Source: a plasmid
NCBI RefSeq assembly: GCF_056746865.1
Contig: NZ_JBWKMP010000003.1
Length of the DNA stretch: 64,000 nt
Direction: 5' to 3' (one strand)
Of the stretch, positions 1 through 64,000 are shown piece by piece. Within the stretch, counting starts at the first letter, position 1. Every line of letters begins with the position of its first letter. Below the pieces are notes generated by a model that was not told the DNA's origin, searched no databases, and was given only the letters and a program-made list of their open reading frames with translations. Both the position numbers and the translations under genes were made by a program.

Positions 1-99
1 AAGATAGAAGCTCAATTACGAAAGGAGCAGCGTCAGTTGGTGGCGATGACTAACCAGCTATGGAACGCCGCTGTGAAAAAACGTGAGGCTTCCCTATGA
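1..99 (+). CDS. 3' end of an upstream ORF truncated by the window start
   Basis: Frame open from base 1 to TGA at 97-99; the stop overlaps the next ATG as ATGA. Sits in the slot P1 uses for lpa, but there is no motif evidence. Confidence 0.3.
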   Translation, partial: KIEAQLRKEQRQLVAMTNQLWNAAVKKREASL

Positions 100-1460
100 C
101 GTTAATTAACTGGGAAGCGCATCGAGCTAAGTTCCTGGAGTTAAGAGAAGAAACCGGGATCACCATAAAAGAATATTGCGAGCAGCATGACCTCAGCTTT
201 AACACCGCCAGAAAGCATCTCAATATGAAAAAAAATGAGGTTAAGGCGAAAGCTAAGGCTACCGGGAAAAGTACAAAACAGCGCGCAAAAAGCAGCGCCA
301 CCGGCTCAAAAAAAGAGCAAAAAAAGGCTAATAAAAGCACAGAATTTACAAAAACTGACAAATCGTTGGCTGGTGGACGGTTCCGCGCCATGCCGCAAAA
401 ACAAAATGCGGATCACAAAGAAAAGCCAAGTAATAACAACAAGATACACAAGGATGTGAAGGGATCATTTTGTGATGAAATGGGAGAAATGATCCCTAAA
501 AGCAGCGATAAAGCCCAACGAAACAAGGGATCATTGCAAATGATCCCTGATTCATCAGCTCAAAGCACCACTTTGCCTGCCACCAACGTCGCCCGTGAGA
601 TGATGAAGAACGGCGCGACTGAACATTTACGACTTGCGATACAGATGGCGCAGGAACGAGCAATTCAGTATCAGGCTATCGTTGACCAGGAAGCGGAGCG
701 ACTACAGGAAGAGATTGACGCCCTCGGTGATACACAGCCAGAGGGGATGCACCCAGGGCAGCGTCTTCTCGGACTGATCAGCGATGCGGCCTACTACATG
801 AATGACTTTATCACCAGGCTGGCAGCCATCTATCAGAACGAGCAGAAGCTACGCCAGGGGGATGAAAAACTTGCGCAGGGCGCGCGTCAGCAGGCATTCA
901 GGGAGGCTGAGGCCAGAGAAAAACTGGCGATTGCCCGCCTACAAGCCGAGCAGCGTGGCAAGGAGATTGAGTATCGCATTGGCGCTGACGCACGCGCCGC
1001 CAGGGTTATCGCCGCCGCTATACGTATGCGTGAGCGCGAGGAGCTGGATGATATAGGTGTTGCTGAATATATCGAGCGGCAGGGCGTCAGTGTCCCGGCT
1101 ATCCTGGCGGCACGAGCGGCAAAAGCGATCTCACTTCTGGAGCCTCCGGTTTCTGACGTTAACGATGTTGATGATGAGCAACTGGATAAAGAGGCGAAGC
1201 AGTTTGCCGAGCAACAAGCTGGACTCCCACAATGGCTTGCACAACGCCGGGCTGAAGTAGCGAAAATCGTTGATAGGCTTGGGATGGGGGATTACGACCG
1301 GAACGGAGAACGTAAAGCCGGTGAATTTGAGGCCAATGATGAAGACCTGAATATAGACCCTTCCGCGACGGCTGATATCTACGGTGATTATGACGCGGGG
1401 GATACCGGTTTTGATGCTGTAGATGACGAGATTGCGATAGACCAGCCGGAGGATGACTAA
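96..1460 (+). CDS. pacA: terminase small subunit (PacA-like)
   Basis: ATG at 96 with GTGAGG Shine-Dalgarno; N-terminal HTH-like segment; stop overlaps the start of the large-subunit gene (TAATG); contains the GATC-rich repeat cluster. Confidence 0.6.
   Translation: MTLINWEAHRAKFLELREETGITIKEYCEQHDLSFNTARKHLNMKKNEVKAKAKATGKSTKQRAKSSATGSKKEQKKANKSTEFTKTDKSLAGGRFRAMPQKQNADHKEKPSNNNKIHKDVKGSFCDEMGEMIPKSSDKAQRNKGSLQMIPDSSAQSTTLPATNVAREMMKNGATEHLRLAIQMAQERAIQYQAIVDQEAERLQEEIDALGDTQPEGMHPGQRLLGLISDAAYYMNDFITRLAAIYQNEQKLRQGDEKLAQGARQQAFREAEAREKLAIARLQAEQRGKEIEYRIGADARAARVIAAAIRMREREELDDIGVAEYIERQGVSVPAILAARAAKAISLLEPPVSDVNDVDDEQLDKEAKQFAEQQAGLPQWLAQRRAEVAKIVDRLGMGDYDRNGERKAGEFEANDEDLNIDPSATADIYGDYDAGDTGFDAVDDEIAIDQPEDD
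461..547. other. candidate pac site: four GATC-containing 9-mers in inverted pairs
   Basis: GGGATCATT at 461-469 and 527-535; AATGATCCC at 488-496 and 539-547; each carries a Dam site; lies in the 5' part of the small-terminase gene, as P1 pac does. Confidence 0.4.
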
Positions 1461-2968
1461 TGGCTGGTGGTCGTAAGATTAAGTGCGTCACCAGTGATCC
1501 ACGTTGGCGCGATATGGTTATCAGGTATCGATACAACTTTACCCAGGCGGTTGTCGATATTTTTGGGATGTTCCCCTCCCACCAGCAGCAGCAGATCATT
1601 CAGTCAGTGCAGGAGACGGGGAGCAGGACGACCGTTACGTCCGGACACGGAACGGGTAAGTCGTCCCTTACCGCGATGTTGCTACTAATTTTTATGATCC
1701 TGTTCCCCGACGCCCGCGTCATTATTGTTGCGAACAAAATAGGCCAGGTAAAAACAGGCGTATTCAAATACGTGAAACAGTTTTGGGCGAATGCTGTTAA
1801 GCGCCACGGCTGGTTACAGACCTATTTTGTCCTGTCTGACACCATGTTTTATGAGCGTTCCCGTAAAGGGATATGGGAAGTGCTCTGTAAAGGTTATCGA
1901 CTCGGTAACGAAGAGGCACTGGCGGGGGAGCACGCGGAGCATTTACTGCTAATCCTTGATGAAGCATCGGGCATATCCGATAAGGCGATTAACGTCATGA
2001 CGGGGGCGTTAACGCAGAAAGATAACCGTATGCTCATGCTTTCCCAGCCTACGCGTCCAAGCGGTTACTTTTATGAATCTCACCATTCAAGGGCAAAGGC
2101 AGAAGGCAATCCGGAAGGTGTCTGGACGGCAATAGTCCTTAACTCTGAAGAATCACCATTCGTTGAACCGAGCTTTATTCGTGAGAAATTGCTGGAGTAC
2201 GGCGGCAGGGATTCGCTGGAGTACATGGTTAAGGTGCTGGGCCAGTTCCCGCGTGCAATTAACGGGTATTTGCTTGGTCGTGATGAGTGCGACCGCGCCG
2301 CACGGCGTAAAGTGTTGCTGGAGAAAGATTGGGGCTGGGTAGCGACCGCTGACGTCGGTAATGGTCGCGATAAATCGGTGCTCAATATATGCAAAGTATC
2401 CGGTTATCGTGAGAAACGACGCGTTGTGAACTTTAAGATACTGGAGATGCCAGGCACTATGGACCCGTTGGCTTTTGCCGACTTTATCTATAACGAATGC
2501 ACTCCTGATAAATACCCGAACATCACCATTGCTGTGGATGCTGATGGCTTTGGTTCAGATACGTGTGCGCAGCTTGTCCGCCGTGGTGCTAATCCCGTTC
2601 GCATCCGTTGGGGTAAGCCTATGTTTGCGCTAAGAGACAGAGAACGCTTTGTCAATCAGCGTGCTTACGCCAATATTATGGCAGGGGATGCCATTAAATC
2701 CGGGCGTATGCGTATCGATAGTGACCCCAAAACCGCAGATCAGGCATCAAAAATCCCGTATATGCTTAACGAAGAAGGGAAGGTAGCGATGATGCGCAAG
2801 GAGCACATGCGGCAGAAGTTAAACATCAAGTCACCGGACAGATGGGATACCTACTGCTTCACTATGCTGGTGGATTACGTGCCTGCTAATGAAGACATTG
2901 GCGCAGAACTCGCAACATTCCGCGATCAGGTGTTGGCAGAAGTGGATATTCCTGATATTGACATTTAA
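1460..2968 (+). CDS. pacB: terminase large subunit (PacB-like)
   Basis: Walker A (TSGHGTGKSS) and Walker B (LLILDEASGI) motifs; 502 aa; translationally coupled to pacA. Confidence 0.75.
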   Translation: MAGGRKIKCVTSDPRWRDMVIRYRYNFTQAVVDIFGMFPSHQQQQIIQSVQETGSRTTVTSGHGTGKSSLTAMLLLIFMILFPDARVIIVANKIGQVKTGVFKYVKQFWANAVKRHGWLQTYFVLSDTMFYERSRKGIWEVLCKGYRLGNEEALAGEHAEHLLLILDEASGISDKAINVMTGALTQKDNRMLMLSQPTRPSGYFYESHHSRAKAEGNPEGVWTAIVLNSEESPFVEPSFIREKLLEYGGRDSLEYMVKVLGQFPRAINGYLLGRDECDRAARRKVLLEKDWGWVATADVGNGRDKSVLNICKVSGYREKRRVVNFKILEMPGTMDPLAFADFIYNECTPDKYPNITIAVDADGFGSDTCAQLVRRGANPVRIRWGKPMFALRDRERFVNQRAYANIMAGDAIKSGRMRIDSDPKTADQASKIPYMLNEEGKVAMMRKEHMRQKLNIKSPDRWDTYCFTMLVDYVPANEDIGAELATFRDQVLAEVDIPDIDI

Positions 2969-2969
2969 A

Positions 2970-2995
2970 AGCCCCGGCGATTCGGGGCTTGTGGG
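2970..2995. terminator. hairpin between convergent pacB and the leftward immunity-slot gene
   Basis: AAGCCCCG-gcgatt-CGGGGCTT stem-loop; a short T-run follows only in the minus-strand reading. Confidence 0.4.
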
Positions 2996-3005
2996 TGGCT
3001 TGCGA

Positions 3006-4043
3006 TTACCAGAGTTTTGCCGCGTACATCGTTTGTGTGAATGTGTACCCATAGCGTTCTTCAACGCTTTTACCGTATTTTTTCCTGGCTTCAGTAAGGC
3101 GGATGCCTGTCAGGTCATCGCCGGAGGCAATCATAACTTCCAGTAGTTCCAGGTCCATTTTATCCAGCCTTGCCATTGCATCTTTAGCCTCTTGAATTTT
3201 CCGGCTAACGATCTGGTGTATGGCTGGATCGGCTTCGGCCAGCATTTTATCTGATTTGTTTTTTAAACTCTGATTGCGGATATCAATGTTTCTCAGGATA
3301 TATGACTTCACGACGTAGCTTGGCTGCTGCTTTTCCAGATCACGAACCCGATAAAGGTCAAATTCGCCGAGAAGTCCGCACGGAAGCGGTTTAATGCCAG
3401 TGTAAATGGTAAGGGTGCGGCGCTCACCAACGTTGTTAACAACGGGAATCTCTGTGTTTGCTTTTTTTGCAAAGATCAGCGCACCGTGCGTACCCACTCT
3501 GAAGCGTGAAAGTCCATTGTTGCCCTCAATATTGGTGGTAATCACCACATCGGTATAACCTTCTTTTCTTGCGCGGTATACCTCGCCCTCACGTTCAGCG
3601 GCGAAGAATCTGCGTTCTTCTTCAAGCGCACCGACAACCTGTGAAAATATCCTGTTTTTCATGCTTTTCTTTATAGTTTTATCGTATTTTTTCAGCAGGT
3701 CTTCGCGCGTAAATGTTCTCGTTGTGGTTGCGCTTTGCATAACGATGTGCGTACTCTGATTAGTATCCTCAACAATGAATGGGATCGGTAAATAAACCGA
3801 CTCAACAATGTTTGAGGCTTTGTCATCATCCTTGCGACACAGATCAACAAAGGCTTTCCATTCGGCTATGCATTTTTCAGCTTCTTCTAATACAGCCGGA
3901 TCATGTGTTAATGCAACATGGCGAAATTCCTCGCCAACATAACTGGTATCATGGAAAACAGAGTTTGCGACCACCAGCTCTTTCCACCTTTCAGCGGTTT
4001 GCAGGAACCGTTTGTACTCATTCTCGATCGACTTCTTACTCAT
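3006..4043 (-). CDS. hypothetical protein in the c1 immunity-repressor slot
   Basis: Start taken at the internal ATG (plus 4041-4043) with AGGAA Shine-Dalgarno; operator-like motifs lie just upstream; position between pacB and rox/dre matches P1 c1; no recognised domain. Confidence 0.5.
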   Translation of the reverse strand: MSKKSIENEYKRFLQTAERWKELVVANSVFHDTSYVGEEFRHVALTHDPAVLEEAEKCIAEWKAFVDLCRKDDDKASNIVESVYLPIPFIVEDTNQSTHIVMQSATTTRTFTREDLLKKYDKTIKKSMKNRIFSQVVGALEEERRFFAAEREGEVYRARKEGYTDVVITTNIEGNNGLSRFRVGTHGALIFAKKANTEIPVVNNVGERRTLTIYTGIKPLPCGLLGEFDLYRVRDLEKQQPSYVVKSYILRNIDIRNQSLKNKSDKMLAEADPAIHQIVSRKIQEAKDAMARLDKMDLELLEVMIASGDDLTGIRLTEARKKYGKSVEERYGYTFTQTMYAAKLW

Positions 4044-4060
4044 TATTCCTACTCGATTTA

Positions 4061-4157
4061 GTTTTCTAACATAAAAGTCCTGTGACAAATTTATGCTGAA
4101 TAACAAGGTGAGTAAAGGATAAAACCGCTTTTTTTTGATTGTTCCTATTAGAAAATG
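4061..4157. promoter_or_regulatory. two operator-like motifs upstream of the immunity-slot gene
   Basis: GTTTTCTAACA at 4061-4071 and ATTAGAAAATG at 4147-4157; same motif family as the palindromes at 24565 and 35913. Confidence 0.4.
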
Positions 4158-4239
4158 TAACCAGGAGCGGCTACCGCATGGCTGACGGATTTGCGAAGTG
4201 ATCTGGTCGGTGTTTTTTTGGGAAAAAAGTTCCGATTTC

Positions 4240-4271
4240 TAACTTTAAATAATTGGCATTATTTAAAGTTA
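4240..4271. other. rox recombination site (Dre target)
   Basis: TAACTTTAAATAAT-TGGC-ATTATTTAAAGTTA: perfect 14-bp inverted arms around a 4-bp asymmetric spacer; its reverse complement matches the rox site as I recall it; 152 bp upstream of dre. Confidence 0.85.
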
Positions 4272-4423
4272 GGCTATAATCTCCAGTAAACAGGCAGTAT
4301 TGACAAGGATGAAAAATCATGCCTCGAATCAAAGGCTTGAATTTTGAAAATTAACTTATAACTACCCTGTCAGTTTTCTATTTTTCACGTAGCGTTATCT
4401 GTATATAGAGGTTTAATAGTTTC

Positions 4424-5452
4424 ATGGGTGAACTAGTTATCTCCGGCGGTTCTGGTGGTTTTCTGCGCGATATTGGCACCGAATACCAGGAAGCTGCAAA
4501 AAACTTTATGCAGTTCATGAACGACCAGGGAGCTTATGCTCCAAATACGCTTCGAGATCTCCGTCTGGTGTTTCATTCCTGGGCGCGGTGGTGTAATTCG
4601 CGCCAGCGCCCCTGGTTCCCGATTACGCCGGAAATGGCCCGCGAGTATCTTCTCCAGTTGCATGAGGCCGATCTGGCCTCGACCACCATTGATAAGCACT
4701 ATGCCATGCTTAACATGCTGCTTTCGCAATGTGGCCTCCCGCCGCTGTCGGACGATAAAAGTGTGTCTCTGGCCATGCGGCGCATCCGGCGCGAAGCGGC
4801 AACGGAAAAAGGCGAGCGAACAGGCCAGGCTATACCGTTGCGGTGGGATGATCTGAAATTGCTCGACGTGTTGCTGTCCCGTTCCGAGCGGCTGGTGGAC
4901 CTGCGCAATCGGGCGTTTCTCTTCGTGGCATACAATACCCTGATGCGTATGTCAGAAATCTCGCGCATCCGCGTCGGAGATCTGGACCAAACAGGTGACA
5001 CTGTAACGCTGCATATTTCACACACGAAGACCATCACGACCGCCGCCGGACTTGATAAGGTGCTTTCTCGTTACACTACCGCCGTACTGAACGACTGGCT
5101 GGAGGTGTCCGGACTTCGAGAACATCCGGACGCGGTGCTATTCCCGCCAATACACCGCAGTAATAAGGCCAGAATCACGACAACGCCCCTTACTGCACCT
5201 GCAATGGAGAAAATATTCAGCGATGCCTGGGGGTTGCTGAACAAACGAGATGCCACGCCGAACAAAGGAAGATACCGGACGTGGACAGGCCATAGTGCGC
5301 GTGTTGGTGCGGCAATTGATATGGCTGAGAAACAGGTGTCAATGGTCGAGATCATGCAGGAAGGTACATGGAAAAAGCCCGAAACACTTATGCGATATTT
5401 GCGCCGTAGCGGGGCATCCGTTGGTGCAAATAGTCGCCTGATGGACTCATAA
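4424..5452 (+). CDS. dre: Cre-family tyrosine recombinase Dre
   Basis: 342 aa, colinear with Cre from the N-terminus; RHR and catalytic-Tyr region present (TGHSARVGAA..LMRYLR); paired with the rox site. Confidence 0.85.
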   Translation: MGELVISGGSGGFLRDIGTEYQEAAKNFMQFMNDQGAYAPNTLRDLRLVFHSWARWCNSRQRPWFPITPEMAREYLLQLHEADLASTTIDKHYAMLNMLLSQCGLPPLSDDKSVSLAMRRIRREAATEKGERTGQAIPLRWDDLKLLDVLLSRSERLVDLRNRAFLFVAYNTLMRMSEISRIRVGDLDQTGDTVTLHISHTKTITTAAGLDKVLSRYTTAVLNDWLEVSGLREHPDAVLFPPIHRSNKARITTTPLTAPAMEKIFSDAWGLLNKRDATPNKGRYRTWTGHSARVGAAIDMAEKQVSMVEIMQEGTWKKPETLMRYLRRSGASVGANSRLMDS

Positions 5453-5498
5453 ATTAATTTTCTAACAACCTTTTTAGACAGTGCATTTTAATGTAAAG

Positions 5499-5527
5499 TA
5501 CCCTCGCCTATTGCGGAGGGTACTTTG
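5499..5527 (+). terminator. intrinsic terminator after dre
   Basis: GTACCCTCGCC-tatt-GCGGAGGGTAC hairpin followed by TTTG. Confidence 0.5.
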
Positions 5528-5629
5528 CACAATCGTATTACGGAATCAAAACGCTTCACTGTTGACGGTTACACCATAACCTTCACTGCGGGCGTTAAGC
5601 GCGACCAGGCGGTCGTGGTGTTCGGTGTT

Positions 5630-5869
5630 ATGACCGGACTTGATGCCGTTCCCGTATTTACCCTCGAAAAAAACTGGCGAAATCTGGAGGAAGCTGAACG
5701 CTACGTCCGGAAAGTAACCGTCATTGCTGCTGAAAAACTCCTGGCCCACTATCAGGAAAATTATCGCGCTATGACCGAGAAAATTAACCATGTTTTCACT
5801 CGCCCCACCAGCGGCTTCATTGCCCCTGATGCGAATGCCGGGCGCTATCCGGCAAGGGGGCGCAAATGA
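5630..5869 (+). CDS. hypothetical protein (start uncertain)
   Basis: The ORF track's TTG start at 5525 overlaps the dre terminator, so the first in-frame ATG at 5630 is used; stop overlaps the next gene. Confidence 0.3.
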   Translation: MTGLDAVPVFTLEKNWRNLEEAERYVRKVTVIAAEKLLAHYQENYRAMTEKINHVFTRPTSGFIAPDANAGRYPARGRK

Positions 5870-6354
5870 AAACTTACTACCCATCCCTGAACTGTTATCC
5901 AACCACTAATCCTGAGCTGTCAGGGAAACTTCTGTCCCTCCTGGCTGATAGTCCTGATGAATGGCATAAGCCTGGTGATATCAACACACAGTTCCCTGAG
6001 TACGGGTGTATCCGCACCCGAAATGAGCTGAAGAACCTCATTGCTCACGGTTTTGTCCGTCACCGTAGCGGGAAAGGCTATCAGTTGGCTATCCCACAAG
6101 GAGAGGCAAGAGAACTCTTTGGCTATCGAGAAAGCCAGACGCAAGCGCGGGTGATCGCAGAAATTATCCGTAATGGCAGCGTCTATGCCCGCAAATTCTG
6201 GCTGTCTGGCGGTGGTGATGCATCACAGTTCTTGCGTGCTGTGCGATCGCTGGAGGAACAAGGTGTTATCGAGAATACCTGCGTCTCCGTTCCGACCGCT
6301 CCGCATATCAAACGCCGGATTTATACATTTACCCGGAGAGCTAAAAAGCAATGA
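5866..6354 (+). CDS. hypothetical protein
   Basis: ATG with AAGGGGG Shine-Dalgarno; stop overlaps the dut ATG (ATGA). Confidence 0.5.
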   Translation: MKTYYPSLNCYPTTNPELSGKLLSLLADSPDEWHKPGDINTQFPEYGCIRTRNELKNLIAHGFVRHRSGKGYQLAIPQGEARELFGYRESQTQARVIAEIIRNGSVYARKFWLSGGGDASQFLRAVRSLEEQGVIENTCVSVPTAPHIKRRIYTFTRRAKKQ

Positions 6355-6845
6355 TTAACGTGAAAGTGAAACGCCTTCATCCGGCGGCAAAACTCCCCGT
6401 TTACGCCACCGCCGGATCGGCGGCGATGGATTTTGTTGCTGTTGAAATAACGCCGGGTATCGATAGCAACGGCGCTATTTCCTCAAGCTGGTGGGTGCAT
6501 ACCGGCCTCGCTATGGCGATCCCTCCTGGCTGGTGTCTGAAACTTTATCCTCGTTCCGGATTGGGCTGCAAAAAGCATACGCGCCTGGCTAACTGCGTAG
6601 GAATTATCGACTCCGATTATCGCGGTGAAATCAAAGCAAAACTGATTACAGATCCCGGTGGTGAAGGCGTTTGCCTCAAGCCAGGAATGGCGGTCATGCA
6701 AGGCATTTTTGAGCGTGTTGAACCGGTATCGCTGGTAGAAGTTGATGAACTCGATGAAACAGAGCGAGGTGCTGGTGGCTTTGGTAGCACATCGGAAGAC
6801 CGCATTGAAATCAAGCGTACACCGCTTCAGTACGCAAAGTTTTAA
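6351..6845 (+). CDS. dut: dUTP diphosphatase
   Basis: Trimeric dUTPase motifs: AGSAAMDF, YPRSGLG, GIIDSDYRGE, RGAGGFGSTS. Confidence 0.85.
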   Translation: MINVKVKRLHPAAKLPVYATAGSAAMDFVAVEITPGIDSNGAISSSWWVHTGLAMAIPPGWCLKLYPRSGLGCKKHTRLANCVGIIDSDYRGEIKAKLITDPGGEGVCLKPGMAVMQGIFERVEPVSLVEVDELDETERGAGGFGSTSEDRIEIKRTPLQYAKF

Positions 6846-6859
6846 GTAGAGGAAAGGCT

Positions 6860-7510
6860 ATGAATAACATGCCAACGAAAGAGCTTTTTAAGTTCCTTCC
6901 CAAATACAAAGCTCACAAAAACGTTAGTGCATCGAAAATTAAAAATGTTGTTATTTTCGGAGTAACTGATGCCCCACTTTGGGGCTGCATCGAACTCGTT
7001 GAACCAAAAGGGGCAACAGTTTGTGTTGACGCAATGTTTTTACAAAAACACCGACCAAAAACTGGCGGGTATCTGATCGTTTATGAAAACGGTTATCTGT
7101 TCTATGCCCCGGAGAAACCATTTGAGGAATGCTATGGCCTGGTTAACGACGCCTCCAAAAATGGAACCACGGTCATCATTACGGATGACAACGGCGTGAT
7201 GATTAATCTTACTGGGAGCGTAACTATTTCTGCTGGTGGCATCACCACCCAGCAAGAAGAAATCGACCTTGAAGCAGCCGACTTCTCTGATGCGCTAATG
7301 TGGTTGAAGGAAGGCAAGAAAGTTGCCCGACGCGAGTGGAAAGGCGAAAAGCAATTCTGCTGGTTAGTTCTCGCTGGAAGCGTCAATTTACACGGCATTC
7401 ACGTTCCTTATGGTGACCATTTTGTATTGAAAGATGCACAAAATATGGACAGCGTTTGGTTGCCGTCTGTGGATGATTTACTGGCCTGTGACTGGTTTGT
7501 TGTGGAGTGA
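6860..7510 (+). CDS. fusion protein: unknown N-terminal domain plus C-terminal DUF2829 (Tad2-like) domain
   Basis: C-terminal ~75 aa (FSDALMWLKEGKKVARREWKG...WLPSVDDLLACDWFVVE) matches the DUF2829 pattern as recalled; GAGGAAAGG Shine-Dalgarno. Confidence 0.55.
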   Translation: MNNMPTKELFKFLPKYKAHKNVSASKIKNVVIFGVTDAPLWGCIELVEPKGATVCVDAMFLQKHRPKTGGYLIVYENGYLFYAPEKPFEECYGLVNDASKNGTTVIITDDNGVMINLTGSVTISAGGITTQQEEIDLEAADFSDALMWLKEGKKVARREWKGEKQFCWLVLAGSVNLHGIHVPYGDHFVLKDAQNMDSVWLPSVDDLLACDWFVVE

Positions 7511-7516
7511 TTTAAC

Positions 7517-8323
7517 GTGGAAAATACCAAGAACATTCAATATCGCTTGCGTAACGGCCTGCTGGTGGATGTAAACGATGATATGTCCCTGCCCTTTGCC
7601 ACCATTGAGCGAACCATCCTTACATACCTGGGCTTAGACGAAGAGTTAGATAGTGAGAATGGCATTGCTATCTGGCGTGACGGAAAAACGGGAGTCAGAC
7701 GTTTTATTACGGCAAGAGGCATTCAGTGCACACAGGAAGAATTGTTTGAACTGGCGCAGTCTTATGGATGCATCGCGTTAGATCCCCTGTATGACCCAGC
7801 CATAGCACAACAACTCATTCGAGAGCTGTCGCTTTCGGTCACGCCAATAATCTTCCGCCAGGGAACCTTAACCGGCACATGGCGTGTAGAACGCATCTCT
7901 AAATATCAGCCATATAATATCCATTTGAACGGCACTATTACTGGTGTGGATCAACCAGTAGCAGGTGAAAACAAAGACCTGGAACTTGCAGTAATGATGG
8001 CAGCTTGTCGCGTGCTTGGCCTGGGCAAGCAGATGTTTATCCATTTCCCAAACGGCGCGGAAGGCGAAGTAGAGCTGATTTCCTGCGACTTTTCCTTAAC
8101 CTGGATGCTTGATGAATTCCTGGACAAAACAGTATTCCGTGCTGAAGAACTGGATATGTATGTCACCTCAAGTATTCCTAATGACGTGAAAGTTGAGGCC
8201 ATCGCTACAGCCAGGGCGAAATGCCGTGCGGCGATTGCAGAACAGGCCAAAGAAGAACAGTCCGATGAAGTCGCGGCAGATGTGGAGGCAGAGGTAGCGG
8301 AGGATGCTGATGCTGACGCCTAA
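7517..8323 (+). CDS. hypothetical protein with acidic C-terminal tail
   Basis: GTG start with GGAG Shine-Dalgarno; 268 aa; ends in an Asp/Glu/Ala-rich tail. Confidence 0.45.
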   Translation: MENTKNIQYRLRNGLLVDVNDDMSLPFATIERTILTYLGLDEELDSENGIAIWRDGKTGVRRFITARGIQCTQEELFELAQSYGCIALDPLYDPAIAQQLIRELSLSVTPIIFRQGTLTGTWRVERISKYQPYNIHLNGTITGVDQPVAGENKDLELAVMMAACRVLGLGKQMFIHFPNGAEGEVELISCDFSLTWMLDEFLDKTVFRAEELDMYVTSSIPNDVKVEAIATARAKCRAAIAEQAKEEQSDEVAADVEAEVAEDADADA

Positions 8324-9410
8324 AAACATCACCGAATTACCAGAGTGGAGAGAGCTGGTAAGCAAATATAGCCATGACTGGGCATTAGCAGCAGAAGAGT
8401 TGATGGGTGTTAAGTTAACCCACCAGCAAAAGCTAATTGTTGAGGCGATTCAACAAAAAGGTTCAGCAGTCAGCGTCACCACTCCTGAAGGGATAGGCCA
8501 AAAGACGGTTATCGCTATAATTAGTATTCTTTATACAATCCTGATGCCTGAGTCTAAAACGGTTATTGTTTCCCCAAAGTTCTATAATTGTCGCAGGCAA
8601 GTTATCCAATACATAAGTACGTATTGGGATAGAGTCAGTAACAGAATCCCATTGCTGGGAGAATATTTTAAAGTCGACGGAAACGGCATCAATCATCGTT
8701 ACCGGGAATATTGGGGCTGCGAAATTAAGCCATATCACCGAAATTATGAGGAAGGTTTCGGTGGATATTATGCTGAACATCTTTTAATCATTGTTACGGA
8801 GGCGGCTCTTGCTGGCGATCGGCTATTCAGCATGTTAAGAGCATCGTTAGTAAGTGACGATTCACGTATACTTTTAATGTCCGCTCCTTCAGAGGAGGAG
8901 CATGGACACTTTTACGATTCCCATCATGGTCGTGCAAAATCAGAAGAAAATCCATGTGGTATTTATACAGCCATCAAGCTGAACGCAGAAGATACCCCCA
9001 TTATTTCACAAGGTTATCTTGATAACATTGCAGAAATATATGGTGGTAAAAACAGCGATTACTACCGTCGCATGATTCTTGGTGAGTTTCCAGGTATTAG
9101 GGAGGCTGTTCTTGAATCAGATATGCCGAAAACAATGCGCTTTTCGATGCCTGATGGTAGTGAATGGATAATGCCATTACGAGTGATAGCCCGGCATCAT
9201 GCACAGCACCACGCCAAAAAACATGGCGTTACAACATTGGAGTGGTTGAAATCGCACACCATTCCACTCTTCACTGCAGATCACAATGCTATCGTTGAGT
9301 GGGCAAAAACAATTCCGTGGGAGAATGTCGCTGAATACGCCCACATGCTAAAACCGCCGAAAGACAGGCAAGAAATTAGCTGGCTGACAGCAGAAAAAAT
9401 CATTGAGTGA
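8304..9410 (+). CDS. terminase-large-subunit ATPase-domain paralog with degenerate Walker motifs
   Basis: Clear similarity to the 1460-2968 ATPase domain (THQQKLIVEAIQ.. vs SHQQQQIIQSVQ..; FYDSHHGRAKSEENP vs FYESHHSRAKAEGNP), but Walker A reads TTPEGIGQKT and Walker B IVTEAA; no nuclease-domain counterpart. Confidence 0.6.
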   Translation: MLMLTPKNITELPEWRELVSKYSHDWALAAEELMGVKLTHQQKLIVEAIQQKGSAVSVTTPEGIGQKTVIAIISILYTILMPESKTVIVSPKFYNCRRQVIQYISTYWDRVSNRIPLLGEYFKVDGNGINHRYREYWGCEIKPYHRNYEEGFGGYYAEHLLIIVTEAALAGDRLFSMLRASLVSDDSRILLMSAPSEEEHGHFYDSHHGRAKSEENPCGIYTAIKLNAEDTPIISQGYLDNIAEIYGGKNSDYYRRMILGEFPGIREAVLESDMPKTMRFSMPDGSEWIMPLRVIARHHAQHHAKKHGVTTLEWLKSHTIPLFTADHNAIVEWAKTIPWENVAEYAHMLKPPKDRQEISWLTAEKIIE

Positions 9411-9416
9411 TAGTAG

Positions 9417-9447
9417 GAAGCCCGCCTGGTTGAGCGGGCTTCTTTTC
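9417..9447 (+). terminator. intrinsic terminator after the rightward dut operon
   Basis: GAAGCCCGC-ctggttga-GCGGGCTTC hairpin followed by TTTTC. Confidence 0.5.
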
Positions 9448-9826
9448 AAATATTGGAACCATATAGTTCACGTAGTTTATCCGCTACTGAAGATACGGGG
9501 ATTTCACCAGTTGCAGCCCCCACCGCAAGTTCCACCAGCACGGGAGAATCATATACCTGTATACCGTTACGGCGTAGAAATAGCAGCGCACTGTTTAGCG
9601 CGGTACGCTTATTGGCATCATTGAATATATGCCCTCTCGCTGTAGCCACCAGGTAGGTGGCGGAGACTTCGAAAAGGTCGGTGATCTCTTCGTAGGCAAC
9701 TCTGGCCTGAACTCTCCCGATAATGGCCTCTGCCCTGCCCGGATCTGACATGCCAGGCAGGCCGCCGTAGCGGCTTATATTCGCATCATGAAGCGCAATA
9801 AGTTCTTCCGGTGATATATGCCTCAT
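9446..9826 (-). CDS. doc: Doc toxin (Fic/Doc family kinase)
   Basis: 126 aa; Fic motif HIFNDANKR; close match to P1 Doc as recalled; overlaps the phd stop. Confidence 0.9.
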
Positions 9827-10047
9827 TATCGGTTAACCAGTTCCTTGTTGGTGGAGTCCAGGGTGTCAAACAGGGATGCAAATTCAGCATCCAGCGCCGC
9901 TTTTTTGTAGGCTTCGAAAGTAGCCTTGCTGACAATTACTGCTGGCTCACGGCCTCTGCGGGTGATTTCAACCTCTTCCCCGGCTTCAACATTGTTGAGC
10001 ACTTCAGAAAGGTTGCCACGCGCGGTACGGAAGTTAATGGATTGCAT
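9826..10047 (-). CDS. phd: Phd antitoxin
   Basis: [32 protein letters not shown]...; start taken at the second ATG of the track ORF. Confidence 0.85.
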
Positions 10048-10119
10048 AAACACCTCGTGTACTCGTTATGTGTACACAATTATAAACTTCACAGGCATAA
10101 AGCACCAGCACTTTGCAGC

Positions 10120-10509
10120 TTAAATAACCGGACAATCATCAAATTCCCCACTTCGGGCATCATTGATGACATGAGTGATCACACCAAAAACAGCATTACT
10201 GCCCGTGTATCCATCGTCATCTACTGGTAACGCCTCTTTCTTCCCGGTGCTTAAGTCCTCCAGGTGCTGGCGCGGATACTTCCTGTATCTCTTTATGCGA
10301 TATTCACCCTCCATAGCGCACACAAGCAGAGAACCATCAACCGGAGTAAGCGAGGAATCAACCACCAGCAAAGCACCCTGCAATATTCCCTCACGGTGAT
10401 GGCTATCAGCTGCCCGCATGAAGTAGGTCGCTGAAGGATGTCTAATTATCTGCTGATCAAGAGAAATTCGGCTTTCAACATAATCCGCCGCAGGAGAAGG
10501 GAAGCCCAT
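10120..10509 (-). CDS. humD: UmuD'-like SOS mutagenesis protein HumD
   Basis: 129 aa; S24-peptidase/UmuD-like core (..RAADSH...LLVVDSS..RIKRY..); same neighbourhood as humD in P1. Confidence 0.75.
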   Translation of the reverse strand: MGFPSPAADYVESRISLDQQIIRHPSATYFMRAADSHHREGILQGALLVVDSSLTPVDGSLLVCAMEGEYRIKRYRKYPRQHLEDLSTGKKEALPVDDDGYTGSNAVFGVITHVINDARSGEFDDCPVI

Positions 10510-10632
10510 AGCGTTTTACCTCAATGATACTGTTTATTCATACAGTATACATTGAAAAGGCATAGTTTGTGAAAGCGGGGTTTGTAGGCGCGCCACGCTG
10601 GGGGCTAATCACATTTCTCCCCCATCTTGCCG

Positions 10633-10884
10633 TTATTTTTTTGGTGCATCCTCGTTCTGATACACCGGATCGCTCCCTTTTGGCAACTGGAGGCTTAACT
10701 GCCGATAGTGCCGTAACCGTTCCATGAAATAGGTGCGCAGATTCTCTGGTTGCTCGCGGGCTACCTGTTCAGCTATGACAGGTATGTTCAATCGCTCTTT
10801 GTACGCCACACCGCTGGCAGCCAGATCAACGTTAACCTTATCCCGTTCTTCCTGACTTTTAGCTGCAATATTCCAGTCGCTCAT
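10633..10884 (-). CDS. hot: DNA polymerase III theta-subunit homolog (Hot)
   Basis: [36 protein letters not shown] closely parallels the HolE theta sequence. Confidence 0.7.
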
Positions 10885-10886
10885 AT

Positions 10887-11153
10887 TTAAGGCTCACATT
10901 TCCAGATGGTATTCTGAACACCCGAACCGGGCGCAAGATTAGGGTTGGCGTTCGCGCTATGCTGATATACTGCTTTAGACTTCCCATATTGCTGACAGGC
11001 TTTATCTGCGGTTTTTTGCAGGCTATCCAGGCCATACCAACCATCTGACTGTATGCTTACCTTTTCACCGTCGTTGTATTGCACCATTGCACACCCAGAT
11101 ATAGCCAGTATCGCACCGACAATAACGCTTTTCCATAAAACTCTATGCAACAT
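10887..11153 (-). CDS. putative lipoprotein
   Basis: Signal peptide with lipobox (LAISGC); GAGGGGA Shine-Dalgarno; start at the ATG rather than the track's TTG. Confidence 0.45.
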
Positions 11154-11198
11154 ATACAAAAATCCCCTCTGTGAATTGAGGGGATTTTAGCATGGTGA

Positions 11199-11834
11199 TC
11201 AGATATCGGCCTTATTCGGAATTTTATCAGCCACCAGCGGCAATAAAGCCTTCGCCATTTCATGAACCAACATGGCATCAATGACGCCTAGCGTATGGCC
11301 CGGTTTAATGTTTAATGCCGCCTCAAGATGACTCCTTTCCAGGCCGCTTTTCTCGGCTTGTTTATGACGATCTGGTGTAATAACTTCGCCCAAAACGCGG
11401 CTAATTTTTTCTCGTAATTGCTGGGTGCCAGCACACTTGATCGCTGTATCGTGGAGACGGTTAACCAGTTCGCGATAAACATGCGGCTTAATGCGGATAC
11501 GTTCACCGGTGACGCCCTTTCCTGGCGCTGGCACCGAACTATCCGGATAGTTGCCAGCCTCGTAAGCTACCCGCAGCCAGTGCATGAATGTTTCAGTGGA
11601 CACACAACCACAGTCCACATCGATTTTTCCGCGTTGCTGTTCCAGCCACTGCTCAAAATTCAATCTACACGTATTACTTTCATGTTGCTCTTTTTGTCTC
11701 AAGGCCAGCATCTGCTGGGCTATTTCCAATACTTCATCTGCCGTATATCCAGCACCGTGACCATACATTTCGATACGGGAAATAATCTCTGATATACGCT
11801 CTTCAGTGATTCTGGTCATTTCTTTTTGCGCCAT
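11199..11834 (-). CDS. hypothetical protein
   Basis: 211 aa; C-terminal segment (HVYRELVNRLHD..GTQQLREK) is shared with the C-terminus of the DUF4406 protein at 23758-24369. Confidence 0.45.
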   Translation of the reverse strand: MAQKEMTRITEERISEIISRIEMYGHGAGYTADEVLEIAQQMLALRQKEQHESNTCRLNFEQWLEQQRGKIDVDCGCVSTETFMHWLRVAYEAGNYPDSSVPAPGKGVTGERIRIKPHVYRELVNRLHDTAIKCAGTQQLREKISRVLGEVITPDRHKQAEKSGLERSHLEAALNIKPGHTLGVIDAMLVHEMAKALLPLVADKIPNKADI

Positions 11835-12187
11835 TTCTTTTCACATTCCTTAGTCCATTTTTCAATGTTCATTTTGGCAATATCAGTCATTCCATCACCT
11901 AAGAAATACTTTTTCCGGTATGTCTTGCACTTAAACCACACTACAACAGCCACCAGCCAGAAAATAAAAGGCCATACAGCAATACCAACGACAGCCGCGA
12001 TAAAGCCCAATAGCCATAAATGAAGCTCTCCAACTTCTGTTTCCGGCAATATTCTTAAAGAATTAAACAGCAGGCTGAACGAATGGTCGTATGCATTGGC
12101 GGTATAAGACATGCAATCCATATAATTAAAGTCATAGCCTGCGGCTGCCGCCCATAATGGGCGGTCAAGAAAATGTTTTAGTGTCAT
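11816..12187 (-). CDS. putative membrane protein
   Basis: Two strongly hydrophobic segments (LWLLGFIAAVVGIAVWPFIFWLVAVVVWF); short overlap with the downstream gene. Confidence 0.4.
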   Translation of the reverse strand: MTLKHFLDRPLWAAAAGYDFNYMDCMSYTANAYDHSFSLLFNSLRILPETEVGELHLWLLGFIAAVVGIAVWPFIFWLVAVVVWFKCKTYRKKYFLGDGMTDIAKMNIEKWTKECEKKWRKKK

Positions 12188-12196
12188 TATATAAAT

Positions 12197-12490
12197 TTAA
12201 GGTTCAGACCAGTTATCTTCAATAGCAATGCTTAATCTTTGTAGCCATTCTGCTAATTTCAGCATTGCTTCTCTTTCGCTTAAACCACGAGGAAAATCAT
12301 CAAGCGAAATTGTTGGCTTGAATCCCCCGCAATTATCCATTTCAACTGTCAGATTTTGTTCCAGCACGGTATTTCTTACGCGGCTATTGTGCCGAAGCAA
12401 ATATACTGAGCGTGATTTATTGGTTTTGTGGTCTAGCTTATATTCGGTAAGTATCATCTGGCTTTTGCCATGATTATTACCTCTCCACAT
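12197..12490 (-). CDS. hypothetical protein
   Basis: Start at the internal ATG with GTGAGG Shine-Dalgarno; the upstream part of the track ORF is the alternate frame of a separate small ORF. Confidence 0.4.
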   Translation of the reverse strand: MWRGNNHGKSQMILTEYKLDHKTNKSRSVYLLRHNSRVRNTVLEQNLTVEMDNCGGFKPTISLDDFPRGLSEREAMLKLAEWLQRLSIAIEDNWSEP

Positions 12491-12497
12491 ACTTACC

Positions 12498-12620
12498 TCA
12501 CTTAATAAAACAACTCCATGCGTAGTTGATGATTTTTTCCCACGTAATATAAATCTGCACTCCGGCAGTAAAACCAAAGCCAACAATTGCTGAAAAAATC
12601 AAAACATTTACTTTTGACAT
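12498..12620 (-). CDS. small hydrophobic peptide (40 aa)
   Basis: MSKVNVLIFSAIVGFGFTAGVQIYITWEKIINYAWSCFIK; ORF found by eye, below the track's size cutoff. Confidence 0.25.
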   Translation of the reverse strand: MSKVNVLIFSAIVGFGFTAGVQIYITWEKIINYAWSCFIK

Positions 12621-12668
12621 TATAAATTTTCTCTCGGTGTCGTAGGTGATAGCACCATAATTGATAAT

Positions 12669-12902
12669 TTAGTGAGTTAGCAGTTCCATTTTTTTGATGA
12701 TTTCCGCATGAGCATCATCGTTATCAACACTTAGCTCGTTTAATGCTTCTCGCACTACATCAACTTCTTCAGGCTGAAAGAAGTCGTCGCGGTAATCACC
12801 AAATAGAACCGAAACCAGCCTGCCACCAGCAACATCAAGATTGGCGCTAACAGGTGGCTCTTTGCCATCCTCAAATTCGACTACAAAAGTTAATTTTCCC
12901 AT
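12669..12902 (-). CDS. hypothetical protein
   Basis: 77-aa acidic ORF in the operon frame chain. Confidence 0.4.
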   Translation of the reverse strand: MGKLTFVVEFEDGKEPPVSANLDVAGGRLVSVLFGDYRDDFFQPEEVDVVREALNELSVDNDDAHAEIIKKMELLTH

Positions 12903-12978
12903 CGTTACCCCCAGAAGATAAAAATAGCGGCAATCGCCATAGCTACGCCTACAATCGCAAATGCTTCAGGCCAGCTTA

Positions 12979-13239
12979 TTACCTCACCTCCAGTCTCCAT
13001 ACCGCCTGACCAATCCGGCTGGCATGGGTATCTTTGGATACTGTTCCATCTTTAGCCAGCTCCATAAGAATTTTGCGCAAATCTGCCGAACGCCATTCTT
13101 CATCAGGAAATTCCTTCTCCATTGCCAACCGCAGATTCCAGGTTGCTATCGTGAATGGATATTCCCCGCCGAGAGCTTTCTCTTGCAGGGCAGCACGGGA
13201 ACGTATCACCTGCAAAACCTTCTCTTTTACATCCATCAT
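12979..13239 (-). CDS. hypothetical protein
   Basis: Start at ATG with AGGAGG Shine-Dalgarno (MMDVKEKV..); overlaps the stop of the upstream gene. Confidence 0.35.
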   Translation of the reverse strand: MMDVKEKVLQVIRSRAALQEKALGGEYPFTIATWNLRLAMEKEFPDEEWRSADLRKILMELAKDGTVSKDTHASRIGQAVWRLEVR

Positions 13240-13934
13240 TTTGCCTCCTGCGGCGGTTCTGGTAGCGGCATCCAGTGTGATGGTATCCACGACGCACCAG
13301 GTATTACCCACCCATCATTAGCGTCAGGATGCCCCGGGATGTAAGTCGCCCATTTCATTCGCCAGTCACCTTTCCTGTCAAACTCCCTGGCAACAAGAAC
13401 GGCTGTTTTGGTATCCGGCATTCGCTCACTACAGCTTATCCAACTATCCGGAATTACCGGATAGTTGCCCGACAGCTTGTTCAACTTGTAAGTCTGGCTT
13501 ACAGGTTTGGCACCATGAAGCATGGCGTCGCTCCGCTCTATGCCATCCAGCGCGATTCGCAGTGCCTGAATTGTGGTAGAGCTATCGTTTGGGGCTATTC
13601 CATATCGCTCGAATACAGCTAAATGGTTGCGCATAATCTCAGGCGTAAGCTCTTTGTAAGCATAAGCAAGAGACTCTGATGCATTATCCGGCACAACCGA
13701 CGCAAGCGCGGCAGCATAAACAGGAATAACGTCCACTTGCTCTTTATTGCTTTCATCCGTTAAAGCCCAGAATAATTTCCCGGCCGGATGTTTGAAAATA
13801 TAAGCAATTGGTTCTGCTTCCAGCGATGCCAGAGCAATTTCATACGACCGTCGCTCAATATTGTCTCGCACGTCCAGGCTGCTGATACGCTCTTTGATTT
13901 CTTTAATCAGTTCTTTGTCGGTTAAAGTGGTCAT
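13236..13934 (-). CDS. DUF551-domain protein
   Basis: C-terminal segment (TAVLVAREFDRKGDW...WIPSHWMPLPEPP) matches the DUF551 signature as recalled. Confidence 0.5.
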   Translation of the reverse strand: MTTLTDKELIKEIKERISSLDVRDNIERRSYEIALASLEAEPIAYIFKHPAGKLFWALTDESNKEQVDVIPVYAAALASVVPDNASESLAYAYKELTPEIMRNHLAVFERYGIAPNDSSTTIQALRIALDGIERSDAMLHGAKPVSQTYKLNKLSGNYPVIPDSWISCSERMPDTKTAVLVAREFDRKGDWRMKWATYIPGHPDANDGWVIPGASWIPSHWMPLPEPPQEAK

Positions 13935-13944
13935 AAATTATGCC

Positions 13945-14181
13945 TCAGTTGTATCCGATTGGATTAACCGCAACAAGAACGCCATCCGCGAACAAATCTT
14001 TAATGAGGTGTTCGCTCGGCTCGCCTTTTTCGTACTCTTCAATAAGGTAAGTGTCTCCATCTTCATTGATATAAACAGGAAGGATGGAGCCGTTGATAAA
14101 GTAGGTTCCGTTGTTATCGAGGATTTTTGCCTCGGCGATTTGTTTTTTGGTAAAACGCTCTTCTTTTGTCAAAGTTGCCAT
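13945..14181 (-). CDS. hypothetical protein
   Basis: Start at the internal ATG (MATLTKEERF..). Confidence 0.35.
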   Translation of the reverse strand: MATLTKEERFTKKQIAEAKILDNNGTYFINGSILPVYINEDGDTYLIEEYEKGEPSEHLIKDLFADGVLVAVNPIGYN

Positions 14182-14182
14182 A

Positions 14183-14401
14183 TCAGCTTTCCTTATATGG
14201 GTTGATTTTGTTGTGCAATGTGTTGAACGACGCCCATACCACGTCGTTATACAATTCAATAACTGGCTCAATTATTTTCCCGATTCCCCATACCAGAATT
14301 AACGGGGATATCGGTATCATCAACACGATAAACAGAATGAGAAACAGAAATTCTGTTATTCGGCTTCTTTGCGGATATTCTTTTCTGAATAATGTTGGCA
14401 C
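14183..14401 (-). CDS. small membrane protein
   Basis: GTG start after AAGGAGAG; hydrophobic core ITEFLFLILFIVLMIPISPLILVWGIG. Confidence 0.35.
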   Translation of the reverse strand: MPTLFRKEYPQRSRITEFLFLILFIVLMIPISPLILVWGIGKIIEPVIELYNDVVWASFNTLHNKINPYKES

Positions 14402-14402
14402 A

Positions 14403-14624
14403 TCACTCTCCTTTGCCCGCAGCTTTCGCCTGCTCTTTAGCAAGTCGCTCCGCTTCTCTGAAATCCCAATCCACTCGATGTGCGATATCAATTGCAGAAC
14501 GCACGGTTCGTTCAATTAGCGTATCCAGGTTATCAATTGTCATTGCCATATCTGGATTTCGAGATAAAATCTCCGCCCTCTGAATCTGCCAGTTGTTACA
14601 GGTTTCAAGTAATGAGTTAGCCAT
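14403..14624 (-). CDS. hypothetical protein
   Basis: ATG preceded by AAGGAGA (MANSLLETCNNWQ..). Confidence 0.4.
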   Translation of the reverse strand: MANSLLETCNNWQIQRAEILSRNPDMAMTIDNLDTLIERTVRSAIDIAHRVDWDFREAERLAKEQAKAAGKGE

Positions 14625-14625
14625 A

Positions 14626-14814
14626 TCACTCTCCTTTAGTGCGCAAGTGGTTTTTCCAGCGGTTTTGCGCCGCGCTGGGCTTTTTGCAAAAACCACAATC
14701 CATCATCCCGTAATATTTCATCAACCCCATCCGTCGGTTGCTGAGTCTCACCCACTGCCAGACGCCAGGAGCGTTTCTACGAACTAACAGAATCTTTGCT
14801 TTACGGTTTTTCAT
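14626..14814 (-). CDS. small basic protein (MKNRKAK family, copy 1)
   Basis: 62 aa, Lys/Arg-rich, with CGFC; start overlaps the stop of copy 2 (ATGA). Confidence 0.4.
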   Translation of the reverse strand: MKNRKAKILLVRRNAPGVWQWVRLSNRRMGLMKYYGMMDCGFCKKPSAAQNRWKNHLRTKGE

Positions 14815-14987
14815 CTTACAGCGTACCCTTTCTTCCGCCTGTTCTGTGACGCAGTAGGCTTACGCTTTGCGGCAAAAGCCACCTGACCAAATGGATGGAG
14901 TACCGCTATCTTATGGTTGCTAATAACCAGCTCCACCACACGCACAGGTCGCTGTAAAAAAAGTCGTTTTGCCTTACGGTTTTTCAT
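14811..14987 (-). CDS. small basic protein (MKNRKAK family, copy 2)
   Basis: 58 aa (MKNRKAKRLFLQRPVRV..); AGGAGAG Shine-Dalgarno; found by eye, below the track cutoff. Confidence 0.35.
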   Translation of the reverse strand: MKNRKAKRLFLQRPVRVVELVISNHKIAVLHPFGQVAFAAKRKPTASQNRRKKGYAVR

Positions 14988-15079
14988 CGCTTTGCTCTCC
15001 TGCGTCTCTTTGCTGCTCGTCGTGCCGCTGCAATACCGGTATGGCGGCGCTTTGGTGCCGGGATGATGTTGTCAGCCAT
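14984..15079 (-). CDS. tiny Arg-rich ORF (31 aa)
   Basis: MADNIIPAPKRRHTGIAAARRAAKRRRRAKR; stop overlaps the next ATG; no clear Shine-Dalgarno. Confidence 0.2.
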   Translation of the reverse strand: MADNIIPAPKRRHTGIAAARRAAKRRRRAKR

Positions 15080-15159
15080 CAGGACATACGGCTTTGCAAT
15101 TAGCGCAGAAGCCCAAAAACGAGTCGGGTACGGTAACAAGCCGATACATGCCACACGCA

Positions 15160-15912
15160 TTACTCACCTCCTTTGATGCGAATGCCTGCGGCGCGGATTG
15201 CAGCGATGACTTCAGAAACTTTGTATGCCATTACCGTTTGGTAATCATCGTGAAAATCTGTTCGATGAAGCATGCTGCTACGTTCCGGGAGCGATATTTC
15301 CCGAGCATCCAGTTCCTTAACGCGTTCCTCCAGTTCGTAGACCCTGCATTGTTCTCTATCATCAATCAGATATACCCCAAGACATTCGCTTTCTACCCAA
15401 CCGCCAAAATCATGATCGTAACGCTCACATGAAAACTCACCGTCACCGTCCTTTGTTGGAATGGTGTAACTATCTAATGGGCCACCATATGTCGGCACAT
15501 TTCCCAATGTTGGATGCTCAATCCACATGAAAAATGCACGTCCGGTTATTGGGCAAATATCTGGCCGCCATTGGTTACGAACAGCCTTGGTTTCGGATAA
15601 TTCTTCAGCGTGTTGTTTTACTTCCTCAAGCTCAACTCTCAGCTTCCCTACCGTTAGCGCAATATCCTCGTTCTCCTGATCGCGGCGTTTTATGTATTGC
15701 TGGTTTCTTTCCCGTTCATCCAGCAGCGCCAGCACGGTTTCTGGTCCGGTCAGAAATTTGAAGGCGTTGAGCGCATCAATATCCACACCGTAATCTTTAA
15801 GTTCCTGTTCACTTAACAAATCATCATCAGCTGGCAACATTAACAGGCGTTCCATTGCTGGAATTGCACGTTCCGCCGCCTCACGCAGTGCCTGGTAATT
15901 AATTTCGCTCAC
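15160..15912 (-). CDS. Ea22-like family protein
   Basis: Contains [35 protein letters not shown] and the C-terminal [10 protein letters not shown] typical of Ea22-like prophage proteins; GTG start overlaps the upstream stop. Confidence 0.6.
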   Translation of the reverse strand: MSEINYQALREAAERAIPAMERLLMLPADDDLLSEQELKDYGVDIDALNAFKFLTGPETVLALLDERERNQQYIKRRDQENEDIALTVGKLRVELEEVKQHAEELSETKAVRNQWRPDICPITGRAFFMWIEHPTLGNVPTYGGPLDSYTIPTKDGDGEFSCERYDHDFGGWVESECLGVYLIDDREQCRVYELEERVKELDAREISLPERSSMLHRTDFHDDYQTVMAYKVSEVIAAIRAAGIRIKGGE

Positions 15913-16571
15913 TGGTTGCCTCCTTTGCGAAGCTGGGCAGCAAAGTCAACTAACCACTCAGTCATTTCAACCTTCCCTACCAGGTCGGAACCAGGGTGCA
16001 TACAGCAATCACTCTGCGCCGCTTTGAAATCCTTACACTCATATTCTTTGGCCACCAGATTTTTTGCAGCTTCTATAGCAGCATCCACCCCCTGCGCCCG
16101 CACTTCAGCCAGAAAAGCATCGGTAGCTGGAGTTTCGCTGTGGTGTAGGGCATCGTTGATAATCATTGCAGCAACACCAGCCTGCCCTGCATCCGTGACC
16201 GACACATGCTCAAGAGTTACGGCCATTGCGTGTTTCAGCCCAGCGTTCTCTGCCACCAGCGCAGCGATATTAGTCTCAAGCTCTGAAATTCGGCACGTGG
16301 CATCAATATTTGTGTCCTCCAAGCACTTAATTTCACCAAGCAGCTCCAGTGCAACCTTTGGGTTGAACGCGGCAACATGACGAGCGTTGTTCTCTGCATT
16401 TTTCTGTCCATCAAAGCCGGTCCATTTGATAACGTCTTCACATCGTTCATCACCGGGCGTGTGCACCGCATAAGTACCAGTATCCGTCGAAATAAATGCG
16501 ACCCATTCGTCTGGTGTTGCCTTTTCTGCCGCCTCACGCAGTACCTGATAGTCAATTGTCATTCTCGCCAT
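15909..16571 (-). CDS. accessory protein, [13 protein letters not shown] / QLRKGGNQ paralog family
   Basis: Shares the TDAFLAE(V/I)RA motif and C-terminal QLRKGGNQ with 21036-21803, 22951-23454 and 17200-17439. Confidence 0.5.
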   Translation of the reverse strand: MARMTIDYQVLREAAEKATPDEWVAFISTDTGTYAVHTPGDERCEDVIKWTGFDGQKNAENNARHVAAFNPKVALELLGEIKCLEDTNIDATCRISELETNIAALVAENAGLKHAMAVTLEHVSVTDAGQAGVAAMIINDALHHSETPATDAFLAEVRAQGVDAAIEAAKNLVAKEYECKDFKAAQSDCCMHPGSDLVGKVEMTEWLVDFAAQLRKGGNQ

Positions 16572-17203
16572 CCTTCACAGTTGTAATCACTACAGCCTTC
16601 AAAATCATATGGGCTGTACTGCCAGGTTATTTTTCCGCAATGCGGACAATTCCAACGCACCTTCCCGCTTCGCGACTTCTTTCTTCTGTTCTGCTCTTTC
16701 AACCAGTCAGGCATGATCAAACCTGCGCCCTGAACCATTGTTCTGCGGTTAAAGTTATTGATATTGAACGTCCGGCGCTTTGCTGCATCAGCAATGGAAA
16801 ATGGCAACCAAACTATTCCTGGTTCGTTTTTGTTGGCGACGCTAAAGATGGTCGCTTTACTGAAGTCATCTGTTGGCAATCCACCGTGTTGAAGCCAGTA
16901 AACATCGTTGCCGTTCCAGCTACCTTTTTTGTAGGCCACATACGCAGTGCAATCTGACTCAATCAGGCTTTCTGTAGGGATGTACTGGCAATCAACGTGC
17001 CACACAGCCATTGCATCCACGCTATCAGCGCAAACAGGCTGATCGATATCTCGCCCACAATTCCAGGCTTTTTGGGCTTCTTCCAGCGTGTAAACATGAG
17101 CGCGATCGATATCAGAGCTATAACCATTGCCGTTATGGCAATGGAATGAGGCGTTATTACCCACAGTTTCACGCAAGCACATCATGTAAAAACGGTTACT
17201 CAC
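16559..17203 (-). CDS. zinc-ribbon protein
   Basis: GTG start overlapping the upstream stop after AAGGAGG; C-terminal CPHCG...CEGW zinc ribbon. Confidence 0.45.
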   Translation of the reverse strand: MSNRFYMMCLRETVGNNASFHCHNGNGYSSDIDRAHVYTLEEAQKAWNCGRDIDQPVCADSVDAMAVWHVDCQYIPTESLIESDCTAYVAYKKGSWNGNDVYWLQHGGLPTDDFSKATIFSVANKNEPGIVWLPFSIADAAKRRTFNINNFNRRTMVQGAGLIMPDWLKEQNRRKKSRSGKVRWNCPHCGKITWQYSPYDFEGCSDYNCEGWRE

Positions 17204-17439
17204 TGGTTGCCTCCTTGGCGGAGTTGCGCTGCGATGCATGAAAAAAAAGACTCCCGAGTGTGACAGTTAAGAGCTGGTGCGAACGCCGCGTTAAGAACGG
17301 CGGCATCACAGCCGTCATCAATATAGAGCGCAATTTTTTTCTCCAGGCGCGCTTTGGCTTCCTGCAACTGCATACCCCGGCACGCACGCGGGATATAATC
17401 AGCAATTTGAGCGATAGCTTTTTCGTTCTGTTTAAACAT
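17200..17439 (-). CDS. small protein with C-terminal AAQLRQGGNQ
   Basis: 79 aa; its conserved C-terminal codons double as the Shine-Dalgarno for the next gene. Confidence 0.45.
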   Translation of the reverse strand: MFKQNEKAIAQIADYIPRACRGMQLQEAKARLEKKIALYIDDGCDAAVLNAAFAPALNCHTRESFFSCIAAQLRQGGNQ

Positions 17440-17635
17440 GCTTCACCTCGATAGGCTTGATGGTGTCTAACAGCAGTCGGCGGCGCGTATTTTCTGCAAA
17501 ATGGCGGCGTCCAGTTTCTTTGTGGTAAAACTCGTTTTTGCCGACGACCCACATCCGCTCTGTTTGGTGCAGTTTTTTTACCTTCGGGCCATCTTTGGTG
17601 ATCACGGTACCGGTATGGGTTTTTACGATTGTCAT
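17432..17635 (-). CDS. hypothetical protein
   Basis: 67-aa basic ORF within the operon chain. Confidence 0.35.
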   Translation of the reverse strand: MTIVKTHTGTVITKDGPKVKKLHQTERMWVVGKNEFYHKETGRRHFAENTRRRLLLDTIKPIEVKHV

Positions 17636-17718
17636 GCCACTACCTATTCGAACAGATGAACGAGACAGGCCGATGCTCGTCCACCTGAAAAACTGACGAT
17701 TTGATGCATACTCACGGT

Positions 17719-18447
17719 TTATTCCTGAATGCGCTTAAACTCGATTACCCACACCCAGGGATTAGCGTTCCAGCTTTCTTCACCATAGATGGATTCCCAC
17801 AGGCGCTGGAACGCAACCTTGGCCATTGCGAAATCCCCCTTGGGAGTAAGGAATGTTCCCGGGTGATCAGGAAGCAAACTTCCAGCAGGCGGAACGCCCT
17901 CAGCCCTTGCATCGCATTCGCTGATATCGTTCAACCGTTCAACGCGCACGTTGGTAATTTCCAACAGAATGCGTGATGCCCATCGCGGCATGTGAATTGA
18001 TGGACGCCACCCACCATCAAACTTTTCATTCACAGTGTGAGGTTTCCAGTCGGCATCATCGGGTATCGACCATAAGCCGTAATCACCAGGTTTTTGCTCG
18101 CAACTGGCCCGATAAATCCTTGCTGCGTTCTTCTCATCGCCACGACAAAGGTTGTCGTTCCAGTCCACACTGCAACCATCCTCATTGCCTAATATCGCCC
18201 ATGTTTCACGAACCCAAATTCGATCGCCGACGATACCAAATGGGCAATTGAAAACACTGCTTACACCATCAGCCCCGTACCACTGAAAACCTGCACCAAT
18301 TTTTCTAACCATCACTGGTGCTTCTGGACCAACTTCCGCAGGCTGATTTTTCATTATCCGCCGCGTCTGCGTTTTCCTTCCTTCGAGGATGGCCCGGACC
18401 ATCTCATCGTTAAAAATCATCCCGCGTTCTTTCATTTTTTGATCCAC
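17719..18447 (-). CDS. ASCH-domain-like protein
   Basis: N-terminal FNDEMVRAILEGRKTQTRR and C-terminal WVWVIEFKRI resemble YqfB-type ASCH proteins. Confidence 0.45.
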   Translation of the reverse strand: MDQKMKERGMIFNDEMVRAILEGRKTQTRRIMKNQPAEVGPEAPVMVRKIGAGFQWYGADGVSSVFNCPFGIVGDRIWVRETWAILGNEDGCSVDWNDNLCRGDEKNAARIYRASCEQKPGDYGLWSIPDDADWKPHTVNEKFDGGWRPSIHMPRWASRILLEITNVRVERLNDISECDARAEGVPPAGSLLPDHPGTFLTPKGDFAMAKVAFQRLWESIYGEESWNANPWVWVIEFKRIQE

Positions 18448-18451
18448 TCCA

Positions 18452-19447
18452 TCAGTTATTGAACGTGATCACTCCGCGCTCGATGGCGAAGTCGAAAAGC
18501 TGGTTGGCGGCTACGTAAAGGCGTATGCCATGTGCTTTTTCCCATGCCCGGACATCGTTTTCTGCGCTTCTGGCGCATTCATCGCAAAGAGGAACGGCCC
18601 AGCGATCGTGTTCGTTTAACGAGCGGGCGCGGTACATGAACGGGTGATTAACTTTGCCTCCGCATCCGATGCACGGACGAGAAATCACAAACCGGAGATA
18701 AGCCGGGCTTTTACCGAGAACCGCTTTTGGTCGGCGCATATACAGCAGGCCGGAATCCTCATCTACAGACAGGTTGACGATCTGCTCTGCGGTTATGTCC
18801 ACCAGCTCACGGGTGCTGTGCTCCCAGGTGATATCCGATTCTTTCAGTGTGCCGGTAGGGATTTCCTGTTTTGGCTGACAAAATGCAATGCGACCGGCTT
18901 CATCTGGCAGCTCGTCTTTCAGATTCCGGCGAATGGCCCAAAAAGTGAGTTCAACCATGCTCAGATCGCGTTCTGGCGGTAGTTTTAACTCGCTCGCAGC
19001 CCAGTTCATAACCCAGTTGGCACGATTCAGGGATAACTGGTCATCCAGCTTGCCGTACCCCTTCATCATGTATTCCGCATCATGCTTCCAGCACAGGCGA
19101 ACGGCAGAGCCGTTATAGAAATGAGTGGTTAGCTGGTGGCTGCAATCGCGCTTATCGTGCGCCTGGCAATCGTGGATATTGGAACTTACCCAATGAACAA
19201 GCGAATCTTCACCGCCTAATGCGTTAAATACGCGCTCGCTTTGAAAAAATGCTTTCAGAGACTGGTTGGCAACCAGCGAATAGTTCAGATCCACTACGCC
19301 ATCTGGCGTGTTTTCAGCCTGTTCGCGCGGAAGTGGAGAGATAATGAAACGGCGACCTGCGCCAATGTAGTTGCTGGTGGGCTTGTCTACCGGAAAGACA
19401 GCCACACCAGCTCCGTTTACGAAATGAGGTGTGATTATTGCACTCAT
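18452..19447 (-). CDS. DUF968-like protein with a C-terminal Ref/HNH-like Cys-His cluster
   Basis: RPCIGCGG..H....VPLCDEC at the C-terminus, similar in pattern to the ref-like gene at 24641. Confidence 0.45.
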   Translation of the reverse strand: MSAIITPHFVNGAGVAVFPVDKPTSNYIGAGRRFIISPLPREQAENTPDGVVDLNYSLVANQSLKAFFQSERVFNALGGEDSLVHWVSSNIHDCQAHDKRDCSHQLTTHFYNGSAVRLCWKHDAEYMMKGYGKLDDQLSLNRANWVMNWAASELKLPPERDLSMVELTFWAIRRNLKDELPDEAGRIAFCQPKQEIPTGTLKESDITWEHSTRELVDITAEQIVNLSVDEDSGLLYMRRPKAVLGKSPAYLRFVISRPCIGCGGKVNHPFMYRARSLNEHDRWAVPLCDECARSAENDVRAWEKAHGIRLYVAANQLFDFAIERGVITFNN

Positions 19448-19490
19448 AATGTATACCGACTCTGTTTTGTTCCGAGCGGTAAAATAATAT

Positions 19491-19520
19491 GTTAGAAAAT
19501 TAAAATCAATATTCTAACAC
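19491..19520. promoter_or_regulatory. operator-like imperfect palindrome (internal promoter region)
   Basis: GTTAGAAAAT..ATTCTAACAC between the phosphatase gene and the DUF968-like gene. Confidence 0.4.
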
Positions 19521-19551
19521 GGTTTTGAGTGCATAAACGATGTGTTCAGGA

Positions 19552-20238
19552 TTACGGCTGGCCTCCCTTCACCTGCTTTAGCGTCAGATTTCCGCAAAAA
19601 ACCGCGCCAGTGTCTATGTAGTGCTGGTTCCAGAAAGATTTCGGGCTGTTTACTGGCGTATGCCCGAAAATAAAGCTATCTGCACCAGTGATCATTCCAC
19701 CAACACCATCAACCGCGTCATAAAATCGCTCACGCCGCCAGGTAACATTGAGATCGCTAACAGGTTTACCAAACTGGTATTCGTTATCAGGATAGTCGGC
19801 ATGGGCTATAACGATAGTTTCATGCCCGGTGTTCAACTCAATGATATAGGGTAAACGTCTTACCAGCTCCACCAGCGCCCTGGCTAATATTTCCCGATCA
19901 GCGTCCAGCATGAAGAACCATTGGCCGCCATTCATTAGCCAGTTATTCACGTTGCCTGCGGGGCTTAACGCATCGATCATTAATCGCTCGTGGTTTCCCA
20001 TAACCGACCGAAACCAGGGCATCTGCAATAGCTCCAAGCATTCAACATTTTCGGTGCCGCGATCGATAAGGTCGCCAACCGATATCAGTAAATCCTGTGT
20101 CGGGTCAAAGTCCACACGATGAAGTTCAGACATCAATCTGGTGTAGCAACCATGCAGATCACCAACAACCCATATGTTTCTGTAGCCTGAACCATCAATA
20201 CGGCCATATAAATTCACTTCATGCAGCGCCTGGGTCAT
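19552..20238 (-). CDS. Ser/Thr protein phosphatase (lambda PP / NinI-like)
   Basis: Metallophosphoesterase motifs GDLHG, GDLIDRG, GNHE; start at the internal ATG. Confidence 0.75.
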
Positions 20239-20546
20239 GCGGCAACCTTCTCCCGCAGCCAGATACAAACCGGGCCATCTTCAGTGTCATGAATAGAGCC
20301 AACAAACCATCCTTCGCCCTCTGGTCGCTCTGGTTCCCAGGCGGCAATATCGGGACCATCTGCGTCCAGATTAAAATGATCTTCATCCATACTGCGAATA
20401 GTCCACTGAAGATTATTATCCTTCATCCAGGCGTCAAATTCCTCAGTGGATATATATTCACGACCTGCGCAAAACTTTTCATATTCCGGATGTGTCCAGC
20501 AGCCATATTCATCACGTTCTACCGGCATTTCTTTAATGATGCTCAC
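20235..20546 (-). CDS. hypothetical protein
   Basis: 103 aa; start and stop overlap the neighbouring genes. Confidence 0.4.
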
Positions 20547-20767
20547 TCTTCATCCTCCAAGTCGGCAACGGCCTCCATCACATCAGAACCGCGAATAACC
20601 TCAAAAGCACGGCAGGCCATTTCAAACACCTGTTGTTCTTGCGGATGCGGTGACTCCCAATACTTAAAACCAGGTCGATGCTCGTAACCCAACATGGAAT
20701 AAAAATCGCCAGCAAGTTCAATCGCTGCATCAACAAGTTCGCGATTTGTCATCGTCTGTTCTGTCAT
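20543..20767 (-). CDS. hypothetical protein
   Basis: 74-aa acidic ORF in the operon chain. Confidence 0.4.
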   Translation of the reverse strand: MTEQTMTNRELVDAAIELAGDFYSMLGYEHRPGFKYWESPHPQEQQVFEMACRAFEVIRGSDVMEAVADLEDEE

Positions 20768-21039
20768 TTTGTTTTCTCCTGTCTGAACATCACTATCATC
20801 AGGTCGCCTTTTGTCGCTATCCTGGCTGTTGTACCTGGTTCAATGCGGCTAAGCTCAAATGCGTCATAGAACGCTTCTAATGCCTTCTGGCGTAGTTCCT
20901 GTTTGCGCCGTTTTTTCCACTGTTTTAGGAAAATGGAACCCAGCCATCGCCATGTACGGGACATGATGTAAAGCCAACCGAGAAGTGCCAGACCGGTATT
21001 TAGGAGCGTATCGATCGTTATTGTCGTGTCGATATTCAC
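20764..21039 (-). CDS. small membrane protein
   Basis: GTG start overlapping the upstream stop after the conserved AAGGAGG; one hydrophobic helix. Confidence 0.4.
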   Translation of the reverse strand: MNIDTTITIDTLLNTGLALLGWLYIMSRTWRWLGSIFLKQWKKRRKQELRQKALEAFYDAFELSRIEPGTTARIATKGDLMIVMFRQEKTK

Positions 21040-21803
21040 TGGCTGCCTCCTTTGCGAAGCTGGTCGGCGAACAAACGTACACTAGACGCTTCACTGCGTA
21101 GAAACTTAACGGCATAATCAAAACCACCTCGTTCTGCGTCGTCTGCTCCGTTGTCGAGGTTATCTGCGTACATCTCTACCCCCTGCGCACGTACTTCAGC
21201 CAGGAAAGCATCGGTGGCTGGGGTATCAACACGGATACTGTCGCGCAAGATGAAAAATGCATTGAGCATTCCAGTCTCTGGCACTTCATCCTGATGCTTC
21301 TCATACGCATCAAGAGCCTTCATCATCTCAGCTCCGAATGGTTGAGGGTGCACAGACTTCAGCTCCGCATTCTCCGCCGCCAGCACCGCGCGTTCGCTCT
21401 CCAGTTCTGTAATGCGCCGTCTTGCAGCATCCAGTTCAATCGACAATTTTCCCAACTGCTCTTTATGCTTCTTGTATTCCTGATATGCGTGCCAAGACTG
21501 ACCTTTGCGCACACTATCCGTGATATCAGTAATCTGTTCTGGTGTTAGCGTGGTCAGTGGCTGTGCTGGGAAAATCAGCACTTTCCCAGCATCCCAATCA
21601 AAACCCACCTGAATTGACTGAACCTCAACTGATGGTGTTGAACCGATGCGACCAGGCGAATGAACAACGATCGTTACATCCATATCGCGACGATGGCTGT
21701 GGTTGTTGGACAAAATACGATTCACCAACTCCGAGAATTTGGAAAATTTCATGCTGATTCCCTTTGCTCTTCCTGGATAATGTTGTTGCAATCTTTCACG
21801 CAC
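21036..21803 (-). CDS. accessory protein, [13 protein letters not shown] / QLRKGGSQ paralog family
   Basis: 255 aa; motif shared with 15909-16571. Confidence 0.5.
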
Positions 21804-22072
21804 TCGTTGCAGATGAAAACGTTGTCCCCGGCAATTAACTTTTTAACGGTGTGCTGGGATTTGTTGCAGAAGCTGCAATAAAGCGTTGGACTGGCTGATA
21901 TGGATGGTGCGCCAGATGTCAGCCGCGCGATGTCGTTCTTGCGACGCAATATCACACGGCTGCACTCGACCAGCATCTCCGGGGATATATCCTCCTCCGT
22001 GGCGAGCGCCTCCAGACGTTCGAGCAAGCGAAATACTTTTTCCTGGGTGATTGCAGAATGCGATGTGGTCAT
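21749..22072 (-). CDS. ClpX N-terminal zinc-binding-domain-like protein
   Basis: [36 protein letters not shown] closely mirrors the ClpX C4 zinc-binding domain; AAGGAGAG Shine-Dalgarno; no AAA+ module. Confidence 0.5.
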
Positions 22073-22073
22073 C

Positions 22074-22724
22074 TCACTCTCCTTTGATGCGAATGCCAGC
22101 GGCACGGGAGTCATTCCATCGCTTTACTTCTTCACGAATTACGTCAATGCATTCTTTCGAATCCATTAGGTAATCTTCATCAAAAAGCCTTTCCTGTTCG
22201 TTTTCTATCGCAACAATGATTGCTTCAACTAACTTTTGTGCCTGAGAACCACTTTCTAACTCTGCAATGCGCTTCTCTGCGGCTTCCAGCTTCTCGCGCA
22301 TATCGTCAACGTACTCGACCAGAGATCCGCCAGCAGGAATTTCGCACTCCTCGACCAGTTGGAAGTAGATATCAGCTGCGGCCCGTGTGTTGCTATGCCT
22401 AGCGTCGCCCATCTCACCTTCACGAAGAGCATCGCGTTCGGCGGTAAGATTGGCTATTTTGCTGTCTTTGCCTTCAAGCTCAACGCGCAGCTTCCCTACC
22501 GTTAGCGCAATATCCTCGTTCTCCTGGTCGCGGCGTTTTATGTATTGCTGGTTTCTTTCCCGTTCATCCAGCAGCGCCAGCACAATGTGTGGCGTTATCA
22601 AGGACTCAAATTCGGCAACAGCTTGCTCACCTCGCTTGTAATTCTTAATCCCACCTAAATCTTTCGCGTTCTGTGCCGCCTCACGCAGCGCCAGTGTGTC
22701 GATGTCGATGTCGATGTTGCTCAT
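22074..22724 (-). CDS. Ea22-like family protein
   Basis: Shares the [35 protein letters not shown] block and C-terminal AAGIRIKGE with 15160-15912. Confidence 0.55.
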
Positions 22725-22954
22725 TGTGCCTCCTCGATTTCGTCCCATTCCACCCAGGCATTCTCTCCATCAGCATCGATTTCACCTTTGTGACCGCATT
22801 TGGAACAAACGGCCTCATCACCCGCCCACAAAGAATCTTTGGTTACCGACCATCCTGTTACCCTGGCTTTGCCGTGCTGGCACCTAGGGCAATCATCAAG
22901 CCATTCGACTTCGACCGTTGAAGGACCAAATCCATGTTCAGTTCGGATGCTCAT
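22721..22954 (-). CDS. zinc-ribbon protein
   Basis: CPRCQHG...CSKCGH; AAGGAG Shine-Dalgarno; overlaps the upstream stop. Confidence 0.45.
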   Translation of the reverse strand: MSIRTEHGFGPSTVEVEWLDDCPRCQHGKARVTGWSVTKDSLWAGDEAVCSKCGHKGEIDADGENAWVEWDEIEEAQ

Positions 22955-23454
22955 GACTGAACTCCTTTGCGAATCTGTTCCGCCCATTCTTCAAGGGATT
23001 TCTCCGCATATTCACCGGACAGGCCATCAATCGGATGCGGTTCATTAGCCAACTCTTCTTTCGCTGACAAAATCATGCGTGTAACGTCGAAAACTTCACG
23101 CAAAGACTTATTGATAAATCCGTGATTGAACGCAGCAGCAAGACGGCTTGCGGTGTAGTTAATCCCCTCGTTGCGTGCCTCCGCACGTATTTCAGCCAGG
23201 AAAGCGTCGGTGGCTGACATATTTCCTGTTGCCTTCATGGCCTTCAAAATAACCAGAACGCCATCTTGCCCAACCAACTCGGAGATAATCTCAGTGTTGT
23301 CGCCAACAACCTCACAGAATGCCTGAACAGCTTTACGAGCAAGTGCATTCTCCGCCGCCAGCGCCGCGCGCTCTTTCTCAAGTCGGGAAATTTCCGTTAC
23401 ATACTCAGCGTTACGCTCTGCCAGTTGTGCGGGCGTTAAACCTTCAGACTTCAT
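22951..23454 (-). CDS. accessory protein, TDAFLAEIRA paralog family
   Basis: 167 aa; motif family as 15909-16571. Confidence 0.45.
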   Translation of the reverse strand: MKSEGLTPAQLAERNAEYVTEISRLEKERAALAAENALARKAVQAFCEVVGDNTEIISELVGQDGVLVILKAMKATGNMSATDAFLAEIRAEARNEGINYTASRLAAAFNHGFINKSLREVFDVTRMILSAKEELANEPHPIDGLSGEYAEKSLEEWAEQIRKGVQS

Positions 23455-23728
23455 GCACTCTCCTTTCGAAATAAACGTACTGATTAATCATGCCCAGGGG
23501 CATTTCGAACTTTTCTGCGATCTCACGGCGGGGAACGCCACACTGATGAAGCTGCCGCGCCAGCTCTATATCGCTCTGCCGGTATTTGGCTGACTGGTGA
23601 AAGTCACCTTTCAGAATCATGCTGATCCGCAATTGCCGCGCTTTAGTCCTGACAGCACCACCGGTACGCCCGATCAGTCTCCCAATACCCTCGACTGTCA
23701 TAGTCCCGGCGCACTGGCGGAGTATCAT
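23444..23728 (-). CDS. putative DNA-binding protein
   Basis: Two helix-turn-helix-like repeats (GRLIGRTGGAVRTKARQL and GVPRREIAEKFEMP). Confidence 0.35.
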   Translation of the reverse strand: MILRQCAGTMTVEGIGRLIGRTGGAVRTKARQLRISMILKGDFHQSAKYRQSDIELARQLHQCGVPRREIAEKFEMPLGMINQYVYFERRVHEV

Positions 23729-23757
23729 GATTTCTGCCCTTCCCCATCCCCGCCAGC

Positions 23758-24369
23758 TCACGCAGAACTCCTTCTAACCAAAAGAACGCCATCTTCAGAA
23801 ACAACGTTGCAGGACTTCAGGTAATTCATTGCCTCTTTCGGTAATGGATTCTTTGGATCGGCGCTTGCCAGGGATTTCGATAACCTCATGATAAATTTGA
23901 TCATTACCTTCTGACGGAGCTTGTGCTCATGGGATGCAGACAGGTAATAGGAAATGGTATGGGCTAAACGCTCACGAAGCTGTTCTGTGCCGTGATATAC
24001 AGCAGCGATATCACGCAGTGCATTGACCAGTTCCCGGTAAATATGCGGAGCAACCTGGCATTCAATGTTGGTTGGTGACTCATAAATTACATTCAGCCCC
24101 AGCTTTTGAGCCAGCTCGTGCTCTGCACGAGCGCCAACTGATTCCTCCCACCCCTTGAGCAAATAGACCGCATTAGCCGAACGCACCATTGCAAGGCAAA
24201 TATCCATGTATTCGCTCTGGCAGAGGCCAGCAGGTAACAGCGCCGGATTCAGAACAATATGCCCTACCTCCATCAGCTCTTTTGCTTTCGAAAAAAACGC
24301 TGTGCGGTTGTAGTCGGGATAACCAGTCATCGGACCCGCGATGTAAATTTTCATAATGCGTTTTGACAT
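23758..24369 (-). CDS. DUF4406 (nucleoside 2-deoxyribosyltransferase-like) protein
   Basis: MKIYIAGPMTGYPDYN N-terminal signature; start at the internal ATG. Confidence 0.55.
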   Translation of the reverse strand: MSKRIMKIYIAGPMTGYPDYNRTAFFSKAKELMEVGHIVLNPALLPAGLCQSEYMDICLAMVRSANAVYLLKGWEESVGARAEHELAQKLGLNVIYESPTNIECQVAPHIYRELVNALRDIAAVYHGTEQLRERLAHTISYYLSASHEHKLRQKVMIKFIMRLSKSLASADPKNPLPKEAMNYLKSCNVVSEDGVLLVRRSSA

Positions 24370-24521
24370 CAAAGTTTCCCCAGGAACGTTACGCAAAAGT
24401 TAATGAGAGCAAAGAGTTCAATGCCCAGCTCAAACAACGCCAGGACAGTGAAAAACAGGGCATATAGCAACCCAATTTCTGTACCGGATTGCTGGTGGAT
24501 TGCACTTATTGCGACAAGCAT
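24369..24521 (-). CDS. small hydrophobic peptide, first gene of the leftward operon
   Basis: 50 aa; GGAGG Shine-Dalgarno; stop overlaps the DUF4406 ATG (TGATG). Confidence 0.3.
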   Translation of the reverse strand: MLVAISAIHQQSGTEIGLLYALFFTVLALFELGIELFALINFCVTFLGKL

Positions 24522-24564
24522 CATGACCTCCTGATATAGCGTCTGAAAAAAGTATCTTCATTTT

Positions 24565-24596
24565 GTGTTAGAAAATCAATTTTGATTTTCTAACAC
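24565..24596. promoter_or_regulatory. palindromic operator in the divergent promoter region
   Basis: GTGTTAGAAAATCAA-tt-TTGATTTTCTAACAC; 15-bp arms, perfect apart from the centre. Confidence 0.55.
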
Positions 24597-24640
24597 TTTT
24601 GATCAACCATAGCGGCGATGTAGACAAACCGGGTATTTCT

Positions 24641-25216
24641 ATGAAGCAAAGCTATTGGGAGAAACAGACACAAAAAGCCCTGCAAAAACTGGCTGATCCG
24701 AAATGGCGGGAGGAACAAAGGGCAAAGCGTCTTCAGCAAGCTCAACGCCAGCAGCAGCGTGCGCGAGAAAAAGCCGCATCGCCTGAATATCGGCAAAAGA
24801 AAATTGAAAAAGCGAAGCAATATGAACAGCGAAGAAAAGAGAAGGCCGCTTCTGCTCCTGTCAAAAAAACTCGCGCGTCACGCGGCCTGAAAGGCAGAAC
24901 ACTCACAGCAGATGAGCGCCGGATACAAACTGCCATCGGTGCTCTCCCCTGCATTGCCTGCCATATGCACGGACAGCATAGCCCTGTGGTATCCCTGCAC
25001 CACATCTTCGGGAGAACAGCAGAAAACGCGCATAAATACGTCCTCCCTTTGTGTAAATGGCACCATCAACACGCAGCGCCAGCAGAGATCCGCGAGCAAT
25101 ACCCCTGGTTGGTTCCTGTTCATGCTGATGGAAAAATAGGCGGCAAAGCAGATTTCAGGCGGCACAATGCTGATGAAATGACGTTGTATCAGATGGTGAC
25201 TGAATTAATAAATTAA
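24641..25216 (+). CDS. ref: Ref-like HNH endonuclease (recombination enhancement function)
   Basis: Highly charged, basic N-terminal region followed by a Cys/His HNH-like core (CIACHMHG...LPLCKWHH); start at ATG 24641, not the track's TTG. Confidence 0.5.
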   Translation: MKQSYWEKQTQKALQKLADPKWREEQRAKRLQQAQRQQQRAREKAASPEYRQKKIEKAKQYEQRRKEKAASAPVKKTRASRGLKGRTLTADERRIQTAIGALPCIACHMHGQHSPVVSLHHIFGRTAENAHKYVLPLCKWHHQHAAPAEIREQYPWLVPVHADGKIGGKADFRRHNADEMTLYQMVTELIN

Positions 25217-25547
25217 TTTTCTAACATTTTAAGTTGAATTGTGAAATTCGCCGTTGTACATTCACAACCGATTGGTACACCGGTCAACTTTTTGAGACAA
25301 ACCGTTTGGTTTTTCGTATGATTGCCGCCGCCATACCAATGGCGGTGCAATATAGGTGGCTGAAAAGCCCCCGTTGACTCACGGTGTTCCAACCTTTATT
25401 GCGCCGCCACCAGACCGTGGAACAGTCGATGGCGGCTCCGAAAGCAAGGAGTCACTACACTATGAACAGCTACTGTCTTTTCCCATCACTCGTTATCCGC
25501 CACTCACGCGATAATCTGCATTCTTTACTCGCGCTGGGGGTGTCAAA

Positions 25548-25715
25548 ATGACCGTTCGCTATCTCAACTTTCAAATCCAGAACATCACTGGCGGTTGCTA
25601 TGACTGGTTTGTCACTCTCGGAAAAGAAGTGATCACCGGGAAGCTGGATGAAGTGAAAGCTAAAGCAATGGCCTACGCCTGCAAGCAAGCCCAAAAGAAG
25701 AAAAGAAAAGCATAA
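25548..25715 (+). CDS. small ORF (55 aa) with Lys-rich tail
   Basis: GGGGGTG Shine-Dalgarno; found by eye. Confidence 0.25.
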   Translation: MTVRYLNFQIQNITGGCYDWFVTLGKEVITGKLDEVKAKAMAYACKQAQKKKRKA

Positions 25716-25818
25716 GAAAACACACAGTTGCGCCCTGGCATTATCGTGGGGTATATTTCTACGGCACCTTAGAAAAACGGGTGCCGGGATTGGAACCCCG
25801 GATAATGTCAAAGGCGAC

Positions 25819-25846
25819 ACAGACGCCGAACGCGTCTTTTTTTGTG
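25819..25846 (+). terminator. hairpin with T-run between target site 1 and the c4-like RNA
   Basis: AGACGC-cgaac-GCGTCT followed by TTTTTTGTG; short stem. Confidence 0.35.
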
Positions 25847-25892
25847 TCATGCCATCGCACAGCCATACTTAGCGTTTAGCTCAGAGATCAAT

Positions 25893-25972
25893 GGTAGTGC
25901 TGGCTGGGCTGCCGAAAGGCAGGCCGGTTCCCTTTGACGCCGGTAGTTCCAACCCAGTCAGTGCTACCGCCA
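25893..25972 (+). ncRNA. c4-like antisense regulatory RNA (immI-type)
   Basis: About 80 nt; acceptor-like stem GGTAGTGC / GTGCTACC followed by G-CCA; internal GNRA hairpin CTGCC-gaaa-GGCAG; single-stranded CCCTTTGAC and GTTCCAACC complementary to sites at 25787-25814 and 25975-26020. Confidence 0.4.
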
Positions 25973-26028
25973 TTGAGATTGGAACCTCACGCGGTAGCTC
26001 CTTAACTTAGTCAAAGGAGGCTGCCAAT

Positions 26029-26244
26029 ATGGCTACTATCCCTACCCCAACTCATTCTGAATTTATCTGGCGTTTCTATTCCTGCCAAAAACACCTTTAT
26101 ATCTGCGTAATGGCTGCTACCGAAGCAGAGGCGCGCTCATACCTTCCCGAAGAACCCTGCATTTTTGCTGCTCGCTTCACTCTTGATGCGATGGAGATCC
26201 TCAATTACTGGAATCTGCCAATGAACTGCGTGGAGGTGCACTGA
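26029..26244 (+). CDS. Icd-like small protein, translationally coupled to ant
   Basis: 71 aa; AAGGAGG Shine-Dalgarno lies inside the predicted antisense target; stop overlaps the ant ATG. Confidence 0.45.
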   Translation: MATIPTPTHSEFIWRFYSCQKHLYICVMAATEAEARSYLPEEPCIFAARFTLDAMEILNYWNLPMNCVEVH

Positions 26245-27185
26245 TGAATCTGTCCATCTCTCAAAAAGCGACAATGACCAGCATTGAGATCGCGGAACTG
26301 GTAGGAAGTCGCCCAGATAGTGTGAAGAGAACTATCGAAACACTGGCTAAAAAGAGTGTGATTCAATTTCCACAATCTGTGGAAATTGAAAATAAACAAT
26401 CAGTTGGCCCTCGTCGATTTTCCAAGGCTTACATCTTTGAAGGCGAACAAGGAAAACGAGACAGCATCATTGTCGTCGCGCAGCTCTCTCCGGAATTTAC
26501 CGCCCGGCTGGTGGACCGCTGGCGCGAACTGGAGAATGCCCGGGTACAGTTAAAATCCAAAGCCGAAATCCTGGCCGAAATGGCGCAAATGCATCTTGAG
26601 CATGAACGCCGGATCAACGCCGTTAATGCCCAGGTAGCCGAAGTATCGGCACAAGTGTCCAGGGTCACCGAAACACTTGAGCAGATCAAGAAAGGCAATA
26701 TTCCAGAAGGCTACATTGGCTATCGCCAGTTGGCGGCAAAATGCGGCCTGACTGAAGCCAAATGCCGCAACCTGGTCAACGCTTACCGGATACCCACTGA
26801 TACGCATGAGTTTTTAACTCCCGACGGTTTGCTTGCGCGACGCTCCATTGTGGCCCTGGCCCCCTTCCGGAAAGCCTTTAAGCAGGTTATGTCGGAGGCA
26901 GAACCACGTAACAAACGCTGGTATCATCCCAGGATGGGGCTATTTCAGGCCATTCACCATCCTGTGCCTGAAAGTCCAAAGGCAAACCTGTCGTTGCATA
27001 CCGCCAGAGAGAAGATTAAAACAGGGTATGCAACCGTATGCCGTCGAGCATCCTGGCCTGAAAGTGTCTGGGTATGGCCCGAAAGAGGCTCACGGAAAAA
27101 CTGGCGCACCATTCGCGACGGCAAGATCTGTGCGATTGATTTACAGCCAGAAGATGTAGCAGCGACCGACTGGATTGTTAGTTAA
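26244..27185 (+). CDS. antirepressor-like protein (Rha-type N-terminal domain)
   Basis: N-terminal TSIEIAELVGSRPDSVKRTIETL resembles the Rha / phage-antirepressor N-domain; occupies the ant position. Confidence 0.55.
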   Translation: MNLSISQKATMTSIEIAELVGSRPDSVKRTIETLAKKSVIQFPQSVEIENKQSVGPRRFSKAYIFEGEQGKRDSIIVVAQLSPEFTARLVDRWRELENARVQLKSKAEILAEMAQMHLEHERRINAVNAQVAEVSAQVSRVTETLEQIKKGNIPEGYIGYRQLAAKCGLTEAKCRNLVNAYRIPTDTHEFLTPDGLLARRSIVALAPFRKAFKQVMSEAEPRNKRWYHPRMGLFQAIHHPVPESPKANLSLHTAREKIKTGYATVCRRASWPESVWVWPERGSRKNWRTIRDGKICAIDLQPEDVAATDWIVS

Positions 27186-27191
27186 TAGATT

Positions 27192-27215
27192 TGCCCCGGT
27201 CATGCCGGGGCTTTA
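27192..27215 (+). terminator. intrinsic terminator after ant
   Basis: GCCCCGG-tcat-GCCGGGGC followed by TTTAAC. Confidence 0.45.
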
Positions 27216-27223
27216 ACTACTAA

Positions 27224-27562
27224 GTGACCGGACACAGCAAAATGTATGCCACGAAAAAAATTGATTTCACTTATTCTTCCGCCACAATTGAGCGGCGCTT
27301 CACCCTCATTAGAGAGTTGGAACTGTCAAAAGTCTGGTATCAAATTCTACTGGATGAAGAGTTCTCACTGATGATAATGGCTGAAAAAGAAGCAATGCCG
27401 AATGACCGGCATAAAGTCATTGCCAGCCTTGACCTGGTGACAAACAGATACTGGGAGACAGAGGAACTGCGTGAAGCGGGAGTAATTCGTGACCTGATGG
27501 AGAGTTCCGTTCCCCGCCGCTATCGTGCGGGAAACGAAATCTCCGTGATTAAAGGGGCTTAA
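27224..27562 (+). CDS. hypothetical protein (start uncertain)
   Basis: 112-aa track ORF; the true start may be the ATG at 27242. Confidence 0.35.
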   Translation: MTGHSKMYATKKIDFTYSSATIERRFTLIRELELSKVWYQILLDEEFSLMIMAEKEAMPNDRHKVIASLDLVTNRYWETEELREAGVIRDLMESSVPRRYRAGNEISVIKGA

Positions 27563-27951
27563 AGCTCACCAGCACGCTGTTTTTCAAGCGTAGATTTAAC
27601 ATTGGGCGCTTTCCCTTTAAAAGAATGGAAAGTGCCACATTTTTCTGTTTTAACCTCGCGCAGAGCTTCGCCATCGGCGTTCTGCCATTGATGAGATAAC
27701 GTCATATCACCGCGAGAAGGAACATCCAGCGAGTACAACGTGTAAGTTCCCCCCATCTCGGCATACTCCTGGAACACATAGCTCATTACGTCAGATTCAG
27801 TTTTCCGGTGCGCGTTATCGACCTTATTCCCATTCAGAAATATGGCGTTCGGATAGATTTTTATATCAAACCTACCGCACTTCACTTGTAAATTCCCGGC
27901 GTGAGCGATCAAAGGGAAAGCTGCCAATAAAGCAATAGCTAATCTTTTCAA
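27559..27951 (-). CDS. secreted protein
   Basis: N-terminal signal peptide MKRLAIALLAAFPLIAHA. Confidence 0.5.
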   Translation of the reverse strand: MKRLAIALLAAFPLIAHAGNLQVKCGRFDIKIYPNAIFLNGNKVDNAHRKTESDVMSYVFQEYAEMGGTYTLYSLDVPSRGDMTLSHQWQNADGEALREVKTEKCGTFHSFKGKAPNVKSTLEKQRAGEL

Positions 27952-27971
27952 TTCTGCCTCCGCTGCGTAAC

Positions 27972-28592
27972 TTATTGCCCGTATTGTTTACACCATTGCT
28001 CTGCCATTTGTGGGGCTAAAGGCCCAGCCACTGCGCTGTATTCTGCTGTTTTGCTTTGCACGCATGAGGCAGATGGTTTTTTATTGCGCTGTTCCTTGAG
28101 TTGTTTTTCATAGGCAACGATGGCATCGAAACCAGCTACATCTTCCTCCCTCATGAACCCTTTCTTGATCAGAAACTGCTGACCTTCCGGCACCAATGCT
28201 AGAGCATACAACGGCTGCAACAGCTCCCCCAATCCTTCCCGGCTATAAACTTGAAACTGCATCCAGCTTTTACTTAACGCTGTCATAGTGTCTTTGGTGG
28301 AATAGCCAGCCTTGCGTATAGCCTTGTCTAATCGATCTGCTGAATACGCAAACAAACAGAAATCGCCCTTTCCTGTAAACCCCGGTTCAACCGGTTGCAA
28401 CGTGATATTTTCTTTTTCGCAAAAGTCTATAAATTCATCAGGTCTATCGGTTTTATAGTCCCGCAATACCTTCAGTCCAGCCTCATACTTTGCAGGTAAC
28501 GCGCCTGCATAGGCAGCATTAAGAGAAACTCCCCCCAATATAACCGCGAGCACTGCTCCCAAAACCCTTAACTTCACAAAACCATCCTTCAT
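27972..28592 (-). CDS. secreted protein
   Basis: Start at the internal ATG; signal peptide MKDGFVKLRVLGAVLAVILGGVSLNAAYA. Confidence 0.5.
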   Translation of the reverse strand: MKDGFVKLRVLGAVLAVILGGVSLNAAYAGALPAKYEAGLKVLRDYKTDRPDEFIDFCEKENITLQPVEPGFTGKGDFCLFAYSADRLDKAIRKAGYSTKDTMTALSKSWMQFQVYSREGLGELLQPLYALALVPEGQQFLIKKGFMREEDVAGFDAIVAYEKQLKEQRNKKPSASCVQSKTAEYSAVAGPLAPQMAEQWCKQYGQ

Positions 28593-28802
28593 GTAAACAA
28601 ACTGAAGTTTTATGTTACAAAAGCAAACATCTACGCCAAAATGACTTAGGCCAAATTCAGCGCGAATAAAAAAATCAAAAAAATTGTTGACACTATTCTG
28701 GAAATCACAATCTGGACAAAATCCATTGCGCAAACGGCTCCCGTTGAAGGTTCTTTTGACGACTAACTTTCAGCCGATGCGCGGTAGGGAGTCATAACGC
28801 CA

Positions 28803-28832
28803 AAGCAGGCCGCCATGTGCGGCCTTTTTTTG
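28803..28832 (+). terminator. intrinsic terminator with no upstream plus-strand ORF
   Basis: AGGCCGC-catgt-GCGGCCT followed by TTTTTTTGTG. Confidence 0.5.
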
Positions 28833-28857
28833 TGCCTGCTATCGTGGAGTAAAAGCC

Positions 28858-29511
28858 ATGCAAAAGATCGCAATATTCAGTCTTTCTACTAACAAGCCGC
28901 TGATGGCTACGGCAGTCCTGAAAGACGGCGCGCTTGTAATTGACAAAGTAAAGCCGCTCCCTGCATCTGCTATTGAACAAAAACGAAAAATTCCACCAGC
29001 AATTGCCGAGCTGCGTAAAAGTGAATTTAAGGTGCTGGTTGACGAAATCACGCCAACCATTTCAGCCGGTACAGGTGCCAGCCAGGTAACATTAAAAACA
29101 CGGCACGCCGACGGCAGAGCAGCGATCATTGTCGGCATGGAGAGATACCGGGAGCTGAAACTACAAAGGCTGCTATCCCTGCCTGACAAGAACAAAGGGG
29201 CATTTGAGATCCCCGACTCTATCGTCGATACCGAATACAACGGCAACGGTGAAGAGGTTTATCGAGTTAACTGGCAAGATATCCGACCAGAGCACATCCT
29301 GATGATTCTGTGCTGCTATGCAACGGTATACCACAATGTTGCCAGCGCGGATTACCTGAAACAAATGACAGGAGCGGTAGAGAAAGAAAACAAAGCAGGG
29401 ATAATGGCCTCGTTCCTGTCCATTATCAGCGATCAAAAAGCTAAAGCAGGAAATACCCAACCAAAATCGCTGGCCGGGCAAGTAATTGATGAAGATACGG
29501 TGATACTTTAA
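28858..29511 (+). CDS. hypothetical protein
   Basis: 217 aa; ATG with upstream GGAG. Confidence 0.5.
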   Translation: MQKIAIFSLSTNKPLMATAVLKDGALVIDKVKPLPASAIEQKRKIPPAIAELRKSEFKVLVDEITPTISAGTGASQVTLKTRHADGRAAIIVGMERYRELKLQRLLSLPDKNKGAFEIPDSIVDTEYNGNGEEVYRVNWQDIRPEHILMILCCYATVYHNVASADYLKQMTGAVEKENKAGIMASFLSIISDQKAKAGNTQPKSLAGQVIDEDTVIL

Positions 29512-29842
29512 TCAACTCAGTAGCTTTGTTAACTCCCTTAATACCAGGTAGAAGAGTAACAAAAATACTAACGCCAGTATTTGCGTGGTCAACGAGGCGT
29601 TCATAAACAGAACAATTAGCTTTAACAATTCGAGAATAACGTCCATGTCATTCACACTATTTAATTTTTAATCTACAGCCAGCAAACAATGAAGCTGGCC
29701 CCCGCATAAAGATTAATGAAAGTCACTTGTCACCAGTGAGGGGATTTATGAACCACATCCCCCTGAACTGGTGGACTGTCTGTTTCTCGCATTTCACACC
29801 CTGCATACAGTTCCCCCCAGGTTATGACTGTGAGGAACTGTT

Positions 29843-30172
29843 ATGAGTTACAGCAGGCTCGACGATCGATGCATTGAAGACGATGTGCTGCGCGCACTAT
29901 TCCATCAGGAGATGATCAAGCGGGTATCGGAGTACCACTCCGATAATTTCCAGTACACGATAAAAATTGATGAGGTTTATCGCTCAGACCTGGCGGCCTA
30001 TCGCGCCTATGGCAACGCTGATTTGCGCTGGGTATTTCGCGTGCTGGTGGGCCATGAGTCAGAAATGGAAGAAATGCCGGTCGGGACAACGTTAACTCTT
30101 CCTGACGCAGCATGGCTAAGAAACAAGATTCGCGATTACGCTGGCTCGGCACCGGAGATAGAAAATGCCTGA
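29843..30172 (+). CDS. hypothetical protein
   Basis: 109 aa; stop overlaps the next ATG. Confidence 0.45.
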   Translation: MSYSRLDDRCIEDDVLRALFHQEMIKRVSEYHSDNFQYTIKIDEVYRSDLAAYRAYGNADLRWVFRVLVGHESEMEEMPVGTTLTLPDAAWLRNKIRDYAGSAPEIENA

Positions 30173-31361
30173 CTTCCTGAAAAATCAGGACGGGCGATAT
30201 ATCACTGACGGCCTGTCCTCTAAGGATTTCACACGCGTATTTGAACTCATCAGGAAAGAGCAAAACCGCAAACGCCGCCAGGCGAACAGGACACTCACGC
30301 CGGGCAGGCTTAGGAATAAATCAGCCGAAGACATTCTTAAGCTGGGGAAAAAGAAAGGCGGCACGTTCTTTACGCGTGACGATCTGAAAGGCTTCGAAAA
30401 GCTGCGAAGCAAAGCACGCGAAAAATATGACAGCAAGACGGCTGGCATTACATACGCACAACTGGTAGCGTCCAGCCAGGCTATCGATATTAAGCGAGCA
30501 AATAACGCCGTAGACGACGGTTCTGGTATCAAAAGAGCTACGCCCGTATCTCTTCGTCACAATGTGATTAATATCCGCGTGGAAGCGTCCGATATATCCG
30601 TTCACCAGCACCACATTGTCCGGGTACGTTTTGAAGAATGGGATCAGATGGTCGATGACATCGCAGAAGACGATAAATCAGCCCTGAAAGTCACAAAATC
30701 ACTGTGTGCCGGGCGAGTGTCTTTCGACTGTGACTGCGGTCGCCATCAATACTGGTATCGCTACATCGCCACTGCGGGTAACTTTGCCCTGGCCCCGCCA
30801 AAAGAATACGCCTATCCAAAAGTTCGCAACCCTAAGCTGCAAGGCGTCGCCTGTAAACATGTGATCCACTCAATGACACGACTACAGTCTGCCAGTTGGC
30901 AGATGAGTATTGCTCGTGCGCTACAAAAGGCTGCAACGCAAATTGCATTTGGTGACGATCGCCGCCGTACAACCAAACACTTCTCAAAAGAAGACGAGAA
31001 GGAGTTTAATCGCAATCGTAGCAGTAAAACGAACGTTGAAGCCGCCAAACGCGAATGGAGGCTCTATCAGAAGCGCCAGGCAGCTTTAAGTACAAAACTG
31101 GCGAAGGACAACGGCAAGATCGACAAGCTACGTGACCAACTGACCAGGGCCAGAAAGTTGTCAGACGCACAGAAAAAACGAGCGGCAGCAAAAGAAGCGG
31201 CCTTGCAACGTGAGAAACAGAAAAACAAGGAGCTTCAGCAACGCCTTGCCGATCAGTTCGCACTGAAGAAGCAGGCGTTCATTGATGCGCTGGTCATGGC
31301 AGGAACGTCACCTGGGCAAGCTGAAAAAATGTTTATGGAGTACGTGAAGAAAGGTTCTTGA
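30165..31361 (+). CDS. SWIM-zinc-finger-like protein with basic coiled-coil C-terminus
   Basis: CDCGRHQYW...CKHVIH fits the CxCx(n)CxH pattern; C-terminal ~120 aa Lys/Arg/Gln-rich. Confidence 0.45.
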   Translation: MPDFLKNQDGRYITDGLSSKDFTRVFELIRKEQNRKRRQANRTLTPGRLRNKSAEDILKLGKKKGGTFFTRDDLKGFEKLRSKAREKYDSKTAGITYAQLVASSQAIDIKRANNAVDDGSGIKRATPVSLRHNVINIRVEASDISVHQHHIVRVRFEEWDQMVDDIAEDDKSALKVTKSLCAGRVSFDCDCGRHQYWYRYIATAGNFALAPPKEYAYPKVRNPKLQGVACKHVIHSMTRLQSASWQMSIARALQKAATQIAFGDDRRRTTKHFSKEDEKEFNRNRSSKTNVEAAKREWRLYQKRQAALSTKLAKDNGKIDKLRDQLTRARKLSDAQKKRAAAKEAALQREKQKNKELQQRLADQFALKKQAFIDALVMAGTSPGQAEKMFMEYVKKGS

Positions 31362-31395
31362 TTGACAACAAAGGCGGTCATACAGACCGCCGAAC

Positions 31396-31776
31396 TCATA
31401 CACCAACCAGGCTTTCAAGAGGAATGCCAAACTGGGAATGTAAACGACGAATCATAGGTAACGTTAAATTTCGTGTTCCATTTAGCACTTCGTAAACACG
31501 ATTTGACTTACCAATCGCCGGTTCCAGATCCTTCACGGTCAGCCCTTGCTGTTCCATACGGAATTTAATGGCCTCAATAGGTGATGGTGGCTCAATTGGG
31601 TAATGTTTTTTCTCGTACTCCTCAATGAGAAGACACATGACCTCAAAGAAATCACCTTCCGGGGTGTTCATTTCCGGTTCGTTATCGAACATCGGTTCGA
31701 CCGCACGCAGTGCGGCCTCATAATCTTGTTCTGTACGGATAGGTTTAATGTTCATTAATTCCAAAGGAAAGCCCAC
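31396..31776 (-). CDS. HigA/YgjM-like HTH protein (extra antitoxin-like regulator)
   Basis: MNIKPIRTEQDYEAALRAVE.. N-domain plus C-terminal HTH (GKSNRVYEVLNGTRNLTL). Confidence 0.5.
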   Translation of the reverse strand: MGFPLELMNIKPIRTEQDYEAALRAVEPMFDNEPEMNTPEGDFFEVMCLLIEEYEKKHYPIEPPSPIEAIKFRMEQQGLTVKDLEPAIGKSNRVYEVLNGTRNLTLPMIRRLHSQFGIPLESLVGV

Positions 31777-31805
31777 TTGTTAAGTGGGCTTTTTGTATGT
31801 GTTTA
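31777..31805. terminator. bidirectional-looking hairpin
   Basis: AAAGCCCACTT-gtta-AAGTGGGCTTTTT. Confidence 0.35.
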
Positions 31806-31811
31806 ACTATA

Positions 31812-32150
31812 TCAGGCTGCTTTTTTATTCAGGTTCCGCTGAGAAATAAATTTTTCAGCAGTATTGATACGACTTAACTCTTCCTGAACGCGCATATCAT
31901 TTTCGACTTCCCACAGGTCTACTGCGGTCTGAAGATTAATCCAAAAATCTACAGAAGTATCGAATGCTTTTGCCAGGCGATATGCCATATCCATCGTTAG
32001 CTTACGATTGTTATTAACAAGAGCACTTACGGTGTTACGATGAACATGAAGTATTTCTGCTAACTCGTTGATCTTAAGCTCTAACGGCTCCAGGTATTCG
32101 TACAGCAGGATATCACCTACAGTCGTCGGTTTTCTGGTTGCCTGTTTCAT
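31812..32150 (-). CDS. higA: HigA antitoxin (HTH_XRE)
   Basis: TVGDILLYEYLEPLELKINELA...DFWINLQTAVDLWEVEN follows the HigA pattern; immediately downstream of higB. Confidence 0.7.
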   Translation of the reverse strand: MKQATRKPTTVGDILLYEYLEPLELKINELAEILHVHRNTVSALVNNNRKLTMDMAYRLAKAFDTSVDFWINLQTAVDLWEVENDMRVQEELSRINTAEKFISQRNLNKKAA

Positions 32151-32221
32151 TTTTTGCCCTTACTAGCGTGCGTATTAAGTGGACTCTGGTCAGTACCTGG
32201 CCCATCCGCCGGGTATTTGTT

Positions 32222-32524
32222 TTAGTATTTGTGAGGGTCGAGATACAAGTCCTCGGCCTTTCCGTTAACCCACTTAAAAATTAACCTGTATTGCTTATTC
32301 ACCCTTATTGATGAATAGCCGTTTAGCTTCCCTGACAATTCCTCATACCGATTACCTGGTGGTGATCTCAAGTCCTTCCAAGTAGTTGCAGCATTGATAA
32401 TATCCAGCTTCCGCAACAATGTAATCTGAATATCAGAAGGTATCTTTTTGTGTGGTATTGAAAATTCAAAAAAATCATCAAGCCACTCATCCCTGAAATT
32501 CTTTATGTTAATCTTTTTGCTCAT
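32222..32524 (-). CDS. higB: HigB toxin (RelE/ParE superfamily)
   Basis: 100 aa; C-terminal RVNKQYRLIFKWVNGKAEDLYLDPHKY matches the HigB pattern. Confidence 0.7.
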   Translation of the reverse strand: MSKKINIKNFRDEWLDDFFEFSIPHKKIPSDIQITLLRKLDIINAATTWKDLRSPPGNRYEELSGKLNGYSSIRVNKQYRLIFKWVNGKAEDLYLDPHKY

Positions 32525-32687
32525 CGATCATTTTATCCTCCATGATTATTAATGAATGTCATAATGATAGCGCACTGTTGCACCGTGCGCAAGTGCATAT
32601 TGTAACAATTCCCCTCCTCCATCCAAAATCACAATCTCCCGAAAATCTTCCTTTCGATACCTGATAAATCGACCTTTGAGGACGCTT

Positions 32688-33482
32688 ATGGGCCGTTTTG
32701 ATGAATGGCTTGCTGATGATGCAAGCCTGATGAGAAAGGGAACAGAACATGACAGCACGCAGAGAGAAGAGACAACGACGGTTGAAGCGAATGAAGGAAG
32801 CACAACGGAAAATGGGAAGGTCAGTACAGGGCCATTCAGTATTCTGGAAGAACACGCTGCCACCGAAGCAGATAGCCGCCATGATAATTGGCCTGATAAT
32901 GCTGGTGACTCTGTTACGGAAGTGATTGAACCTGACATCGCCCCCCTACCGGCATCGCTCGCTAACAGAGAACCAAACCAGCAGCTTAAAACCCGATATA
33001 ACGGACACAAAGCGTTCAACGACCAGATCCGCGCCGATTGGATGCTCATTATTGAATCAAGCCCTGACGCATTCGAGGCGCTTTTATATCGCCCGGCTGA
33101 TGGCACCTATGGCGTCGTAAACGATGAAACAGGTGAAGAGTCATTCACGCAACTGGACAACAACCAGCGTGAGCTTACCTATCTGGAACCGGAAATCGTA
33201 TACGTCCTGGACAACCCGGACGGAAGGGATTCGTTTCATGCCATTGATGCCGATGGAGAACAGGATGGTCTTGCTGATGAAGTGCTAATCCTGCGTATTG
33301 CTGCAAACAACGTACCTGTTGGTTCAATCCTGGAATGGAACGAAGAAATGGCGAATGGCCTCGCCCGCCGCTGGTGGTACGTGCACCGAATCTTCAGCTA
33401 CGGAACACAACACGTCGGCTCCCTTTATTACTGCATCCCGGCCAGGAACTTTGATACCACTCAAAACGGAGTGATCGAATGA
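32688..33482 (+). CDS. hypothetical protein (virion module)
   Basis: Start at ATG 32688 rather than the track's alternative start; first gene of a four-gene overlapping chain. Confidence 0.4.
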   Translation: MGRFDEWLADDASLMRKGTEHDSTQREETTTVEANEGSTTENGKVSTGPFSILEEHAATEADSRHDNWPDNAGDSVTEVIEPDIAPLPASLANREPNQQLKTRYNGHKAFNDQIRADWMLIIESSPDAFEALLYRPADGTYGVVNDETGEESFTQLDNNQRELTYLEPEIVYVLDNPDGRDSFHAIDADGEQDGLADEVLILRIAANNVPVGSILEWNEEMANGLARRWWYVHRIFSYGTQHVGSLYYCIPARNFDTTQNGVIE

Positions 33483-34246
33483 CATCCAACAAAACTCTCC
33501 TGTCCCGCATTGGCGAGTGGCAGACAACGCGTACTGGAAAATTCCAGACAACTGGTCTGGAAAGAGTGGATAACGCTTTTGCTACGCTAATCAGTGACAT
33601 TTTTTCTGACGTAACGCTGGTGGAACCAGCAAAAGAAGAAAGGCGCTTTGCATCATTCCTGAGTCGCCCACCAGCGGAGCGTGTTTATGTTGCCCGTTTT
33701 GATAACGCGGTCGAGTTCCTTAAAGCGGTTCGCCGTGCTAATGCCGGGCAAGGGAGAAAGCCAGAGAATCCGAACATTAATCGCGATGCGCTCCCTCTGA
33801 TTAATATCTCGCGCTCAATGGATATCAGCTATATCAACAATGACCAGCAGATAGACCGCAAAAGCTGTGATCACTTCTGCGAACCTGGCAGCGGTATGCC
33901 TTTAGTAGCCCTGGAATACACCCAGGCAAATCTGACGTATGACGTTACATTAATGGCGACGGATAAGGCGACCATGAGTCTGATGTGTAATTCGCTAGGA
34001 GCACGTCTTCGCTTGATGGCAGGAACGCAGTTTGAAGCAACAACCCCGCTGGTACGAGTACCCGTCCCGCTAATTTGCGCGATTCAGGATGCTAAAGACA
34101 TCAGTTTTACTGATGTTTCAGCCCCAATTGGGGAAGAGCGTATTTATGCTGCACAAACGGCAATTAGTGTTATAGCAGACGTGATCACCGCCTGGGAGCT
34201 GGACGCGAAACGAATTATTACTGAAACCTCTCTGAGAATGGGGTAA
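33479..34246 (+). CDS. hypothetical protein (virion module)
   Basis: ATGA overlap with the upstream stop; 255 aa. Confidence 0.45.
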   Translation: MTSNKTLLSRIGEWQTTRTGKFQTTGLERVDNAFATLISDIFSDVTLVEPAKEERRFASFLSRPPAERVYVARFDNAVEFLKAVRRANAGQGRKPENPNINRDALPLINISRSMDISYINNDQQIDRKSCDHFCEPGSGMPLVALEYTQANLTYDVTLMATDKATMSLMCNSLGARLRLMAGTQFEATTPLVRVPVPLICAIQDAKDISFTDVSAPIGEERIYAAQTAISVIADVITAWELDAKRIITETSLRMG

Positions 34247-34249
34247 GCC

Positions 34250-35230
34250 ATGTCCCAGGAGCTACAGCAATACTTTCTACAGTCCGTTACCATCAACGGA
34301 AACAAAGTACCCAGGGAGTGGATATTCACTGCCGTATATGTGGAAAAGGCAAACCTGCGTGCACCATTGCTGAAACTGGAAATTCACGACATTACCGGCA
34401 CCATAATTGATGACTGGAAAACAAAATACGGCGCAGCACTGGTTGCAGAGATGGGAGATCCACAAGGCAATTCAGGCACGTTTAAAACAACTTTTTTCGT
34501 AACATCTGCGGTGCTGGCTGGTGATGTCATCACGGTCATTGCAGTCAGTGAAGACGTTCGGATATTTAAGATCCCCGCCATACGGGCTAACCTGCATACA
34601 AATAAAACGCCTGATACCATTTTCAAGACGTATACCGGTACACTGAAAATCGCCTCCAGCGCATTGAAACGAAGCTGTACGTACCATCTTTCCGCCGGGG
34701 AAAAACCCTCCAAAATGCTATCTGAAATGGCCCGCGATAAAGGCGCTTTATGCTGGGCCTGCCGTGGTCAGTTTAACTTTTATACATTAGCTGACCTTAT
34801 GAAAGCCAAACCATCATTCACCTATGAAGGGAACAACCCCAGGGCGGAATACACGATTTCAAAAATGAGGCTTATACAGCAAGAGTATGCCGTTACGGCA
34901 AATACTCAGTATCGATTTACCGGCTATTCAATGACTGAAGGCTATGTCGAATATGGCGATAGCTCACTTCCAATACGCTATATATCCGATCCGGATATGG
35001 AAACTCTGCGCAATATGCAATTGTCGCTCGTACCCAAAATGGATATTGAGGTCGCGGGTAATCCCGACATCACGCCGGGAATGGTTATTGAGATCCTCGT
35101 GTATCGTTACGACCAGGAAAATAAGCTGGACGAATCGTTGCCTCGTAAGCTGTTGGTGAAAAACGTAGCCCATTTTGAGGACCGGATCGGCTATACAACA
35201 CGAATGATATTAGGAGTACCCAACCAGTGA
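34250..35230 (+). CDS. hypothetical protein (virion module)
   Basis: 326 aa; tightly packed with its neighbours. Confidence 0.45.
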   Translation: MSQELQQYFLQSVTINGNKVPREWIFTAVYVEKANLRAPLLKLEIHDITGTIIDDWKTKYGAALVAEMGDPQGNSGTFKTTFFVTSAVLAGDVITVIAVSEDVRIFKIPAIRANLHTNKTPDTIFKTYTGTLKIASSALKRSCTYHLSAGEKPSKMLSEMARDKGALCWACRGQFNFYTLADLMKAKPSFTYEGNNPRAEYTISKMRLIQQEYAVTANTQYRFTGYSMTEGYVEYGDSSLPIRYISDPDMETLRNMQLSLVPKMDIEVAGNPDITPGMVIEILVYRYDQENKLDESLPRKLLVKNVAHFEDRIGYTTRMILGVPNQ

Positions 35231-35904
35231 AACGCAGAGCGCAAATCGTAGGGACCAAACACCCTGCCGGACTTATGCGAGCGCAGGTCCGCATACTGCC
35301 TGACTGGAACGGTGTACCGGATGAAGACCTCCCATGGGCAGAGTATCAAATGCCTATCGGTAACGCCTTTACACCTACAGTCAGCGGCGATTTAGTCTGG
35401 GTCGAATTTCCTTATCTGGATGCTAAAGGCAGGATAGACACGCGCCGACCTTTAATCGTTGGCGCGGCGCAGGATGCCCCAGGAGGCGTACCAAATGTGC
35501 CTCCGGAAGCCTCCGGACAAGGAAACGGATGGTCGCCAGAAGAAGTTGATGGTGCTCCTGCCCGCCCCCAGTTTTCGGCGACTGAAGATTTTGTTATTCA
35601 CCGAAACAATATCCTTGAGGTCAGAACGGCTGGCGGTGGCTATGAAATAGCAAACACCGCCGCAGGATCAAGGATAGGGATGAACGAATCCGGCCAGATT
35701 TACATAATCGGCCCGGCGAATATAGTGCTTAATGCTGGAGGTGAGGTTAACGTCAAATCAAGCAGCAAAACCAATGTATCCTCAGATGGAGACGTTAATG
35801 TAAAAGGCAGCAATGTAACCGTCGCCGCTGATGGTGATATAGCCCTGAAAGCTGGTGGCGCGCTAAAAGCAACAGCGAGCAATTTCTCCTTTGTGAAGGG
35901 ATAG
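35227..35904 (+). CDS. putative baseplate spike (gpV-like)
   Basis: GTG start overlapping the upstream stop; C-terminal beta-helix-like repeats (NVKSSSKTNVSSDGDVNVKGSNVTVAADGDIALKAGGALKA). Confidence 0.35.
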   Translation: MKRRAQIVGTKHPAGLMRAQVRILPDWNGVPDEDLPWAEYQMPIGNAFTPTVSGDLVWVEFPYLDAKGRIDTRRPLIVGAAQDAPGGVPNVPPEASGQGNGWSPEEVDGAPARPQFSATEDFVIHRNNILEVRTAGGGYEIANTAAGSRIGMNESGQIYIIGPANIVLNAGGEVNVKSSSKTNVSSDGDVNVKGSNVTVAADGDIALKAGGALKATASNFSFVKG

Positions 35905-35912
35905 CAAAATGC

Positions 35913-35956
35913 AAAACTGTGTTAGATAATTGAGTTTTATTTTCTAACACAGTTTT
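35913..35956. promoter_or_regulatory. palindromic operator upstream of rdgC
   Basis: AAAACTGTGTTAGA ... TCTAACACAGTTTT: perfect 14-bp arms with GTTAGA / TCTAAC cores. Confidence 0.5.
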
Positions 35957-35963
35957 GCGAAAC

Positions 35964-36869
35964 ATGAGATTAGTCGCCTTTAAAAACATATACGTCTATC
36001 GCCTTGCCCGCGAAATTAAACTGGACTCAACCACCGTTAGTGATGCCTTAAGCCAATTCACATTCACTCCATGCGCATCACAAGAAATGGCAAAAGTCGG
36101 ATGGGTGCCGGTTCTGGCTGACAACCTGATCCATGAATACCACGGTTTTCTACTTCTCCAGCAACAGCGAGAAATTAAGCTCCTGCCCTCTCATGTCATT
36201 AAGGAGGAAGTGCAGAAAAAAGTGGAAAAGCTCGAAAATGAGCAATCTCGTAAGCTGAAGAAGTCGGAAAAAAACACCCTGAAGGATGAAGTTCTCCACT
36301 CTTTGTTGCCTCGCGCATTCACTCGCAAATCATTGTCGCGAATCCTTATTGATCGCGACAACTATCTGGTCTTCGTAGAAGCTTCCAGCGCCAGAAAAGC
36401 AGAAGAAATGCTGGCGCTCTTACGTAAATCACTTGGCAGCCTGCCAGTGATTCCATTCACGCCGATAGAACCGCTCGAAATGACTATGACCGAATGGTTC
36501 AAGTCAACATTTCCTCAAGGCTTTAAAGCAGGCGAAGAAGCCATATTGAAATCTCTGTTCGATGACGGCGGCGCAGTTCGTTGCAAGAAAGTAGACCTAC
36601 AGTCAGAGGAAATAATGACTCATATTGAAGCCGGAAAAGTTGCAACAACAGTTGCAATCAACTGGCAGGACCGCGCGACCTTCAGGTTAAACGATGACAT
36701 GAGCATCAAAGCACTGACGTTTTGCGATGATCTCTATGACCAGAACGATGACATCGACCGTGAAGATGTTGCCCAGCGATTTGATGCTGACTTCATTCTG
36801 TTCACAAGCGAATTATCCGCGATGTTTAGCTCGCTGGTGGAGGCCATTGGCGGTGAAGCAGAGCATTAA
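35964..36869 (+). CDS. rdgC: recombination-associated protein RdgC
   Basis: Colinear with E. coli RdgC throughout (KEEVQKKVEKLENEQSRKLKKSEKNTLKDEVLHSLLPRAF...); ATG at 35964. Confidence 0.85.
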   Translation: MRLVAFKNIYVYRLAREIKLDSTTVSDALSQFTFTPCASQEMAKVGWVPVLADNLIHEYHGFLLLQQQREIKLLPSHVIKEEVQKKVEKLENEQSRKLKKSEKNTLKDEVLHSLLPRAFTRKSLSRILIDRDNYLVFVEASSARKAEEMLALLRKSLGSLPVIPFTPIEPLEMTMTEWFKSTFPQGFKAGEEAILKSLFDDGGAVRCKKVDLQSEEIMTHIEAGKVATTVAINWQDRATFRLNDDMSIKALTFCDDLYDQNDDIDREDVAQRFDADFILFTSELSAMFSSLVEAIGGEAEH

Positions 36870-36885
36870 TAACCGACCGCTGGCG

Positions 36886-37533
36886 GTGAGTCTTTGTGAT
36901 TATACAGGGAATATGGTTTCCCCCTGGCTGGAACACGGCATTGATGCAGTCATTGTCGATCCGCAACACCAGGAGTCCGGCAGCCAATTGATGGAGTCAG
37001 GTGCTGTACTCACACGTATCAGCGCAATTATTGACAGTGATGAGGTCTACAATTTCCTTCGGAAAAATTTGCACAGAGTTGTATTTTTAGCCGGTTTCCC
37101 TCCATGTACTGACCTGGCTGTATCTGGCGCACGCTGGTTCGCAGATAAAGCAAAAAAAGATCCGGTTTTCCAGTTCAAAGCAATGCAGGTTGTCTGGCAG
37201 TGTTACGACATTGCAAAGATGATTGGTTGCCCGTACATGATTGAAAACCCGGTCAGCCAAATATCGACATTCTGGCGTAAACCTGATCACATATTCCATC
37301 CTTATCACTTCACTGCATATTGCAAGGAAGACAATTACACCAAAAAAACATGCCTGTGGAGCGGACAAGGATTCATCATGCCAACTCCGCGAATCGACAA
37401 GTCGTTAGGTGATCCAGATAACCGAATACACAAGGCACCGCCAGGGCCTGAAAGAGCGAATTTTCGTAGCGCGACACCTTACGGTTTTGCAAGAGCTGTA
37501 TTTGAAGCAAATAAGGAGGGAATCCGTGGCTGA
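36886..37533 (+). CDS. DNA cytosine-5 methyltransferase-like protein (start uncertain)
   Basis: PC-type motif GFPPC and ENP(V) motif; GTG at 36886 chosen as the first start after the rdgC stop; overlaps the dam start by 8 nt. Confidence 0.45.
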   Translation: MSLCDYTGNMVSPWLEHGIDAVIVDPQHQESGSQLMESGAVLTRISAIIDSDEVYNFLRKNLHRVVFLAGFPPCTDLAVSGARWFADKAKKDPVFQFKAMQVVWQCYDIAKMIGCPYMIENPVSQISTFWRKPDHIFHPYHFTAYCKEDNYTKKTCLWSGQGFIMPTPRIDKSLGDPDNRIHKAPPGPERANFRSATPYGFARAVFEANKEGIRG

Positions 37534-38285
37534 TATTGGTGCTAAATTTATTTCTTATAGCGACAATCATCGTCCTGCGGCGGAAGCCACTATCAGCCAT
37601 ATGCGACGTATTCGCTCGGAGGACGAATTTGATCGCCCAGTCTTTAAGTGGGTCGGCGGCAAATTTTCTGCACTGCCCATTATCTTCGAACACCTGCCCC
37701 ACGGAAAACGGTTGATAGAACCTTTCGTTGGAGGTGGCGCTGTTTTCACTAATGCCGGATTTAAAAGCAACCTGCTGAACGATATCAATAATGACCTGAT
37801 TAACTTCTATCAGACATTGCAGCGTGAAGGGCATTCTCTTATCACACTGGCATATCGTTTTTTTCAGGATTACAACTCTGCTGATGCATTTTTGAATGTT
37901 CGCAATGCATTCAACAATGGTGCTTATGATTCCCTTCACCATGCAGCGGCGTTCCTGTATCTCAATCGTCATTGTTTTAATGGCGTCACTCGCTATAACC
38001 GTAAAGGAGAGTTCAACGTCGGATATGGAAAGCAGAAATCACCCCACTTCCCTCTCGCGGAAATGGAGGCGTTCCTGGCTGACGATATTTCAAAGTATTC
38101 GGAATTTGTGTCCGGCGATTTTGCTGGTGTAATTGAGGCTGCCGGGAATGATGATGTGATTTTCTGCGATCCCCCCTATGAACCATTGCCTGACACTACC
38201 GGATTTACAAATTACTCAGGGCATAGCTTTAGGTTTGAAGATCAACAACGGCTGGTGTCACTGCTGGTGGATGCTGGATTTGCCC

Positions 38286-39191
38286 CTATATTTCCAGACA
38301 CCTGTTATCACTTAACCCATTACTGGCCCGCTGCCGTAGATATTCCCGTGGCGAGCGATAACCCAGTGCACTATGCGGATGCCATTCGTTATAATGCTCG
38401 AACGCCTCTGCAAGGTTCTTTGCTGCCGTTAACCCGTCTGGTTTAGGCATGATACTGATGTAGTCACGCTTTATCGTTTTCACGAAGCTCTCTGCTATGC
38501 CGTTACTCTCCGGACTCCGCACCGCCGTGTTCTTCGGTTCAAGCCCCAACATCCGGGCAAACTGCCGTGTTTCATTAGCCCGGTAGCATGAACCATTATC
38601 CGTCAGCCACTCTACTGGAGACGCCGGAAGCTCGTTGCCGAAGCGGCGTTCCACCGCTCCCAGCATTACGTCCTGTACTGTTTCACTGTCGAAGCCGCCC
38701 GTAGTGACTGCCCAGTGCAGTGCCTCACGGTCACAGCAGTCCAGCGCGAACGTGACTCGCAGTTTTTCTCCGTTATCACAGCGGAACTCGAACCCGTCAG
38801 AGCACCATCGTTGATTGCTTTCTTTCACGGCCACTTTGCCAGTATGTGCCCGTTTCGATGGCGGTACAGCGGTTTTTCGCTCAAGCAACAGCGCATTCTG
38901 GCGCATGATCCGGTAAACACGTTTGGCATTGATCGCAGGCATACCATCAAGTTCGGCCTGTCTGCGAAGCAGCGCCCATACCCGACGATAACCATACGTG
39001 GGCAGCTCTCCGATAACATGGTGTATACGGAGAAGCACATCCGTATCATCTGAGTGACGGCTGCGGCGACCATCTTTCCAGTCATCGGTTCGTCTGAGAA
39101 TGACGTGCAACTGCGCACGCGACACCCGGAGACAACGGCTGACTAAGCTTACTCCCCATCCCCGGGCAATAAGGGCGCGTGCGCTATCCAC
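38286..39191 (-). CDS. insD: IS2 transposase InsD (orfB)
   Basis: 301 aa, very close to IS2 InsD as recalled ([38 protein letters not shown]..). Confidence 0.9.
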
Positions 39192-39514
39192 TTTTTTGCA
39201 CGCCCGTATTCAACGGCTTCTTTAAGGAGTTCATTTTCCATCGTTTTTTTGCCGAGCAGGCGCTGGAGTTCTTTAATCTGCTTCATGGCAGCAGCAAGTT
39301 CAGAGGCAGGAACGACCTGCTCTCCTGCGGCCACAGCAGTAAGACTTCCCTCCTGGTATTGCTTGCGCCAGAGAAATAACTGGCTGGCTGCCACACCGTG
39401 TTGCCGGGCAACAAGGGAGACCGTCATTCCCGGTTCAAAACTCTGCTGAACAATAGCGATCTTTTCCTGTGTAGTACGCCGTCTGCGTTTCTCCGGTCCT
39501 AAGACATCAATCAT
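39149..39514 (-). CDS. insC: IS2 InsC (orfA)
   Basis: [26 protein letters not shown]..; start at the internal ATG of the track ORF. Confidence 0.85.
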
Positions 39515-39780
39515 CTGCTCTCCAATGACTAGTCTAAAAACTAGTATTAAGACTATCACTTATTTAAGTGATATTGGTTGTCTGGAGATTCAGGGGGCCA
39601 GTCTAGATGCCCACAGACGCGGAGCGAAAATTGTGATAACAAACAGTGGTGCGCCTAACATTCGCGAACTTTACGTTGGCAATGGCTTCAAGGTGTATCC
39701 TATGCCATCCCGTCGCTCTGTATCCTGTAAAGCATCAACGCGAATGATAGCTAACGACATTATAGCCACACTTAATTAAG

Positions 39781-39808
39781 AAAAGCCCCATATGGGGCTT
39801 TTATAACA
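39781..39808 (+). terminator. intrinsic terminator after the dam 3' fragment
   Basis: AAAAGCCCCA-tat-GGGGCTTTT. Confidence 0.5.
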
Positions 39809-39836
39809 TCAAACAAGCACCGTTACGGTACACTAA

Positions 39837-39903
39837 CAACACCATTCTGGTACTAAAAAGGAATCAAAGTAGCCTCAAAATAACACATGGACCCAAAACG
39901 GTG
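39837..39903. repeat. repeat block flanking the ParA/ParG-like operon (left copy)
   Basis: CAACACCATTCTGGTACTAAAAAG and AGCCTCAAA..CAAAACGGTG recur at 40993-41055. Confidence 0.45.
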
Positions 39904-39914
39904 TCATTCCGGCG

Positions 39915-40202
39915 TCATTTTGTATCCTCAGACTCTGCAAGCATGAGGATAGCATGGCGGATCATATTCAATTTGCTGCGATTATGCTTTTTGCTTAACG
40001 CATCAAGTACCTGGTACTCGTATTCATTGAAGCCAACACGAATGGATTTAAAATCACGTGGGGCGTCCTTATCGAGCACTTTGTTGTCTTCTGGTTGCTC
40101 ACCCGGCACCAAATCAGCTTTGCTGGCAAAAGCCTCAATTCGGCGTTCAAGATCGAGGTCTTTTACTTCGGGGGCTTTTACCGATTTACGAGGCTTAATC
40201 AC
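39915..40202 (-). CDS. ParG-like small partition protein
   Basis: 95 aa, directly downstream of and overlapping the ParA-like ATPase gene. Confidence 0.45.
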   Translation of the reverse strand: MIKPRKSVKAPEVKDLDLERRIEAFASKADLVPGEQPEDNKVLDKDAPRDFKSIRVGFNEYEYQVLDALSKKHNRSKLNMIRHAILMLAESEDTK

Positions 40203-40836
40203 TTAATAACTCCTTAACCAACATCTGGATTTCACCTTTAGCTTTCCCGTTGTCCATCTCAACAACGCCCTTCCCTTCAGCCATACAATCGCGGTAAACC
40301 TTGCGATCGCGAATGATGGTTTTCAGCAACTTCAGTTGCGGATATTCAGCCAGGTACTCTTTGGCCTCATTGGCTTCATTCACAACCGGATTGGATGGGG
40401 CCATTGTTAAAACTGCGCACGCCTTAATGCTAGGATTAGGCATCAGATCCAAAGCCTCTTCAAAGACTTCAACAAAATGCGCCAGCGTGTCTAAATCTGG
40501 CTGAGATGGCCTGAATGGAACAAGCAAAACATCCGCCGCAGTAATACCGGTGCGCATCTCTTTGCTATCACGACCAGCGGTATCAACAACCACAAATTCA
40601 TAACGCTTGTCCAGATCAAGAAGTGTTTCACGAATATTCCCAAACTTCTGGACGCAATGAATTACTGGAGAAACCTCTGCCGCATTACGGTCCGATGCCC
40701 AACGGGCAGATGTTCCTTGCTTATCTGCATCAAGTAGAACTACGTCCTTATTTGCGCGGGCAAGCTCCGCACAAATGTTTACGCTGGTGGTTGATTTGCC
40801 ACAGCCACCTTTTTGGCTGGCTACCAATATAATCAT
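40195..40836 (-). CDS. ParA/ParF-type partition ATPase
   Basis: Deviant Walker A SQKGGCGKSTT; 213 aa, small-ParA size. Confidence 0.7.
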   Translation of the reverse strand: MIILVASQKGGCGKSTTSVNICAELARANKDVVLLDADKQGTSARWASDRNAAEVSPVIHCVQKFGNIRETLLDLDKRYEFVVVDTAGRDSKEMRTGITAADVLLVPFRPSQPDLDTLAHFVEVFEEALDLMPNPSIKACAVLTMAPSNPVVNEANEAKEYLAEYPQLKLLKTIIRDRKVYRDCMAEGKGVVEMDNGKAKGEIQMLVKELLSD

Positions 40837-40992
40837 ATCCGTCCCTCGGTGTTATTTTGGTATCAAAATGGCTCCAAACAGAAGCCTTATTGATGCGGTT
40901 TTGGCTCTATAGTGGAGTCACTATGCTTTGCAAAAGTATAACACTAAACACTCGAAATTTGCCCTCTGTTGCATCCTGTTTAACACGAAGTC

Positions 40993-41055
40993 AGCCTCAA
41001 AGTGGAACCAGACACAAAACAGCACCACAACAACACCGTTTTGGTACTAAAAGAG
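40993..41055. repeat. repeat block flanking the ParA/ParG-like operon (right copy)
   Basis: AGCCTCAAAGTGGAACCAGACACAAAACAGCACC and CAACACCGTTTTGGTACTAAAAG; related to 39837-39903. Confidence 0.45.
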
Positions 41056-41121
41056 CACCAAATTAGAACCATAACAGTATAAAAAAGGCTGCAAATTGCA
41101 GCCTTTGAAGATGTAGATTTG

Positions 41122-41487
41122 TTAATCAGGGAGTGAGTTTGCCAAATTCTGTGCAGAGCGGCTTTTCGAAACGCCAGGTTTTTTAACATCCGCTGAGGCT
41201 GAGGGGTTTCCTTCAGGGTTTTCCCGAACTTCAGGCGAAATTTCAAGAAATGAAACCAGCATTTTTCTGATCACTTCAGGGCTATTATCACCGGATAAAA
41301 GCGATGCCAACATGGGAGGTAATCTGCTATCAACCTCGCCAAGAGCGATACCTGCAAGCATCGCTGTGCGCGCCATATCATTGCGATCTCTTAATGGATG
41401 GCCCTCAAGTTTTGCATCAGCATATTGCTCACTGGCGTTAAGACCAGGACGAAGATAAAACAATACTTTTCGACGTTCCTGAGACAT
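41122..41487 (-). CDS. parR: ParR-like centromere-binding protein
   Basis: RRKVLFYLRP...RNDMARTAMLAGIAL parallels R1 ParR; immediately downstream of parM. Confidence 0.6.
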   Translation of the reverse strand: MSQERRKVLFYLRPGLNASEQYADAKLEGHPLRDRNDMARTAMLAGIALGEVDSRLPPMLASLLSGDNSPEVIRKMLVSFLEISPEVRENPEGNPSASADVKKPGVSKSRSAQNLANSLPD

Positions 41488-41497
41488 GGCAACCTCA

Positions 41498-42454
41498 TCA
41501 ACCGATAGATTTTAGACCATAGACAAGAGCAAGTTGTGGATCATCAGCAACGAAAAACCTATCGTCACGAATGTTTACCTGCTCACGGATAGCATCAGCA
41601 ACAAGCGGCGCGCCGCCACCAATGACCATAACATGCGTGTATCCTTTGAAATCACTGATCACATCCAGTACGCGTGTACGGAGTCGTTCTATGCTTGACG
41701 AAATGGCTTTCTTAACATCATCAATAGCAGACGGATCGTTAATATTGTCGGTCAAATAATCCTCATCATCACGATTAATGATTAATTGATCGACATTATA
41801 ATTAGAGGTTTCGGTATTCGCTTTTGCAAGTGCCTGTCTGACCTCTTTAGTTACCAGCGAAACGCCGAGATTAGAATCGCCAAATACGCGAGAAACGGCG
41901 GTCATTTGCCCGGCGACCATCGACACATCCAGAGTAGTCCCACCAAGATCAACAATAAGCACAGAATGCGCTGGCACAAGGCTGTCGCACAGACCGATCC
42001 CTGCGGGTATTGACTCCGGGCGCACAGTCACTTTTTTGATAGTAAAAACCTGACCTTTGTTAAGGGTGACTGGTCGCATCAGGCTGGCCTTTTTCCGCTC
42101 AATATTTTTCATGTTGTATTGTGCGTCGTCGTCATAAAACTCTGCCAGTGGCAACGTGACAACTATTTCCACTTCTTGAGGCTCAATGCCACTTGTAAGC
42201 AGGGCATGATGAACAGCAAGCACATTAAGCGGGCTGTATTGCCATTCAACGTTATTCGTCGGCAGCACATCCGGCGAGATCAAGTCATATGAATATTTTT
42301 CGTCATCAATGATGTAGTTAAACGGCTTTCCTGCGCCAAATGTGGCGGACCATCCACGTTTAAAACTGTTCGGACAGATATGGGTTCGAGTTTCCCCGTC
42401 TTGTTCCCACAGCATTTTGATATTGGTAGAACCATCGTCGATAAAAATGCGCAT
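41498..42454 (-). CDS. parM: ParM (StbA) actin-like partition ATPase
   Basis: MRIFIDDGSTNIK..HICPNSFKR..AVHHALLTSG..IVDLGGTTLD..YTHVMVIGGGA is colinear with R1 ParM; start at the second ATG. Confidence 0.85.
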   Translation of the reverse strand: MRIFIDDGSTNIKMLWEQDGETRTHICPNSFKRGWSATFGAGKPFNYIIDDEKYSYDLISPDVLPTNNVEWQYSPLNVLAVHHALLTSGIEPQEVEIVVTLPLAEFYDDDAQYNMKNIERKKASLMRPVTLNKGQVFTIKKVTVRPESIPAGIGLCDSLVPAHSVLIVDLGGTTLDVSMVAGQMTAVSRVFGDSNLGVSLVTKEVRQALAKANTETSNYNVDQLIINRDDEDYLTDNINDPSAIDDVKKAISSSIERLRTRVLDVISDFKGYTHVMVIGGGAPLVADAIREQVNIRDDRFFVADDPQLALVYGLKSIG

Positions 42455-42555
42455 CATATTGCTCCACTTCTGAGACACATTTGAGAAAGAATTGAATTTT
42501 ATATGAGAAAACAAAATAAGACCAGAAGTTAGATAGCGTAAAAAGCATCAAACAA

Positions 42556-42644
42556 GAGACGTAAGAGAGACGCAAAAGAGACTTAGATGATACATGATGT
42601 ACCCACGATACCCGTTTGAGACAAATCAGAGACAAATGTGAGAA
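42556..42644. repeat. parC-like centromere iterons
   Basis: GAGAC / GAGAA cores at 42556, 42567, 42578 and 42618, 42629, 42640 with 11-bp phasing; two triplets flank a ~35-bp core upstream of parM. Confidence 0.5.
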
Positions 42645-42706
42645 GTAAGAAATCTGAAGAGTGAAAATCACAAAGTGGAGAAGATTTAAGAAAAAGGAGG
42701 TGTTAG

Positions 42707-42991
42707 ATGAGTGCAATAGCGACCAGTGACACAGTTTGTTCTGGTCATGGAGGATTCCCTCCGCGACCTGTAGCAGAAACAGTTTCCTGGTTTACCGTAA
42801 ATGGAAAGCCAGTGGTTGTAGATGGGGGAGCGTTCCCCAGCCATACAGACGGAAATAGCGCGCACCCCGGATCAGCCGTATCGACGCGCTCATGGTTTGC
42901 AATAGGCGGGAAAGGAGTTGTTTGTGTGGGAGATCCCCTTTCTTGTGGCTCAGTCATCGCCAATGGTGAGGCAATTTTTCAGGTGTCATAA
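42707..42991 (+). CDS. PAAR-domain spike-tip protein
   Basis: 94 aa; PAAR-like pattern (CSGHGGFPP...VNGKPVVVDG...GDPLSCGS); strong AAAAAGGAGG Shine-Dalgarno. Confidence 0.55.
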   Translation: MSAIATSDTVCSGHGGFPPRPVAETVSWFTVNGKPVVVDGGAFPSHTDGNSAHPGSAVSTRSWFAIGGKGVVCVGDPLSCGSVIANGEAIFQVS

Positions 42992-43785
42992 TGCTTGATT
43001 CAATCGCTGAAGTTAATGCATTCAAAATTCTAAATGCATCAGGCACAACTACGCCTGCATCTATCACGCTAAGTAAAACAGCGTCATCCAATGCCAGTTC
43101 TCTGGAAGAGAATATCCAGGCTCTTATCCTGAAGGATAAAGCATACCCGGCGTCGGTGGTTTCATGGGTCAATCAGCTTTCTGTCTTTTCAGAACAACTG
43201 AAAACTGTCAGTGCAGAAGCAACCAATTTAGCCGACTCGCTGTCTCCGTATACTTCGCCAACTGAATTACTTCAGATGAAAATTGGCTGGGAATGTTACG
43301 TCAAAGGTAATGAGTTATCTCCTGCGCCAGAATTTGCTCTCGTAACAGTTATGGGAGATACCCTGCATCCGCAATCGCTTATTGACGCGTTGGCAGCATT
43401 TGAACTGGTGCCAATCACTTCAGCCATGACCGCTATAAATGCAAAAGTTCAGGCGTCAAGCGGGGAGGCTTCAGGCAACGGAAGTTCCACCGGAACAACA
43501 CAGCAACCAGCACTAACAGAAGAAGAGATCAAAGCACTAAAAGACGCTGTGGAAGCAGCAACAGAACAAATAAATGCAATAAACAACACGAGCAGTAGTC
43601 TCTCAACACTTGTACAGCAAGTTAAGGACTCTACCGGAAAAGCCAAACAGGGACTGGAGAATGCTGTAGCTATTACGTTAACCGGTTCTCTACTGGGCGA
43701 TGAAGTAATGAGTCCGGCAATCAGTTTGATCATGCCACAAGGTGTGATCGATGCGCTCCAAAACAACACTAAAAAGGAACCATAA
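42991..43785 (+). CDS. hypothetical protein
   Basis: 264 aa; ATG overlaps the PAAR stop. Confidence 0.45.
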   Translation: MLDSIAEVNAFKILNASGTTTPASITLSKTASSNASSLEENIQALILKDKAYPASVVSWVNQLSVFSEQLKTVSAEATNLADSLSPYTSPTELLQMKIGWECYVKGNELSPAPEFALVTVMGDTLHPQSLIDALAAFELVPITSAMTAINAKVQASSGEASGNGSSTGTTQQPALTEEEIKALKDAVEAATEQINAINNTSSSLSTLVQQVKDSTGKAKQGLENAVAITLTGSLLGDEVMSPAISLIMPQGVIDALQNNTKKEP

Positions 43786-43855
43786 CCACACCATTTAAGC
43801 CCATAAATGGTTACAAATTGGTACACATATCACACCAACAAAAAATCTGAAGAGG

Positions 43856-44314
43856 ATGGTTTTGAAAAAGATAATTTTGATAGTAGTTGCGCTTTTAGCC
43901 ATTTATGGAATTTACCGTACTACGGCGGCAGTTATCGATCACATCAGGTATATCCGTTCCCTGGAAGACTCAAAATCACAACTTGAAAGCGAGAACAACA
44001 CGCTTTCTACCGCATTGCAGTTAAGTGAAAAATCGCGATCTGCCATGATGGCTGAAAACGAAAGAATTAAAACACTGGAGAAGGAGTACCAGCGCAAAAC
44101 AGCAGAACTGAATACCAGCCTGATCAAACAACGGGAGGAAAGCCAGAATGAAATCAATCGTCTTGAAACTGCGTTACGCAATGCCGGGGTTAATGATGTG
44201 CGTGTGCCTGATGACGTTATCAGGATGCAGCGGGAACGGGCAAAAGAAATCAATCAGCGTGCCAATGCAAATTACCGTAGAAGCCACCAGCAAACCGCAG
44301 GGAAATCTGATTGA
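43856..44314 (+). CDS. Rz-like inner-membrane spanin candidate
   Basis: N-terminal transmembrane helix followed by coiled-coil-rich sequence. Confidence 0.45.
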   Translation: MVLKKIILIVVALLAIYGIYRTTAAVIDHIRYIRSLEDSKSQLESENNTLSTALQLSEKSRSAMMAENERIKTLEKEYQRKTAELNTSLIKQREESQNEINRLETALRNAGVNDVRVPDDVIRMQRERAKEINQRANANYRRSHQQTAGKSD

Positions 44315-44528
44315 TTATACCCCTTGCATAGTGCCAGAGGACACGCCTGTGCTGTTAAACAAGTATCCGGCATACACTGAACAGTTATTCAGCACTATCG
44401 ATGAATGCAACCAACGAAACGCACTGAATAACCAAAGGAATAGGGAGATTTGGGAAGGGAAGGGGGTTAAGGCTCCTGAAGCCAGATGTCCTGGCTGTCA
44501 GCTTCTTCGAAACCGTGACAGACGTTAA
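44148..44528 (+). CDS. Rz1-like outer-membrane lipoprotein spanin candidate
   Basis: Starts inside the Rz-like gene in another frame; lipobox LSGC. Caveat: its 3' end overlaps a convergent ORF by about 60 bp. Confidence 0.35.
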   Translation: MKSIVLKLRYAMPGLMMCVCLMTLSGCSGNGQKKSISVPMQITVEATSKPQGNLIDYTPCIVPEDTPVLLNKYPAYTEQLFSTIDECNQRNALNNQRNREIWEGKGVKAPEARCPGCQLLRNRDRR

Positions 44529-44949
44529 AGTCACTCAAGCGATACTGGCGCTGACGGCCTCTATTTCGCTCATGCCAATGCATATATCCACCAGCAAATG
44601 CCAGCGGACAATCGCTATAGTCGATGTAGCCAATACCATTACCCAAACGCGCTTCGCGCGCCCCGGCTTTCCAGGACAGCAGAAAAGAGTCACGATCTGC
44701 CAGCATGACTACAAAATCATCCAGATCGCCTATGCAGTGAAGAATGCCTGCCTTGCATAACTGTTTGAGTGCCTTGGACTGACTCAGGATGTCTTCACCG
44801 TAATACTGAAAACAATCATCAACAATAGCGGGATAGCCAGCGGGTGGATTCAGGCTGGTTGGTATAGCTGACGCGATAGCCAGCATTAAACGATATTGTG
44901 TTTTCGATGGGTTCGCGTGACTCATGTTTCCTCTACTCACTGTCTCCAT
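44467..44949 (-). CDS. hypothetical protein
   Basis: 160-aa ORF, second gene of a leftward pair. Confidence 0.4.
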   Translation of the reverse strand: METVSRGNMSHANPSKTQYRLMLAIASAIPTSLNPPAGYPAIVDDCFQYYGEDILSQSKALKQLCKAGILHCIGDLDDFVVMLADRDSFLLSWKAGAREARLGNGIGYIDYSDCPLAFAGGYMHWHERNRGRQRQYRLSDFNVCHGFEEADSQDIWLQEP

Positions 44950-45329
44950 GCATTTTTCAGCTCCGGAATATCAGCCATTTCAACCAGCTTCCGAAGCCCC
45001 GCGCTGACCTTCCCATTACCAACCGCAGCAAGCCAATCCCTTACTGACTTCGGCATATAAAGAGTGGTCGTTACAGGATCTTCCACTCTTACAGGCGTGC
45101 CAATTTGAGGCCACTTAACAGATGCCAAAACGTCAGAAGGCGGGGTAAGCGCGGGAACATTAAGAATAGCCTTTCCTGAATGGAGAATCACGATTCGTTC
45201 AGCCAGGGAAAGAATGTCTCTTTCAGTAAGGATTGATGACAGTTGAGCTTCTACAAGGCATCTGCTGCTTGTATTCAGAGAATGGCTTTTAGCACCATTT
45301 TTGTATGAAACGAAGATCTTGTACGCCAT
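44937..45329 (-). CDS. hypothetical protein
   Basis: 130 aa; ATG at plus 45327-45329; operator-like motifs lie immediately upstream. Confidence 0.45.
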   Translation of the reverse strand: MAYKIFVSYKNGAKSHSLNTSSRCLVEAQLSSILTERDILSLAERIVILHSGKAILNVPALTPPSDVLASVKWPQIGTPVRVEDPVTTTLYMPKSVRDWLAAVGNGKVSAGLRKLVEMADIPELKNAWRQ

Positions 45330-45330
45330 T

Positions 45331-45411
45331 TGTTCTAATGTTTTATGTTAGAAAATTAAGATTAAACCATACTAACACAAGATTGTTAACGAAAATTATT
45401 TTTCTAATGCT
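45331..45411. promoter_or_regulatory. divergent control region with three operator-like motifs
   Basis: TGTTCTAATG (45331), GTTAGAAAATT (45347), TTTTCTAATGC (45401); TTGACT -35-like hexamer at 45412. Confidence 0.4.
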
Positions 45412-45488
45412 ATTGACTAAATAACAAAGTGAGTATTGTCACCTCGTCAAAAGAATCTTCACGCCGCGCCCGAATTTAGGGTTTAACC

Positions 45489-47186
45489 GTGAACAAGAAC
45501 ATTGAGCCAGCTCGTAAGCGCGAGCGCGAGATTATGAATCGGGCGGCAAGCGTCATGGCTATGACCGTCGATCCAACCACTGATGCTGCCGGTAACATGA
45601 TTACCGACAACGAAGTGATGATGGCTAACCTGGAAAAAGCTATCCAGAAAGAGCCAATGTTTGAAGGCGTTGGACCAGAAGCAGCTCGCCAGATCATTGG
45701 TAGCTGGGCCATGTCTATTCATGAATACAAACGCCAGCATGGGCATTATCCGGCAAGCGATGTATTAGCCAACGCCCATGTAGCACTTGAGCGCCTGATG
45801 ATGGAGTCCGCTAAAGAGACGCATGAAGGCGCTGGCAAAGCCATGTTTGAATCAGTAGCCAAGGACATGCGCACCTCCGATGGTGTAATGAAGGTTGCAC
45901 AATATGCCGCACTGATCCTGCCTGCTTCTCTCGGCGCAGCCACCAGCGACGCATGTACGTTTATCCCTTGTGATCGTGATGAAACCAATATTTACGAGCT
46001 GACCAACGTTGCTGGTACAAAATTCGGTACATTCGAGCAGGGCGATGAACTGAACATGCAGTCTGCTGGCGTGTATTCGCAGATGAAACGCCTGTACATC
46101 CTGACCGAAAAAGGCGATGGCAGCAAAACCACCTTCCAGTTTGATATCCAGAACTTCGAAGGCCAGGCCTGCCCGCTGCGCCAGGGCTACAACAAACTGC
46201 TGATTAACCGCAAACCGTCCAAAGTAGATGATGGTGACGGCAACCTGTATTTCAACGACAAAGACGTCAACGGCAACTCTTTCTCTGCTACAGCAAAAGT
46301 TAAATACGATACCGGCGTTATCGATATCACCTTTAATGAAGCACCAGCAGAAGGCACAGAAATCGCTGTTCAGGTTGAAATCAACATTGAACGCAATCCG
46401 AGCCTGATACCAGTCATTAACCAGTCCATGCGCAATTACGCCCTGCGCCCGTCGCAGTACGTGATCGCATCCGAACATACGGTTATGACAGCATCTGACC
46501 TGAGCCGTGAACACGGACTCGAACTGGCAGCATTGCAATTCTCCGCAATGCGCAACTGGATTTCCCACGAAATCGATATGATGCGCCTGCGCACTCTGGT
46601 ATTCCACACAGTTTACGGTCGTGAATTTGATGTGGCACTGCCAGAAGCGCAGAACTACGAATCGTGGGTTGGTTTAATTCGCCATGTAGTGAACGCGCTG
46701 TCACAGGACATGGCTGACCGCACCCTGACTACCGGTATCCGTGGTGGCTTTGCTGGTGGCGATGCTGCTAACTTCCTGCGTTCCTTACCGCCGCAGCACT
46801 TCCAGTTGGCACCGGGCTATGTACAGTCGCCGTACATTCAATACATCGGCACCCTGTTTGGTTCCATTCGTATCTACGAAGTGCCGAAGCCTATCTGCAA
46901 ACAATTCCAGGAACATGGCTACGACTTTGGCCTGGACGACATCTACTTCTATGGTCGTGGCGAAGGCATTGGTAAAGCTGGCCTGGTCGCTGGTGATGCT
47001 GTGCCTGCTATTCCGTATGTCCACGAAACAAATCCAGCCCTGGTAAACCGCACCACTCTTTGGGGTACAGCAATCAACGATGTGCATCCGCGCAACGGTG
47101 AGAACTATTTCACTCGCCTTCGCCTGACACGTTCGAAAGAAGGTGCGATTGACATGTTGAGCGGGCAAATCAACGAAAAAAAGTAG
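45489..47186 (+). CDS. putative major head protein
   Basis: 565 aa; GTG start; first gene of the late structural block. Size and position fit P1 gp23, but no motif evidence. Confidence 0.4.
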   Translation: MNKNIEPARKREREIMNRAASVMAMTVDPTTDAAGNMITDNEVMMANLEKAIQKEPMFEGVGPEAARQIIGSWAMSIHEYKRQHGHYPASDVLANAHVALERLMMESAKETHEGAGKAMFESVAKDMRTSDGVMKVAQYAALILPASLGAATSDACTFIPCDRDETNIYELTNVAGTKFGTFEQGDELNMQSAGVYSQMKRLYILTEKGDGSKTTFQFDIQNFEGQACPLRQGYNKLLINRKPSKVDDGDGNLYFNDKDVNGNSFSATAKVKYDTGVIDITFNEAPAEGTEIAVQVEINIERNPSLIPVINQSMRNYALRPSQYVIASEHTVMTASDLSREHGLELAALQFSAMRNWISHEIDMMRLRTLVFHTVYGREFDVALPEAQNYESWVGLIRHVVNALSQDMADRTLTTGIRGGFAGGDAANFLRSLPPQHFQLAPGYVQSPYIQYIGTLFGSIRIYEVPKPICKQFQEHGYDFGLDDIYFYGRGEGIGKAGLVAGDAVPAIPYVHETNPALVNRTTLWGTAINDVHPRNGENYFTRLRLTRSKEGAIDMLSGQINEKK

Positions 47187-47315
47187 CAGTGGCGAACGTG
47201 TCAGTTTCACCAACGGCAATTGAAGTAAACGAAGGTGAAACTATCGCCGCAAGCACTTCAAAGACACGAAAAACACCCAAAAAGAAGTAAGACAAGCCCC
47301 TGAATAGGGGGCTAT

Positions 47316-47606
47316 ATGGAGGAAAAAATGGCTGATATTCAGGTAACTATTACCCCACCAAATGCGACAGATAAAACTTTCACTGTCGAATCCGATCATC
47401 CGGAAATTGTGAGTGTTGATGGAACCACATGCACCGCAGTATCTGCTGGTACTGCGGTACTAACCATCAAAACTACAGATGGAAATAAAACCGCAACATG
47501 CACTGTAACGGTTAATGAAGCCGCAGTAAGTGTCAACTCTGTCAGCGTTGATCCGTCAACCAAAGAAGTGACGGTAGGTGACAGCTTCACGGTCGGCGAA
47601 GCCTGA
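47316..47606 (+). CDS. Big_2 (bacterial Ig-like) domain protein
   Basis: TFTVESDHPEIVSVDGTTCTAVSAGTAVLTIKTTDGNKTATCTVTV matches the Big_2 pattern. Confidence 0.55.
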   Translation: MEEKMADIQVTITPPNATDKTFTVESDHPEIVSVDGTTCTAVSAGTAVLTIKTTDGNKTATCTVTVNEAAVSVNSVSVDPSTKEVTVGDSFTVGEA

Positions 47607-47609
47607 TAA

Positions 47610-47640
47610 AAGCCTCCCCATGCAAATGGGGAGGCTTCTC
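47610..47640 (+). terminator. hairpin after the Big_2 gene
   Basis: AGCCTCCCCA-tgcaaa-TGGGGAGGCTT followed by CTCTC. Confidence 0.4.
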
Positions 47641-47671
47641 TCATCCGCTCGATAAAGAGGAAAAGAGCAGC

Positions 47672-49327
47672 ATGAATAAAATTGGTTTTTCTGTTGGTCA
47701 GGCGGCGGGCGTTGCGGTAGCGGACGTAAATGCCGATGCTATTCTGTCCAACACATCTGGCGGTGCTTCCGTCTTTGCCGGGCTGGTGATTTCCCGCAGA
47801 GGAGCACCAGGCAAGGTTTTGCAGGTTACAGCAGCCAACTATCAGAGCGTGTTAGGTTCACCTCTTCACCCGCGCACCGGGGCCGCATTTGAACCATATC
47901 GCCACGTTGAACGCGCAGTAAAAGGCGGCACCGGTTATGTGGTTCGCGTATGCGCAAAAGACATGAAAGTACCGGGCATTGCCGTTTCTGTTCAGGCCAG
48001 GTCGAAAAGCACCAAGTCAGCAAAAACTCTGCAAATTGCTCCGACCGAAGCAACGGTAAATATCGGCGATACACTGACCGTTCGTGCCGTTTCTGGAGCC
48101 ACTTCTCCGGTAACTTTCGCTGCAAGCGAAACACCTGAAATTTCCGGCAGTGAACTGGCTATTTTCTACATAAAGGACGGTGATGCTTCGACAAACCGCA
48201 CGTTATCACTGACCCGTGAGGACGAAGAAAATGACCTGTTCACTCTGGAACTGAAAGAGACACAGACCGATGGTTCTGTAGAAACTTTGGAAAGCTACCA
48301 GGTTTCTTTCGATCCGGATGCAACGAACGATATGGGCCAGCCAGCATGGATTCCTGCGTTGTTAGAAAGTCAGTCCTCCAGGCTTGGAGCTGTACTGGCT
48401 GATGGTGCCGAAGACTCCGCTCACTTGCTGACTTTCGAAGATGTAGCGTTTGAAGGCGGTACAGATGGCGATCTGTCCTCAATTGACGCTGATGATTATC
48501 TGAAAGCGTTAGAGGTTCTCGAAGCGTCAGAAGTTAATTATACCGCACTGCTTTCTATGGGCTGCTACGACGCATCCGTGCTGGCAAAAATTAATTCGCT
48601 GGCAGAAGACGTTCGCGTGGATATGTTCTACGACCTGAAATGTGCTCAGACTGGTGATAACGCTATCGCGGAAGCTAAATCACATGGTTTCGGCAAATCC
48701 CACCAGGCTGCACGTTATCACTTCCCGTACTCATGCCGTGACACTTTCAGCGGTATGAATGTGGTTTACGGAATCAGTTGTGATGCGTTCGTGGCAAAAG
48801 CGAAAGGCGTTGCGCTTGTGTCTGATGTAGGCGGCTGGCATTACGCCCCGGCTGGTCTGTCTCGCGCAATCATTGATCGCCAGAACATCACCAGACTCTC
48901 CGGAATTGGCACAATCGATCGTGAAGCGTATGTGACCGCTCGTATTAACCCTGTAAGCGTTGCAGCGGATGGTTCTGTCTACATCGACGACTCCCTGACG
49001 ACATACAGCAAAAATAACTATCTGCGATTCCAGCACGTTTCATCACTGATGAATGCAATTGCCCGCAATTTCTATGAAGTTGCTCAGGCAATCAAGCATG
49101 AACCTGATGGCGTTACGCAGGAAAGTCTGACTAACGCACTGACAGATCTTCTGGACCGTTTTTATGCGGCTGGTGCGCTGGTTACACCACGCGATGAATC
49201 TCAAGGTTCTGACCCTTATGTGGTCAAGGTAACTCAAAAAGACATCGACTTGTGGGAAGTGGAATGGTCCGTGTGCCCAACAGGCACTGCCCGTCGAATC
49301 CTCGGCAAACCAATCCTGATGCGTTGA
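47672..49327 (+). CDS. putative contractile tail sheath protein
   Basis: 551 aa; N-terminal region has sheath-like character; sits beside tube candidates. Confidence 0.45.
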   Translation: MNKIGFSVGQAAGVAVADVNADAILSNTSGGASVFAGLVISRRGAPGKVLQVTAANYQSVLGSPLHPRTGAAFEPYRHVERAVKGGTGYVVRVCAKDMKVPGIAVSVQARSKSTKSAKTLQIAPTEATVNIGDTLTVRAVSGATSPVTFAASETPEISGSELAIFYIKDGDASTNRTLSLTREDEENDLFTLELKETQTDGSVETLESYQVSFDPDATNDMGQPAWIPALLESQSSRLGAVLADGAEDSAHLLTFEDVAFEGGTDGDLSSIDADDYLKALEVLEASEVNYTALLSMGCYDASVLAKINSLAEDVRVDMFYDLKCAQTGDNAIAEAKSHGFGKSHQAARYHFPYSCRDTFSGMNVVYGISCDAFVAKAKGVALVSDVGGWHYAPAGLSRAIIDRQNITRLSGIGTIDREAYVTARINPVSVAADGSVYIDDSLTTYSKNNYLRFQHVSSLMNAIARNFYEVAQAIKHEPDGVTQESLTNALTDLLDRFYAAGALVTPRDESQGSDPYVVKVTQKDIDLWEVEWSVCPTGTARRILGKPILMR

Positions 49328-49370
49328 TTTATCTTCCCCGCTGAAACGCGGGGATGAATGAGGTTTCCTA

Positions 49371-50117
49371 ATGAAAAACTATTCTGTTGTTGATCCATTC
49401 ATGCGCGCGCTATTTGCAGGCAAAACAGCCGATAACGCAGATACAGCCATACTGGAAAGCGCCAAAGATTCTGGTTGTTTTGAAAGTGGCGATAACGCCA
49501 TCCTGGAAAGTGCCAAGAATGGAACCGATGGCGCGGATATCGAAGCCGCAATGATGGAAGCGGTGGAATCCCGTGCACAAAGTGACATCCGCAGTCTGGC
49601 AGCTTCAATGCTGGCGAGCTGGGTAGAAGATGGCGACCCTGAAGCGGATTCATTTGATGCGCTGGCAATCACAATGGCTGGCCTGGCCGACATTGACGAA
49701 GACACAGAACTGACCGACGAACAGGTTGACGCATATAACGACGCACTCGCGGCGTTGGCTAACGCGGCTGTGGCCCTGGGCGCTGATCAGGACGACGTCA
49801 CCGAGATGATCGATGACGAAGATGACGCGGCAGCAGAACGCGTATTTGACGCACTGTCAGAAAGCGATAGCGAAATGATGGAAGAAGCCATTGCGATTTA
49901 CACCGTTGCTGGTGGCAATGCCGCAATGCTCGAAGCTGTCAGCAAAAAAGTCGTTCGTGATGGCAAGGTTACTATCATCCGCAAACGCCCGCGCCCGCGT
50001 CGCATGACGTCCTTACAAAAGCAGGCGCTGAAAAAAGCTCGCCTTAAGGCGCATACGTCGATAGCTAACACTCGCCGCCGCAAGTCTATCCGCATTCGCA
50101 AAAAACGCGGTCTGTAA
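49371..50117 (+). CDS. acidic protein with basic C-terminal tail
   Basis: Asp/Glu/Ala-rich body ending in RKRPRPRR..RRRKSIRIRKKRGL. Confidence 0.4.
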   Translation: MKNYSVVDPFMRALFAGKTADNADTAILESAKDSGCFESGDNAILESAKNGTDGADIEAAMMEAVESRAQSDIRSLAASMLASWVEDGDPEADSFDALAITMAGLADIDEDTELTDEQVDAYNDALAALANAAVALGADQDDVTEMIDDEDDAAAERVFDALSESDSEMMEEAIAIYTVAGGNAAMLEAVSKKVVRDGKVTIIRKRPRPRRMTSLQKQALKKARLKAHTSIANTRRRKSIRIRKKRGL

Positions 50118-50135
50118 TGATGTAAGCCACCTGTA

Positions 50136-50753
50136 ATGGTGGCCTGTTTGGGAGAAATAGCAGTGATTTGCGGCGCTAACGTTGCGGACGGAATCAGTCC
50201 GCTAATGAAAGCATACATCATATCAAGCGAGGATATGGTCATCGGATATATCGGCGAAGGTTCCTCTGCCGAATTAACGTCTCTGTGGCAGTCGCCATTT
50301 GAAGATAAAGCGATGGGCAGCATGTTAGGCGCTATTAGCGAGGCGGCATCATCTCTTGCAGGCATCGTGCAGACATCATCAGGGTACACGAGTAAAAGCC
50401 GGTTCAACTCCACCCTCGTGTGGGAAGGGCAACAACCGCCGGAATTTACCCTTGTACTGGATTTTTTAGCGATGTCCAACGCCAAAACGGAAGTGAATGA
50501 CGCCATCACGACGTTGCTGAAAATGGCATCGCCAGAACTAAACGACATTACGCCTTTTGGTCGAGTCCCGGAGGCCGTAACGATAAATATCGGCAGGAAC
50601 GTGATGTTAACGAACGTTGTGATCAAAAGCGTCAGCTATCAGCTTGACGCCCCGCGCACATCGGAAGGCTATTTCACCCACAACACGGTCACTCTGCAAT
50701 GCAGTGGTAACACATCTATTAACCGCAGCAATATCTCATCTGTTTTTGTTTAG
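50136..50753 (+). CDS. putative tail tube protein (start uncertain)
   Basis: About 200 aa; a GTG at 50163 with GGAGA Shine-Dalgarno is an alternative start. Confidence 0.3.
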   Translation: MVACLGEIAVICGANVADGISPLMKAYIISSEDMVIGYIGEGSSAELTSLWQSPFEDKAMGSMLGAISEAASSLAGIVQTSSGYTSKSRFNSTLVWEGQQPPEFTLVLDFLAMSNAKTEVNDAITTLLKMASPELNDITPFGRVPEAVTINIGRNVMLTNVVIKSVSYQLDAPRTSEGYFTHNTVTLQCSGNTSINRSNISSVFV

Positions 50754-50761
50754 GAGTAATT

Positions 50762-51253
50762 ATGGCCGGTTTTTCAAACACAAAAGCCGATCTCGCCTTC
50801 CTGAAAGCCAGATTCAACAAGAACCTGGCAGCAGGCGAAAAATTAATTGGCACTGAATATTGGATGACCATTAAGGGATACGAAAATCTGTCAGTGCTGA
50901 TCCGCACCGCGCAGTTACCGGAAATGACGCGTGAAGACGTAGAAGATTACGCTCCAGGCGGTATGAAGTTCAACCAACACGGCCCGCTGCGTAACTCAGG
51001 TGAATTTCAGGTTACCTGTGCGGAGACGATTGAAGGTGTTGTACTCGCTGCCGTCAAAGAGATGGTTTATCAGAAGAAATATCTGGATATCTCTTTCCAG
51101 GCTGCCGCTGAATCTAACAGCGGTGACAGCAAAGGTCTGTCACGTACTTACTCACACTGCAAAGTGTATTCCGATGCCGTTGATTTCTCATCAGAAGATG
51201 TAACGGCGGTTGTCAGACCGACCCTGCGTATTGTGTACAACTGGGTTGAGTAA
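50762..51253 (+). CDS. hypothetical structural protein
   Basis: 163 aa; AGGAG-like Shine-Dalgarno. Confidence 0.4.
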   Translation: MAGFSNTKADLAFLKARFNKNLAAGEKLIGTEYWMTIKGYENLSVLIRTAQLPEMTREDVEDYAPGGMKFNQHGPLRNSGEFQVTCAETIEGVVLAAVKEMVYQKKYLDISFQAAAESNSGDSKGLSRTYSHCKVYSDAVDFSSEDVTAVVRPTLRIVYNWVE

Positions 51254-51304
51254 TACCGATCCCGCTCAAAAGAGCGGGATTATCCCCCTCCGTCCGGAGT
51301 ATTT

Positions 51305-51856
51305 ATGACACCTTCTGAACTATTAGAAAGCGTTAAAGCGCGATTCAATCCTCTTCTTGTACGGGAAGAGGAAACACTGAAAGCATTCCTGCTCAAAGCG
51401 TTGACTACTTACCAGGACAGGGCAGGCGTAGTTAAGGCGTTAAAGCTGGAGAAATCAGACGGCACGGCGATCCCTGTTCCGGATGATTATCTGTCTCTGG
51501 TCCACGTCACTGACCACAACGGGCTTCTGGTTTACGCCGACGAGATTGCCGGTTTTGTCGAACTTGAGCTTACCGGTTCTGAACGCTGGCCTTTCAAGAT
51601 GCAATACCTTGTAAATCTCCGCGATCGCAACCTGGATGAGTGGCAAGTGCCACCTGCGATTATCGGAATGCTTGAGGAATATCTTGAAGCACTTATCAAT
51701 GTCCGCAACGTTGCCCGCCAGCGAAGGGCGTCAATTGATGGCAAGTTTGATTACTCCGATCTTCCTGATGAGGCGACGCTCTACGCGCGTGTTCAGGAGA
51801 TAGAAGAAAAAATGGCAGCCAACCGGGCCATTATCCCTGGTGCTACCATTTTTTAA
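51305..51856 (+). CDS. hypothetical structural protein
   Basis: 183-aa ORF in the structural block. Confidence 0.4.
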   Translation: MTPSELLESVKARFNPLLVREEETLKAFLLKALTTYQDRAGVVKALKLEKSDGTAIPVPDDYLSLVHVTDHNGLLVYADEIAGFVELELTGSERWPFKMQYLVNLRDRNLDEWQVPPAIIGMLEEYLEALINVRNVARQRRASIDGKFDYSDLPDEATLYARVQEIEEKMAANRAIIPGATIF

Positions 51857-51869
51857 CACGGAGGGCTAC

Positions 51870-52577
51870 GTGAGTATTTTTAGTGCTACAACGCAAACGC
51901 TAGCCAGTGCGGTATCGTTTAGCGCGAAATCGTTCACCAGCAACCTTATCAGCGACATTCTGGATAGAGCGGTGTCTGGCAGTGGCGTTAGTGGGAGCTA
52001 CGGCAATGACATCGCTTACGGAAAGAACGTAGTTGCTACGGCTATGCGTATCCGCTATGCCCAGGGCTGGCAGTGGACGGTAGACGTAGACGGATTAAGC
52101 GGCTTTGATATGTTCGTTAAGGACATCACTTACAGTAGCGGGAATATTGAAACAGAAAGCAAAATCATTGGTAGCGTCGAGTTCAATAAGCCAACGCACG
52201 TAACCGCCGGGCCGGTAACAATGACGGTCAGAGACACAGAAGACGGCAAAATAATGAATTGGTTCAAAGAGCGCCGCGCTCGTGTAACCAATAGCGATGG
52301 TACGCTAAACCTGCCGCCAGATTATCTCATGAATATCAGGCTATACCGCGTTACACAGGAAGGCGGGAAAGAGCTGGAAGAGGAAATGCGTGTATTTCCG
52401 ACTCAGATAGGAGAGATCAGCCGCTCACGTGATCAGGTGTCCGAATTCTTGTCCTATCCGATCACGTTCCAGCGATACACATCTGCCGGTTCCGGCCTGT
52501 CCGCATTAGTCAATGGAGCTGCTGGTTTAGCAACAAGCGCACTTAAAAGCGCCGCCAGCAACGTGATCAAGTTTTGA
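51870..52577 (+). CDS. hypothetical structural protein
   Basis: GTG start after GGAGGG. Confidence 0.35.
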   Translation: MSIFSATTQTLASAVSFSAKSFTSNLISDILDRAVSGSGVSGSYGNDIAYGKNVVATAMRIRYAQGWQWTVDVDGLSGFDMFVKDITYSSGNIETESKIIGSVEFNKPTHVTAGPVTMTVRDTEDGKIMNWFKERRARVTNSDGTLNLPPDYLMNIRLYRVTQEGGKELEEEMRVFPTQIGEISRSRDQVSEFLSYPITFQRYTSAGSGLSALVNGAAGLATSALKSAASNVIKF

Positions 52578-52619
52578 AATGCAATATTAAAGTGCGAGAA
52601 GGTGGGGAAGGGGCAAACT

Positions 52620-52910
52620 TGAGGGCAATATCTACACCTGCTGTTTACGTCAATGATGGCATTTTTTACACATCACAACAAAATCAACGCGTTACAACCA
52701 TAAAACATTCAACAGTAGTGCGATAAAAATAGCTATAGCATACGATGCCATCTGAGGGTGATTTTTACACATTCCTTATTAATCAATAAATTACAAATAA
52801 TGTTAGCCGTTAAAGATCCAACCAACTAACTAATGATGTAAGAATTGCCCTCAATCTCCCATCTTTAAGGGCAAATCCTACACCTACAGAGAGGTGTAGA
52901 AATTGCCCTT
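52620..52910. repeat. incA-like iteron cluster downstream of repA
   Basis: About five ~21-bp copies in both orientations, for example TTGAGGGCAATATCTACACCT (52620) and TAAGGGCAAATCCTACACCT (52868). Confidence 0.5.
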
Positions 52911-53664
52911 AAGACTGCTGATAGGTGAATTTTATTTTTGTAACTCTGCCACCTTCTGTAACCTCTGAGAAAACTATTTTCATTTTTGTGTTTTTTTCGA
53001 TTTCAGCTACAGCTTTTGCCAGAAAGCTTCTCTTAAATTCGGCGTACCGTTGATAGCTTTTGGGAAGACCATAACGCTCCCGCATCCATTCAACGCCAAG
53101 TATAGCGAAGCCGCTCCCATCATCCTTTCTATACTGGCATAAGGACTCATAAAGCCGCATAGAATAAGGGTTTGTCAGGCGAGACACTTCAGTAAAATTC
53201 AGCCTCGTGAACCTCTTATCAAGCAGAGTAAAAAACGGCATGAGATATGGATTCAGATGAATAATGTAAGTCCCCCGGCGTGGTGAGTAAGCCTCCTTAA
53301 TCATCCAGGGATAAGACTCATAACTGTCTTCTGATTCGGTTGATTCATCAGGGTTATATATCGTGACTTTCTTCTCACTAAGTCCGGAGATAGCTTTACG
53401 AATATCCTTGCTGGCTTCAGCAGAGGGCAAATTATACATCTCTGCATATTCGTTGACCGTCAACTCACAGGCACCTGAACCAAGAACGCCATCCTTAGAA
53501 GCATAGCGAAGTCTTCCCACCACAATAAACAACAGTCGCTTTTGGTCGCGTGTCAGGTGATAAGCCGCCTCTGTGATCTCATTGGCCTGCGCCAAGCTAC
53601 GGCTAATTGGTGTCGCTGATTCAATCAGACTGACGGCTTTTGCCGTTAATTCCGCTCTGTTCAT
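52909..53664 (-). CDS. repA: RepA-type plasmid replication initiator (start uncertain)
   Basis: Call is contextual: no sequence motif was checked; sits between two iteron clusters with a DnaA box and AT-rich tract upstream. About 250 aa from ATG 53664. Confidence 0.55.
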   Translation of the reverse strand: MNRAELTAKAVSLIESATPISRSLAQANEITEAAYHLTRDQKRLLFIVVGRLRYASKDGVLGSGACELTVNEYAEMYNLPSAEASKDIRKAISGLSEKKVTIYNPDESTESEDSYESYPWMIKEAYSPRRGTYIIHLNPYLMPFFTLLDKRFTRLNFTEVSRLTNPYSMRLYESLCQYRKDDGSGFAILGVEWMRERYGLPKSYQRYAEFKRSFLAKAVAEIEKNTKMKIVFSEVTEGGRVTKIKFTYQQS

Positions 53665-53688
53665 AACCCTGTGTGATCCTTCAAATGG

Positions 53689-53807
53689 TGAGGGCAATTT
53701 TTACATCACTTTGAGGGCAATTACTACACCTTTTGAGGGCAAATCTTACACCTGCTGAGGGCAAATCTTACACCTCAATAGCTTAATTGAGGGCAAATCT
53801 TACACCT
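53689..53807. repeat. origin iterons (incC-like): five direct ~21-bp repeats
   Basis: TGAGGGCAA(A/T)T(C/T)TTACACCT at about 53689, 53711, 53733, 53755 and 53787. Confidence 0.55.
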
Positions 53808-53839
53808 TGGTCCTCTACAAGCCCCGCCACCCCTGGCCT

Positions 53840-53960
53840 CCGCGATGCCTAAAAAGGATCTAAAAAGGATTAAAAAGAGAAAAAGGTTTATAAAAATACT
53901 CTGTGGATATGTGAATTGCGTCACTTAAGGTGTAAAAATCACCCTCAATAGTTGCTGTTC
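53840..53960. other. AT-rich region with DnaA-box-like site and one inverted iteron
   Basis: AAAAAGGAT repeats; TGTGGATAT at 53902-53910 (reverse complement ATATCCACA); inverted iteron near 53929; GATC sites. Confidence 0.4.
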
Positions 53961-54050
53961 GATCGACAAAGATCCTTATTCAATACTCCCACAAATCACA
54001 CACTCCCTATCCTCTGAAAAACTAACTGAACCTAGCTTTCGGAGGAATCC

Positions 54051-54875
54051 TTGAACATTCCCAAATTCCCATTGCCTTCACAGCCTGAAATAGAAATTCA
54101 GTTTCATGCACCTACTGTGAAAGATGCCCTGAAATATTCAGACATCAATCCGGCAGAAGACGAGGCAACCACAACAGAATACCTCAATGCTATGCAAGAC
54201 GGCGAAATTAACGACAGCTCAAACTGGACAGTTCAGGATCGCAGAACCGCGCTTTGGTGGATCTTTGTTAATTCCAGGCCTGATGCCGTCATGACTTACT
54301 CATACGAGTGTGGTCACTGTGGAAACGTTCATCACGCAGATATTAACCTTTCAGACCTTGCCGAAACGGTAGAAATCCTGACTGTCCCGCCGTTTATTAA
54401 AACTATGGTCCCTATAAACGGAGTACCAACCGAGTGGACGCTTAAACCACTAACAGGGAAAGGAGCTGAATTGCTTGAGCGTATGCGCGCCACTTTGCCT
54501 GATATGAAAACTCCAGAGTACAGTGCTGAGGTTGCTCGTCTCCGCATAGCTGAGTTGGCCTTGTGTACATCTCTGAACGACGATCCAGAAGACTTCACAC
54601 AAGCTGCAAACAGACGATTCGATATCATTGAAAACATGGCTCTGGAAACCGAGTTTACCCCTCTGGTAGCTCGCATTCAGCTCATGCAGAAAGACCTTCG
54701 CCACGGCTTAAAAATGGCTATTGAACGAGGCACAAGCCGCCTGATCCTACCGCCACAACGCTGCAAAAACGCTAAGGAGGGTGCAGACGTGACTACCACG
54801 CTGTACGCCCCATTTCTCAATAGAGAGTTTATCCCATCAATTAGATCTGAATGGATGGCTAACCATTATCAATAA
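54051..54875 (+). CDS. hypothetical protein
   Basis: 274 aa; TTG start after GGAGG; contains CGHCG. Confidence 0.35.
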   Translation: MNIPKFPLPSQPEIEIQFHAPTVKDALKYSDINPAEDEATTTEYLNAMQDGEINDSSNWTVQDRRTALWWIFVNSRPDAVMTYSYECGHCGNVHHADINLSDLAETVEILTVPPFIKTMVPINGVPTEWTLKPLTGKGAELLERMRATLPDMKTPEYSAEVARLRIAELALCTSLNDDPEDFTQAANRRFDIIENMALETEFTPLVARIQLMQKDLRHGLKMAIERGTSRLILPPQRCKNAKEGADVTTTLYAPFLNREFIPSIRSEWMANHYQ

Positions 54876-54926
54876 CCTGACGTTATACGGCTACCAGCCA
54901 GTTAGTGACGTTGAACAATTACCGCA

Positions 54927-57900
54927 GTGGCGGGCACTCCATATGGAAAAAGCACTGGAAGAGAAATACAAAGCCCACGCCAAAAAAACAGGGTGATCAC
55001 CGCCGATGTAAGTGAGGTTATTTTGAACGATAAAAAAGACCGAATAGCGATAATCGACGCAATACAAACGGCAAACGCGAAAGAGCTAGCTGCGCTTTCA
55101 GAAATAAAAAAAGCACTTGAGTCTTACGGACGCAATCCTGATACCAGCGACGCACCACAAGGACGCGTAAGTCGTCGCCTGGCCCGAACAGGGAAAGCAG
55201 GGGCGCAACGCAACAGTTTCACACAGGGGCCGTATAAAGACCGGCTCCCTACCAGGAAACAGAGATTACGTATAAACAACACTAGCGAGATAGATAATCC
55301 GCAAAAAGCAGCAGCAGATCACCGCACCGCTCATTCGGAATCAAAAACAGCACCGCTGGCTGAAGGCAAAGCCACGAAGTCATCACCTGAGCGCATTCAA
55401 TCGCTCACTCCTGACATTCAGCCTGCAAGGCAAGAACAACCAGTTAGAGAAAACCAGAGCATCGCTGGTGCACCGTTACGGGATAGCAACGGACGATTTG
55501 CCTCTCAGAAAAAAAACGAGGATCTCGCACGCCAGAATGAGCTACGCGCACAGGCAAAACTACAGGTTGGGTTCCTGCGAAAACTCGGTTCCATTATGGG
55601 GGTTGATGGTTCAGGGAAAGCCGACGATGGAGCTGTAACCGATGCTGCCGGGGTAGGGGCTGGTGGTCCACTATGGATGGCAGCACGGGGCGTATTTGAT
55701 ATCAGCCGCGAGATTACTGGTAAGGCTAAATCATTGAAAGAATGGATAGATAATGGCAACGACAAGGCGGCTGGCGCACCGGTGGTCGCAAAAGCCCCCG
55801 CCATTACTTACCCGGCACCTGACAATGAAAGGAAGACTCCAGATAACGCGCCCGGTTCAGCAAAGGCATTTACTGAAGCCGTTAAAGAAAAATCTGTGCG
55901 TGCGATCGAAGAACAAACGAAAGTTCTTCAACGCAACGACAGCCAGATAATTGATGAGCTGGAAACTGTATCCGAAGAGATCCGGAAGCTAAGAAAGTCC
56001 CAGGAGAGTGGGCTAAAACTGAGCGACCTCCTCGGCGGTGGCAGATTACGCACCAAAATATCCCCTACACGCGGTCGTAGCAGTGCACGTGGTGGCAACA
56101 CGGGCCGCACTGGAGACAGTAAAGAAAACAAGGGCAAGAAGGGAAAAAACACCAGCAAACCTACTGAGACGGGCAGGAGTCAGGAAGGCAAAGAGGGGAA
56201 AAAAAATCAGCCAGGCAAAAACAACAGTGCGGGCGAGGAAAAAAATCGGACAAAAAATGCTGGTGGGAACGAGGGTAGTACCTCACCAAAATCATCGGGT
56301 GATAAATCTTCAGTTAAAACCAGAGCAGGTAAGGTCACTGAAGAAAGTGTAGCCAAAACGGCGACTGGTGGAGCGGCAGGGAAAGACGCTGGTAAAGCGG
56401 CAACTTCCGCTGGGGAAAGCCTTACCAGGAAAGAGGCGGGTAAGGTTGCCGTTGCCACTGGTGAAAACATCGCGAAAAAAGAAGCTGGAAAAGTGGCTCT
56501 CAAAGCTGCCGGAGGTGTTGCCGCAAGGGCCGGATTCAGGGCGATTCCAGTCATCGGCCAGGTGGCTATGGTTGGTTATGATGCCGTAGACGGCTACAGC
56601 GACACAGAAGCGCAGAGGGCGACTTATAACCTGAAGGAAGGGCAGGACGTTACAACACAGCAAAAGAGCGCCTACGCCGCTGCTAACGTCCTGGATATGG
56701 GCGGTCTGGTGACGGGAGCGGCTAACCTCATTGGCGAGGGGATGTCCGCGCTAGGCTTTGAAGGTGTCGGACAAAAACTTCAGAGTCTTGATACCAGCAA
56801 TATCGCTCGCGGCATAAATAGTTCTATCGACGCGTCGAAGAACGCATTCAGCAGCCTAAAAGAATCGTTCTCATCAAGCAGCGAAGGCACTGCGCAGGTT
56901 AAGAAAGCCGTTGAAGATGGCACCAAGCAAACGGTAGCCGCAATTAATGATCTGGCCCGACAGCTACAGGGCGGGCGCAGAGGTGAGGATGGCGTGGGTG
57001 AACACGGCTACAAATCGCCAGACGAATTTAAAGCGCCTGAAAAAAATACAATAACGGCTGATCTGAATATAGGCGGAAGCAACGCCAAGAACAGGAATTA
57101 CCGGAATAACAACCTGGGGAACCTGGTTTTTGCAAATCAGGAGGGGGCGGTACTGGAAGCGCCGAACGCGAAAGGCGAACAGCGTTTTGCGCGGTTTAAT
57201 ACGCCCGAAGAAGGGATTCGGGCATTGGCAAACCAGGTATCGAGTTATTACAACGGTACAAGTGCTGCCGCCGGGTATCAGAAGCTGCAAACAGTATCCA
57301 GCATCATTTCAAAATGGGCACCACCAACAGAGAACAACACCAATCAGTACATTGAAAACGTCAGCAAATATCTCGGGGTATCCCCCAACGATAAAATAGA
57401 CGTTAGCAACCCTGAAGTTATGACGCACCTTGTTCGCGCCATTGCGACGAAGGAGGGGGGTAACCCGGCGGTTAACAACAATTTCATCAAAACAGCTCTT
57501 GGTTCATTCAACGCTAAAACTGGGCGTTGGGAAGGGCAATTCAATGATGAAACGCTGGAACACATTAATAAAATCCAGAAGGAAAAGGGCGGTCCTCTAA
57601 TCGCTCGCAACTCCCAATATAGTGTCGGTAGCAAAGTCAAATACGCCAACGGCTCATCTTCTGCTATTCCTGCGTCAAGCGTAGCCCAGGCTGTAATGCC
57701 TAGCCCTACTGACGTGGTTCAACACGCACAGGCAGCTAAAAAACCGAAGGCAGCTCAACAGGAAAATGCCCAAGCGATCAGCCACGCGAAAGCTAGTGGC
57801 AATTCTTCCGCCGCAGCCGGATTGACGGAGCGGTTAATGAGTGCAGACGGTGTTGGGGGCGTCATCGCCGGGATAGTTGGGGGAGATCCCAATATGGGGC

Positions 57901-58790
57901 TAAATCTCGGCCCTGTCAGTTCTCCGGAAGAGATGTCCTCGTTAGCAGCAAAAGCCAAGCAATTGGATAAGTTTCTTGTTGAAAAAATATCCAGAGCAAC
58001 GGGCAAAAACTTTAGTTTCCAGAAGGCGGAACAGATCGCCGATATCACTACGGCTATACAGCAAAAGCGCAACGTTAACCGCGATACAGAAACCATTGGC
58101 CTGCTTCCGGAGAGTCCGGCAACCATCAGCGAGAAGCGTGCCACATCGACACCGGCGGGTGTGCAGATGTACGACAACGGCTACAAGGTGGTTGAAGGTG
58201 AGGACAGGGGCTTCTTTGGCTCGCTATTTGATTCAACTGTGTCAGGGCTTAACCAGGTAGGCTCCGCCGTCCTCCCCGCCGTTGGAGATAACCTCTCGCG
58301 ACTTGTGGGCGGTATTGATAGCACCGGAATGTTAAATGACTTTGTATTGCAGTCCTCTGGACAGAATACCGATGTTGCTCGCGCTATTAGTCCGTTAACA
58401 AGGAGTGTTGGCGGTTGGCTGAATGGTGGCATACAGAAAACGGCGGATACGATCAGGGACACAACTGGCGCAATCAATCAAAGCCTGTTTGCTTCGGGCG
58501 TGGCTGCTAAAGAACCGTTCCTTGCAATGCCTCCGCAGCTACCAATCGTCACGGACCTCGCACGAAGCGGAATAAGGCAGATGCTAACAACAGATACCGC
58601 AAATAACGATCCGGCTATGTTGAAAGCACTGGAGAACGTTTATTCCGTTCTTAAAGAGATTCTTGGCGTAAGCAAAGACAACCGCAAAGGCGATCAGGAC
58701 AAAGTTGTGAACACATCACAACCACAACCTCGTCAGCGTGCCAGCACGACTATCAATGACCCATCTCTTGACAAATTACTGGAGGATTAA
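54927..58790 (+). CDS. large virion-associated protein (tape-measure or injected-protein candidate; start uncertain)
   Basis: 1287 aa; central Gly/Lys-rich low-complexity tract; conserved-looking block NLGNLVFANQEGAVLEAPNAKGEQRFARFNTPEEGIRALANQV; no in-frame ATG near the 5' end. Confidence 0.45.
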   Translation: MAGTPYGKSTGREIQSPRQKNRVITADVSEVILNDKKDRIAIIDAIQTANAKELAALSEIKKALESYGRNPDTSDAPQGRVSRRLARTGKAGAQRNSFTQGPYKDRLPTRKQRLRINNTSEIDNPQKAAADHRTAHSESKTAPLAEGKATKSSPERIQSLTPDIQPARQEQPVRENQSIAGAPLRDSNGRFASQKKNEDLARQNELRAQAKLQVGFLRKLGSIMGVDGSGKADDGAVTDAAGVGAGGPLWMAARGVFDISREITGKAKSLKEWIDNGNDKAAGAPVVAKAPAITYPAPDNERKTPDNAPGSAKAFTEAVKEKSVRAIEEQTKVLQRNDSQIIDELETVSEEIRKLRKSQESGLKLSDLLGGGRLRTKISPTRGRSSARGGNTGRTGDSKENKGKKGKNTSKPTETGRSQEGKEGKKNQPGKNNSAGEEKNRTKNAGGNEGSTSPKSSGDKSSVKTRAGKVTEESVAKTATGGAAGKDAGKAATSAGESLTRKEAGKVAVATGENIAKKEAGKVALKAAGGVAARAGFRAIPVIGQVAMVGYDAVDGYSDTEAQRATYNLKEGQDVTTQQKSAYAAANVLDMGGLVTGAANLIGEGMSALGFEGVGQKLQSLDTSNIARGINSSIDASKNAFSSLKESFSSSSEGTAQVKKAVEDGTKQTVAAINDLARQLQGGRRGEDGVGEHGYKSPDEFKAPEKNTITADLNIGGSNAKNRNYRNNNLGNLVFANQEGAVLEAPNAKGEQRFARFNTPEEGIRALANQVSSYYNGTSAAAGYQKLQTVSSIISKWAPPTENNTNQYIENVSKYLGVSPNDKIDVSNPEVMTHLVRAIATKEGGNPAVNNNFIKTALGSFNAKTGRWEGQFNDETLEHINKIQKEKGGPLIARNSQYSVGSKVKYANGSSSAIPASSVAQAVMPSPTDVVQHAQAAKKPKAAQQENAQAISHAKASGNSSAAAGLTERLMSADGVGGVIAGIVGGDPNMGLNLGPVSSPEEMSSLAAKAKQLDKFLVEKISRATGKNFSFQKAEQIADITTAIQQKRNVNRDTETIGLLPESPATISEKRATSTPAGVQMYDNGYKVVEGEDRGFFGSLFDSTVSGLNQVGSAVLPAVGDNLSRLVGGIDSTGMLNDFVLQSSGQNTDVARAISPLTRSVGGWLNGGIQKTADTIRDTTGAINQSLFASGVAAKEPFLAMPPQLPIVTDLARSGIRQMLTTDTANNDPAMLKALENVYSVLKEILGVSKDNRKGDQDKVVNTSQPQPRQRASTTINDPSLDKLLED

Positions 58791-58795
58791 GACCG

Positions 58796-59170
58796 ATGCT
58801 TTATGAGATTGATGCCCGCCTTCAGACAAACGAGAGCGGGGTGGTGATCGCTGAAGGCGACACAAACGCCTGGATAGCCCGACTCGATGAATGGCTACGG
58901 ACACCAAATGGCAGCGTTTACGGATTTCCGTCATGGGGGAATCCGATGGAGGAGTTCAAACACGAACCCTTCGGTTCTGATACGTCACACATTGTTGAAG
59001 TGGCGATTGAAGCGCGAATGATGACGAAGCTACAGCAGGACTTACCAGGGCTTGGACTCCAGGCGATCCGCTGCGCGACTGTCTCTGAAGACCAGTTACT
59101 AATTAGCTTCCAGGCAAAAGGAGGCACCGTGAATGTTGTTATGCAGAAAGATAGCGGAGATACAGCGTGA
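58796..59170 (+). CDS. putative baseplate protein (gpW/gp25-like by position)
   Basis: 124 aa; stop overlaps the next gene. Confidence 0.3.
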   Translation: MLYEIDARLQTNESGVVIAEGDTNAWIARLDEWLRTPNGSVYGFPSWGNPMEEFKHEPFGSDTSHIVEVAIEARMMTKLQQDLPGLGLQAIRCATVSEDQLLISFQAKGGTVNVVMQKDSGDTA

Positions 59171-60597
59171 GTATTACCGAATTACTGGACAAGTTTAATG
59201 CCAAGCTGAACGAAAACCCCTGGTGGGCGCGATTTGTAAACAGCCAGTTTATTCAAATGCAGTCCGTTTTGGGCGCGCAGATTGTTTATATTGCGCGTAC
59301 ATTTGCAAGCCGTGCACTTACAGAAGGATTCATTTCCACCGCGACGCGTAGAGCAAGTATTCTCGCGGCAGCGGAAGACCGTGGCTATGTCGGTCGTTTG
59401 GTCGATGCGTCATACGGCACTGTTTCCATCACCAACAAAACCGACAGGGATATTACTCTACCCGGAGGGGCTGAATTACTGACAAGTGACCAGACACCAA
59501 TTGCAACCAGCAGTAGTGTTGTTATCCCTGCTGGTGAAACAGTACCCGGCATAGAAGTAAAACAGCATGAAGCAGTCAGCGTAACGTTCGACGTGGTGCA
59601 AGAAACACCATTCTTGACGCTGTTACTTTCCCGTGAGTTAACAGCAGAAGTCGCCAGCCTGGAAGTTGTCGTGATAACTAATGGTGTCGAGGAAAAATGG
59701 ACACATAACCCCCTGTTCCGCATGTCCAGGGATAACAGTAAACATTATGTGTTGGTTTATAAGCCGACAGAACAGATCGGCGTGCGCTTCGGTGATGGAT
59801 CAATGGGGATGATGCCAGCGGCAGGGAGTCAGGTACGCATTGATATTATGGCAAGCCTCGGTGATTACACGCTGGCTGAAGGCCAGAAACTTGAACCAGC
59901 AGGGAACATCTCCGGGTATGTCGAATCACTGGAAGTAAAAACCGATTCGATCATTTCTGGCGGTGGTGGCATGGAAACTACCGAGGAAACCCGAAACAGG
60001 GCGCAGTATTATGTGGCCTACGATGAGCAGGTTGTTTGGGGCGGTGATTACCGCCAGTTCATTCAGAACGTGGTCAGTGGCACGTCATGGCTTAACGTGT
60101 GGGGGGAGGCGCTACAGGAGAAAATCACGGGCTTTGATGTGCGTAATATCAACAAAATTTTCTTTTGTGGGCACAAGCCCGGCGTAACACAGGAAGCTCT
60201 GAAAACAGAGATATTATCAGCCCTTGAGAGTATCCCTAATGAGCTGAATAAGAAGTTCGAATACGTCGCCACCAATGAACAGCCGTTCAACATCAAATTT
60301 ACCGGTATCGTAAAAAAGAGTGTGCTGGTGGATGACGCGCTAACTGCAATTAAAGCGGCACTGGAGGAGAACTTCGGTAAAGACTCCATGTCATTTAGCC
60401 AGCTATTGCAGAGTGATGACGATTCACAGCAATGTTATGCACAGGTCAAAGTAAAAGATATCTGGCGAGTAATCGAATCGCTGGATATGTTCCTGTCTTA
60501 TGACGTGGCTACGCAGAACATGAAAGAAGCTGTGTACTTTAATGATTTTGTTTATCTGGACGTGGAATCATCAACGTTCAGCATAACCTATCCGTAA
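59167..60597 (+). CDS. putative baseplate J-like protein
   Basis: 476 aa; GTG start overlapping the upstream stop; placement between W-like and tail-fibre genes. Confidence 0.35.
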   Translation: MSITELLDKFNAKLNENPWWARFVNSQFIQMQSVLGAQIVYIARTFASRALTEGFISTATRRASILAAAEDRGYVGRLVDASYGTVSITNKTDRDITLPGGAELLTSDQTPIATSSSVVIPAGETVPGIEVKQHEAVSVTFDVVQETPFLTLLLSRELTAEVASLEVVVITNGVEEKWTHNPLFRMSRDNSKHYVLVYKPTEQIGVRFGDGSMGMMPAAGSQVRIDIMASLGDYTLAEGQKLEPAGNISGYVESLEVKTDSIISGGGGMETTEETRNRAQYYVAYDEQVVWGGDYRQFIQNVVSGTSWLNVWGEALQEKITGFDVRNINKIFFCGHKPGVTQEALKTEILSALESIPNELNKKFEYVATNEQPFNIKFTGIVKKSVLVDDALTAIKAALEENFGKDSMSFSQLLQSDDDSQQCYAQVKVKDIWRVIESLDMFLSYDVATQNMKEAVYFNDFVYLDVESSTFSITYP

Positions 60598-60606
60598 GAG
60601 GTCACA

Positions 60607-61449
60607 ATGCAGAATAACTGGCTAAAAGAGCGTCTGACGCAATTTAAACAGGATTCTAAATTGTGGGCCGCCTTTGTTGATACGATTCAGGACGTGTGGA
60701 ATGAATCGGTTGAACCTATTCTCACGCGAATAAGCAACCGTAAATCGTTTTTCACAATGGCAAGGGAGGATATGGACACTCGCATTGCTGAATATGGTCG
60801 TTTCTTTGTTATCACAGAAACGGACAAAACACGCAGGCCAATGCTATTAGCTCAACGACTGGATGAGGTGCACTTCAAAGGAACAGTAAGGCCGATAGAG
60901 CAAACGTTCTGGCGTGAATTTGGCACAATCCCCGTCTCATGGGAACCTTTGTATGCGCCTGTCGATACAGAAAAACATCCCTATGGTTCATTCTTCGCGA
61001 CCGCAAATGAAATACCGACCGCTCAGGCACAATATGGTGAGTTTTTCCTGACATCCAGAGGGCTGGTTGTCGTCAACCAAAATAAGCTGTATCGAGCTTA
61101 TGATAGCGATGACCGAGACGTTGCTGTACAGAAGCTACTTGCTGATTTTGATACGGTTATAGCGCCGCTATTGCCATTGCATATCGTGTTTGATGGTGTT
61201 TCTTTCCAGTTAAGCGCAACATTGCCGGAAATGGCGGAGATCCTGAATTGCTTATCTGCGGAAGTGTCCTTTATTGAGGGGGTGTACACGACGCAAGAGA
61301 TGGTCGATGAGCTATCTATTAGCGATACGATCATTCAAATAGGCGGCATCCAGTTCGCAGGAAGGCCAGACCGGACGACGGAAAGAGTGCTTCATCTCGA
61401 TGAACTCCCGCTCGACGCCTGGGCGCTGGATTATAATTTTGCACCTTAG
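60607..61449 (+). CDS. putative tail protein
   Basis: 280-aa ORF. Confidence 0.35.
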   Translation: MQNNWLKERLTQFKQDSKLWAAFVDTIQDVWNESVEPILTRISNRKSFFTMAREDMDTRIAEYGRFFVITETDKTRRPMLLAQRLDEVHFKGTVRPIEQTFWREFGTIPVSWEPLYAPVDTEKHPYGSFFATANEIPTAQAQYGEFFLTSRGLVVVNQNKLYRAYDSDDRDVAVQKLLADFDTVIAPLLPLHIVFDGVSFQLSATLPEMAEILNCLSAEVSFIEGVYTTQEMVDELSISDTIIQIGGIQFAGRPDRTTERVLHLDELPLDAWALDYNFAP

Positions 61450-61565
61450 CAAACCAGGCCCCGCCAACCTGGGTGGGGCCATTTCTCAAAACAAAAGACC
61501 ACTGGAAATCACAAACTGAACATACTGCCCTTCGATTTATTGCTTGTTAAAGGGGCTATGTTCGT

Positions 61566-62012
61566 ATGGCTGAAACTTTAAAATCCCAAAGCGATTCCAG
61601 TATTTACAAGGCGCAACTCCTTTCTTACTACTACTCTCGCCGTGCAGAGTCTGCAATCGGCAGAGGTGAGCGTTTTGTTATGACAAAGGCTTATTGGTGC
61701 AAGTCCGATCTTGTGACGGTAAATAGTGCTGGTGGCTGGACTATTTCTGATATTCCGCTCGACTTCAAGTTAAGTGATGCACAGCATTTTGCTGAATCCA
61801 ATCTCATTCTTTCCAGCCTCGATGGTGTCATTACGATTAATGCCGCTTTTCCACAAGAAACGATGCCGGACGATACACCTTACGATTTCAATACGCTGGT
61901 TCTCGTAGATGCAGAGGATCAGGCTTTTGGGGTTGTTTGTACTCAACAGGACACCTTATTCAAAGGTAAGCGATACAGCTTGCTCATGACCATTGAACAG
62001 GTCGAGGGATAA
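61566..62012 (+). CDS. hypothetical protein
   Basis: 148-aa ORF immediately before the tail-fibre gene. Confidence 0.4.
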   Translation: MAETLKSQSDSSIYKAQLLSYYYSRRAESAIGRGERFVMTKAYWCKSDLVTVNSAGGWTISDIPLDFKLSDAQHFAESNLILSSLDGVITINAAFPQETMPDDTPYDFNTLVLVDAEDQAFGVVCTQQDTLFKGKRYSLLMTIEQVEG

Positions 62013-62014
62013 TT

Positions 62015-64000
62015 ATGTGCGCAGATAAAGTAAAGAACATTGTCACCTTATCTTCGGACATTTCCGCTCCACTAATTGCAGACATGCAATACTTTGAGCT
62101 GTATAGCACCGAAGCTCTAAACAGGAAGATGAAAAATATCGTTCTGCCCGGTGTGTACTGTGGGTTTGAACCGGTGCCAGGGGATGGCCTGTTTGTGCGG
62201 ATTACATCCGAGAAAACAGAGGGAAGAGGGGCGGCTTCAGTTGACGTGGGTAAATGTCAGATATCCGTGCAGCAAGTCAGTGATGTTGTTGTTCCTGTAG
62301 AAGCAGGTGTAACGACAATCATCGTTCTTGAAGCTAATTACGAACATGGAGTGAAAACCAGCCAGGTAGATAGTTCATCGGATATTAGCGCAGCGAGAAT
62401 TATAGCTCTCGTTGATGAGGGCATAGCATCTAACCAGATTGAGCTATGCCGAGTGATCGTGCCTGACAATGCTCAAGCCGTTACCGCAGATATGATTAGC
62501 ACTAAATATCGCGCTAATCGTGCTGTAGGTGTTGAGTTCTCCAGTGCTTTGGATAGTGACGAAGAATATAAAGCTGCAACCCCCCTTGCTATCAGCACGT
62601 TAAATAAACTTAAAGCTCCGGTTGATAGCCCGGAATTTATAGGTATCCCTACATCTCCAACTCCGGAACAAGGTACAAACAGTACACAAATCGCAAACGC
62701 TGCCTTTGTTCAGGCCGCTATAACCGCACTTATTGATGGTTCTCCTTCAGCGTTGGATACGCTGAAAAAAATTGCAGATGCAATAAACAATGATCCCCAG
62801 TTTAGCCAGACGATTAATGATGCTTTAGCTCTTAAAGCGCCGTTATTAAGCCCGGCATTTACGGGGGTTCCAACAGCTCCTACGGCGTCACAAGGTACGA
62901 ACAACACTCAGATTGCAACAACCGCTTATGTTCGTGCCGCTATTTCTGCATTGGTCGGCTCATCACCAGAAGCTCTTGATACTCTTAATGAGCTTGCTGC
63001 GGCGCTGGGCAATGACCCGAACTTTGCGACTACAATGACAAATGCCCTGGCAGGTAAGCAGCCTCTCGACGCAACCTTAACCGCGCTCGCTGGCCTGGCG
63101 ACGGGGGCAAATAAATTACCGTACTTTACCGGAACAGACACTGTAGCCCAGACTGATTTAACGTCAGTCGGTCGCGATATTCTTGCTAAAACAAGCACAC
63201 TGGCTGTTATCCAATACCTTGGTTTAAGAGAACTCGGAACCAGCGGAGAAAAGCTCCCCCTGTTGAGCACAGCTAATACCTGGAGTGCACGCCAGACTTT
63301 CAGCGCGGGGATCACTGGTACGCTGACCGGGAACGCCGATACTGCGACGAAATTAAAAACAGCCAGAAAGATTAACGGTGTGGCATTTGATGGGTCGGCA
63401 GATATTACTCTGACCCCTGAAGATCTTGGCTTAACGGATATTGCTTCTCAAGCTGGTAACGCAGTTCAGCGTTCTGGCGACACAATGGGGGGGCAGCTAA
63501 AAATTGGCACAATAAATGCCCTTCGAATATTTAACCAGGACTTTGGCCTTATCTTCAGGAGATCCGAGGAATATCTTCATCTTATCCCGACAAATGAAGG
63601 GGAGGGTGAAAATGGTGACATCGGGCCATTAAGACCATTTTCTATAAACTTAAGAACTGGGTTGGTGTCCATCGGTAACGGCGTAAAAGTTGGCGGTGGT
63701 ATTACTGGTAATTTGACGGGAAACGCAGATACTGCCACAAAGCTCAAGACAGCTCGAACGATCGGCGGAGTGTCATTTGATGGCAGCGCCAATATCGACC
63801 TGCCTGGCGTGAATAAAACAGGTAATCAGAGCACTACCGGCAATGCTGCAACCGCAACGAAACTTCAGACGGCACGCACAATCGGCGGAGTGTCATTTGA
63901 TGGCAGCGCCAATATCGACCTGCCTGGCGTGAATAAAACAGGTAATCAGAGCACTACCGGCAATGCTGCAACCGCAACGAAACTTCAGACGGCACGCACA
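62015..64000 (+). CDS. tail fibre protein (3'-truncated by window end)
   Basis: ATG with GAGGG Shine-Dalgarno; open for 662 codons to the window edge; repeated tail-fibre motifs (SPxFTGxPTAPTAxQGTNNTQIA, GxLTGNADTATKLKTAR..GVxFDGSA). Confidence 0.7.
   Translation, partial: MCADKVKNIVTLSSDISAPLIADMQYFELYSTEALNRKMKNIVLPGVYCGFEPVPGDGLFVRITSEKTEGRGAASVDVGKCQISVQQVSDVVVPVEAGVTTIIVLEANYEHGVKTSQVDSSSDISAARIIALVDEGIASNQIELCRVIVPDNAQAVTADMISTKYRANRAVGVEFSSALDSDEEYKAATPLAISTLNKLKAPVDSPEFIGIPTSPTPEQGTNSTQIANAAFVQAAITALIDGSPSALDTLKKIADAINNDPQFSQTINDALALKAPLLSPAFTGVPTAPTASQGTNNTQIATTAYVRAAISALVGSSPEALDTLNELAAALGNDPNFATTMTNALAGKQPLDATLTALAGLATGANKLPYFTGTDTVAQTDLTSVGRDILAKTSTLAVIQYLGLRELGTSGEKLPLLSTANTWSARQTFSAGITGTLTGNADTATKLKTARKINGVAFDGSADITLTPEDLGLTDIASQAGNAVQRSGDTMGGQLKIGTINALRIFNQDFGLIFRRSEEYLHLIPTNEGEGENGDIGPLRPFSINLRTGLVSIGNGVKVGGGITGNLTGNADTATKLKTARTIGGVSFDGSANIDLPGVNKTGNQSTTGNAATATKLQTARTIGGVSFDGSANIDLPGVNKTGNQSTTGNAATATKLQTART
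63761..64000 (+). repeat. 120-bp tandem repeat within the tail-fibre gene
   Basis: 63761-63880 is repeated identically at 63881-64000 (ATCGGCGGAGTGTCATTTGATGGCAGCGCC...), encoding a 40-aa unit. Confidence 0.8.

Follow-up and report, generated by a model that had tools for sequence, protein, structure and literature searches.

We propose that the gene at positions 6860-7510 (plus strand) of the DNA analysed here encodes a cytoplasmic anti-defence sponge with which a D6-like phage-plasmid takes up a Thoeris signal, a reading to which we assign a probability of about 0.6. The stretch under analysis, called the window below, is 64 kb long and is part of a D6-like E. coli phage-plasmid; it carries the P1/D6 landmarks pacA/pacB, dre, phd/doc and humD. 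The gene's 216-aa product is made up of an OB domain homologous to the capsid-binding domain of the phage L protein Dec (residues 12-98; 6893-7153), a spike-like segment of short beta-strand repeats that serves as a swappable linker (residues 99-137; 7154-7270; NGTTVIITDDNGVMINLTGSVTISAGGITTQ), and a Tad2-like (DUF2829) domain (residues 138-216; 7271-7507). Over its entire length the protein matches PHROG 872 (E 9.4e-47).

The earlier note on this DNA presented the fusion as new, and in this it was anticipated: the Tad2 call is already known and the OB-Tad2 fusion has already been noticed. RefSeq/PGAP names the product “DUF2829 domain-containing protein,” and UniRef calls one relative a “Thoeris anti-defense Tad2 family protein.” A 2025 phage-plasmid survey, available as a preprint and based on AntiDefenseFinder-type screening, listed “Tad2 AcrIIA7 (anti-Thoeris)” in 93% of D6-like and 56% of P1-like elements, and Hadary et al. 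(2025) removed Tad2 proteins that also carried PF21825 or “PDB 6E3C” before their functional screen, the only broad one carried out on Tad2.

Gene order and putative expression signals

The ORF is complete and starts with ATG, and a Shine-Dalgarno-like sequence, AGAGGAAAGG, can be read at 6848-6857 on the same strand, 2-11 nt 5' of the ATG at 6860. As the earlier note had it, the gene lies beside dut: the dUTPase gene (6351-6845, plus strand; PGAP, and PHROG 135 dUTPase with E 5.6e-61) ends 14 nt upstream. On the other side, also on the plus strand, follows an IsaA-like gene of 268 aa (7517-8323), whose product is 47% identical to SJ46 IsaA. The Tad2 gene is thus the fifth member of a co-directional cluster that begins with the Cre-like recombinase gene dre (4424-5452) and continues with two small ORFs, dut, the Tad2 gene, the IsaA-like gene and, as its last gene, a 368-aa ORF (8304-9410; PHROG 5902), after which a convergent doc gene bounds the cluster. 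From the first small ORF on, the spacing between genes is only -20 to +14 nt, and a 72-nt gap follows dre. At the head of the cluster, a rox site and a promoter-like TTGGCA-16-TATAAT overlap (4240-4280, plus strand). The rox-type site, TAACTTTAAATAAT-TGGC-ATTATTTAAAGTTA, is perfect and occupies 4240-4271 just 5' of dre, and the D6 record annotates both rox and dre; the promoter-like site, which is the best of the region (sigma-70-like, 11/12), begins in the rox spacer. From this arrangement we infer that the cluster genes are co-transcribed, and likewise their timing; the early rightward operon of the earlier note is a putative one. A search with the P1 C1 operator consensus gave no site with 3 or fewer mismatches, which says little about repression in lysogeny, D6 immunity being possibly different from that of P1.

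Of the cluster's other genes, the 368-aa ORF is remotely similar to the terminase large-subunit ATPase of PHROG 2 (E 1.6e-10); it is found in close plasmids and is absent from phage D6, where pdcA/doc directly follow isaA. PDB sequence searches with both downstream neighbours of the Tad2 gene returned no match, and NCBIfam gave no meaningful match for the 216-aa protein or its four neighbours. The PADLOC models likewise did not match the 216-aa protein, as expected of an anti-defence gene.

The C-terminal Tad2 domain and its putative ligand pocket

Residues 141-215 are a Tad2 domain, with matches far beyond chance. They align to model positions 2-73 of 73 in Pfam PF11195, “Tad2-like,” with E 6.1e-18, which bears out the assignment of the C-terminal ~75 aa to DUF2829/Tad2 in the earlier note. 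Among PDB sequences, phmmer retrieved ModTad2 (9eib, E 7.5e-11), 8v3e (E 1e-10) and SPO1 Tad2 (8sme, E 5e-6), with SptTad2 and HgmTad2/AcrIIA7 as weaker matches. Of the solved relatives, ModTad2 stands nearest, with 39-42% identity across the domain. In an AlphaFold2 model built from 142 sequences (mean pLDDT 88), the Tad2 domain reached a pLDDT of 91-96 and showed the predicted Tad2 fold, an N-terminal helix and a five-stranded antiparallel sheet, in agreement with solved Tad2 structures; the N-terminal part was modelled as an OB-fold that matches 6e3c. Like the 216-aa protein, the Tad2 proteins SPO1 Tad2, ModTad2 and HgmTad2/AcrIIA7 are encoded by phage elements, and the Trp-Trp-Ser-Asp pocket residues are common to both; Tad2 proper, however, is a single domain of ~90 aa, whereas the protein studied here has two added N-terminal modules. 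Two other labels for this part were set aside. A PHROG 643 “transcriptional regulator” match (E 1.7e-6) is a legacy annotation against which the Tad2 evidence is far stronger, and the AcrIIA7, or anti-CRISPR, reading of DUF2829 was rejected.

Tad2 acts as a tetramer with pockets at the protomer interfaces. In SPO1 Tad2, the gcADPR pocket consists of W25, N26, W73, S76, T78 and D79, contributed by two protomers. N26 of SPO1 Tad2 and N22 of HgmTad2 touch the ligand diphosphate, and HgmTad2 mutated at W21/N22 or at S90/T92/D93 no longer binds, W21A/N22A abolishing binding. We aligned the 216-aa protein with SPO1 Tad2, ModTad2 and eight relatives, and the SPO1/HgmTad2 pocket positions were found to correspond to W160, K161, W200, S203, D205 and D206. 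No variation is seen across this alignment at either Trp, at the Pro-Ser or at the Asp, and four of the five tested pocket positions are kept in our protein (W160, W200, S203 and D206); the fifth changes from Asn to Lys at K161. EWKG here replaces GWNG, so that, in addition to the Asn-to-Lys change, the preceding Gly has become Glu, unlike in all ten other aligned Tad2 sequences. Moreover, the beta2-beta3 insertion is the shortest in the comparison, at ~14 residues versus ~24 in SPO1 Tad2 and ~41 in HgmTad2. This insertion is known to form a second pocket, which takes cyclic dinucleotides in HgmTad2 and cUMP in ModTad2. Judging from the alignment, the 216-aa protein probably has no such second pocket for cyclic dinucleotides or cUMP, and CBASS activity, for which the earlier note proposed a test, is unlikely for the EWKG allele because its insertion is reduced to ~14 residues.

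Our reading of the same alignment is that the ADPR-type pocket is retained, possibly with altered specificity, and that the EWKG change could alter or abolish ligand binding. As a first guess, and a weak one, the ligand may be His-ADPR and the target type II Thoeris, because ModTad2, a His-ADPR binder, is the nearest solved relative and because this Thoeris type is likewise blocked by the Tad2 of a prophage from Tatumella (Enterobacterales).

The OB domain and the spike-like segment

The N-terminal ~140 aa had been described in the earlier note as an uncharacterised domain. It is true that no Pfam model matches this part; nevertheless, residues ~12-98 form an OB-fold with homology to Dec, and a segment resembling the Dec spike follows. 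Dec of phage L (6e3c) was the one solved protein matched by the OB profile (E 9.4e-6), and a Foldseek search with the predicted OB fold also led to 6e3c (E 1.1e-3, probability 1.0, 29% identity). In the single-sequence phmmer alignment with Dec, the match covers KPEVGGYLFRSQYGELLYMSKTAFEANY and runs on into the Dec spike, where segment 99-137 is aligned with Dec residues ~90-119 (chain numbering 93-122), INLTGSVTISAG standing against ITLTGAVTGSAS. The C-terminal spike of Dec, a three-stranded beta-helix, makes the trimer. In the AlphaFold2 monomer, segment 99-137 contains four short strands with a pLDDT of ~72. Like Dec, the 216-aa protein has an OB-fold first; the short beta-strand segment behind it can be aligned with the beginning of the trimeric Dec spike.

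The two proteins differ in other respects. Dec, of 134 aa, has the spike at its end and binds P22-like capsids, whereas the 216-aa protein has a Tad2 domain at the tip and keeps a family polar signature that Dec has largely lost. The dec gene lies in the head-assembly cluster of phage L, whereas the gene studied here lies in the dre cluster, between dut and isaA. None of the tested capsid contacts of Dec, K30, Y31, Y49, Y71 and E73, is kept, the corresponding residues being V31, I32, C55, N77 and Y79; this mapping is our own and carries limited weight, the D6 capsid protein being different from that of P22/L.

Among relatives, the middle segment occurs as only two main beta-type alleles, and other lineages carry unrelated, apparently helical linkers; the IDLEAADFSDALMWLKEGK junction that opens the Tad2 domain is nearly invariant. 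Because of this segment swapping and the near-invariant junction, the protein can be regarded as a cassette of three swappable modules. A natural rearrangement is seen in a 241-aa dUTPase-Tad2 fusion (P0062; 15 member sequences, on contigs of up to 88.6 kb), in which the dUTPase is joined to the last spike residues and the Tad2 domain. A 9-nt Chi-containing repeat, GCTGGTGGC, occurs in the window at 6771-6779 within dut and at 7232-7240 within the spike-coding segment, encoding Ala-Gly-Gly in frame in both, and the P0062 junction falls exactly at this repeat. The sequences are consistent with an origin of P0062 by a 461-nt deletion between the repeats at 6771 and 7232.

dUTPases of this class are trimers. 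A trimer-type scaffold before Tad2 therefore recurs in P0062, and this is hard to square with the tetramer that the Tad2 pockets require. If the spike-like segment trimerises, the mismatch between a spike trimer and a Tad2 tetramer could block the canonical tetramer or force larger assemblies; alternatively, the modules may be joined by no more than a flexible tether.

As a separate observation, the Chi sequence GCTGGTGG, one copy of which lies in the spike-coding segment (7232-7239, plus strand), occurs 42 times in the 64 kb, compared with 1.9 expected from shuffles; examples start at 6487, 6771, 7232 and 7561. The enrichment is strong, and Chi enrichment is known for P1.

The OB family and its partners

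When residues 1-138 were searched against 1.84 billion cluster representatives (E <= 1e-3), 1,738 proteins (50% identity clusters) were matched, almost all at residues ~12-98, and a profile of 45 OB domains matched 3,367 clusters (90% identity). Of the matches of this profile, the 120 best ones listed are mostly 85-100 aa long and have no Pfam family on record. A Pfam scan of 142 family members likewise found no model that covers the OB module, apart from weak P68HR and Tudor noise. The module spans about 85 aa, and the family shares the polar signature Y-x-C/S-H-K ... K-H-x-P-x-x-G-G-Y-x-V-x-Y-x-D-G-Y-x-S-x-S-P-x-x-F-E-x-G-Y.

Partner domains were counted in the best 149 representatives, picked by OB similarity alone, by a local search with known-sponge seeds. 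The OB module has no recognised partner in 125 and occurs in tandem copies with no other partner in 3; it is joined to Tad2 in 10, to Sequestin (PF21825) in 5, to Acb4 (PF13876) in 5, to Tad1 in 1 and to an RyR-type domain in 1, two proteins with two sponge partners being entered under both. About 20 of the 149 are thus fused to at least one sponge domain. The Pfam scan of OB members found the same partners, other recognisable ones being rare singletons, and a search of the PDB bore out two of them, Tad1 (8kbb, E 1.8e-13) and the RyR domain (E 1.7e-10). All five partner families, Tad1, Tad2, Acb4, Sequestin and the RyR-related Thoeris inhibitor, are experimentally validated sponges, and Sequestin itself was discovered through its fusion to Tad2 and Acb4. 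In six metagenomic proteins (P0218, P0176, P0182, P0233, P0242 and P0101), the OB module is joined to Tad1, an RyR-type domain, Acb4 or Sequestin, with three-module chains of the types OB-Sequestin-Acb4 and OB-OB-Acb4 among them, and a relative of the 216-aa protein (P0067) has Sequestin (PF21825) at its C-terminus. In addition, the OB module of one protein (P0130) matches an internal part of PHROG 37613, a MazG-like pyrophosphatase (E 7.8e-6), which suggests a further OB fusion, to a nucleotide-handling enzyme.

Three stand-alone OB genes inspected on long contigs lie amid small ORFs, none of them in a head module; DnaB helicase, DNA methylase and RNA ligase genes are found nearby, and on the third contig the sole match is weak and integrase-like. 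In Klebsiella phage SopranoGao, a full-length relative adjoins transcriptional regulators and small unassigned genes, with no annotated structural gene near. As the one exception, Ralstonia phage GP4 has a stand-alone OB homologue (L002, 4986-5261) between the portal and major capsid genes, beside a CsrA-like gene. The GP4 capsid, as seen by cryo-EM, contains only the major capsid protein gp2 and the Ig-like cement protein gp1, and no OB protein; the label “cement protein” was accordingly rejected for the OB homologue, which is a different gene from gp1.

Since the polar signature is largely absent from Dec and the Dec contacts are not kept here, the OB fold probably came to decorate capsids as a derived use, and the family probably has its main role inside infected cells, associated with sponges. 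We found no paper that treats the OB module as a sponge partner.

Relatives, alleles and distribution

The 5.1 kb around the gene are 99.3% identical to NZ_CP104667.1, a non-mobilisable plasmid of 91.7 kb, and phage D6 aligns with 70% of this query at about 82% identity. The cluster of the identical protein (P0001) has 105 members, and ~90 relatives were found in Escherichia, Salmonella and Shigella. A relative is carried by 209 of 5,426 complete E. coli genomes (about 4%), and plasmids account for 208 of the 215 matching loci. DNA identity to most relatives ends at nucleotide 511 of the gene, the start of the Tad2 insertion, and the main differences among the protein relatives are this insertion (14, 25 or 33 residues) and the spike allele that they carry.

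Several variants depart further from this form. An in-frame deletion has removed OB residues 21-99 from orf114 of phage D6 (L006, 2594-3034). What is left are residues 1-20, the spike segment and a Tad2 domain, whose insertion is longer and whose motif is the canonical GWNG; this comparison indicates that the Tad2 part is the retained core. In RCS47, the gene is disrupted by IS1. The pair of Tad2 and IsaA genes is common to D6 and the P1-like SJ46, where it is placed elsewhere, between ssb and hxr. A 306-aa E. coli variant (P0024; 5 member sequences, one 10-kb contig) has PF03406 tail-fibre repeats before an OB domain that is cut short and followed by the spike and Tad2; recombination or faulty assembly may have produced it. 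The locus pattern is mosaic and fast in turnover, as expected of an arms-race gene.

Discussion

Based on our findings, we propose the following mechanism for the 216-aa protein. The C-terminal Tad2 domain would assemble with its own copies, and pockets at the protomer interfaces, lined by W160, W200, S203 and D206, would sequester the ADPR-derived signals made by Thoeris TIR proteins, that is, 3'cADPR/gcADPR, His-ADPR or N7-cADPR. With its signal sequestered, the Thoeris effector would never be switched on. The OB domain and spike-like segment would together form an added module, either an oligomerisation scaffold or a second binding function, rather than a capsid anchor. That N-terminal Tad2 fusions can work as sponges is known from Acb4-Tad2 of Pm86, which blocks Thoeris and CBASS. 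In the multi-sponge fusions, such as Acb4-Tad2 of Pasteurella phage Pm86, Tad2-Sequestin, and Acb4-Sequestin of Pseudomonas phage Ab09, a small phage module is joined in a like manner. In those fusions, both partners are validated and their symmetries match (tetramer or dimer), whereas the 216-aa protein combines Tad2 with an OB module and a possibly trimeric spike.

A refinement compatible with this mechanism, which we consider unlikely as things stand, is that the OB module is itself an undescribed signal-binding sponge and that the protein captures two immune signals. The same fusion logic revealed Sequestin, and it can be applied here to the joining of the OB module to five sponge families and to its tandem copies. 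Most OB members are also stand-alone proteins of ~90 aa, the three inspected ones sitting amid early or replication genes, and the polar signature (C/S-H-K, K-H-x-P, GGY, Y-x-D-G-Y, S-x-S-P, F-E-x-G-Y) points to a conserved role different from capsid binding by Dec. However, Dec, the sole characterised OB member, binds a capsid, and D6 lost the OB domain yet kept the gene. Fusion may equally mean a helper role, for example in solubility, localisation or oligomerisation.

The full Dec-like layout, OB domain and spike, makes a virion-associated role possible. The protein would then sit as a trimer on the D6-like capsid through its OB legs and hold out three Tad2-like heads for adhesion or stabilisation. 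Some records do name relatives “capsid decoration protein” (Dolphis gp96), but such annotations look transferred from similarity to 6E3C; and the position of the GP4 homologue between portal and major capsid genes has to be set against the GP4 capsid map, in which gp2 and the Ig-like gp1 account for what is seen. The gene studied here is outside any head-assembly cluster of the kind that holds dec, the three inspected stand-alone relatives keep company with replication or early genes, and 0 of the 5 tested Dec capsid-contact residues are kept in our own mapping. The D6 allele has no OB legs at all, and a pocket for an intracellular second messenger is without obvious use outside the cell. We find decoration of the virion quite improbable. 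The P1 virion shows no decoration protein, which bears on the question only if P1 carries this gene.

Most doubtful of all is that the EWKG allele, with its minimal insertion, is a Tad2 that has lost Thoeris-signal binding and is either decaying or turned to another target: the Asn that it lacks contacts the diphosphate in SPO1 and Hgm Tad2, where W21A/N22A abolishes binding, its Lys and Glu are unique to it, and recombination has made a mosaic of the locus, some variants being truncated, IS1-disrupted or deleted, but the phosphates are still reachable by the Lys, the remaining pocket residues and the whole predicted fold are conserved, and the presence of the exact protein in a 105-sequence cluster, with close alleles widespread, argues that the gene is maintained.

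We keep to the sponge reading for the Tad2 domain and turn to the module in front of it. As far as is known, phages blunt signalling immunity (Thoeris, CBASS and Pycsar) mainly by sponges such as Tad1, Tad2, Acb2, Acb4 and Sequestin, and new sponge families have lately been found through the fusion partners of known ones. The search that revealed them was blind to the OB module because it used Pfam, in which OB has no model. By its association with five sponge families, the OB module deserves an experimental test. We tentatively raise the idea, which we still think rather less probable than its negation, that the module represents a large unrecognised phage anti-defence family, either a new signal sponge or a dedicated sponge partner, from which Dec was recruited to the capsid as a derived form. 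If this were true, the OB domain would give the 216-aa protein a second specificity, or the trimeric spike and the Tad2 tetramer would build higher-order sponge assemblies.

Should this be no more than a routine Tad2 to which a passive appendage is attached, we would have an ordinary finding that is already annotated. The gene at 6860-7510 is, all the same, a clean and abundant example, almost always on a phage-plasmid, of a class that was dropped from the Tad2 screen, and it matters chiefly as a way into the Dec-like OB module. At stake are whether multi-module Tad2 proteins are working sponges, what effect a trimer-type scaffold has on a tetrameric sponge, and a possible anti-defence role for thousands of phage proteins of ~90 aa. 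The answers bear on how P1/D6-type plasmid prophages become established and persist in clinical Enterobacteriaceae that carry Thoeris.

Follow-up and report, generated by a model that had tools for sequence, protein, structure and literature searches.

The plus-strand open reading frame at positions 8304 to 9410 of the window, by which we mean the whole 64,000-nucleotide stretch of plasmid DNA analysed, almost certainly encodes a predicted non-catalytic protein of two domains, in which a copy of the ATPase domain of the large terminase PacB is followed by a domain of ~100 aa, and is an optional gene of an accessory cassette. The plasmid is a prophage of the P1/D6-like kind. P1 is the classic transducing phage, and phage-plasmids of this kind are often found in E. 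coli and Salmonella from clinical and animal sources.

Results

Position and expression signals of the paralog gene

Read from the ATG at 8304, the frame gives 368 aa. A second ATG at 8310 is the start in RefSeq relatives (366 aa), with a GGAGG at 8299-8303 placed 6 nt before it, and this is probably the true start. The real large terminase gene, pacB (1460-2968, plus strand; 502 aa, with intact GTGKSS and LILDEA motifs), served as the comparison reference. The paralog is 5.3 kb downstream of it in a separate operon, confirming that it is encoded away from the real terminase.

The gene is the last in a tightly packed string at 4424-9410, within which gene overlaps are present, and a sigma-70-like sequence at 4253-4280 on the plus strand (TTGGCA-16-TATAAT, recognised only by its 11/12 consensus match), upstream of a dre/cre-like recombinase gene, is a candidate promoter for the whole string. 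A terminator-like GC-rich hairpin with a T-run at 9417-9446, separating the paralog stop from the convergent doc gene, is probably the end of the operon. The P1 C1-operator consensus had no site within the 64-kb window at up to 3 mismatches, and the D6-type repressor probably has a specificity differing from that of P1 C1. A tRNA scan of the same window found none.

The N-terminal domain is a PacB ATPase copy without its catalytic residues

Residues 3-263 (8310-9092, plus strand) form a TerL ATPase-fold domain by both BLASTP and Foldseek. As the original prediction had claimed, the protein aligned with the ATPase domain of PacB well beyond chance expectation: BLASTP (E 1e-51) covered 258 residues with 2 gaps, 33% identical and 59% positive, and the alignment ended at about residue 263. 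PacB proteins of the same phage group were its nearest relatives (33-37% identity in the ATPase domain), and conservation was best, at 57-71%, in the first 60 residues and in the block at 201-235 (GHFYDSHH...NP.G..TAI.LN.ED.P). The profile search and structure prediction suggested as checks gave the same answer: phrog_2, 'terminase large subunit', matched at E 1.6e-10, and the predicted model (mean pLDDT 80; >90 for residues 11-140) had the large-terminase ATPase fold, with Foldseek matches to the TerL ATPase domains of P74-26, T4 gp17, D6E and Sf6 (E 6e-9 to 1e-7). A Pfam search gave no match for the paralog or for IsaA, the product of the adjacent upstream gene; an NCBIfam search gave nothing significant, and PDB sequence searches with the paralog, IsaA and C-domain profiles gave nothing below E 0.1. 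Judged by sequence, the N-terminal domain is a diverged copy from the P1-family PacB ATPase lineage. It resembles PacB of P1, P7 and D6 in its N-terminal segment, Q-rich adenine-motif region, S-x-P coupling motif, GxFYxSHH...NPxG block and TerL ATPase fold.

The paralog differs from PacB in lacking the Walker A Lys and the Walker B Asp. In the gap-free part of the PacB alignment the degenerate Walker A motif GIGQKT (8490-8507, plus strand), G63-I-G-Q66-K-T, stands opposite PacB G64-T-G-K67-S-S, with Q66 where PacB has K67, and the degenerate Walker B motif IIVTEA (8787-8804, plus strand), I162-I-V-T165-E166-A, stands opposite L164-I-L-D167-E168-A, with T165 where PacB has D167. Across the 11 alleles examined (four allele classes), the position of the Walker A Lys was taken by Q, H, R, E or T, that of the Walker B Asp by T, M, V, I or L, hydrophobic or Thr in all, and that of the catalytic Glu by E, D or N, with E166 kept in the present allele only. 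A Lys followed by Thr or Ser was found one position past the canonical Walker A Lys in the present allele and in that shared by L012 and L013; the other alleles, with GIGRPQ, GIGETS, GVGTTT or GTGTTT, had no Lys at either position. The predicted loss of both catalytic residues was thus seen here and in all 11 alleles, and neither of the outcomes named in advance as refuting it, the lack of a significant alignment or intact Walker motifs, was found.

The paralog is retained under purifying selection around a hypervariable segment

Residues 96-130 (8589-8693, plus strand), a helical hairpin after strand beta2 in the predicted model, were the lowest-identity segment in every pair of paralogs (14-37%), with 37% identity even in an allele pair that was 96-98% identical over the first 60 residues and the C-terminal domain. 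In P1 PacB versus D6-type PacB the same segment was 51% identical (mean 59.5%), and by these comparisons the hypervariability is specific to the paralogs and not shared by PacB. The paralog dN/dS was 0.25-0.5 for the whole gene, falling to 0.05-0.2 at its conserved ends. It rose to 0.6-0.7 over residues 61-130, still <1, and relaxed selection on a dead active site together with recombination could account for this. No allele, even at 37% identity, had a truncated frame or an internal stop. With ~164 intact copies in PLSDB and a dN/dS of this order the gene is not a pseudogene, and its description as a retained paralog was upheld.

The C-terminal domain belongs to a family of small phage proteins

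The nuclease domain was originally described as having no equivalent in this protein; it is indeed absent, but residues 264-368 (9093-9407, plus strand) are a separate, widespread phage domain of ~100 aa, so that the RNase H-like nuclease domain of PacB is replaced by an unrelated one. Most members of its family are small stand-alone phage proteins of ~100 aa. phrog_17928 matched residues 268-354 at E 6.9e-13, and a domain profile built from the paralogs retrieved 889 representatives. The ~95-aa core, MPDGS..W..P...IA..RA..YA...T.PLF....I..WA.NNM.W.DV, is matched by the paralog in profile comparison, and the family hallmark, 'MPDGS...DWAxNNMNW', is seen for example at the C-terminus of Xanthomonas phage CP2 ORF36. 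The domain is alpha/beta and matches neither a Pfam family nor a fold in the PDB, and its AFDB50 matches were members of its own family; in Pfam, the stand-alone C-domain proteins gave DUF1351 only, in two fused members. A reading of this region as a degenerate nuclease remnant was rejected: MAFFT aligned it to PacB only by way of long gaps, it belongs to a stand-alone family and it has no RNase H-like fold match.

While members of the phrog_17928 family are mostly stand-alone or DUF1351-type coiled-coil fusions, the paralog is a dead-ATPase fusion, an arrangement found only in P1-like elements of Enterobacterales; a permuted architecture of the two-domain fusion was also found. In CP2 a DUF1351-type protein bears the domain as a fusion, and the genes immediately following it are annotated as an Erf-like annealing protein, exonuclease, endonuclease and SSB. 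In the P1-like phage JK004 a stand-alone domain is encoded two genes past a DnaB-sized gene, with a small ORF between, and on contig L003 the ATPase-C-domain fusion is placed after DnaB. RecA-dependent nuclease genes are close by in L003 and L006.

The paralog is the optional last gene of a recurrent cassette

The recurrent three-gene cassette has the order DUF2829-isaA-paralog, its first gene encoding a DUF2829/Tad2-like protein (216 aa; 6860-7510, plus strand) and its second an isaA homolog (268 aa; 7517-8323, plus strand) whose product is 46.6% identical to P1 IsaA and falls in phrog_2326; the paralog is an optional last member. The 3' end of isaA extends 14-20 nt into the paralog, and the two genes overlapped in all three cassette types. 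Two loci hold the cassette, the dre/cre operon of D6-type phage-plasmids, where the paralog has phd/doc as neighbours and the Dre recombinase and dut genes upstream, and the position after ssb in P1-type elements, where it neighbours the antirestriction genes hxr-ddrB-ddrA-darA. The neighbourhood is of a conflict type, with the Tad2-like DUF2829 gene two genes upstream at both loci and isaA between.

The N-terminal domain was intact in ~164 PLSDB plasmids and the C-terminal domain was found in 166. The paralog was found only in PacB-encoding elements, about one-fifth of PacB-bearing plasmids having it and ~79% lacking it, and it is labelled in databases as 'hypothetical', 'terminase large subunit' or 'DNA packaging protein'. 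It is absent from the P1, P7 and D6 genomes; canonical P1 keeps isaA and has IS1 and isaB in the paralog's place. The original statement that P1 has no described counterpart is therefore right for the laboratory P1 genome but not for the ~120 P1-type plasmids that carry an ortholog between ssb and hxr. In pEA36_1 the paralog is interrupted by IS911, and in a Klebsiella relative it is cut by a Tn3-type transposase gene. The isaA-IS1-isaB segment is a known variable region among P1-like plasmids (PMC9603915), and isaA was non-essential in P1 by CRISPRi (PMC10695390).

Paralog alleles were shuffled independently of the plasmid backbone. L013 combines an IsaA of the window type (99%) with a paralog N-domain that is 75% identical, and L012 has a 74% IsaA yet the same paralog allele as L013; with these pairings, strict co-variation of isaA and paralog alleles, as for interacting partners, did not hold. 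An origin of IsaA as a paralog of the small terminase PacA was dropped, as BLASTP gave no similarity; the acidic C-terminal tail of IsaA resembles the PacA tail and is missing in several homologs. Neither P1 isaA nor isaB is related to the paralog, P1 isaA being the ortholog of the upstream gene. Word-indexed protein searches, which gave 8 clusters even with a profile, are little guide to the spread of the family. PADLOC had no family for the paralog, IsaA or the DUF2829 protein at E<=0.1, and a literature search for a PacB paralog, or an inactive or second terminase, in P1-like elements found nothing.

Discussion

The reading that we favour, if tentatively, is that the paralog is a non-enzymatic terminase look-alike which acts by binding in phage-host or phage-phage conflict. 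Its probable mode of action is binding because it is predicted to have neither ATP hydrolysis nor DNA cutting and is unneeded for packaging. That it is dispensable for packaging follows from its absence from P1, P7 and D6, and this makes regulation of the phage's own motor less likely and an accessory role, or one in conflict, more so.

Residual catalysis through a non-canonical P-loop, GxGxK[TS], could be imagined from K67 of the paralog and from a catalytic position that is still acidic (E166 in the present allele, Asp in that of L012/L013), but with alleles that have no Lys at either position, some of them with Asn for the catalytic Glu, and with the Walker B Asp replaced by a hydrophobic residue or Thr throughout, an active ATPase is barely credible. 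It is also very improbable that the gene is a functionless, decaying remnant of a duplicated pacB. The catalytic motifs have gone, the distribution is sporadic and disruption has recurred (by IS1, IS911 and the Tn3-type transposase gene), as decay would have it; the stop-free, full-length frames with dN/dS well under 1, the conserved two-domain fusion (permuted architecture included) and the translational overlap with isaA retained in three cassette types speak against it, and selection and conservation data largely refute this explanation.

A paralog that modulates packaging by its own phage, having kept the N-terminal part and the lid block of PacB and binding PacA, PacB or pac DNA, would be a dominant-negative or anti-terminase. 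It would delay or limit the assembly of the motor or the cleavage of pac, for instance in lysogenic cells or soon after induction. Its closeness to PacB of the same phage group, its restriction to PacB-encoding elements and its best-conserved blocks (the first 60 residues and 201-235) are consistent with this, as is the placing of its genes: the P1-type copy is behind ssb, which the P1 annotation puts under the C1-controlled operator Ossb, so that early expression is expected, and the D6-type copy is in a recombinase operon behind the sigma-70-like promoter. We nevertheless consider such a modulator rather unlikely, since packaging and transduction occur in P1, P7 and D6 in its absence, most PacB-bearing plasmids lack it, the nuclease domain is absent, block 201-235 may be the mere structural core of the fold and alleles are shuffled irrespective of backbone. 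Alternatively, the C-terminal domain may be the functional core, directed at DNA ends or at a factor of replication or recombination, with the dead ATPase domain as a DNA- or protein-binding scaffold. The fusion upstream of Erf-like, exonuclease, endonuclease and SSB genes in CP2, the DnaB-side positions in JK004 and L003, the P1-type copies after ssb and the D6-type copies after the Dre recombinase and dut, and the RecA-dependent nuclease genes nearby in L003 and L006 all argue for such an accessory, which as a whole we regard as improbable.

Under the favoured reading, a binding role in conflict, the paralog would occupy a partner normally engaged by the real large terminase. One candidate is a sensor by which the host detects the TerL ATPase domain (Avs1-3, Upx), and another is PacA or the terminase assembly made by a rival P1-like phage. 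Through its C-terminal domain the paralog would make a second contact, and pressure from the partner would fall on hairpin 96-130 and on the destroyed nucleotide site. Guilt by association for a conflict role is weak, the loci being general cargo hot spots, a decoy for oligomerising sensors might trigger them instead of blocking, and the presence of the C-terminal domain in replication and recombination modules points elsewhere. The more specific proposal, in which a Walker-dead PacB shell plus adaptor is a terminase mimic from an anti-defence cassette, aimed at sensors or rival terminases, is doubtful. Such a mimic would either blunt sensing by Avs1-3 or Upx or act as a poison for the terminases of competing P1-like phages, and the lost ATP site and hypervariable hairpin would be an arms-race footprint.

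Compared by description only, the paralog recalls the packaging-interference and redirection proteins SaPI Ppi and PICI Rpp, which are small, satellite-encoded proteins without terminase homology that alter packaging by binding the helper small terminase non-enzymatically. The original prediction proposed a mechanism of this kind, as regulator, decoy or interference factor; unlike Ppi and Rpp, the paralog is encoded on the phage-plasmid itself and not on a satellite. Its closest precedents are T4 vs.8 and Ksap1/2, lineage-restricted TerL-ATPase-like proteins for which an anti-defence role was suggested by the authors (bioRxiv 10.64898/2026.04.30.721860). Again by description only, these share an accessory TerL-ATPase-like fold without nuclease, present besides the real terminase. 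vs.8, a TerL ATPase-domain paralog of T4-like phages, reportedly retains conserved Walker A and B motifs (bioRxiv 10.64898/2026.04.30.721860), whereas the P1-like paralog has lost both and has an extra C-terminal domain. On the host side, Avs2 and Avs3 contact the TerL ATPase site and bound ATP, and Upx recognises the TerL ATPase core (bioRxiv 10.64898/2026.04.30.721860). From PacB itself the paralog further differs in not being beside pacA and in being dispensable and sporadic.

Decades of P1 genetics missed the paralog because laboratory P1 has the IS1-associated replacement, and about one-fifth of P1/D6-like phage-plasmids carry a conserved pseudo-terminase under uninformative or terminase labels. 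An unannotated phage domain of ~100 aa with hundreds of representatives is also now defined. If the role of the paralog is only minor housekeeping, the practical outcome is an annotation fix. As an ATPase-dead, hypervariable terminase look-alike, the paralog is well suited to testing whether phages employ terminase mimics as decoys or for interference, and if the mimic reading is true it would give the first assigned function to a TerL-like accessory protein of the T4 vs.8 and Ksap1/2 class.

Gene order around the paralog

In the source element, an E. coli plasmid prophage of D6/P1-like type, pacA (96-1460) is followed by pacB (1460-2968), encoding the large terminase PacB, and then by a minus-strand c1-like repressor gene (longest ORF 3006-4106, 366 aa from TTG). 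A tightly packed plus-strand gene string opens after c1 with a dre/cre-like recombinase gene (4424-5452), runs through two small ORFs, dut, a DUF2829/Tad2-like gene (6860-7510) and a 268-aa isaA ortholog (7517-8323), and ends directly thereafter with the terminase-like ORF (8304-9410), before a hairpin and T-run (9417-9446) that face the convergent doc-phd-humD genes. Plasmid NZ_CP104667.1 and close relatives are 99.5% identical to the target region, and among phage records D6 covers the larger part of the operon around it (84.6% identity over 74% of window 4200-10600). The c1-like repressor of RefSeq relatives has 345 aa (Pfam Phage_P7_repressor_C1) compared with the 366-aa longest ORF here; as the P1-type C1 operator ATTGCTCTAATAAATTT was absent from the whole 64-kb window at up to 3 mismatches, this repressor probably differs from P1 C1 in operator specificity. 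The DUF2829/Tad2-like protein (216 aa) has an additional N-terminal part (phrog_11049) before its DUF2829 part, and D6 and some relatives have only a 146-aa version. ARAGORN found no tRNA genes in 1-64000 of the window.

A terminase ATPase fold with lost catalytic residues

The original prediction, of a terminase-ATPase paralog lacking the catalytic lysine and aspartate, was borne out by a BLASTP comparison of the 368-aa product with PacB (258 residues, 33% identity, two gaps, E 1e-51), which placed Q66 opposite the Walker A lysine K67 and T165 opposite the Walker B aspartate D167, with catalytic glutamate E168 matched by E166. An AlphaFold model (mean pLDDT 80; residues 11-140 above 90) agreed with this, its best Foldseek matches in the PDB being the large-terminase ATPase domains of P74-26, T4 gp17, D6E and Sf6 (E 6e-9 to 1e-7). 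The block closest to PacB, residues 201-235 (57-71%), may represent structural core. The ORF is the paralog as proposed, except that its start is probably not at 8304: translation likely begins at the second ATG (8310), which is used by RefSeq and lies 6 nt downstream of GGAGG.

Eleven alleles gathered from plasmids, phage records and metagenomic contigs formed about four classes by N-domain identity (100%, ~76%, ~53% and ~45%), plus an outlier at 38%. The Walker A lysine position was Q, H, R, E or T, the Walker B aspartate position T, M, V, I or L, and the catalytic glutamate position E, D or N; a Klebsiella relative reads GSGTGTTT in its Walker A region. In these alignments, loss of the catalytic residues is a trait of the whole family rather than of the window allele alone. 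That allele (GIGQKT) has a lysine one residue downstream of the canonical site, but a shifted P-loop is unlikely because most alleles have no such lysine.

The C-terminal domain

The C-terminal ~100 aa (window 9093-9407) belong to a large unannotated family of 889 representatives (members including P0020-P0168; consensus MPDGSxWxVPxxxIAxxRAxYYA...TxPLF...EIxDWAxNNMNWxDV...GWxNG), for which neither a Pfam model nor a matching PDB fold was found. Its members are mainly stand-alone proteins of (pro)phage early regions in Proteobacteria and Firmicutes, such as the one encoded two genes past a DnaB-sized gene in the P1-like Cronobacter phage JK004. The domain also forms the C-terminus of Xanthomonas phage CP2 ORF36 (511 aa, DUF1351-type), directly downstream of which lie genes annotated as Erf-like annealing protein, exonuclease, endonuclease and SSB. 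In a Klebsiella michiganensis contig the order is permuted, with the domain N-terminal to a dead terminase ATPase, and another contig (L003) carries a 38% identical fusion immediately 3' of dnaB without an adjoining isaA.

An optional cassette gene under selection

The isaA ortholog is 46.6% identical to P1 IsaA (97% for the P1-type IsaA of MH422554), and the isaA stop overlaps the paralog start in 3/3 cassette types. The order is ssb - DUF2829 (absent in some) - isaA - paralog - hxr in P1-type plasmids and dut - DUF2829 - isaA - paralog - doc in D6-type plasmids, the DUF2829/Tad2-like gene accompanying the pair to the second locus, after ssb. Canonical P1 (NC_005856.1 21569-24132) is colinear with MH422554.1 from ssb through isaA, and colinearity resumes at hxr; in between lie IS1 and isaB, in exactly the interval that the paralog takes up in wild P1-type plasmids, so that by this comparison laboratory P1 is a loss variant at this locus. 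The absence of a P1 counterpart therefore holds for canonical P1 and fails for wild P1-type plasmids. The 'IS1-associated' isaA of P1 is itself the first member of the isaA-paralog pair, still intact; it is non-essential in P1 (PMC10695390), and isaA-IS1-isaB is a region known to vary among P1-like plasmids (PMC9603915). In D6 (NC_050154.1, 3041-4432) no paralog follows isaA (orf113); a short pdcA-like gene lies there on the other strand, so paralog and pdcA are alternative occupants of the isaA-doc interval. In pEA36_1 (NZ_CP117591.1, 4216-5555) IS911 cuts the 3' end of the paralog, removing the last ~35 codons, and in K. michiganensis (L006 8738-10384) a Tn3-type transposase gene truncates the domain-first relative, two independent mobile-element events. 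Among 776 PacB-bearing plasmids, isaA is present in 459 and the paralog in ~164. Being an optional add-on absent from reference phages, the gene is not required for packaging.

Where present, it is under selection rather than decaying, in keeping with its predicted retention: all collected ORFs are full-length, 164 PLSDB plasmids carry the N-domain and 166 the C-domain, and dN/dS between pairs of alleles is 0.25-0.5 for the gene as a whole, 0.05-0.2 at its conserved ends and up to 0.6-0.7 in residues 61-130. Residues 96-130 are the lowest-conservation segment in every comparison between paralogs (14-37%); the matching PacB segment is unexceptional between P1 and D6-type proteins (51%, mean 59.5%). 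The alleles are recombinant, one (L013) matching the window's at 98% in residues 3-60, 96% in the C-domain and only 37% in residues 96-130. IsaA and paralog alleles show no strict co-variation.

Proposed function

What is firm is that the protein is non-catalytic and kept by selection, that the phage cycle can do without it, and that its gene sits in accessory hot spots. A Tad2-like gene lies two genes upstream, separated from it by isaA, and its neighbours are dar antirestriction genes in P1-type plasmids and phd/doc in D6-type ones. Avs2 and Avs3 contact the TerL ATPase site and bound ATP, Upx recognises the TerL ATPase core, and the lineage-restricted terminase-ATPase-like proteins T4 vs.8 and Ksap1/2 have been suggested to have a possible anti-defence role (2026 preprint, bioRxiv 10.64898/2026.04.30.721860); vs.8 keeps its Walker motifs, unlike the present family. 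On both grounds we tentatively favour a putative terminase mimic that would work by binding only, in conflicts between phage and host or between phages.

Next, and rather unlikely, is a modulator of the pacase that the phage itself encodes, and a replication or recombination accessory acting through the C-terminal domain is a little less likely again. That the gene is a remnant without function is improbable given the full-length ORFs and dN/dS of 0.25-0.5. An active ATPase of non-canonical type could draw on the displaced lysine of GIGQKT, but the lack of this residue in most alleles makes it the least credible reading.

We found no description of the protein in the searchable literature. In databases it is hypothetical, 'terminase large subunit' or 'DNA packaging protein', the latter labels standing on the dead paralog in MH422554.1 (16006-17100, 'terminase large subunit'), MH445380.1 and UniProt A0AAW7V7R1; they are misleading, since these genomes encode their genuine terminase at another place, in pacB. 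Accessory paralogs resembling TerL, like pseudo-enzymes, are already known in kind; what is new is a Walker-dead terminase ATPase joined to this C-terminal domain, with a hypervariable segment specific to the paralogs. The observation of a dead paralog is solid and timely, and the protein itself is an accessory one with a putative role.

Follow-up and report, generated by a model that had tools for sequence, protein, structure and literature searches.

The closest described relatives of the three short ORFs considered here, which lie in a 64-kb stretch of DNA ("the window") belonging to an E. coli phage-plasmid of the D6-like (P1-family) type, are SJ46 gp090 (ORF1), D6 orf88 (ORF2; WP_157209371) and D6 orf77 (ORF3). 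They are orthologues from the same gene families, with full-length HMM matches and the same genome position and orientation, and nothing about them is substantially different from the window ORFs. Identity to the D6 copies is only 70% for ORF2 and 86% for ORF3. The corresponding PHROG families are all of "unknown function" and are matched end to end, phrog_5525 by ORF1 (E 1.2e-24, positions 1-40 of 40), phrog_8890 by ORF2 (E 6.9e-31, positions 1-50 of 50) and phrog_38362 by ORF3 (E 2.6e-23, positions 1-43 of 44), and relatives that list the ORFs label them "hypothetical proteins". A preliminary description of the window had called the ORFs unannotated. This does not apply to SJ46 and D6, where they were already listed, but it is correct for ORF1 and ORF3 in the RefSeq-annotated relatives that we examined, where these two are never called; ORF2 is called in some of them only, and RefSeq annotates it in the nearest plasmid.

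Better characterised proteins of similar format fall into two groups, and a review of small membrane proteins deals with both, namely regulators with one helix (MgrB, for example) and toxins of type I (PMC12648545). Like our ORFs, the type I toxins (Hok/Gef, Ldr, TisB, Ibs, ShoB and ZorO, and TxpA and BsrG of B. subtilis prophages) have fewer than 60 residues and one hydrophobic helix and are borne by mobile elements (PMC12648545). The prophage-associated type I systems txpA/ratA and bsrG/SR4 of B. subtilis have been named prophage stabilisers (PMC12648545). ORF3 shares with the toxins a stand-alone site convergent with an adjoining transcript, whereas ORF1 and ORF2 are members of an operon with other cistrons close beside them, and for none of the three did we find sequence or HMM similarity to these toxins, an antitoxin RNA, a conserved antisense promoter or an unusually structured mRNA. 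The regulators MgrB, AcrZ and MgtS resemble the ORFs in size, in the single membrane helix and in conserved intramembrane polar or small-residue motifs (PMC12648545), which suggest helix-helix binding. However, there is no homology, the ORFs are phage-borne, and in place of the host stress regulon of these regulators, ORF1 and ORF2 are probably expressed with early lytic genes.

Among phage genes, the lambdoid "ea" or early-left genes are the nearest comparison. In phages EC.W1-9 and phiv142-3, the homologues of ORF1 immediately follow ea22/eaa genes, and the leftward gene array of the window is rich in ead/Ea22-like, DUF551, DUF968 and similar genes. We know of no small membrane protein from an ea region with an assigned role. 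ORF3, for its part, is placed like a phage "moron", as a counter-oriented insert between late genes; the term denotes a category by position, not by function.

The three ORFs are found exactly where the preliminary description had located them, all in accessory parts of the phage-plasmid and all on the minus strand, which had been given for ORF3 only; none of them overlaps a longer gene (Table 1). Hydropathy was ranked by the most hydrophobic 19-residue stretch (Kyte-Doolittle) in the 135 ATG-ORFs of 38-60 aa present in the window. ORF3 (2.30) is first in this ranking, ORF2 (2.25) second and ORF1 (1.83) fourth, which agrees with the earlier view of hydrophobic peptides and marks the three ORFs as more than chance. 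One long hydrophobic helix dominates the product of each. From this and from the conservation described below, we conclude that ORF1, ORF2 and ORF3 are separate genuine genes for predicted inner-membrane proteins of 40, 50 and 44 aa with one membrane helix each; they probably are not killing toxins, and they would most likely act by helix-helix contacts.

Table 1. Positions of the three ORFs and of the features around them in the window.
Feature	Position	Strand	Remarks
ORF1	12498-12620	-	40 aa, peptide MSKVNVLIFSAIVGFGFTAGVQIYITWEKIINYAWSCFIK
97-aa gene	12197..12490	-	directly downstream of ORF1; 7-nt gap
ORF2	24369-24521	-	50 aa from second ATG
AGGAGG ribosome-binding site	24527..24532	-	5 nt upstream of conserved ORF2 ATG
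DUF4406-family gene	23758..24369	-	ATG overlaps ORF2 stop by one base (TGATG)
32-bp palindrome, 14-bp arms	24565..24596	.	between ORF2 and divergent ref; double copy of 12-mer GTTAGAAAATCA
ORF3	29512-29646	-	44 aa, peptide MDVILELLKLIVLFMNASL...
Hairpin GCCAGC-N10-GCTGGC	29678..29699	-	~30 nt upstream of ORF3 start
Conserved block AAGTGACTTTCATTAATC	29711..29728	-	upstream of hairpin; single occurrence in window

The reading frames had been put forward as possible genes to be checked by conservation in relatives, and this check speaks for them: the frames are conserved and under purifying selection. Each ORF keeps its exact length in relatives at only 56-76% DNA identity, and length, start and stop are preserved despite indel-rich flanks. 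Synonymous changes are in excess in the proper frame of ORF2 (26/36 synonymous versus 18/114 non-synonymous; Fisher p 6e-10), ORF3 (p 1e-6) and ORF1 (p 8e-4), and no such excess is seen in the two other same-strand frames of each ORF. A conserved frame, length, start and stop, combined with a synonymous excess in that frame only, are the marks of a genuine protein-coding gene, and all were found. Variable sites are distributed over codon positions 3, 1 and 2 in the order 3 > 1 > 2, both in ORF2 (36, 23 and 16) and in ORF3 (28, 21 and 11).

ORF2 is intact and exactly 50 codons long in 9 of 11 loci (66-76% nucleotide identity), with a dN/dS of 0.06-0.42 in frame versus 0.3-3.9 in the other two frames. 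An alternative first ATG at 24524, which gives 51 aa, reads ACA in two relatives and so leaves 24521 as the conserved start. In the relative L012, a 1-nt frameshift within a run of G suggests that ORF2 is dispensable, or that the sequence is in error. AlphaFold2 models the protein as a single helix (residues 2-49), and its invariant core, LALxELGIELFA, places two Glu on one helix face. The ribosome site is kept as GGAGG or GGGAG in all lineages. Every aligned locus keeps the overlap between the ORF2 stop and the start of the DUF4406 gene, which suggests that the two are translationally coupled. ORF2 had been taken for the first gene of an accessory operon, and it is indeed the first cistron of a leftward accessory gene array of about 15 kb.

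The palindrome upstream of ORF2 is conserved even in loci that are only 66% identical. Its constituent 12-mer occurs eight times in the window (0.43 expected), and seven of the copies are in gaps just upstream of gene starts, while the weakest match, at 48361, is inside a long ORF. Judging by this recurrence and by the P1 C1-operator consensus (ATTGCTCTAATAAATTT), the palindrome is a candidate operator at which a C1-type repressor would control both transcription units. ORF2 would then probably be shut off in the lysogen and produced early once derepression or infection has taken place.

In ORF1, the hydrophobic helix (approximately residues 4-27) contains a conserved IGFGxxAG (GxxxG-like) motif, and the C-terminal tail reads YIxWE..IN.AWS. 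The in-frame pN/pS is 0.39-0.49, but close relatives of ORF1 taken by themselves give no significant selection signal (p 0.13). A search of PLSDB finds the gene in 224 plasmids, with an identity of about 94% or higher. The homologues in EC.W1-9 and phiv142-3 are more distant (52% amino acid and only 56% nucleotide identity, tblastn E 6e-8). They have exactly 40 codons, a different GC content, a strong ribosome site and overlaps with adjoining genes. The window copy has a weak ribosome site, GAGAG, 10 nt before the start. The GAGG ribosome site of the downstream 97-aa gene overlaps the ORF1 stop codon (TGAGGTAAGTATG), and RefSeq annotates a 294-nt homologue of that gene in four relatives (L015-L018). 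The P1-like plasmid and lambdoid contexts have no neighbouring gene in common. We infer that ORF1 is probably a mobile, self-contained 40-codon cassette that occurs both on P1-like plasmids and in the "ea" regions of lambdoid phages.

ORF3 is a stand-alone gene, oriented opposite to the flanking late genes mat and 26, with a stop codon that abuts the stop of the convergent mat. It is intact in all 10 relatives examined, and 20 of its 26 protein clusters are exactly 44 aa long; pN/pS is 0.14-0.47 in frame versus 0.5-4 in the other two frames. The E. fergusonii copy carries three consecutive synonymous changes in VLR codons, and two relatives have an N-terminal half that is divergent in DNA and retains the same length and the amphipathic pattern. 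The protein begins with an amphipathic helix, which a kink at A17-S18 separates from the membrane helix, and it ends in the invariant tail RELTKL; AlphaFold2 models it as helix-kink-helix (pLDDT 95). A GTG at 29655, upstream of the start, is GTA in two relatives. The window has no recognisable ribosome site ahead of ORF3 (relatives have GGAG), and a scan of the window found no consensus promoter upstream. The upstream hairpin is not terminator-like on either strand; its stem occurs in every relative, with two additional pairs in L006 and L012. The conserved block further upstream is retained in relatives with and without a relE/higA insertion, and those with the insertion have TTGACT-17-ATTAAT at this place; the block may be part of an ORF3 promoter.

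The preliminary description had also suggested membrane-active peptides or small toxins. The membrane part agrees with the one hydrophobic helix of each product (modelled as helices for ORF2 and ORF3); the toxin part found no toxin-family or antitoxin-RNA match and is unsupported rather than refuted. ORF1-3 have no matches in Pfam, NCBIfam, PADLOC or PDB, the HMM cut-offs of curated toxin families (Hok/Gef, Ldr, Ibs and others) were not reached, and the HMM hits obtained were at chance level only (60KD_IMP, E 0.12; EPV_E5, E 0.2; CydH, E 0.15). Size (<60 aa), hydropathy (1.83-2.30) and the one membrane helix are those of type I toxins; what was not found is the self-contained transcription unit of such systems, in which an isolated toxin gene has a promoter and terminator to itself and the fold of its mRNA conceals the ribosome site. 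ORF1 and ORF2, packed against adjoining cistrons in a long array, do not have the layout of a type I locus. As small hydrophobic peptides are frequently toxic when over-produced, a toxin role nevertheless keeps some probability. In its specific form, ORF3 (less likely ORF1 or ORF2) would be the toxin of a module carried by the plasmid prophage, either for type I toxin-antitoxin action or for post-segregational killing, with translation held down by an antisense RNA such as the mat 3' end. The short charged ends of ORF3 and its isolated position between two oppositely oriented genes would suit such a module, as would the abutting stop codons, because the mat transcript must run into ORF3; the txpA/ratA and bsrG/SR4 pairs overlap at their 3' ends in a similar convergent layout. 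Moreover, the relE/higA addiction module inserted at the same spot in relatives suggests that the site tolerates or collects such modules. Nevertheless, we regard this explanation as unlikely, since no Rfam family was detected at the locus at gathering score or even at E <= 10, the one sequence in antisense direction that resembles a promoter (29378-29405) lacks conservation (its GATAAT reads CATACT in D6-type relatives), and the ORF3 mRNA region, unlike hok-type mRNAs, folds no better than shuffled sequence (z = -0.79). An antisense role for an undescribed RNA or for the mat 3' end keeps some probability all the same. A similarly small chance is left for two bolder variants. In one, D6-like phage-plasmids would have a module for addiction or abortive infection, similar to type I systems and not yet described, with ORF3 as its toxin; the antisense 3' end of the mat transcript would silence it, and it would fire when mat transcription ceases or the plasmid is lost. 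In the other, copies of the invariant ExxxE helix of ORF2 would assemble into a small pore for cations and so depolarise the host at an early stage of induction.

Even less probable is that ORF2 is a mere leader or coupling ORF that opens the DUF4406 start site and encodes a functionless peptide. Its strong ribosome site, its place as first cistron and the one-base overlap would fit this role, and its near-terminal codons (GGGGAAA or GGAGAAA) also serve the DUF4406 gene as ribosome site; yet its amino acids are strongly constrained along the full length. Of the 50 columns, 21 do not vary, among them those of ELGIELFA, a stretch remote from the junction, and every copy keeps to 50 codons over 34% DNA divergence. 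That the ORFs are untranslated, and conserved only through constraint on DNA or RNA elements or through recent common ancestry, appears highly improbable. It would account for the missing RefSeq calls of ORF1 and ORF3, for the weak or absent ribosome site of ORF3 in several lineages, and for the near-identity of the 3' half of ORF3 in DNA across many relatives, which could reflect recombination; but it explains neither the codon-position pattern nor the restriction of the synonymous excess to the proposed frame, nor why the ends are kept between indel-rich flanks and ORF1 homologues are detectable at the protein level only. We give just as little weight to holins, pinholins or antiholins, which might come to mind for short membrane helices that are encoded by a phage and have a charged C-terminus. 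No endolysin or spanin gene lies near any of the ORFs, whose neighbours are ref and the DUF4406 gene, mat and gene 26 for the baseplate, and genes of the ea type; Pfam and PHROGs give no holin-family match; and typical holins are longer than single-helix proteins of 40-50 aa.

Together, our data suggest a model of how the three separate genes are expressed and act. ORF2 would be translated from its strong ribosome site as the promoter-proximal cistron of the long leftward array, behind the operator-like site that it has in common with ref. ORF1, about 12 kb downstream and in the same direction, would be a self-contained cassette exchanged between plasmids of the P1 type and lambdoid "ea" regions. 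The orientation of ORF3 against mat and 26 is the usual layout for expression independent of the phage late programme. Like small membrane proteins that have been characterised, each peptide would most likely insert into the inner membrane and engage in helix-helix contacts there, either by self-association or by binding and modulating a larger membrane protein of host or phage. In ORF1 the GxxxG-like motif and in ORF2 the invariant ExxxE stripe are candidates for the contact surface. Topology and partners are pure inference in this model, and a dedicated killing role is probably not part of it.

The three ORFs are an ordinary set of uncharacterised small membrane proteins. Such small ORFs are a well-known class in phage genomes, and no long-standing question is opened by them. 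They do illustrate how unevenly gene callers treat small membrane proteins: in the RefSeq-annotated relatives examined, ORF1 and ORF3 are missed throughout and ORF2 is called in part of them. The purifying selection on all three justifies their annotation in PLSDB plasmids of E. coli, Salmonella and Shigella, of which over 100 are D6-like and over 200 are P1/SJ46-like, and the analysis provides three (in fact four) short and tractable candidates for effects of phage-plasmids on the host membrane, during early induction or carriage.

The three short hydrophobic reading frames singled out in the preliminary description (ORF1, ORF2 and ORF3) are present at the coordinates given there, all on the minus strand. 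Because short ORFs are abundant in the window, where 135 ATG-ORFs of 38-60 aa form the chance background, their mere existence is uninformative. When these 135 are ranked by the most hydrophobic 19-residue stretch per ORF, ORF3 comes first (2.30), ORF2 second (2.25) and ORF1 fourth (1.83), and unlike other high-ranking ORFs the three sit in gaps between longer genes. Two high-ranking hydrophobic ORFs were dismissed as out-of-frame overlaps with annotated genes. That the three are unannotated, as had been proposed, is correct only in part: ORF1 is gp090 of Salmonella phage SJ46, and ORF2 and ORF3 are orf88 and orf77 of phage D6, but ORF1 and ORF3 are omitted in the RefSeq-annotated relatives examined. 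ORF2 is annotated by RefSeq in the nearest plasmid, and overall in only some of these relatives. Each of the three matches a PHROG family of unknown function end to end; Pfam, NCBIfam, PADLOC and PDB sequence searches returned nothing above chance, and a search of 5.8 billion proteins for wider homologues found close relatives only. The preliminary description had made its observation depend on conservation of the frames in related elements; they are conserved, and the observation stands.

Coordinates of the reading frames and other features in the window
Feature	Coordinates	Strand	Remark
ORF1	12498-12620	-	40 aa
ORF2	24369-24521	-	50 aa
ORF3	29512-29646	-	44 aa
DUF4406 gene	23758-24369	-	directly downstream of ORF2
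Hydrophobic 123-aa ORF	11816-12187	-	two genes downstream of ORF1
Fourth hydrophobic ORF	12905-12979	-	alternative start 13000
Dismissed ORF	20578-20730
Dismissed ORF	16963-17127
isrK Rfam match	25764-25842	+	61 bits
C4 antisense RNA Rfam match	25887-25974	+	77 bits
Conserved hairpin	29678-29699		upstream of ORF3
Conserved block	29711-29728		upstream of ORF3; then a stretch nearly invariant among relatives
Low-variation stretch	29700-29842		upstream of gene 26
Equivalent of D6 orf76	29723-29806	-	27 aa in D6
Segment replaced by relE/higA	29731-29783		in three relatives
12-mer site	5455-5466
12-mer site	19491-19520
12-mer site	24565-24596		palindrome between ORF2 and ref
12-mer site	25214-25225
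12-mer site	35937-35965
12-mer site	45347-45358
12-mer site	48361-48372		weakest copy

The surroundings of the three ORFs match P1-family phage-plasmids. The segment from 22667 to 30500 shares 99.7% identity with E. coli plasmid NZ_LR890273.1 and 83-87% with phage D6, and PLSDB holds about 119 D6-like plasmids, from E. coli, Salmonella and Shigella. At the gathering score, the only Rfam matches in the window are a C4 antisense RNA and an isrK-like RNA, both in the immunity region; this is the immunity-I region ahead of icd/ant, which a P1-family element is expected to carry. The left part of the accessory array that opens with ORF2 (window positions of about 9000-22600) is mosaic and non-collinear with NZ_LR890273.1, with blocks common to SJ46 and P1-like plasmids. 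The surroundings of ORF1 share this mosaic character, with a 98% match to SJ46 and matches to many P1-like plasmids as well. The mosaic pattern of the array indicates recombinational shuffling of ea-type cassettes.

For ORF2, comparison with eleven related loci shows an intact frame of exactly 50 codons in nine, at a DNA identity of only 66-76%; the two exceptions are a locus with a single extra G in a G run and a visibly error-ridden record. Since the second of two possible ATGs is conserved and the first is not, the 50-aa call is right. A ribosome site (AGGAGG or GGGAG) lies 5 nt upstream of the start, and in every locus the ORF2 stop codon and the DUF4406 start codon overlap as TGATG. Nei-Gojobori dN/dS is 0.06-0.42 in frame versus 0.3-3.9 in the two other frames, and between the window and D6 synonymous changes amount to 26/36 and non-synonymous changes to 18/114 (p 6e-10). 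Twenty-one columns are invariant, LALxELGIELFA among them, and AlphaFold2 models the protein as a single uninterrupted helix, with good confidence from residue 21 on. A profile run against 1.84 billion representative proteins recovered just 3 members, so this family is restricted to D6-like elements.

A perfect palindrome with 14-bp arms, conserved in all lineages, separates ORF2 from the divergent ref gene. Its half-site, the 12-mer GTTAGAAAAT(T/C)A, has 8 copies in the window against 0.43 expected, and three occurrences are palindromic doubles. Seven of these copies occupy gaps immediately before gene starts; the eighth, the weakest match, is within a long ORF. The half-site resembles the P1 C1 operator ATTGCTCTAATAAATTT, and ref of P1 is controlled by C1. 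Together the 12-mers are probably the set of C1-type repressor operators of the element, and they differ from the P1 consensus. From the recurrence of the 12-mer, its likeness to the C1 operator and the C1 control of ref, we infer that ORF2 and its operon would be kept repressed during lysogeny and expressed early.

All ten relatives examined carry an intact ORF3. Its protein falls into 26 database clusters, 20 of them with exactly 44 aa, and occurs on several hundred contigs; tblastn against phages gave no match although D6 has the gene, the likely cause being the low-complexity filter. In two relatives, L012 and the E. fergusonii plasmid L006, the N-terminal half cannot be aligned as DNA, but its length is unchanged and the pattern of an amphipathic helix persists (MNIFNKLIDLLNKFISASL versus MDVILELLKLIVLFMNASL); both proteins also retain the C-terminal membrane helix and the RELTKL tail. 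The VLR codons of L006 carry three consecutive synonymous changes. The pN/pS ratio is 0.14-0.47 in frame versus 0.5-4 when either alternative frame is read (p 1e-6 for L012 versus L006), and AlphaFold2 predicts a helix over residues 2-16, a kink at A17-S18 and a second helix over 19-43, with a pLDDT of 95.

Upstream of ORF3, a relE/higA module replaces a short segment in three relatives, in which ORF3, the hairpin and the conserved block stay. The cassette, about 720 bp long (12464-13183 in the related plasmid locus L004, with equivalents in L006 and L012), sits between this block and baseplate gene 26 and has its own promoter-like site and operator-like palindrome; its presence varies among related plasmids, one of them with 99% identity to the window. 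Relatives that lack relE/higA show almost no variation in the stretch ahead of gene 26, against only 83-90% identity in the flanking genes. In D6 this stretch has an annotated orf76, with variation too low for a coding signal. A late promoter of P1 type ahead of ORF3 or gene 26 was considered as well, but the inverted repeat TCACT-N7-AGTGA does not recur in the window; nor does the block AAGTGACTTTCATTAATC or any perfect palindrome with 8-bp arms.

Close relatives of ORF1 (94-100% identical, in 224 plasmids) differ by 4 synonymous and 6 conservative non-synonymous changes, which alone are not significant. The decisive evidence comes from phages EC.W1-9 and phiv142-3, in which an annotated homologue of exactly 40 codons directly follows an ea22/eaa gene, with an AGGAGG site and overlaps with its neighbours. 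The proteins are 52% identical (tblastn E 6e-8), the DNA only 56%, and GC content is 48-50% in the phage homologues versus 33% in ORF1; synonymous sites are near saturation (0.73) versus 0.36 for non-synonymous sites (p 8e-4). Conservation is seen in IGFGxxAG, which includes a GxxxG-like motif of small residues, and in YI(T/A)WE..IN.AWS. As no neighbour is common to the P1-like and lambdoid contexts, a two-gene module is ruled out, and ORF1 appears to move as a single-gene cassette. The next gene in the window starts with an ATG at 12490, and its ribosome site overlaps the ORF1 stop codon.

Two further ORFs lie nearby. In one, of 123 aa, a long hydrophobic run (LHLWLLGFIAAVVGIAVWPFIFWLVAVVVWF), probably two membrane helices, precedes a lysine-rich tail; this suggests several membrane proteins in this part of the array. 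The other, hydrophobic, even smaller than ORF1 to ORF3 and missed in the preliminary description, belongs to a family that reads MSWPEAFA(I/T)VG... and has 24 aa in SJ46. In three P1-like plasmids it is 27 aa long, with a GGAGGTG ribosome site ahead of the frame and 2 nt between its end and the ATG of the following gene. The ORF is conserved at a nucleotide identity of 72%. The window has ATA in place of its ATG; from an ATG further upstream, the product would be 31 aa.

The preliminary description had offered membrane-active peptides or small toxins as possible products. Prediction favors the membrane peptides; the toxin reading is unsupported, since nothing found in the sequences marks any of the three as a toxin. 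None matches a toxin, holin or defence family in Pfam, NCBIfam or PADLOC, and type I toxin loci are built differently from ORF1 and ORF2, which are operon cistrons packed against their neighbours. Prophage-borne type I systems have a 3'-overlap arrangement. The stop of ORF3 abuts that of the convergent mat gene, and this stand-alone, convergent layout resembles such systems (PMC12648545), but a type I toxin is improbable here: the locus has nothing relevant in Rfam (gathering score and E <= 10), the promoter/terminator scan gave no consensus promoter, the single promoter-like site in antisense lacks conservation, and shuffled sequences fold as well as the mRNA region does (z -0.79).

By prediction, then, ORF1, ORF2 and ORF3 encode uncharacterised small membrane proteins, of a general type already known and listed in relatives as hypothetical proteins. 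The result is not surprising; its value lies in annotation and in candidates for experiment.

Follow-up and report, generated by a model that had tools for sequence, protein, structure and literature searches.

The closest described counterparts of the small genes analysed here are the products of the exo-xis region, whose genes are transcribed early from pL and affect the choice between lysis and lysogeny (PMC8614690). Like the cassette described below where it occurs in Stx phages, these products are small early proteins of a pL-transcribed block, and they are thought to adjust both the lysis-lysogeny balance and host transcription (PMC8614690). The review of this region presents the genes downstream of ea22 in Stx phages as 'a variable set' with duplications and leaves the cassette ORFs untreated (PMC8614690). 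However, the exo-xis products share neither sequence nor fold similarity with the cassette proteins, and lambda itself does not carry the cassette. In the DNA studied here, moreover, the exo-xis block lies inside a P1/D6-like phage-plasmid and not in a lambdoid prophage.

Two further groups of proteins invite comparison. The N proteins of lambda, P22 and phi21 and the Nun protein of HK022 are encoded at the head of their operons and act on nut/boxB sites. Their ARM peptides and two stretches of the cassette proteins, the RRHTGIAAARRAAKRRRRAKR run in the tail of ORF-B and the ...SAAQNRWKNH segment of ORF-A, are presumably all early-operon phage products of the same short, basic, probably helical kind that recognises RNA hairpins. 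The likeness has clear limits: no homology is detectable, the cassette stands in mid-operon, the A proteins are predicted to be folded mini-domains rather than disordered, and for B the resemblance is compositional only. The other comparison is with the dsRBD and HicA domains, whose alpha-beta-beta-beta-alpha order of elements and size (about 60 aa) are also those of the predicted structure of A.

The window, by which is meant the whole 64,000-nucleotide stretch of plasmid DNA that was analysed, is a P1/D6-like phage-plasmid. Over its first 25 kb it matches phage D6 and P1-like phage-plasmids, and this part includes pacA/pacB, c1 and a tyrosine recombinase. A 1.1-kb segment around the cassette also matches Stx-converting lambdoid phages and many E. 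coli prophages, and the gene neighbourhood is common to 933W, Sakai Sp5, Min27, RCS47 and D6. In 933W and in Sakai prophage Sp5, the cassette genes immediately follow the Ea22-like gene in the early-left operon, within its exo-xis part. In the window, the cassette is one part of a long series of closely spaced minus-strand genes, and the gene order there, read 5' to 3' on that strand, is the Ea22-like gene, B, A2, A1 and the MANSLLET gene. The features are as follows.

15160-15912, minus strand: Ea22-like gene upstream of ORF-B; its stop overlaps the start of B.
15161-15187, minus strand: 5' junction of the cassette, formed by the final codons of the preceding gene (...AGIRIKGGE, stop), with AGGAGGTGA as the Shine-Dalgarno sequence for ORF-B.
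14984-15160, minus strand: ORF-B, 58 aa, MRVACIGLLPYPTRFWASALIAKPYVLMADNIIPAPKRRHTGIAAARRAAKRRRRAKR; PHROG 13831; RefSeq WP_001261538.1.
14984-15079, minus strand: the short version of ORF-B given in the initial annotation, 31 aa, from the internal ATG at 15079 (MADNIIP...); not an independent gene.
14811-14987, minus strand: ORF-A2, 58 aa, MKNRKAK...GYAVR; PHROG 1380; the upstream paralogue.
14626-14814, minus strand: ORF-A1, 62 aa, MKNRKAK...LRTKGE; PHROG 1380; RefSeq WP_000797279.1; the downstream paralogue.
ATG at 14624, minus strand: MANSLLET gene, next after A1; its start lies 1 base past the A1 stop.

The initial annotation had described three tandem, overlapping, tiny basic ORFs. The overlaps and the basic character are real, on the minus strand, but the first ORF was mis-delimited, and the feature extends over 14626-15160 rather than 14626-15079. 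The start ATG of B shares one base with the stop of the Ea22-like gene (TAATG) and is preceded by AGGAGGTGA. B and A2 overlap by four nucleotides (ATGA, 14984-14987), with CAGGAGAG located 9 nt upstream, and A2 and A1 overlap in the same manner (ATGA, 14811-14814), with a weak AAGGG as the Shine-Dalgarno sequence. The junction between A1 and the MANSLLET gene reads TGATATG, and its AAGGAG Shine-Dalgarno sequence is built from the last codons of A1. At the cassette junctions, the stop and start codons overlap or are closely spaced, with the Shine-Dalgarno sequence inside the upstream ORF.

This geometry, read from the sequence alone, suggests translational coupling. Ribosomes finishing the Ea22-like gene would reinitiate on B by way of TAATG and the strong AGGAGG Shine-Dalgarno sequence, would pass from B to A2 and from A2 to A1 through the ATGA overlaps, and would then move on to the next gene. 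Because the stop and start codons overlap, the three products would be made together from one mRNA. No promoter or terminator is found within the cassette, the region has fewer promoter-like sites than shuffled versions of it, and the sole nearby promoter-like site (14543-14570) is on the plus strand.

The coding status of the ORFs was examined in relatives. A scan of IMG/VR with the A start motif, which sets the first 20 nt of every A unit so that these carry no weight, gave 120 loci with 87 unique full-length A units, whose sequences fall into about nine widely differing classes. None of the 87 has a stop in frame 0, and each of the other frames has 1-7 stops. Values of pN/pS were obtained from pairwise Nei-Gojobori counts with the same alignments in two shifted frames as the control; the pairs are not phylogenetically independent, which these controls on the same sequences mitigate. 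For the A family, pN/pS is 0.29 in frame versus 0.88 and 1.25 in the shifted frames, and the variable middle of A taken alone gives 0.29 versus 0.69 and 1.02. The A2 subtype is exactly 177 nt long in 17 of 17 unique variants, even though pS reaches 0.42, and its pN/pS is 0.39 versus 0.80 and 1.20. The 49 unique variants of ORF-B (52-60 aa) have no in-frame stops, their indels are all in frame, and pN/pS is 0.39 versus 1.08 and 0.98. The initial annotation had made its proposal depend on conservation of the reading frames in relatives, and many phages do keep these frames, which are under purifying selection. B, A2 and A1 are thus very probably real protein-coding genes. The Sakai RIBOseq supplements contain no match to the ORF sequences, the locus tags or the coordinate prefixes, and a repressed prophage is expected to be silent there.

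The 31-aa arginine-rich ORF initially taken as a gene covers only the C-terminal half of a longer, conserved ORF of 58 aa that starts at ATG 15160. The long form is favoured because it matches the PHROG 13831 HMM over its full length (E = 1.1e-41, residues 1-58 on profile positions 1-58 of 58). The N-terminal half, upstream of ATG 15079, has a pN/pS of 0.42 versus 0.87 and 1.11 in the shifted frames. The internal Met is absent or substituted in several variants, among them that of phage 933W, in which it is lost with an in-frame 7-codon deletion. Since the N-terminal half is under selection and several variants lack the internal Met, the real B is the 58-aa form. The exact 58-aa sequence occurs in at least 1000 contigs, and the exact 31-aa sequence has no match in a collection of 15 billion proteins. 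The N-terminal half of B is moderately hydrophobic and its C-terminal tail is arginine-rich; the conserved part is this tail, PKRRHTGIAAARRAAK(K/R)RRRAKR.

A1 and A2, which both begin MKNRKAK, were correctly recognised as paralogues. They have 37% identity (BLASTP E = 5e-10), and both are full members of PHROG 1380, A1 with E = 1e-40 (residues 1-62 on profile positions 1-62 of 62) and A2 with E = 6.5e-23 (residues 1-58 on positions 1-60 of 62). The 20-nt start motif of the A units occurs exactly twice in the window, versus an expected 0.01. The two differ in their core and tail: A2 has an ISNHK core and a ...QNRRKKGYAVR tail, A1 an SNRR core and a ...SAAQNRWKNHLRTKGE tail. The family is a small one: when 1.84 billion representative proteins were searched exhaustively with its profile, only 49 clusters matched, and where the source names an organism, this is Escherichia or Salmonella. 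Homologues of A are present in Stx phages, phiV10, TL-2011b, D6, RCS47, a Salmonella phage and a Yersinia phage. Distant members, with 35-45% identity, keep the pattern M(K/N)NRKA(K/R)xLL ... (I/V)SNR(R/K) ... G ... SAAQNRWKNH. One distant relative lies in the early-right operon of another prophage without B, and the neighbourhoods of two distant relatives (L125 and L126) are other variable phage regions in which B is absent and no neighbour is informative.

The ORFs recur in a few fixed arrangements. At the loci found via A, these are BA (46), BAA (36), A (22) and AA (11). At the 79 loci found independently via B, A follows directly after B in all 78 that have downstream room, as BAA in 39 and as BA in 31. 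Where A units are paired, the first always has the ...GYAVR tail overlapping the next A start, and the second is always of the ...QNRWKNH... type. The genes on the 5' side of B have at least nine unrelated bodies, all of which end in (A/T)GIRI(K/N)GGE (loci L127-L205), and the junction AGGAGGTGAGTA(A/G)TG is present in 76 of 76 loci. Because these junctions are conserved, the mobile unit runs from inside the 3' end of the preceding gene to the Shine-Dalgarno-bearing tail of A1, and the boundary at 15161-15187 looks like a conserved junction for both recombination and translation initiation. Conserved gene-boundary sequences have long been noted in mosaic lambdoid genomes, and the cassette boundaries fit this pattern. 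Among 5,426 complete E. coli genomes, 601 contain cassette DNA, which is found on chromosomes at 417 places and on plasmids at 296. In 125 genomes, at least 80% of the window's own B-A2-A1 version is present. As B-A or B-A-A, the cassette recurs in Stx and other lambdoid phages, where it belongs to the accessory early region, and in P1/D6-like phage-plasmids.

All three cassette proteins are strongly basic. A1, A2 and B contain 16, 16 and 15 Lys and Arg residues and only 2, 1 and 1 Asp and Glu residues, respectively, giving pI values of 11.3, 12.0 and 12.0 and a net charge of +14 to +15. Their GRAVY values are -0.87, -0.53 and -0.22, so that none has the hydrophobicity needed to span a membrane. 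A is unusual in composition, being rich in W, R, C and M. An AlphaFold model of A from an alignment of 24 sequences is poor (pLDDT 62.5), and a Foldseek search with it against the PDB gave nothing useful. With 51 sequences, including distant members, the model of A1 improves to a pLDDT of 81.9 (pTM 0.53) and consists of a helix (residues 4-11), a three-stranded sheet (19-23, 28-33 and 38-43) and a second helix (48-59), together forming a mini-domain. The invariant or near-invariant positions of the family are N3, R4, K5, A6, L9, S25, N26, A48, Q50, N51 and R52. On the model, the conserved polar and basic residues would fall in three places: N3-R4-K5 in helix 1, S25-N26 in the turn between strands 1 and 2, and Q50-N51-R52 in the first turn of helix 2. 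These places (helix 1, the strand 1-2 turn and the start of helix 2) coincide with the three regions through which dsRBDs contact dsRNA. Nevertheless, the fold of A does not superpose on known dsRBDs and its sequence does not match Pfam dsrm. Pfam, NCBIfam and PDB profile searches show no homology to nucleic-acid-binding families, and the PDB profile searches returned only chance matches, to 'SSAQNRK' of the MS2 coat protein (E = 1) and to a light-harvesting protein (E = 2). Resemblances to bL33, bL34, NUMOD4/HNH_3, AP2, the homeodomain 'QNRR' and the lambda N ARM were also considered and dropped, none being backed by a profile search.

The high charge and the polar and basic nature of the invariant residues suggest that the proteins bind a polyanion. 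Most plausibly this is RNA or DNA, of host or phage, and by binding it A and B would tune early gene expression or host physiology, an accessory early role of the kind reported for other exo-xis genes. Nucleic-acid binding taken by itself, to which charge and conservation pattern point, is a plausible but tentative proposal. The combined reading, in which three real genes form a conserved, mobile B-A(-A) cassette, are co-translated and have products that bind nucleic acid, is the one towards which we lean, with modest confidence. A more specific version is doubtful: B-A(-A) might be an undescribed family of small nucleic-acid-binding proteins, in which A is a new alpha-beta3-alpha mini-fold and B its arginine-rich partner, with a specific host or phage RNA or DNA target early after infection or induction. 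If such a target existed, the lysis-lysogeny decision, and hence induction of Shiga-toxin phages, could be altered, or a host defence could be countered.

High positive charge is equally suited to an acidic protein partner, and the coding and conservation evidence is the same whichever kind of ligand is assumed. A and B could then be small modulators or inhibitors of a host or phage protein such as RNA polymerase, a ribosomal component, a nuclease or a defence protein. The compact folded mini-domain predicted for A would be suitable for protein-protein recognition, and the modelled exo-xis proteins point to RNA polymerase, Orf55 resembling T7 Gp2 and Orf73 being TraR-like (PMC8614690). The cassette proteins, however, have no similarity to Gp2, TraR or any known inhibitor, their charge is extreme, and the invariant residues of A are Asn, Arg, Lys, Gln and Ser with no hydrophobic patch, so that binding to an acidic protein appears rather unlikely. 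A toxic or host-killing role, either as growth-arresting basic peptides or as a small toxin-antitoxin-like pair with a HicA-like RNA-targeting toxin, is improbable, even though small basic early-operon phage proteins can kill the host and Kil is encoded in the same operon in 933W. The predicted order of a helix, three strands and a helix is that of HicA as well as of dsRBD folds, and one HicA entry is found among the weak AFDB50 matches, at rank 8 with a Foldseek E of 0.43. A HicA toxin was rejected on this weak match, on the lack of a Pfam or PADLOC match and of an invariant His, and on the identity of the neighbour, the 58-aa arginine-rich B, which is not HicB. A type I or Hok-like toxin, or any other membrane-type toxic peptide, is disfavoured by the negative GRAVY values of the proteins, by the lack of PADLOC or toxin-family matches, and by the absence of an antisense promoter within the cassette, of a terminator and of an Rfam sRNA.

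The remaining explanations concern the ORFs themselves. Stop/start overlaps at every junction would also be expected if the ORFs were pure ribosome relays whose peptides have no function. What follows each ORF, a Shine-Dalgarno sequence or a start codon, dictates its C-terminal tail, with LRTKGE before another gene and GYAVR before another A, and there are variants (P0054 and P0060) in which the middle is in another frame and both ends are in frame. This explanation is quite improbable, as amino-acid-level purifying selection extends to the middle of the ORF, the motifs persist at 35-45% identity and in genomic contexts without B, and the AlphaFold fold of A is confident. It is still harder to maintain that there are no genes here at all, and that the ORFs are chance ORFs, out-of-frame remnants of a larger gene or part of a non-coding DNA or RNA element. 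The omission of A2, and in some records of B, by PGAP would favour such a view, as would the odd composition of A and the existence inside A1 of an alternative-frame ORF (14636-14755) that resembles a typical soluble protein more closely and is found fused within P0041. Against it stand the stops and the pN/pS values near 1 in the other frames and the constant length of the A2-type variants. A non-coding RNA element was rejected, since there is no Rfam match (E up to 1, 12000-18000) and the 581-nt mRNA folds no better than shuffled sequences (z = 0.28). Frame-specific selection largely refutes the non-gene explanation, which is very improbable.

The cassette proteins are already catalogued, and they are ordinary, widespread phage accessory proteins rather than a new kind of system. 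As the initial annotation had stated, no function is assigned to them: the exact sequences occur in at least 1000 public contigs each, and all annotations seen are 'hypothetical', 'uncharacterised' or 'prophage protein'. PHROG 1380 and PHROG 13831 are both families of unknown function, without a name or structure, and the homologue of A is hypothetical or unannotated in 146 of 146 phage records. Pfam (A1 and 25 family members), NCBIfam and PADLOC give no match, and the literature searched contains no mention of the accessions, motif, PHROG ids or locus tags of the cassette. Annotation of the three ORFs is uneven. PGAP calls A1 and sometimes B, A2 is unannotated in the three RefSeq records whose feature tables were inspected, and six further records (H99-H104) have only two hypothetical proteins under a three-ORF cassette. 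In Sakai, the homologue of A1 is ECs_1168 and B is unannotated, falling in the gap between ECs_1168 and ECs_1169; B is also unannotated in one plasmid record, and the original 933W record has neither A nor B.

Three things lend the cassette modest interest: it occurs in Shiga-toxin phages, the predicted fold is unmatched, and its middle gene, A2, is routinely missed. It is common in E. coli, where the Stx2 phages of O157:H7 EDL933 and Sakai are among its carriers, and the P1-like phage-plasmids that carry it often bear resistance genes. In Stx phages it sits in the exo-xis region, and the products of this region affect prophage induction and, through it, toxin release. With all three ORFs being selected genes and B having 58 rather than 31 residues, it is a clean target for small-protein work.

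Several features of the surrounding sequences deserve mention. The 39-aa alternative-frame ORF at 14636-14755 on the minus strand (MGETQQPTDGVDEILRDDGLWFLQKAQRGAKPLEKPLAH, containing GETQQPTDG...) recurs in relatives and is fused into the database proteins P0041, P0054, P0060 and P0033. It was rejected as a gene, since stops are usual in the shifted frames, where pN/pS is 0.9-1.25; because this ratio is about 1, the proteins that carry the frame look like frameshift variants or gene-caller artefacts rather than products of a second gene. The AFDB entry A0AA34Z1L9, a 66-aa relative of A with 37% identity, is named '50S ribosomal protein L36'. The A family is not ribosomal protein bL36, as the profile search of all PDB chains returned no ribosomal protein (E up to 10) and Pfam gave no match, and the name is probably an annotation error.

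In 933W, the gene downstream of A, L0068 (L002 4306-4593), is annotated from a GTG start, so that its first 70 or so nucleotides lie over A in a different frame. The same GTG-extended ORF is present in the window at 14403-14696 on the minus strand. The true start is likely to be the ATG just after the A stop, as in Sakai ECs_1167. Chimeric ORFs are also found (P0035, P0001, P0049, P0091 and P0092), in which the first 30-40 residues of A are fused to DUF4014, a DUF551-type protein or the MAIAASYT protein encoded downstream, or in which an Ea22 N-terminus is fused to A; their existence shows that deletion and recombination are frequent at this locus. The ORF after the MANSLLET gene (14183-14515, minus strand) ends in ...MIPISPLILVWGIGKIIEPVIELYNDVVWASFNTLHNKINPYKES, and the matching protein in a near-identical plasmid is assigned to the DUF4014 family in RefSeq. 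On the other side of the cassette, the genes at 15160-15912, 15909-16571 and 17200-17439, all on the minus strand, have an Ea22-like N-terminus in common, M..I(N/D)YQ(A/V)LREAAE..., and end in tails that contain a Shine-Dalgarno sequence (...KGGE, ...KGGNQ and ...QGGNQ). These genes form a run of paralogous, mosaic Ea22-type genes in the P1/D6-like phage-plasmid.
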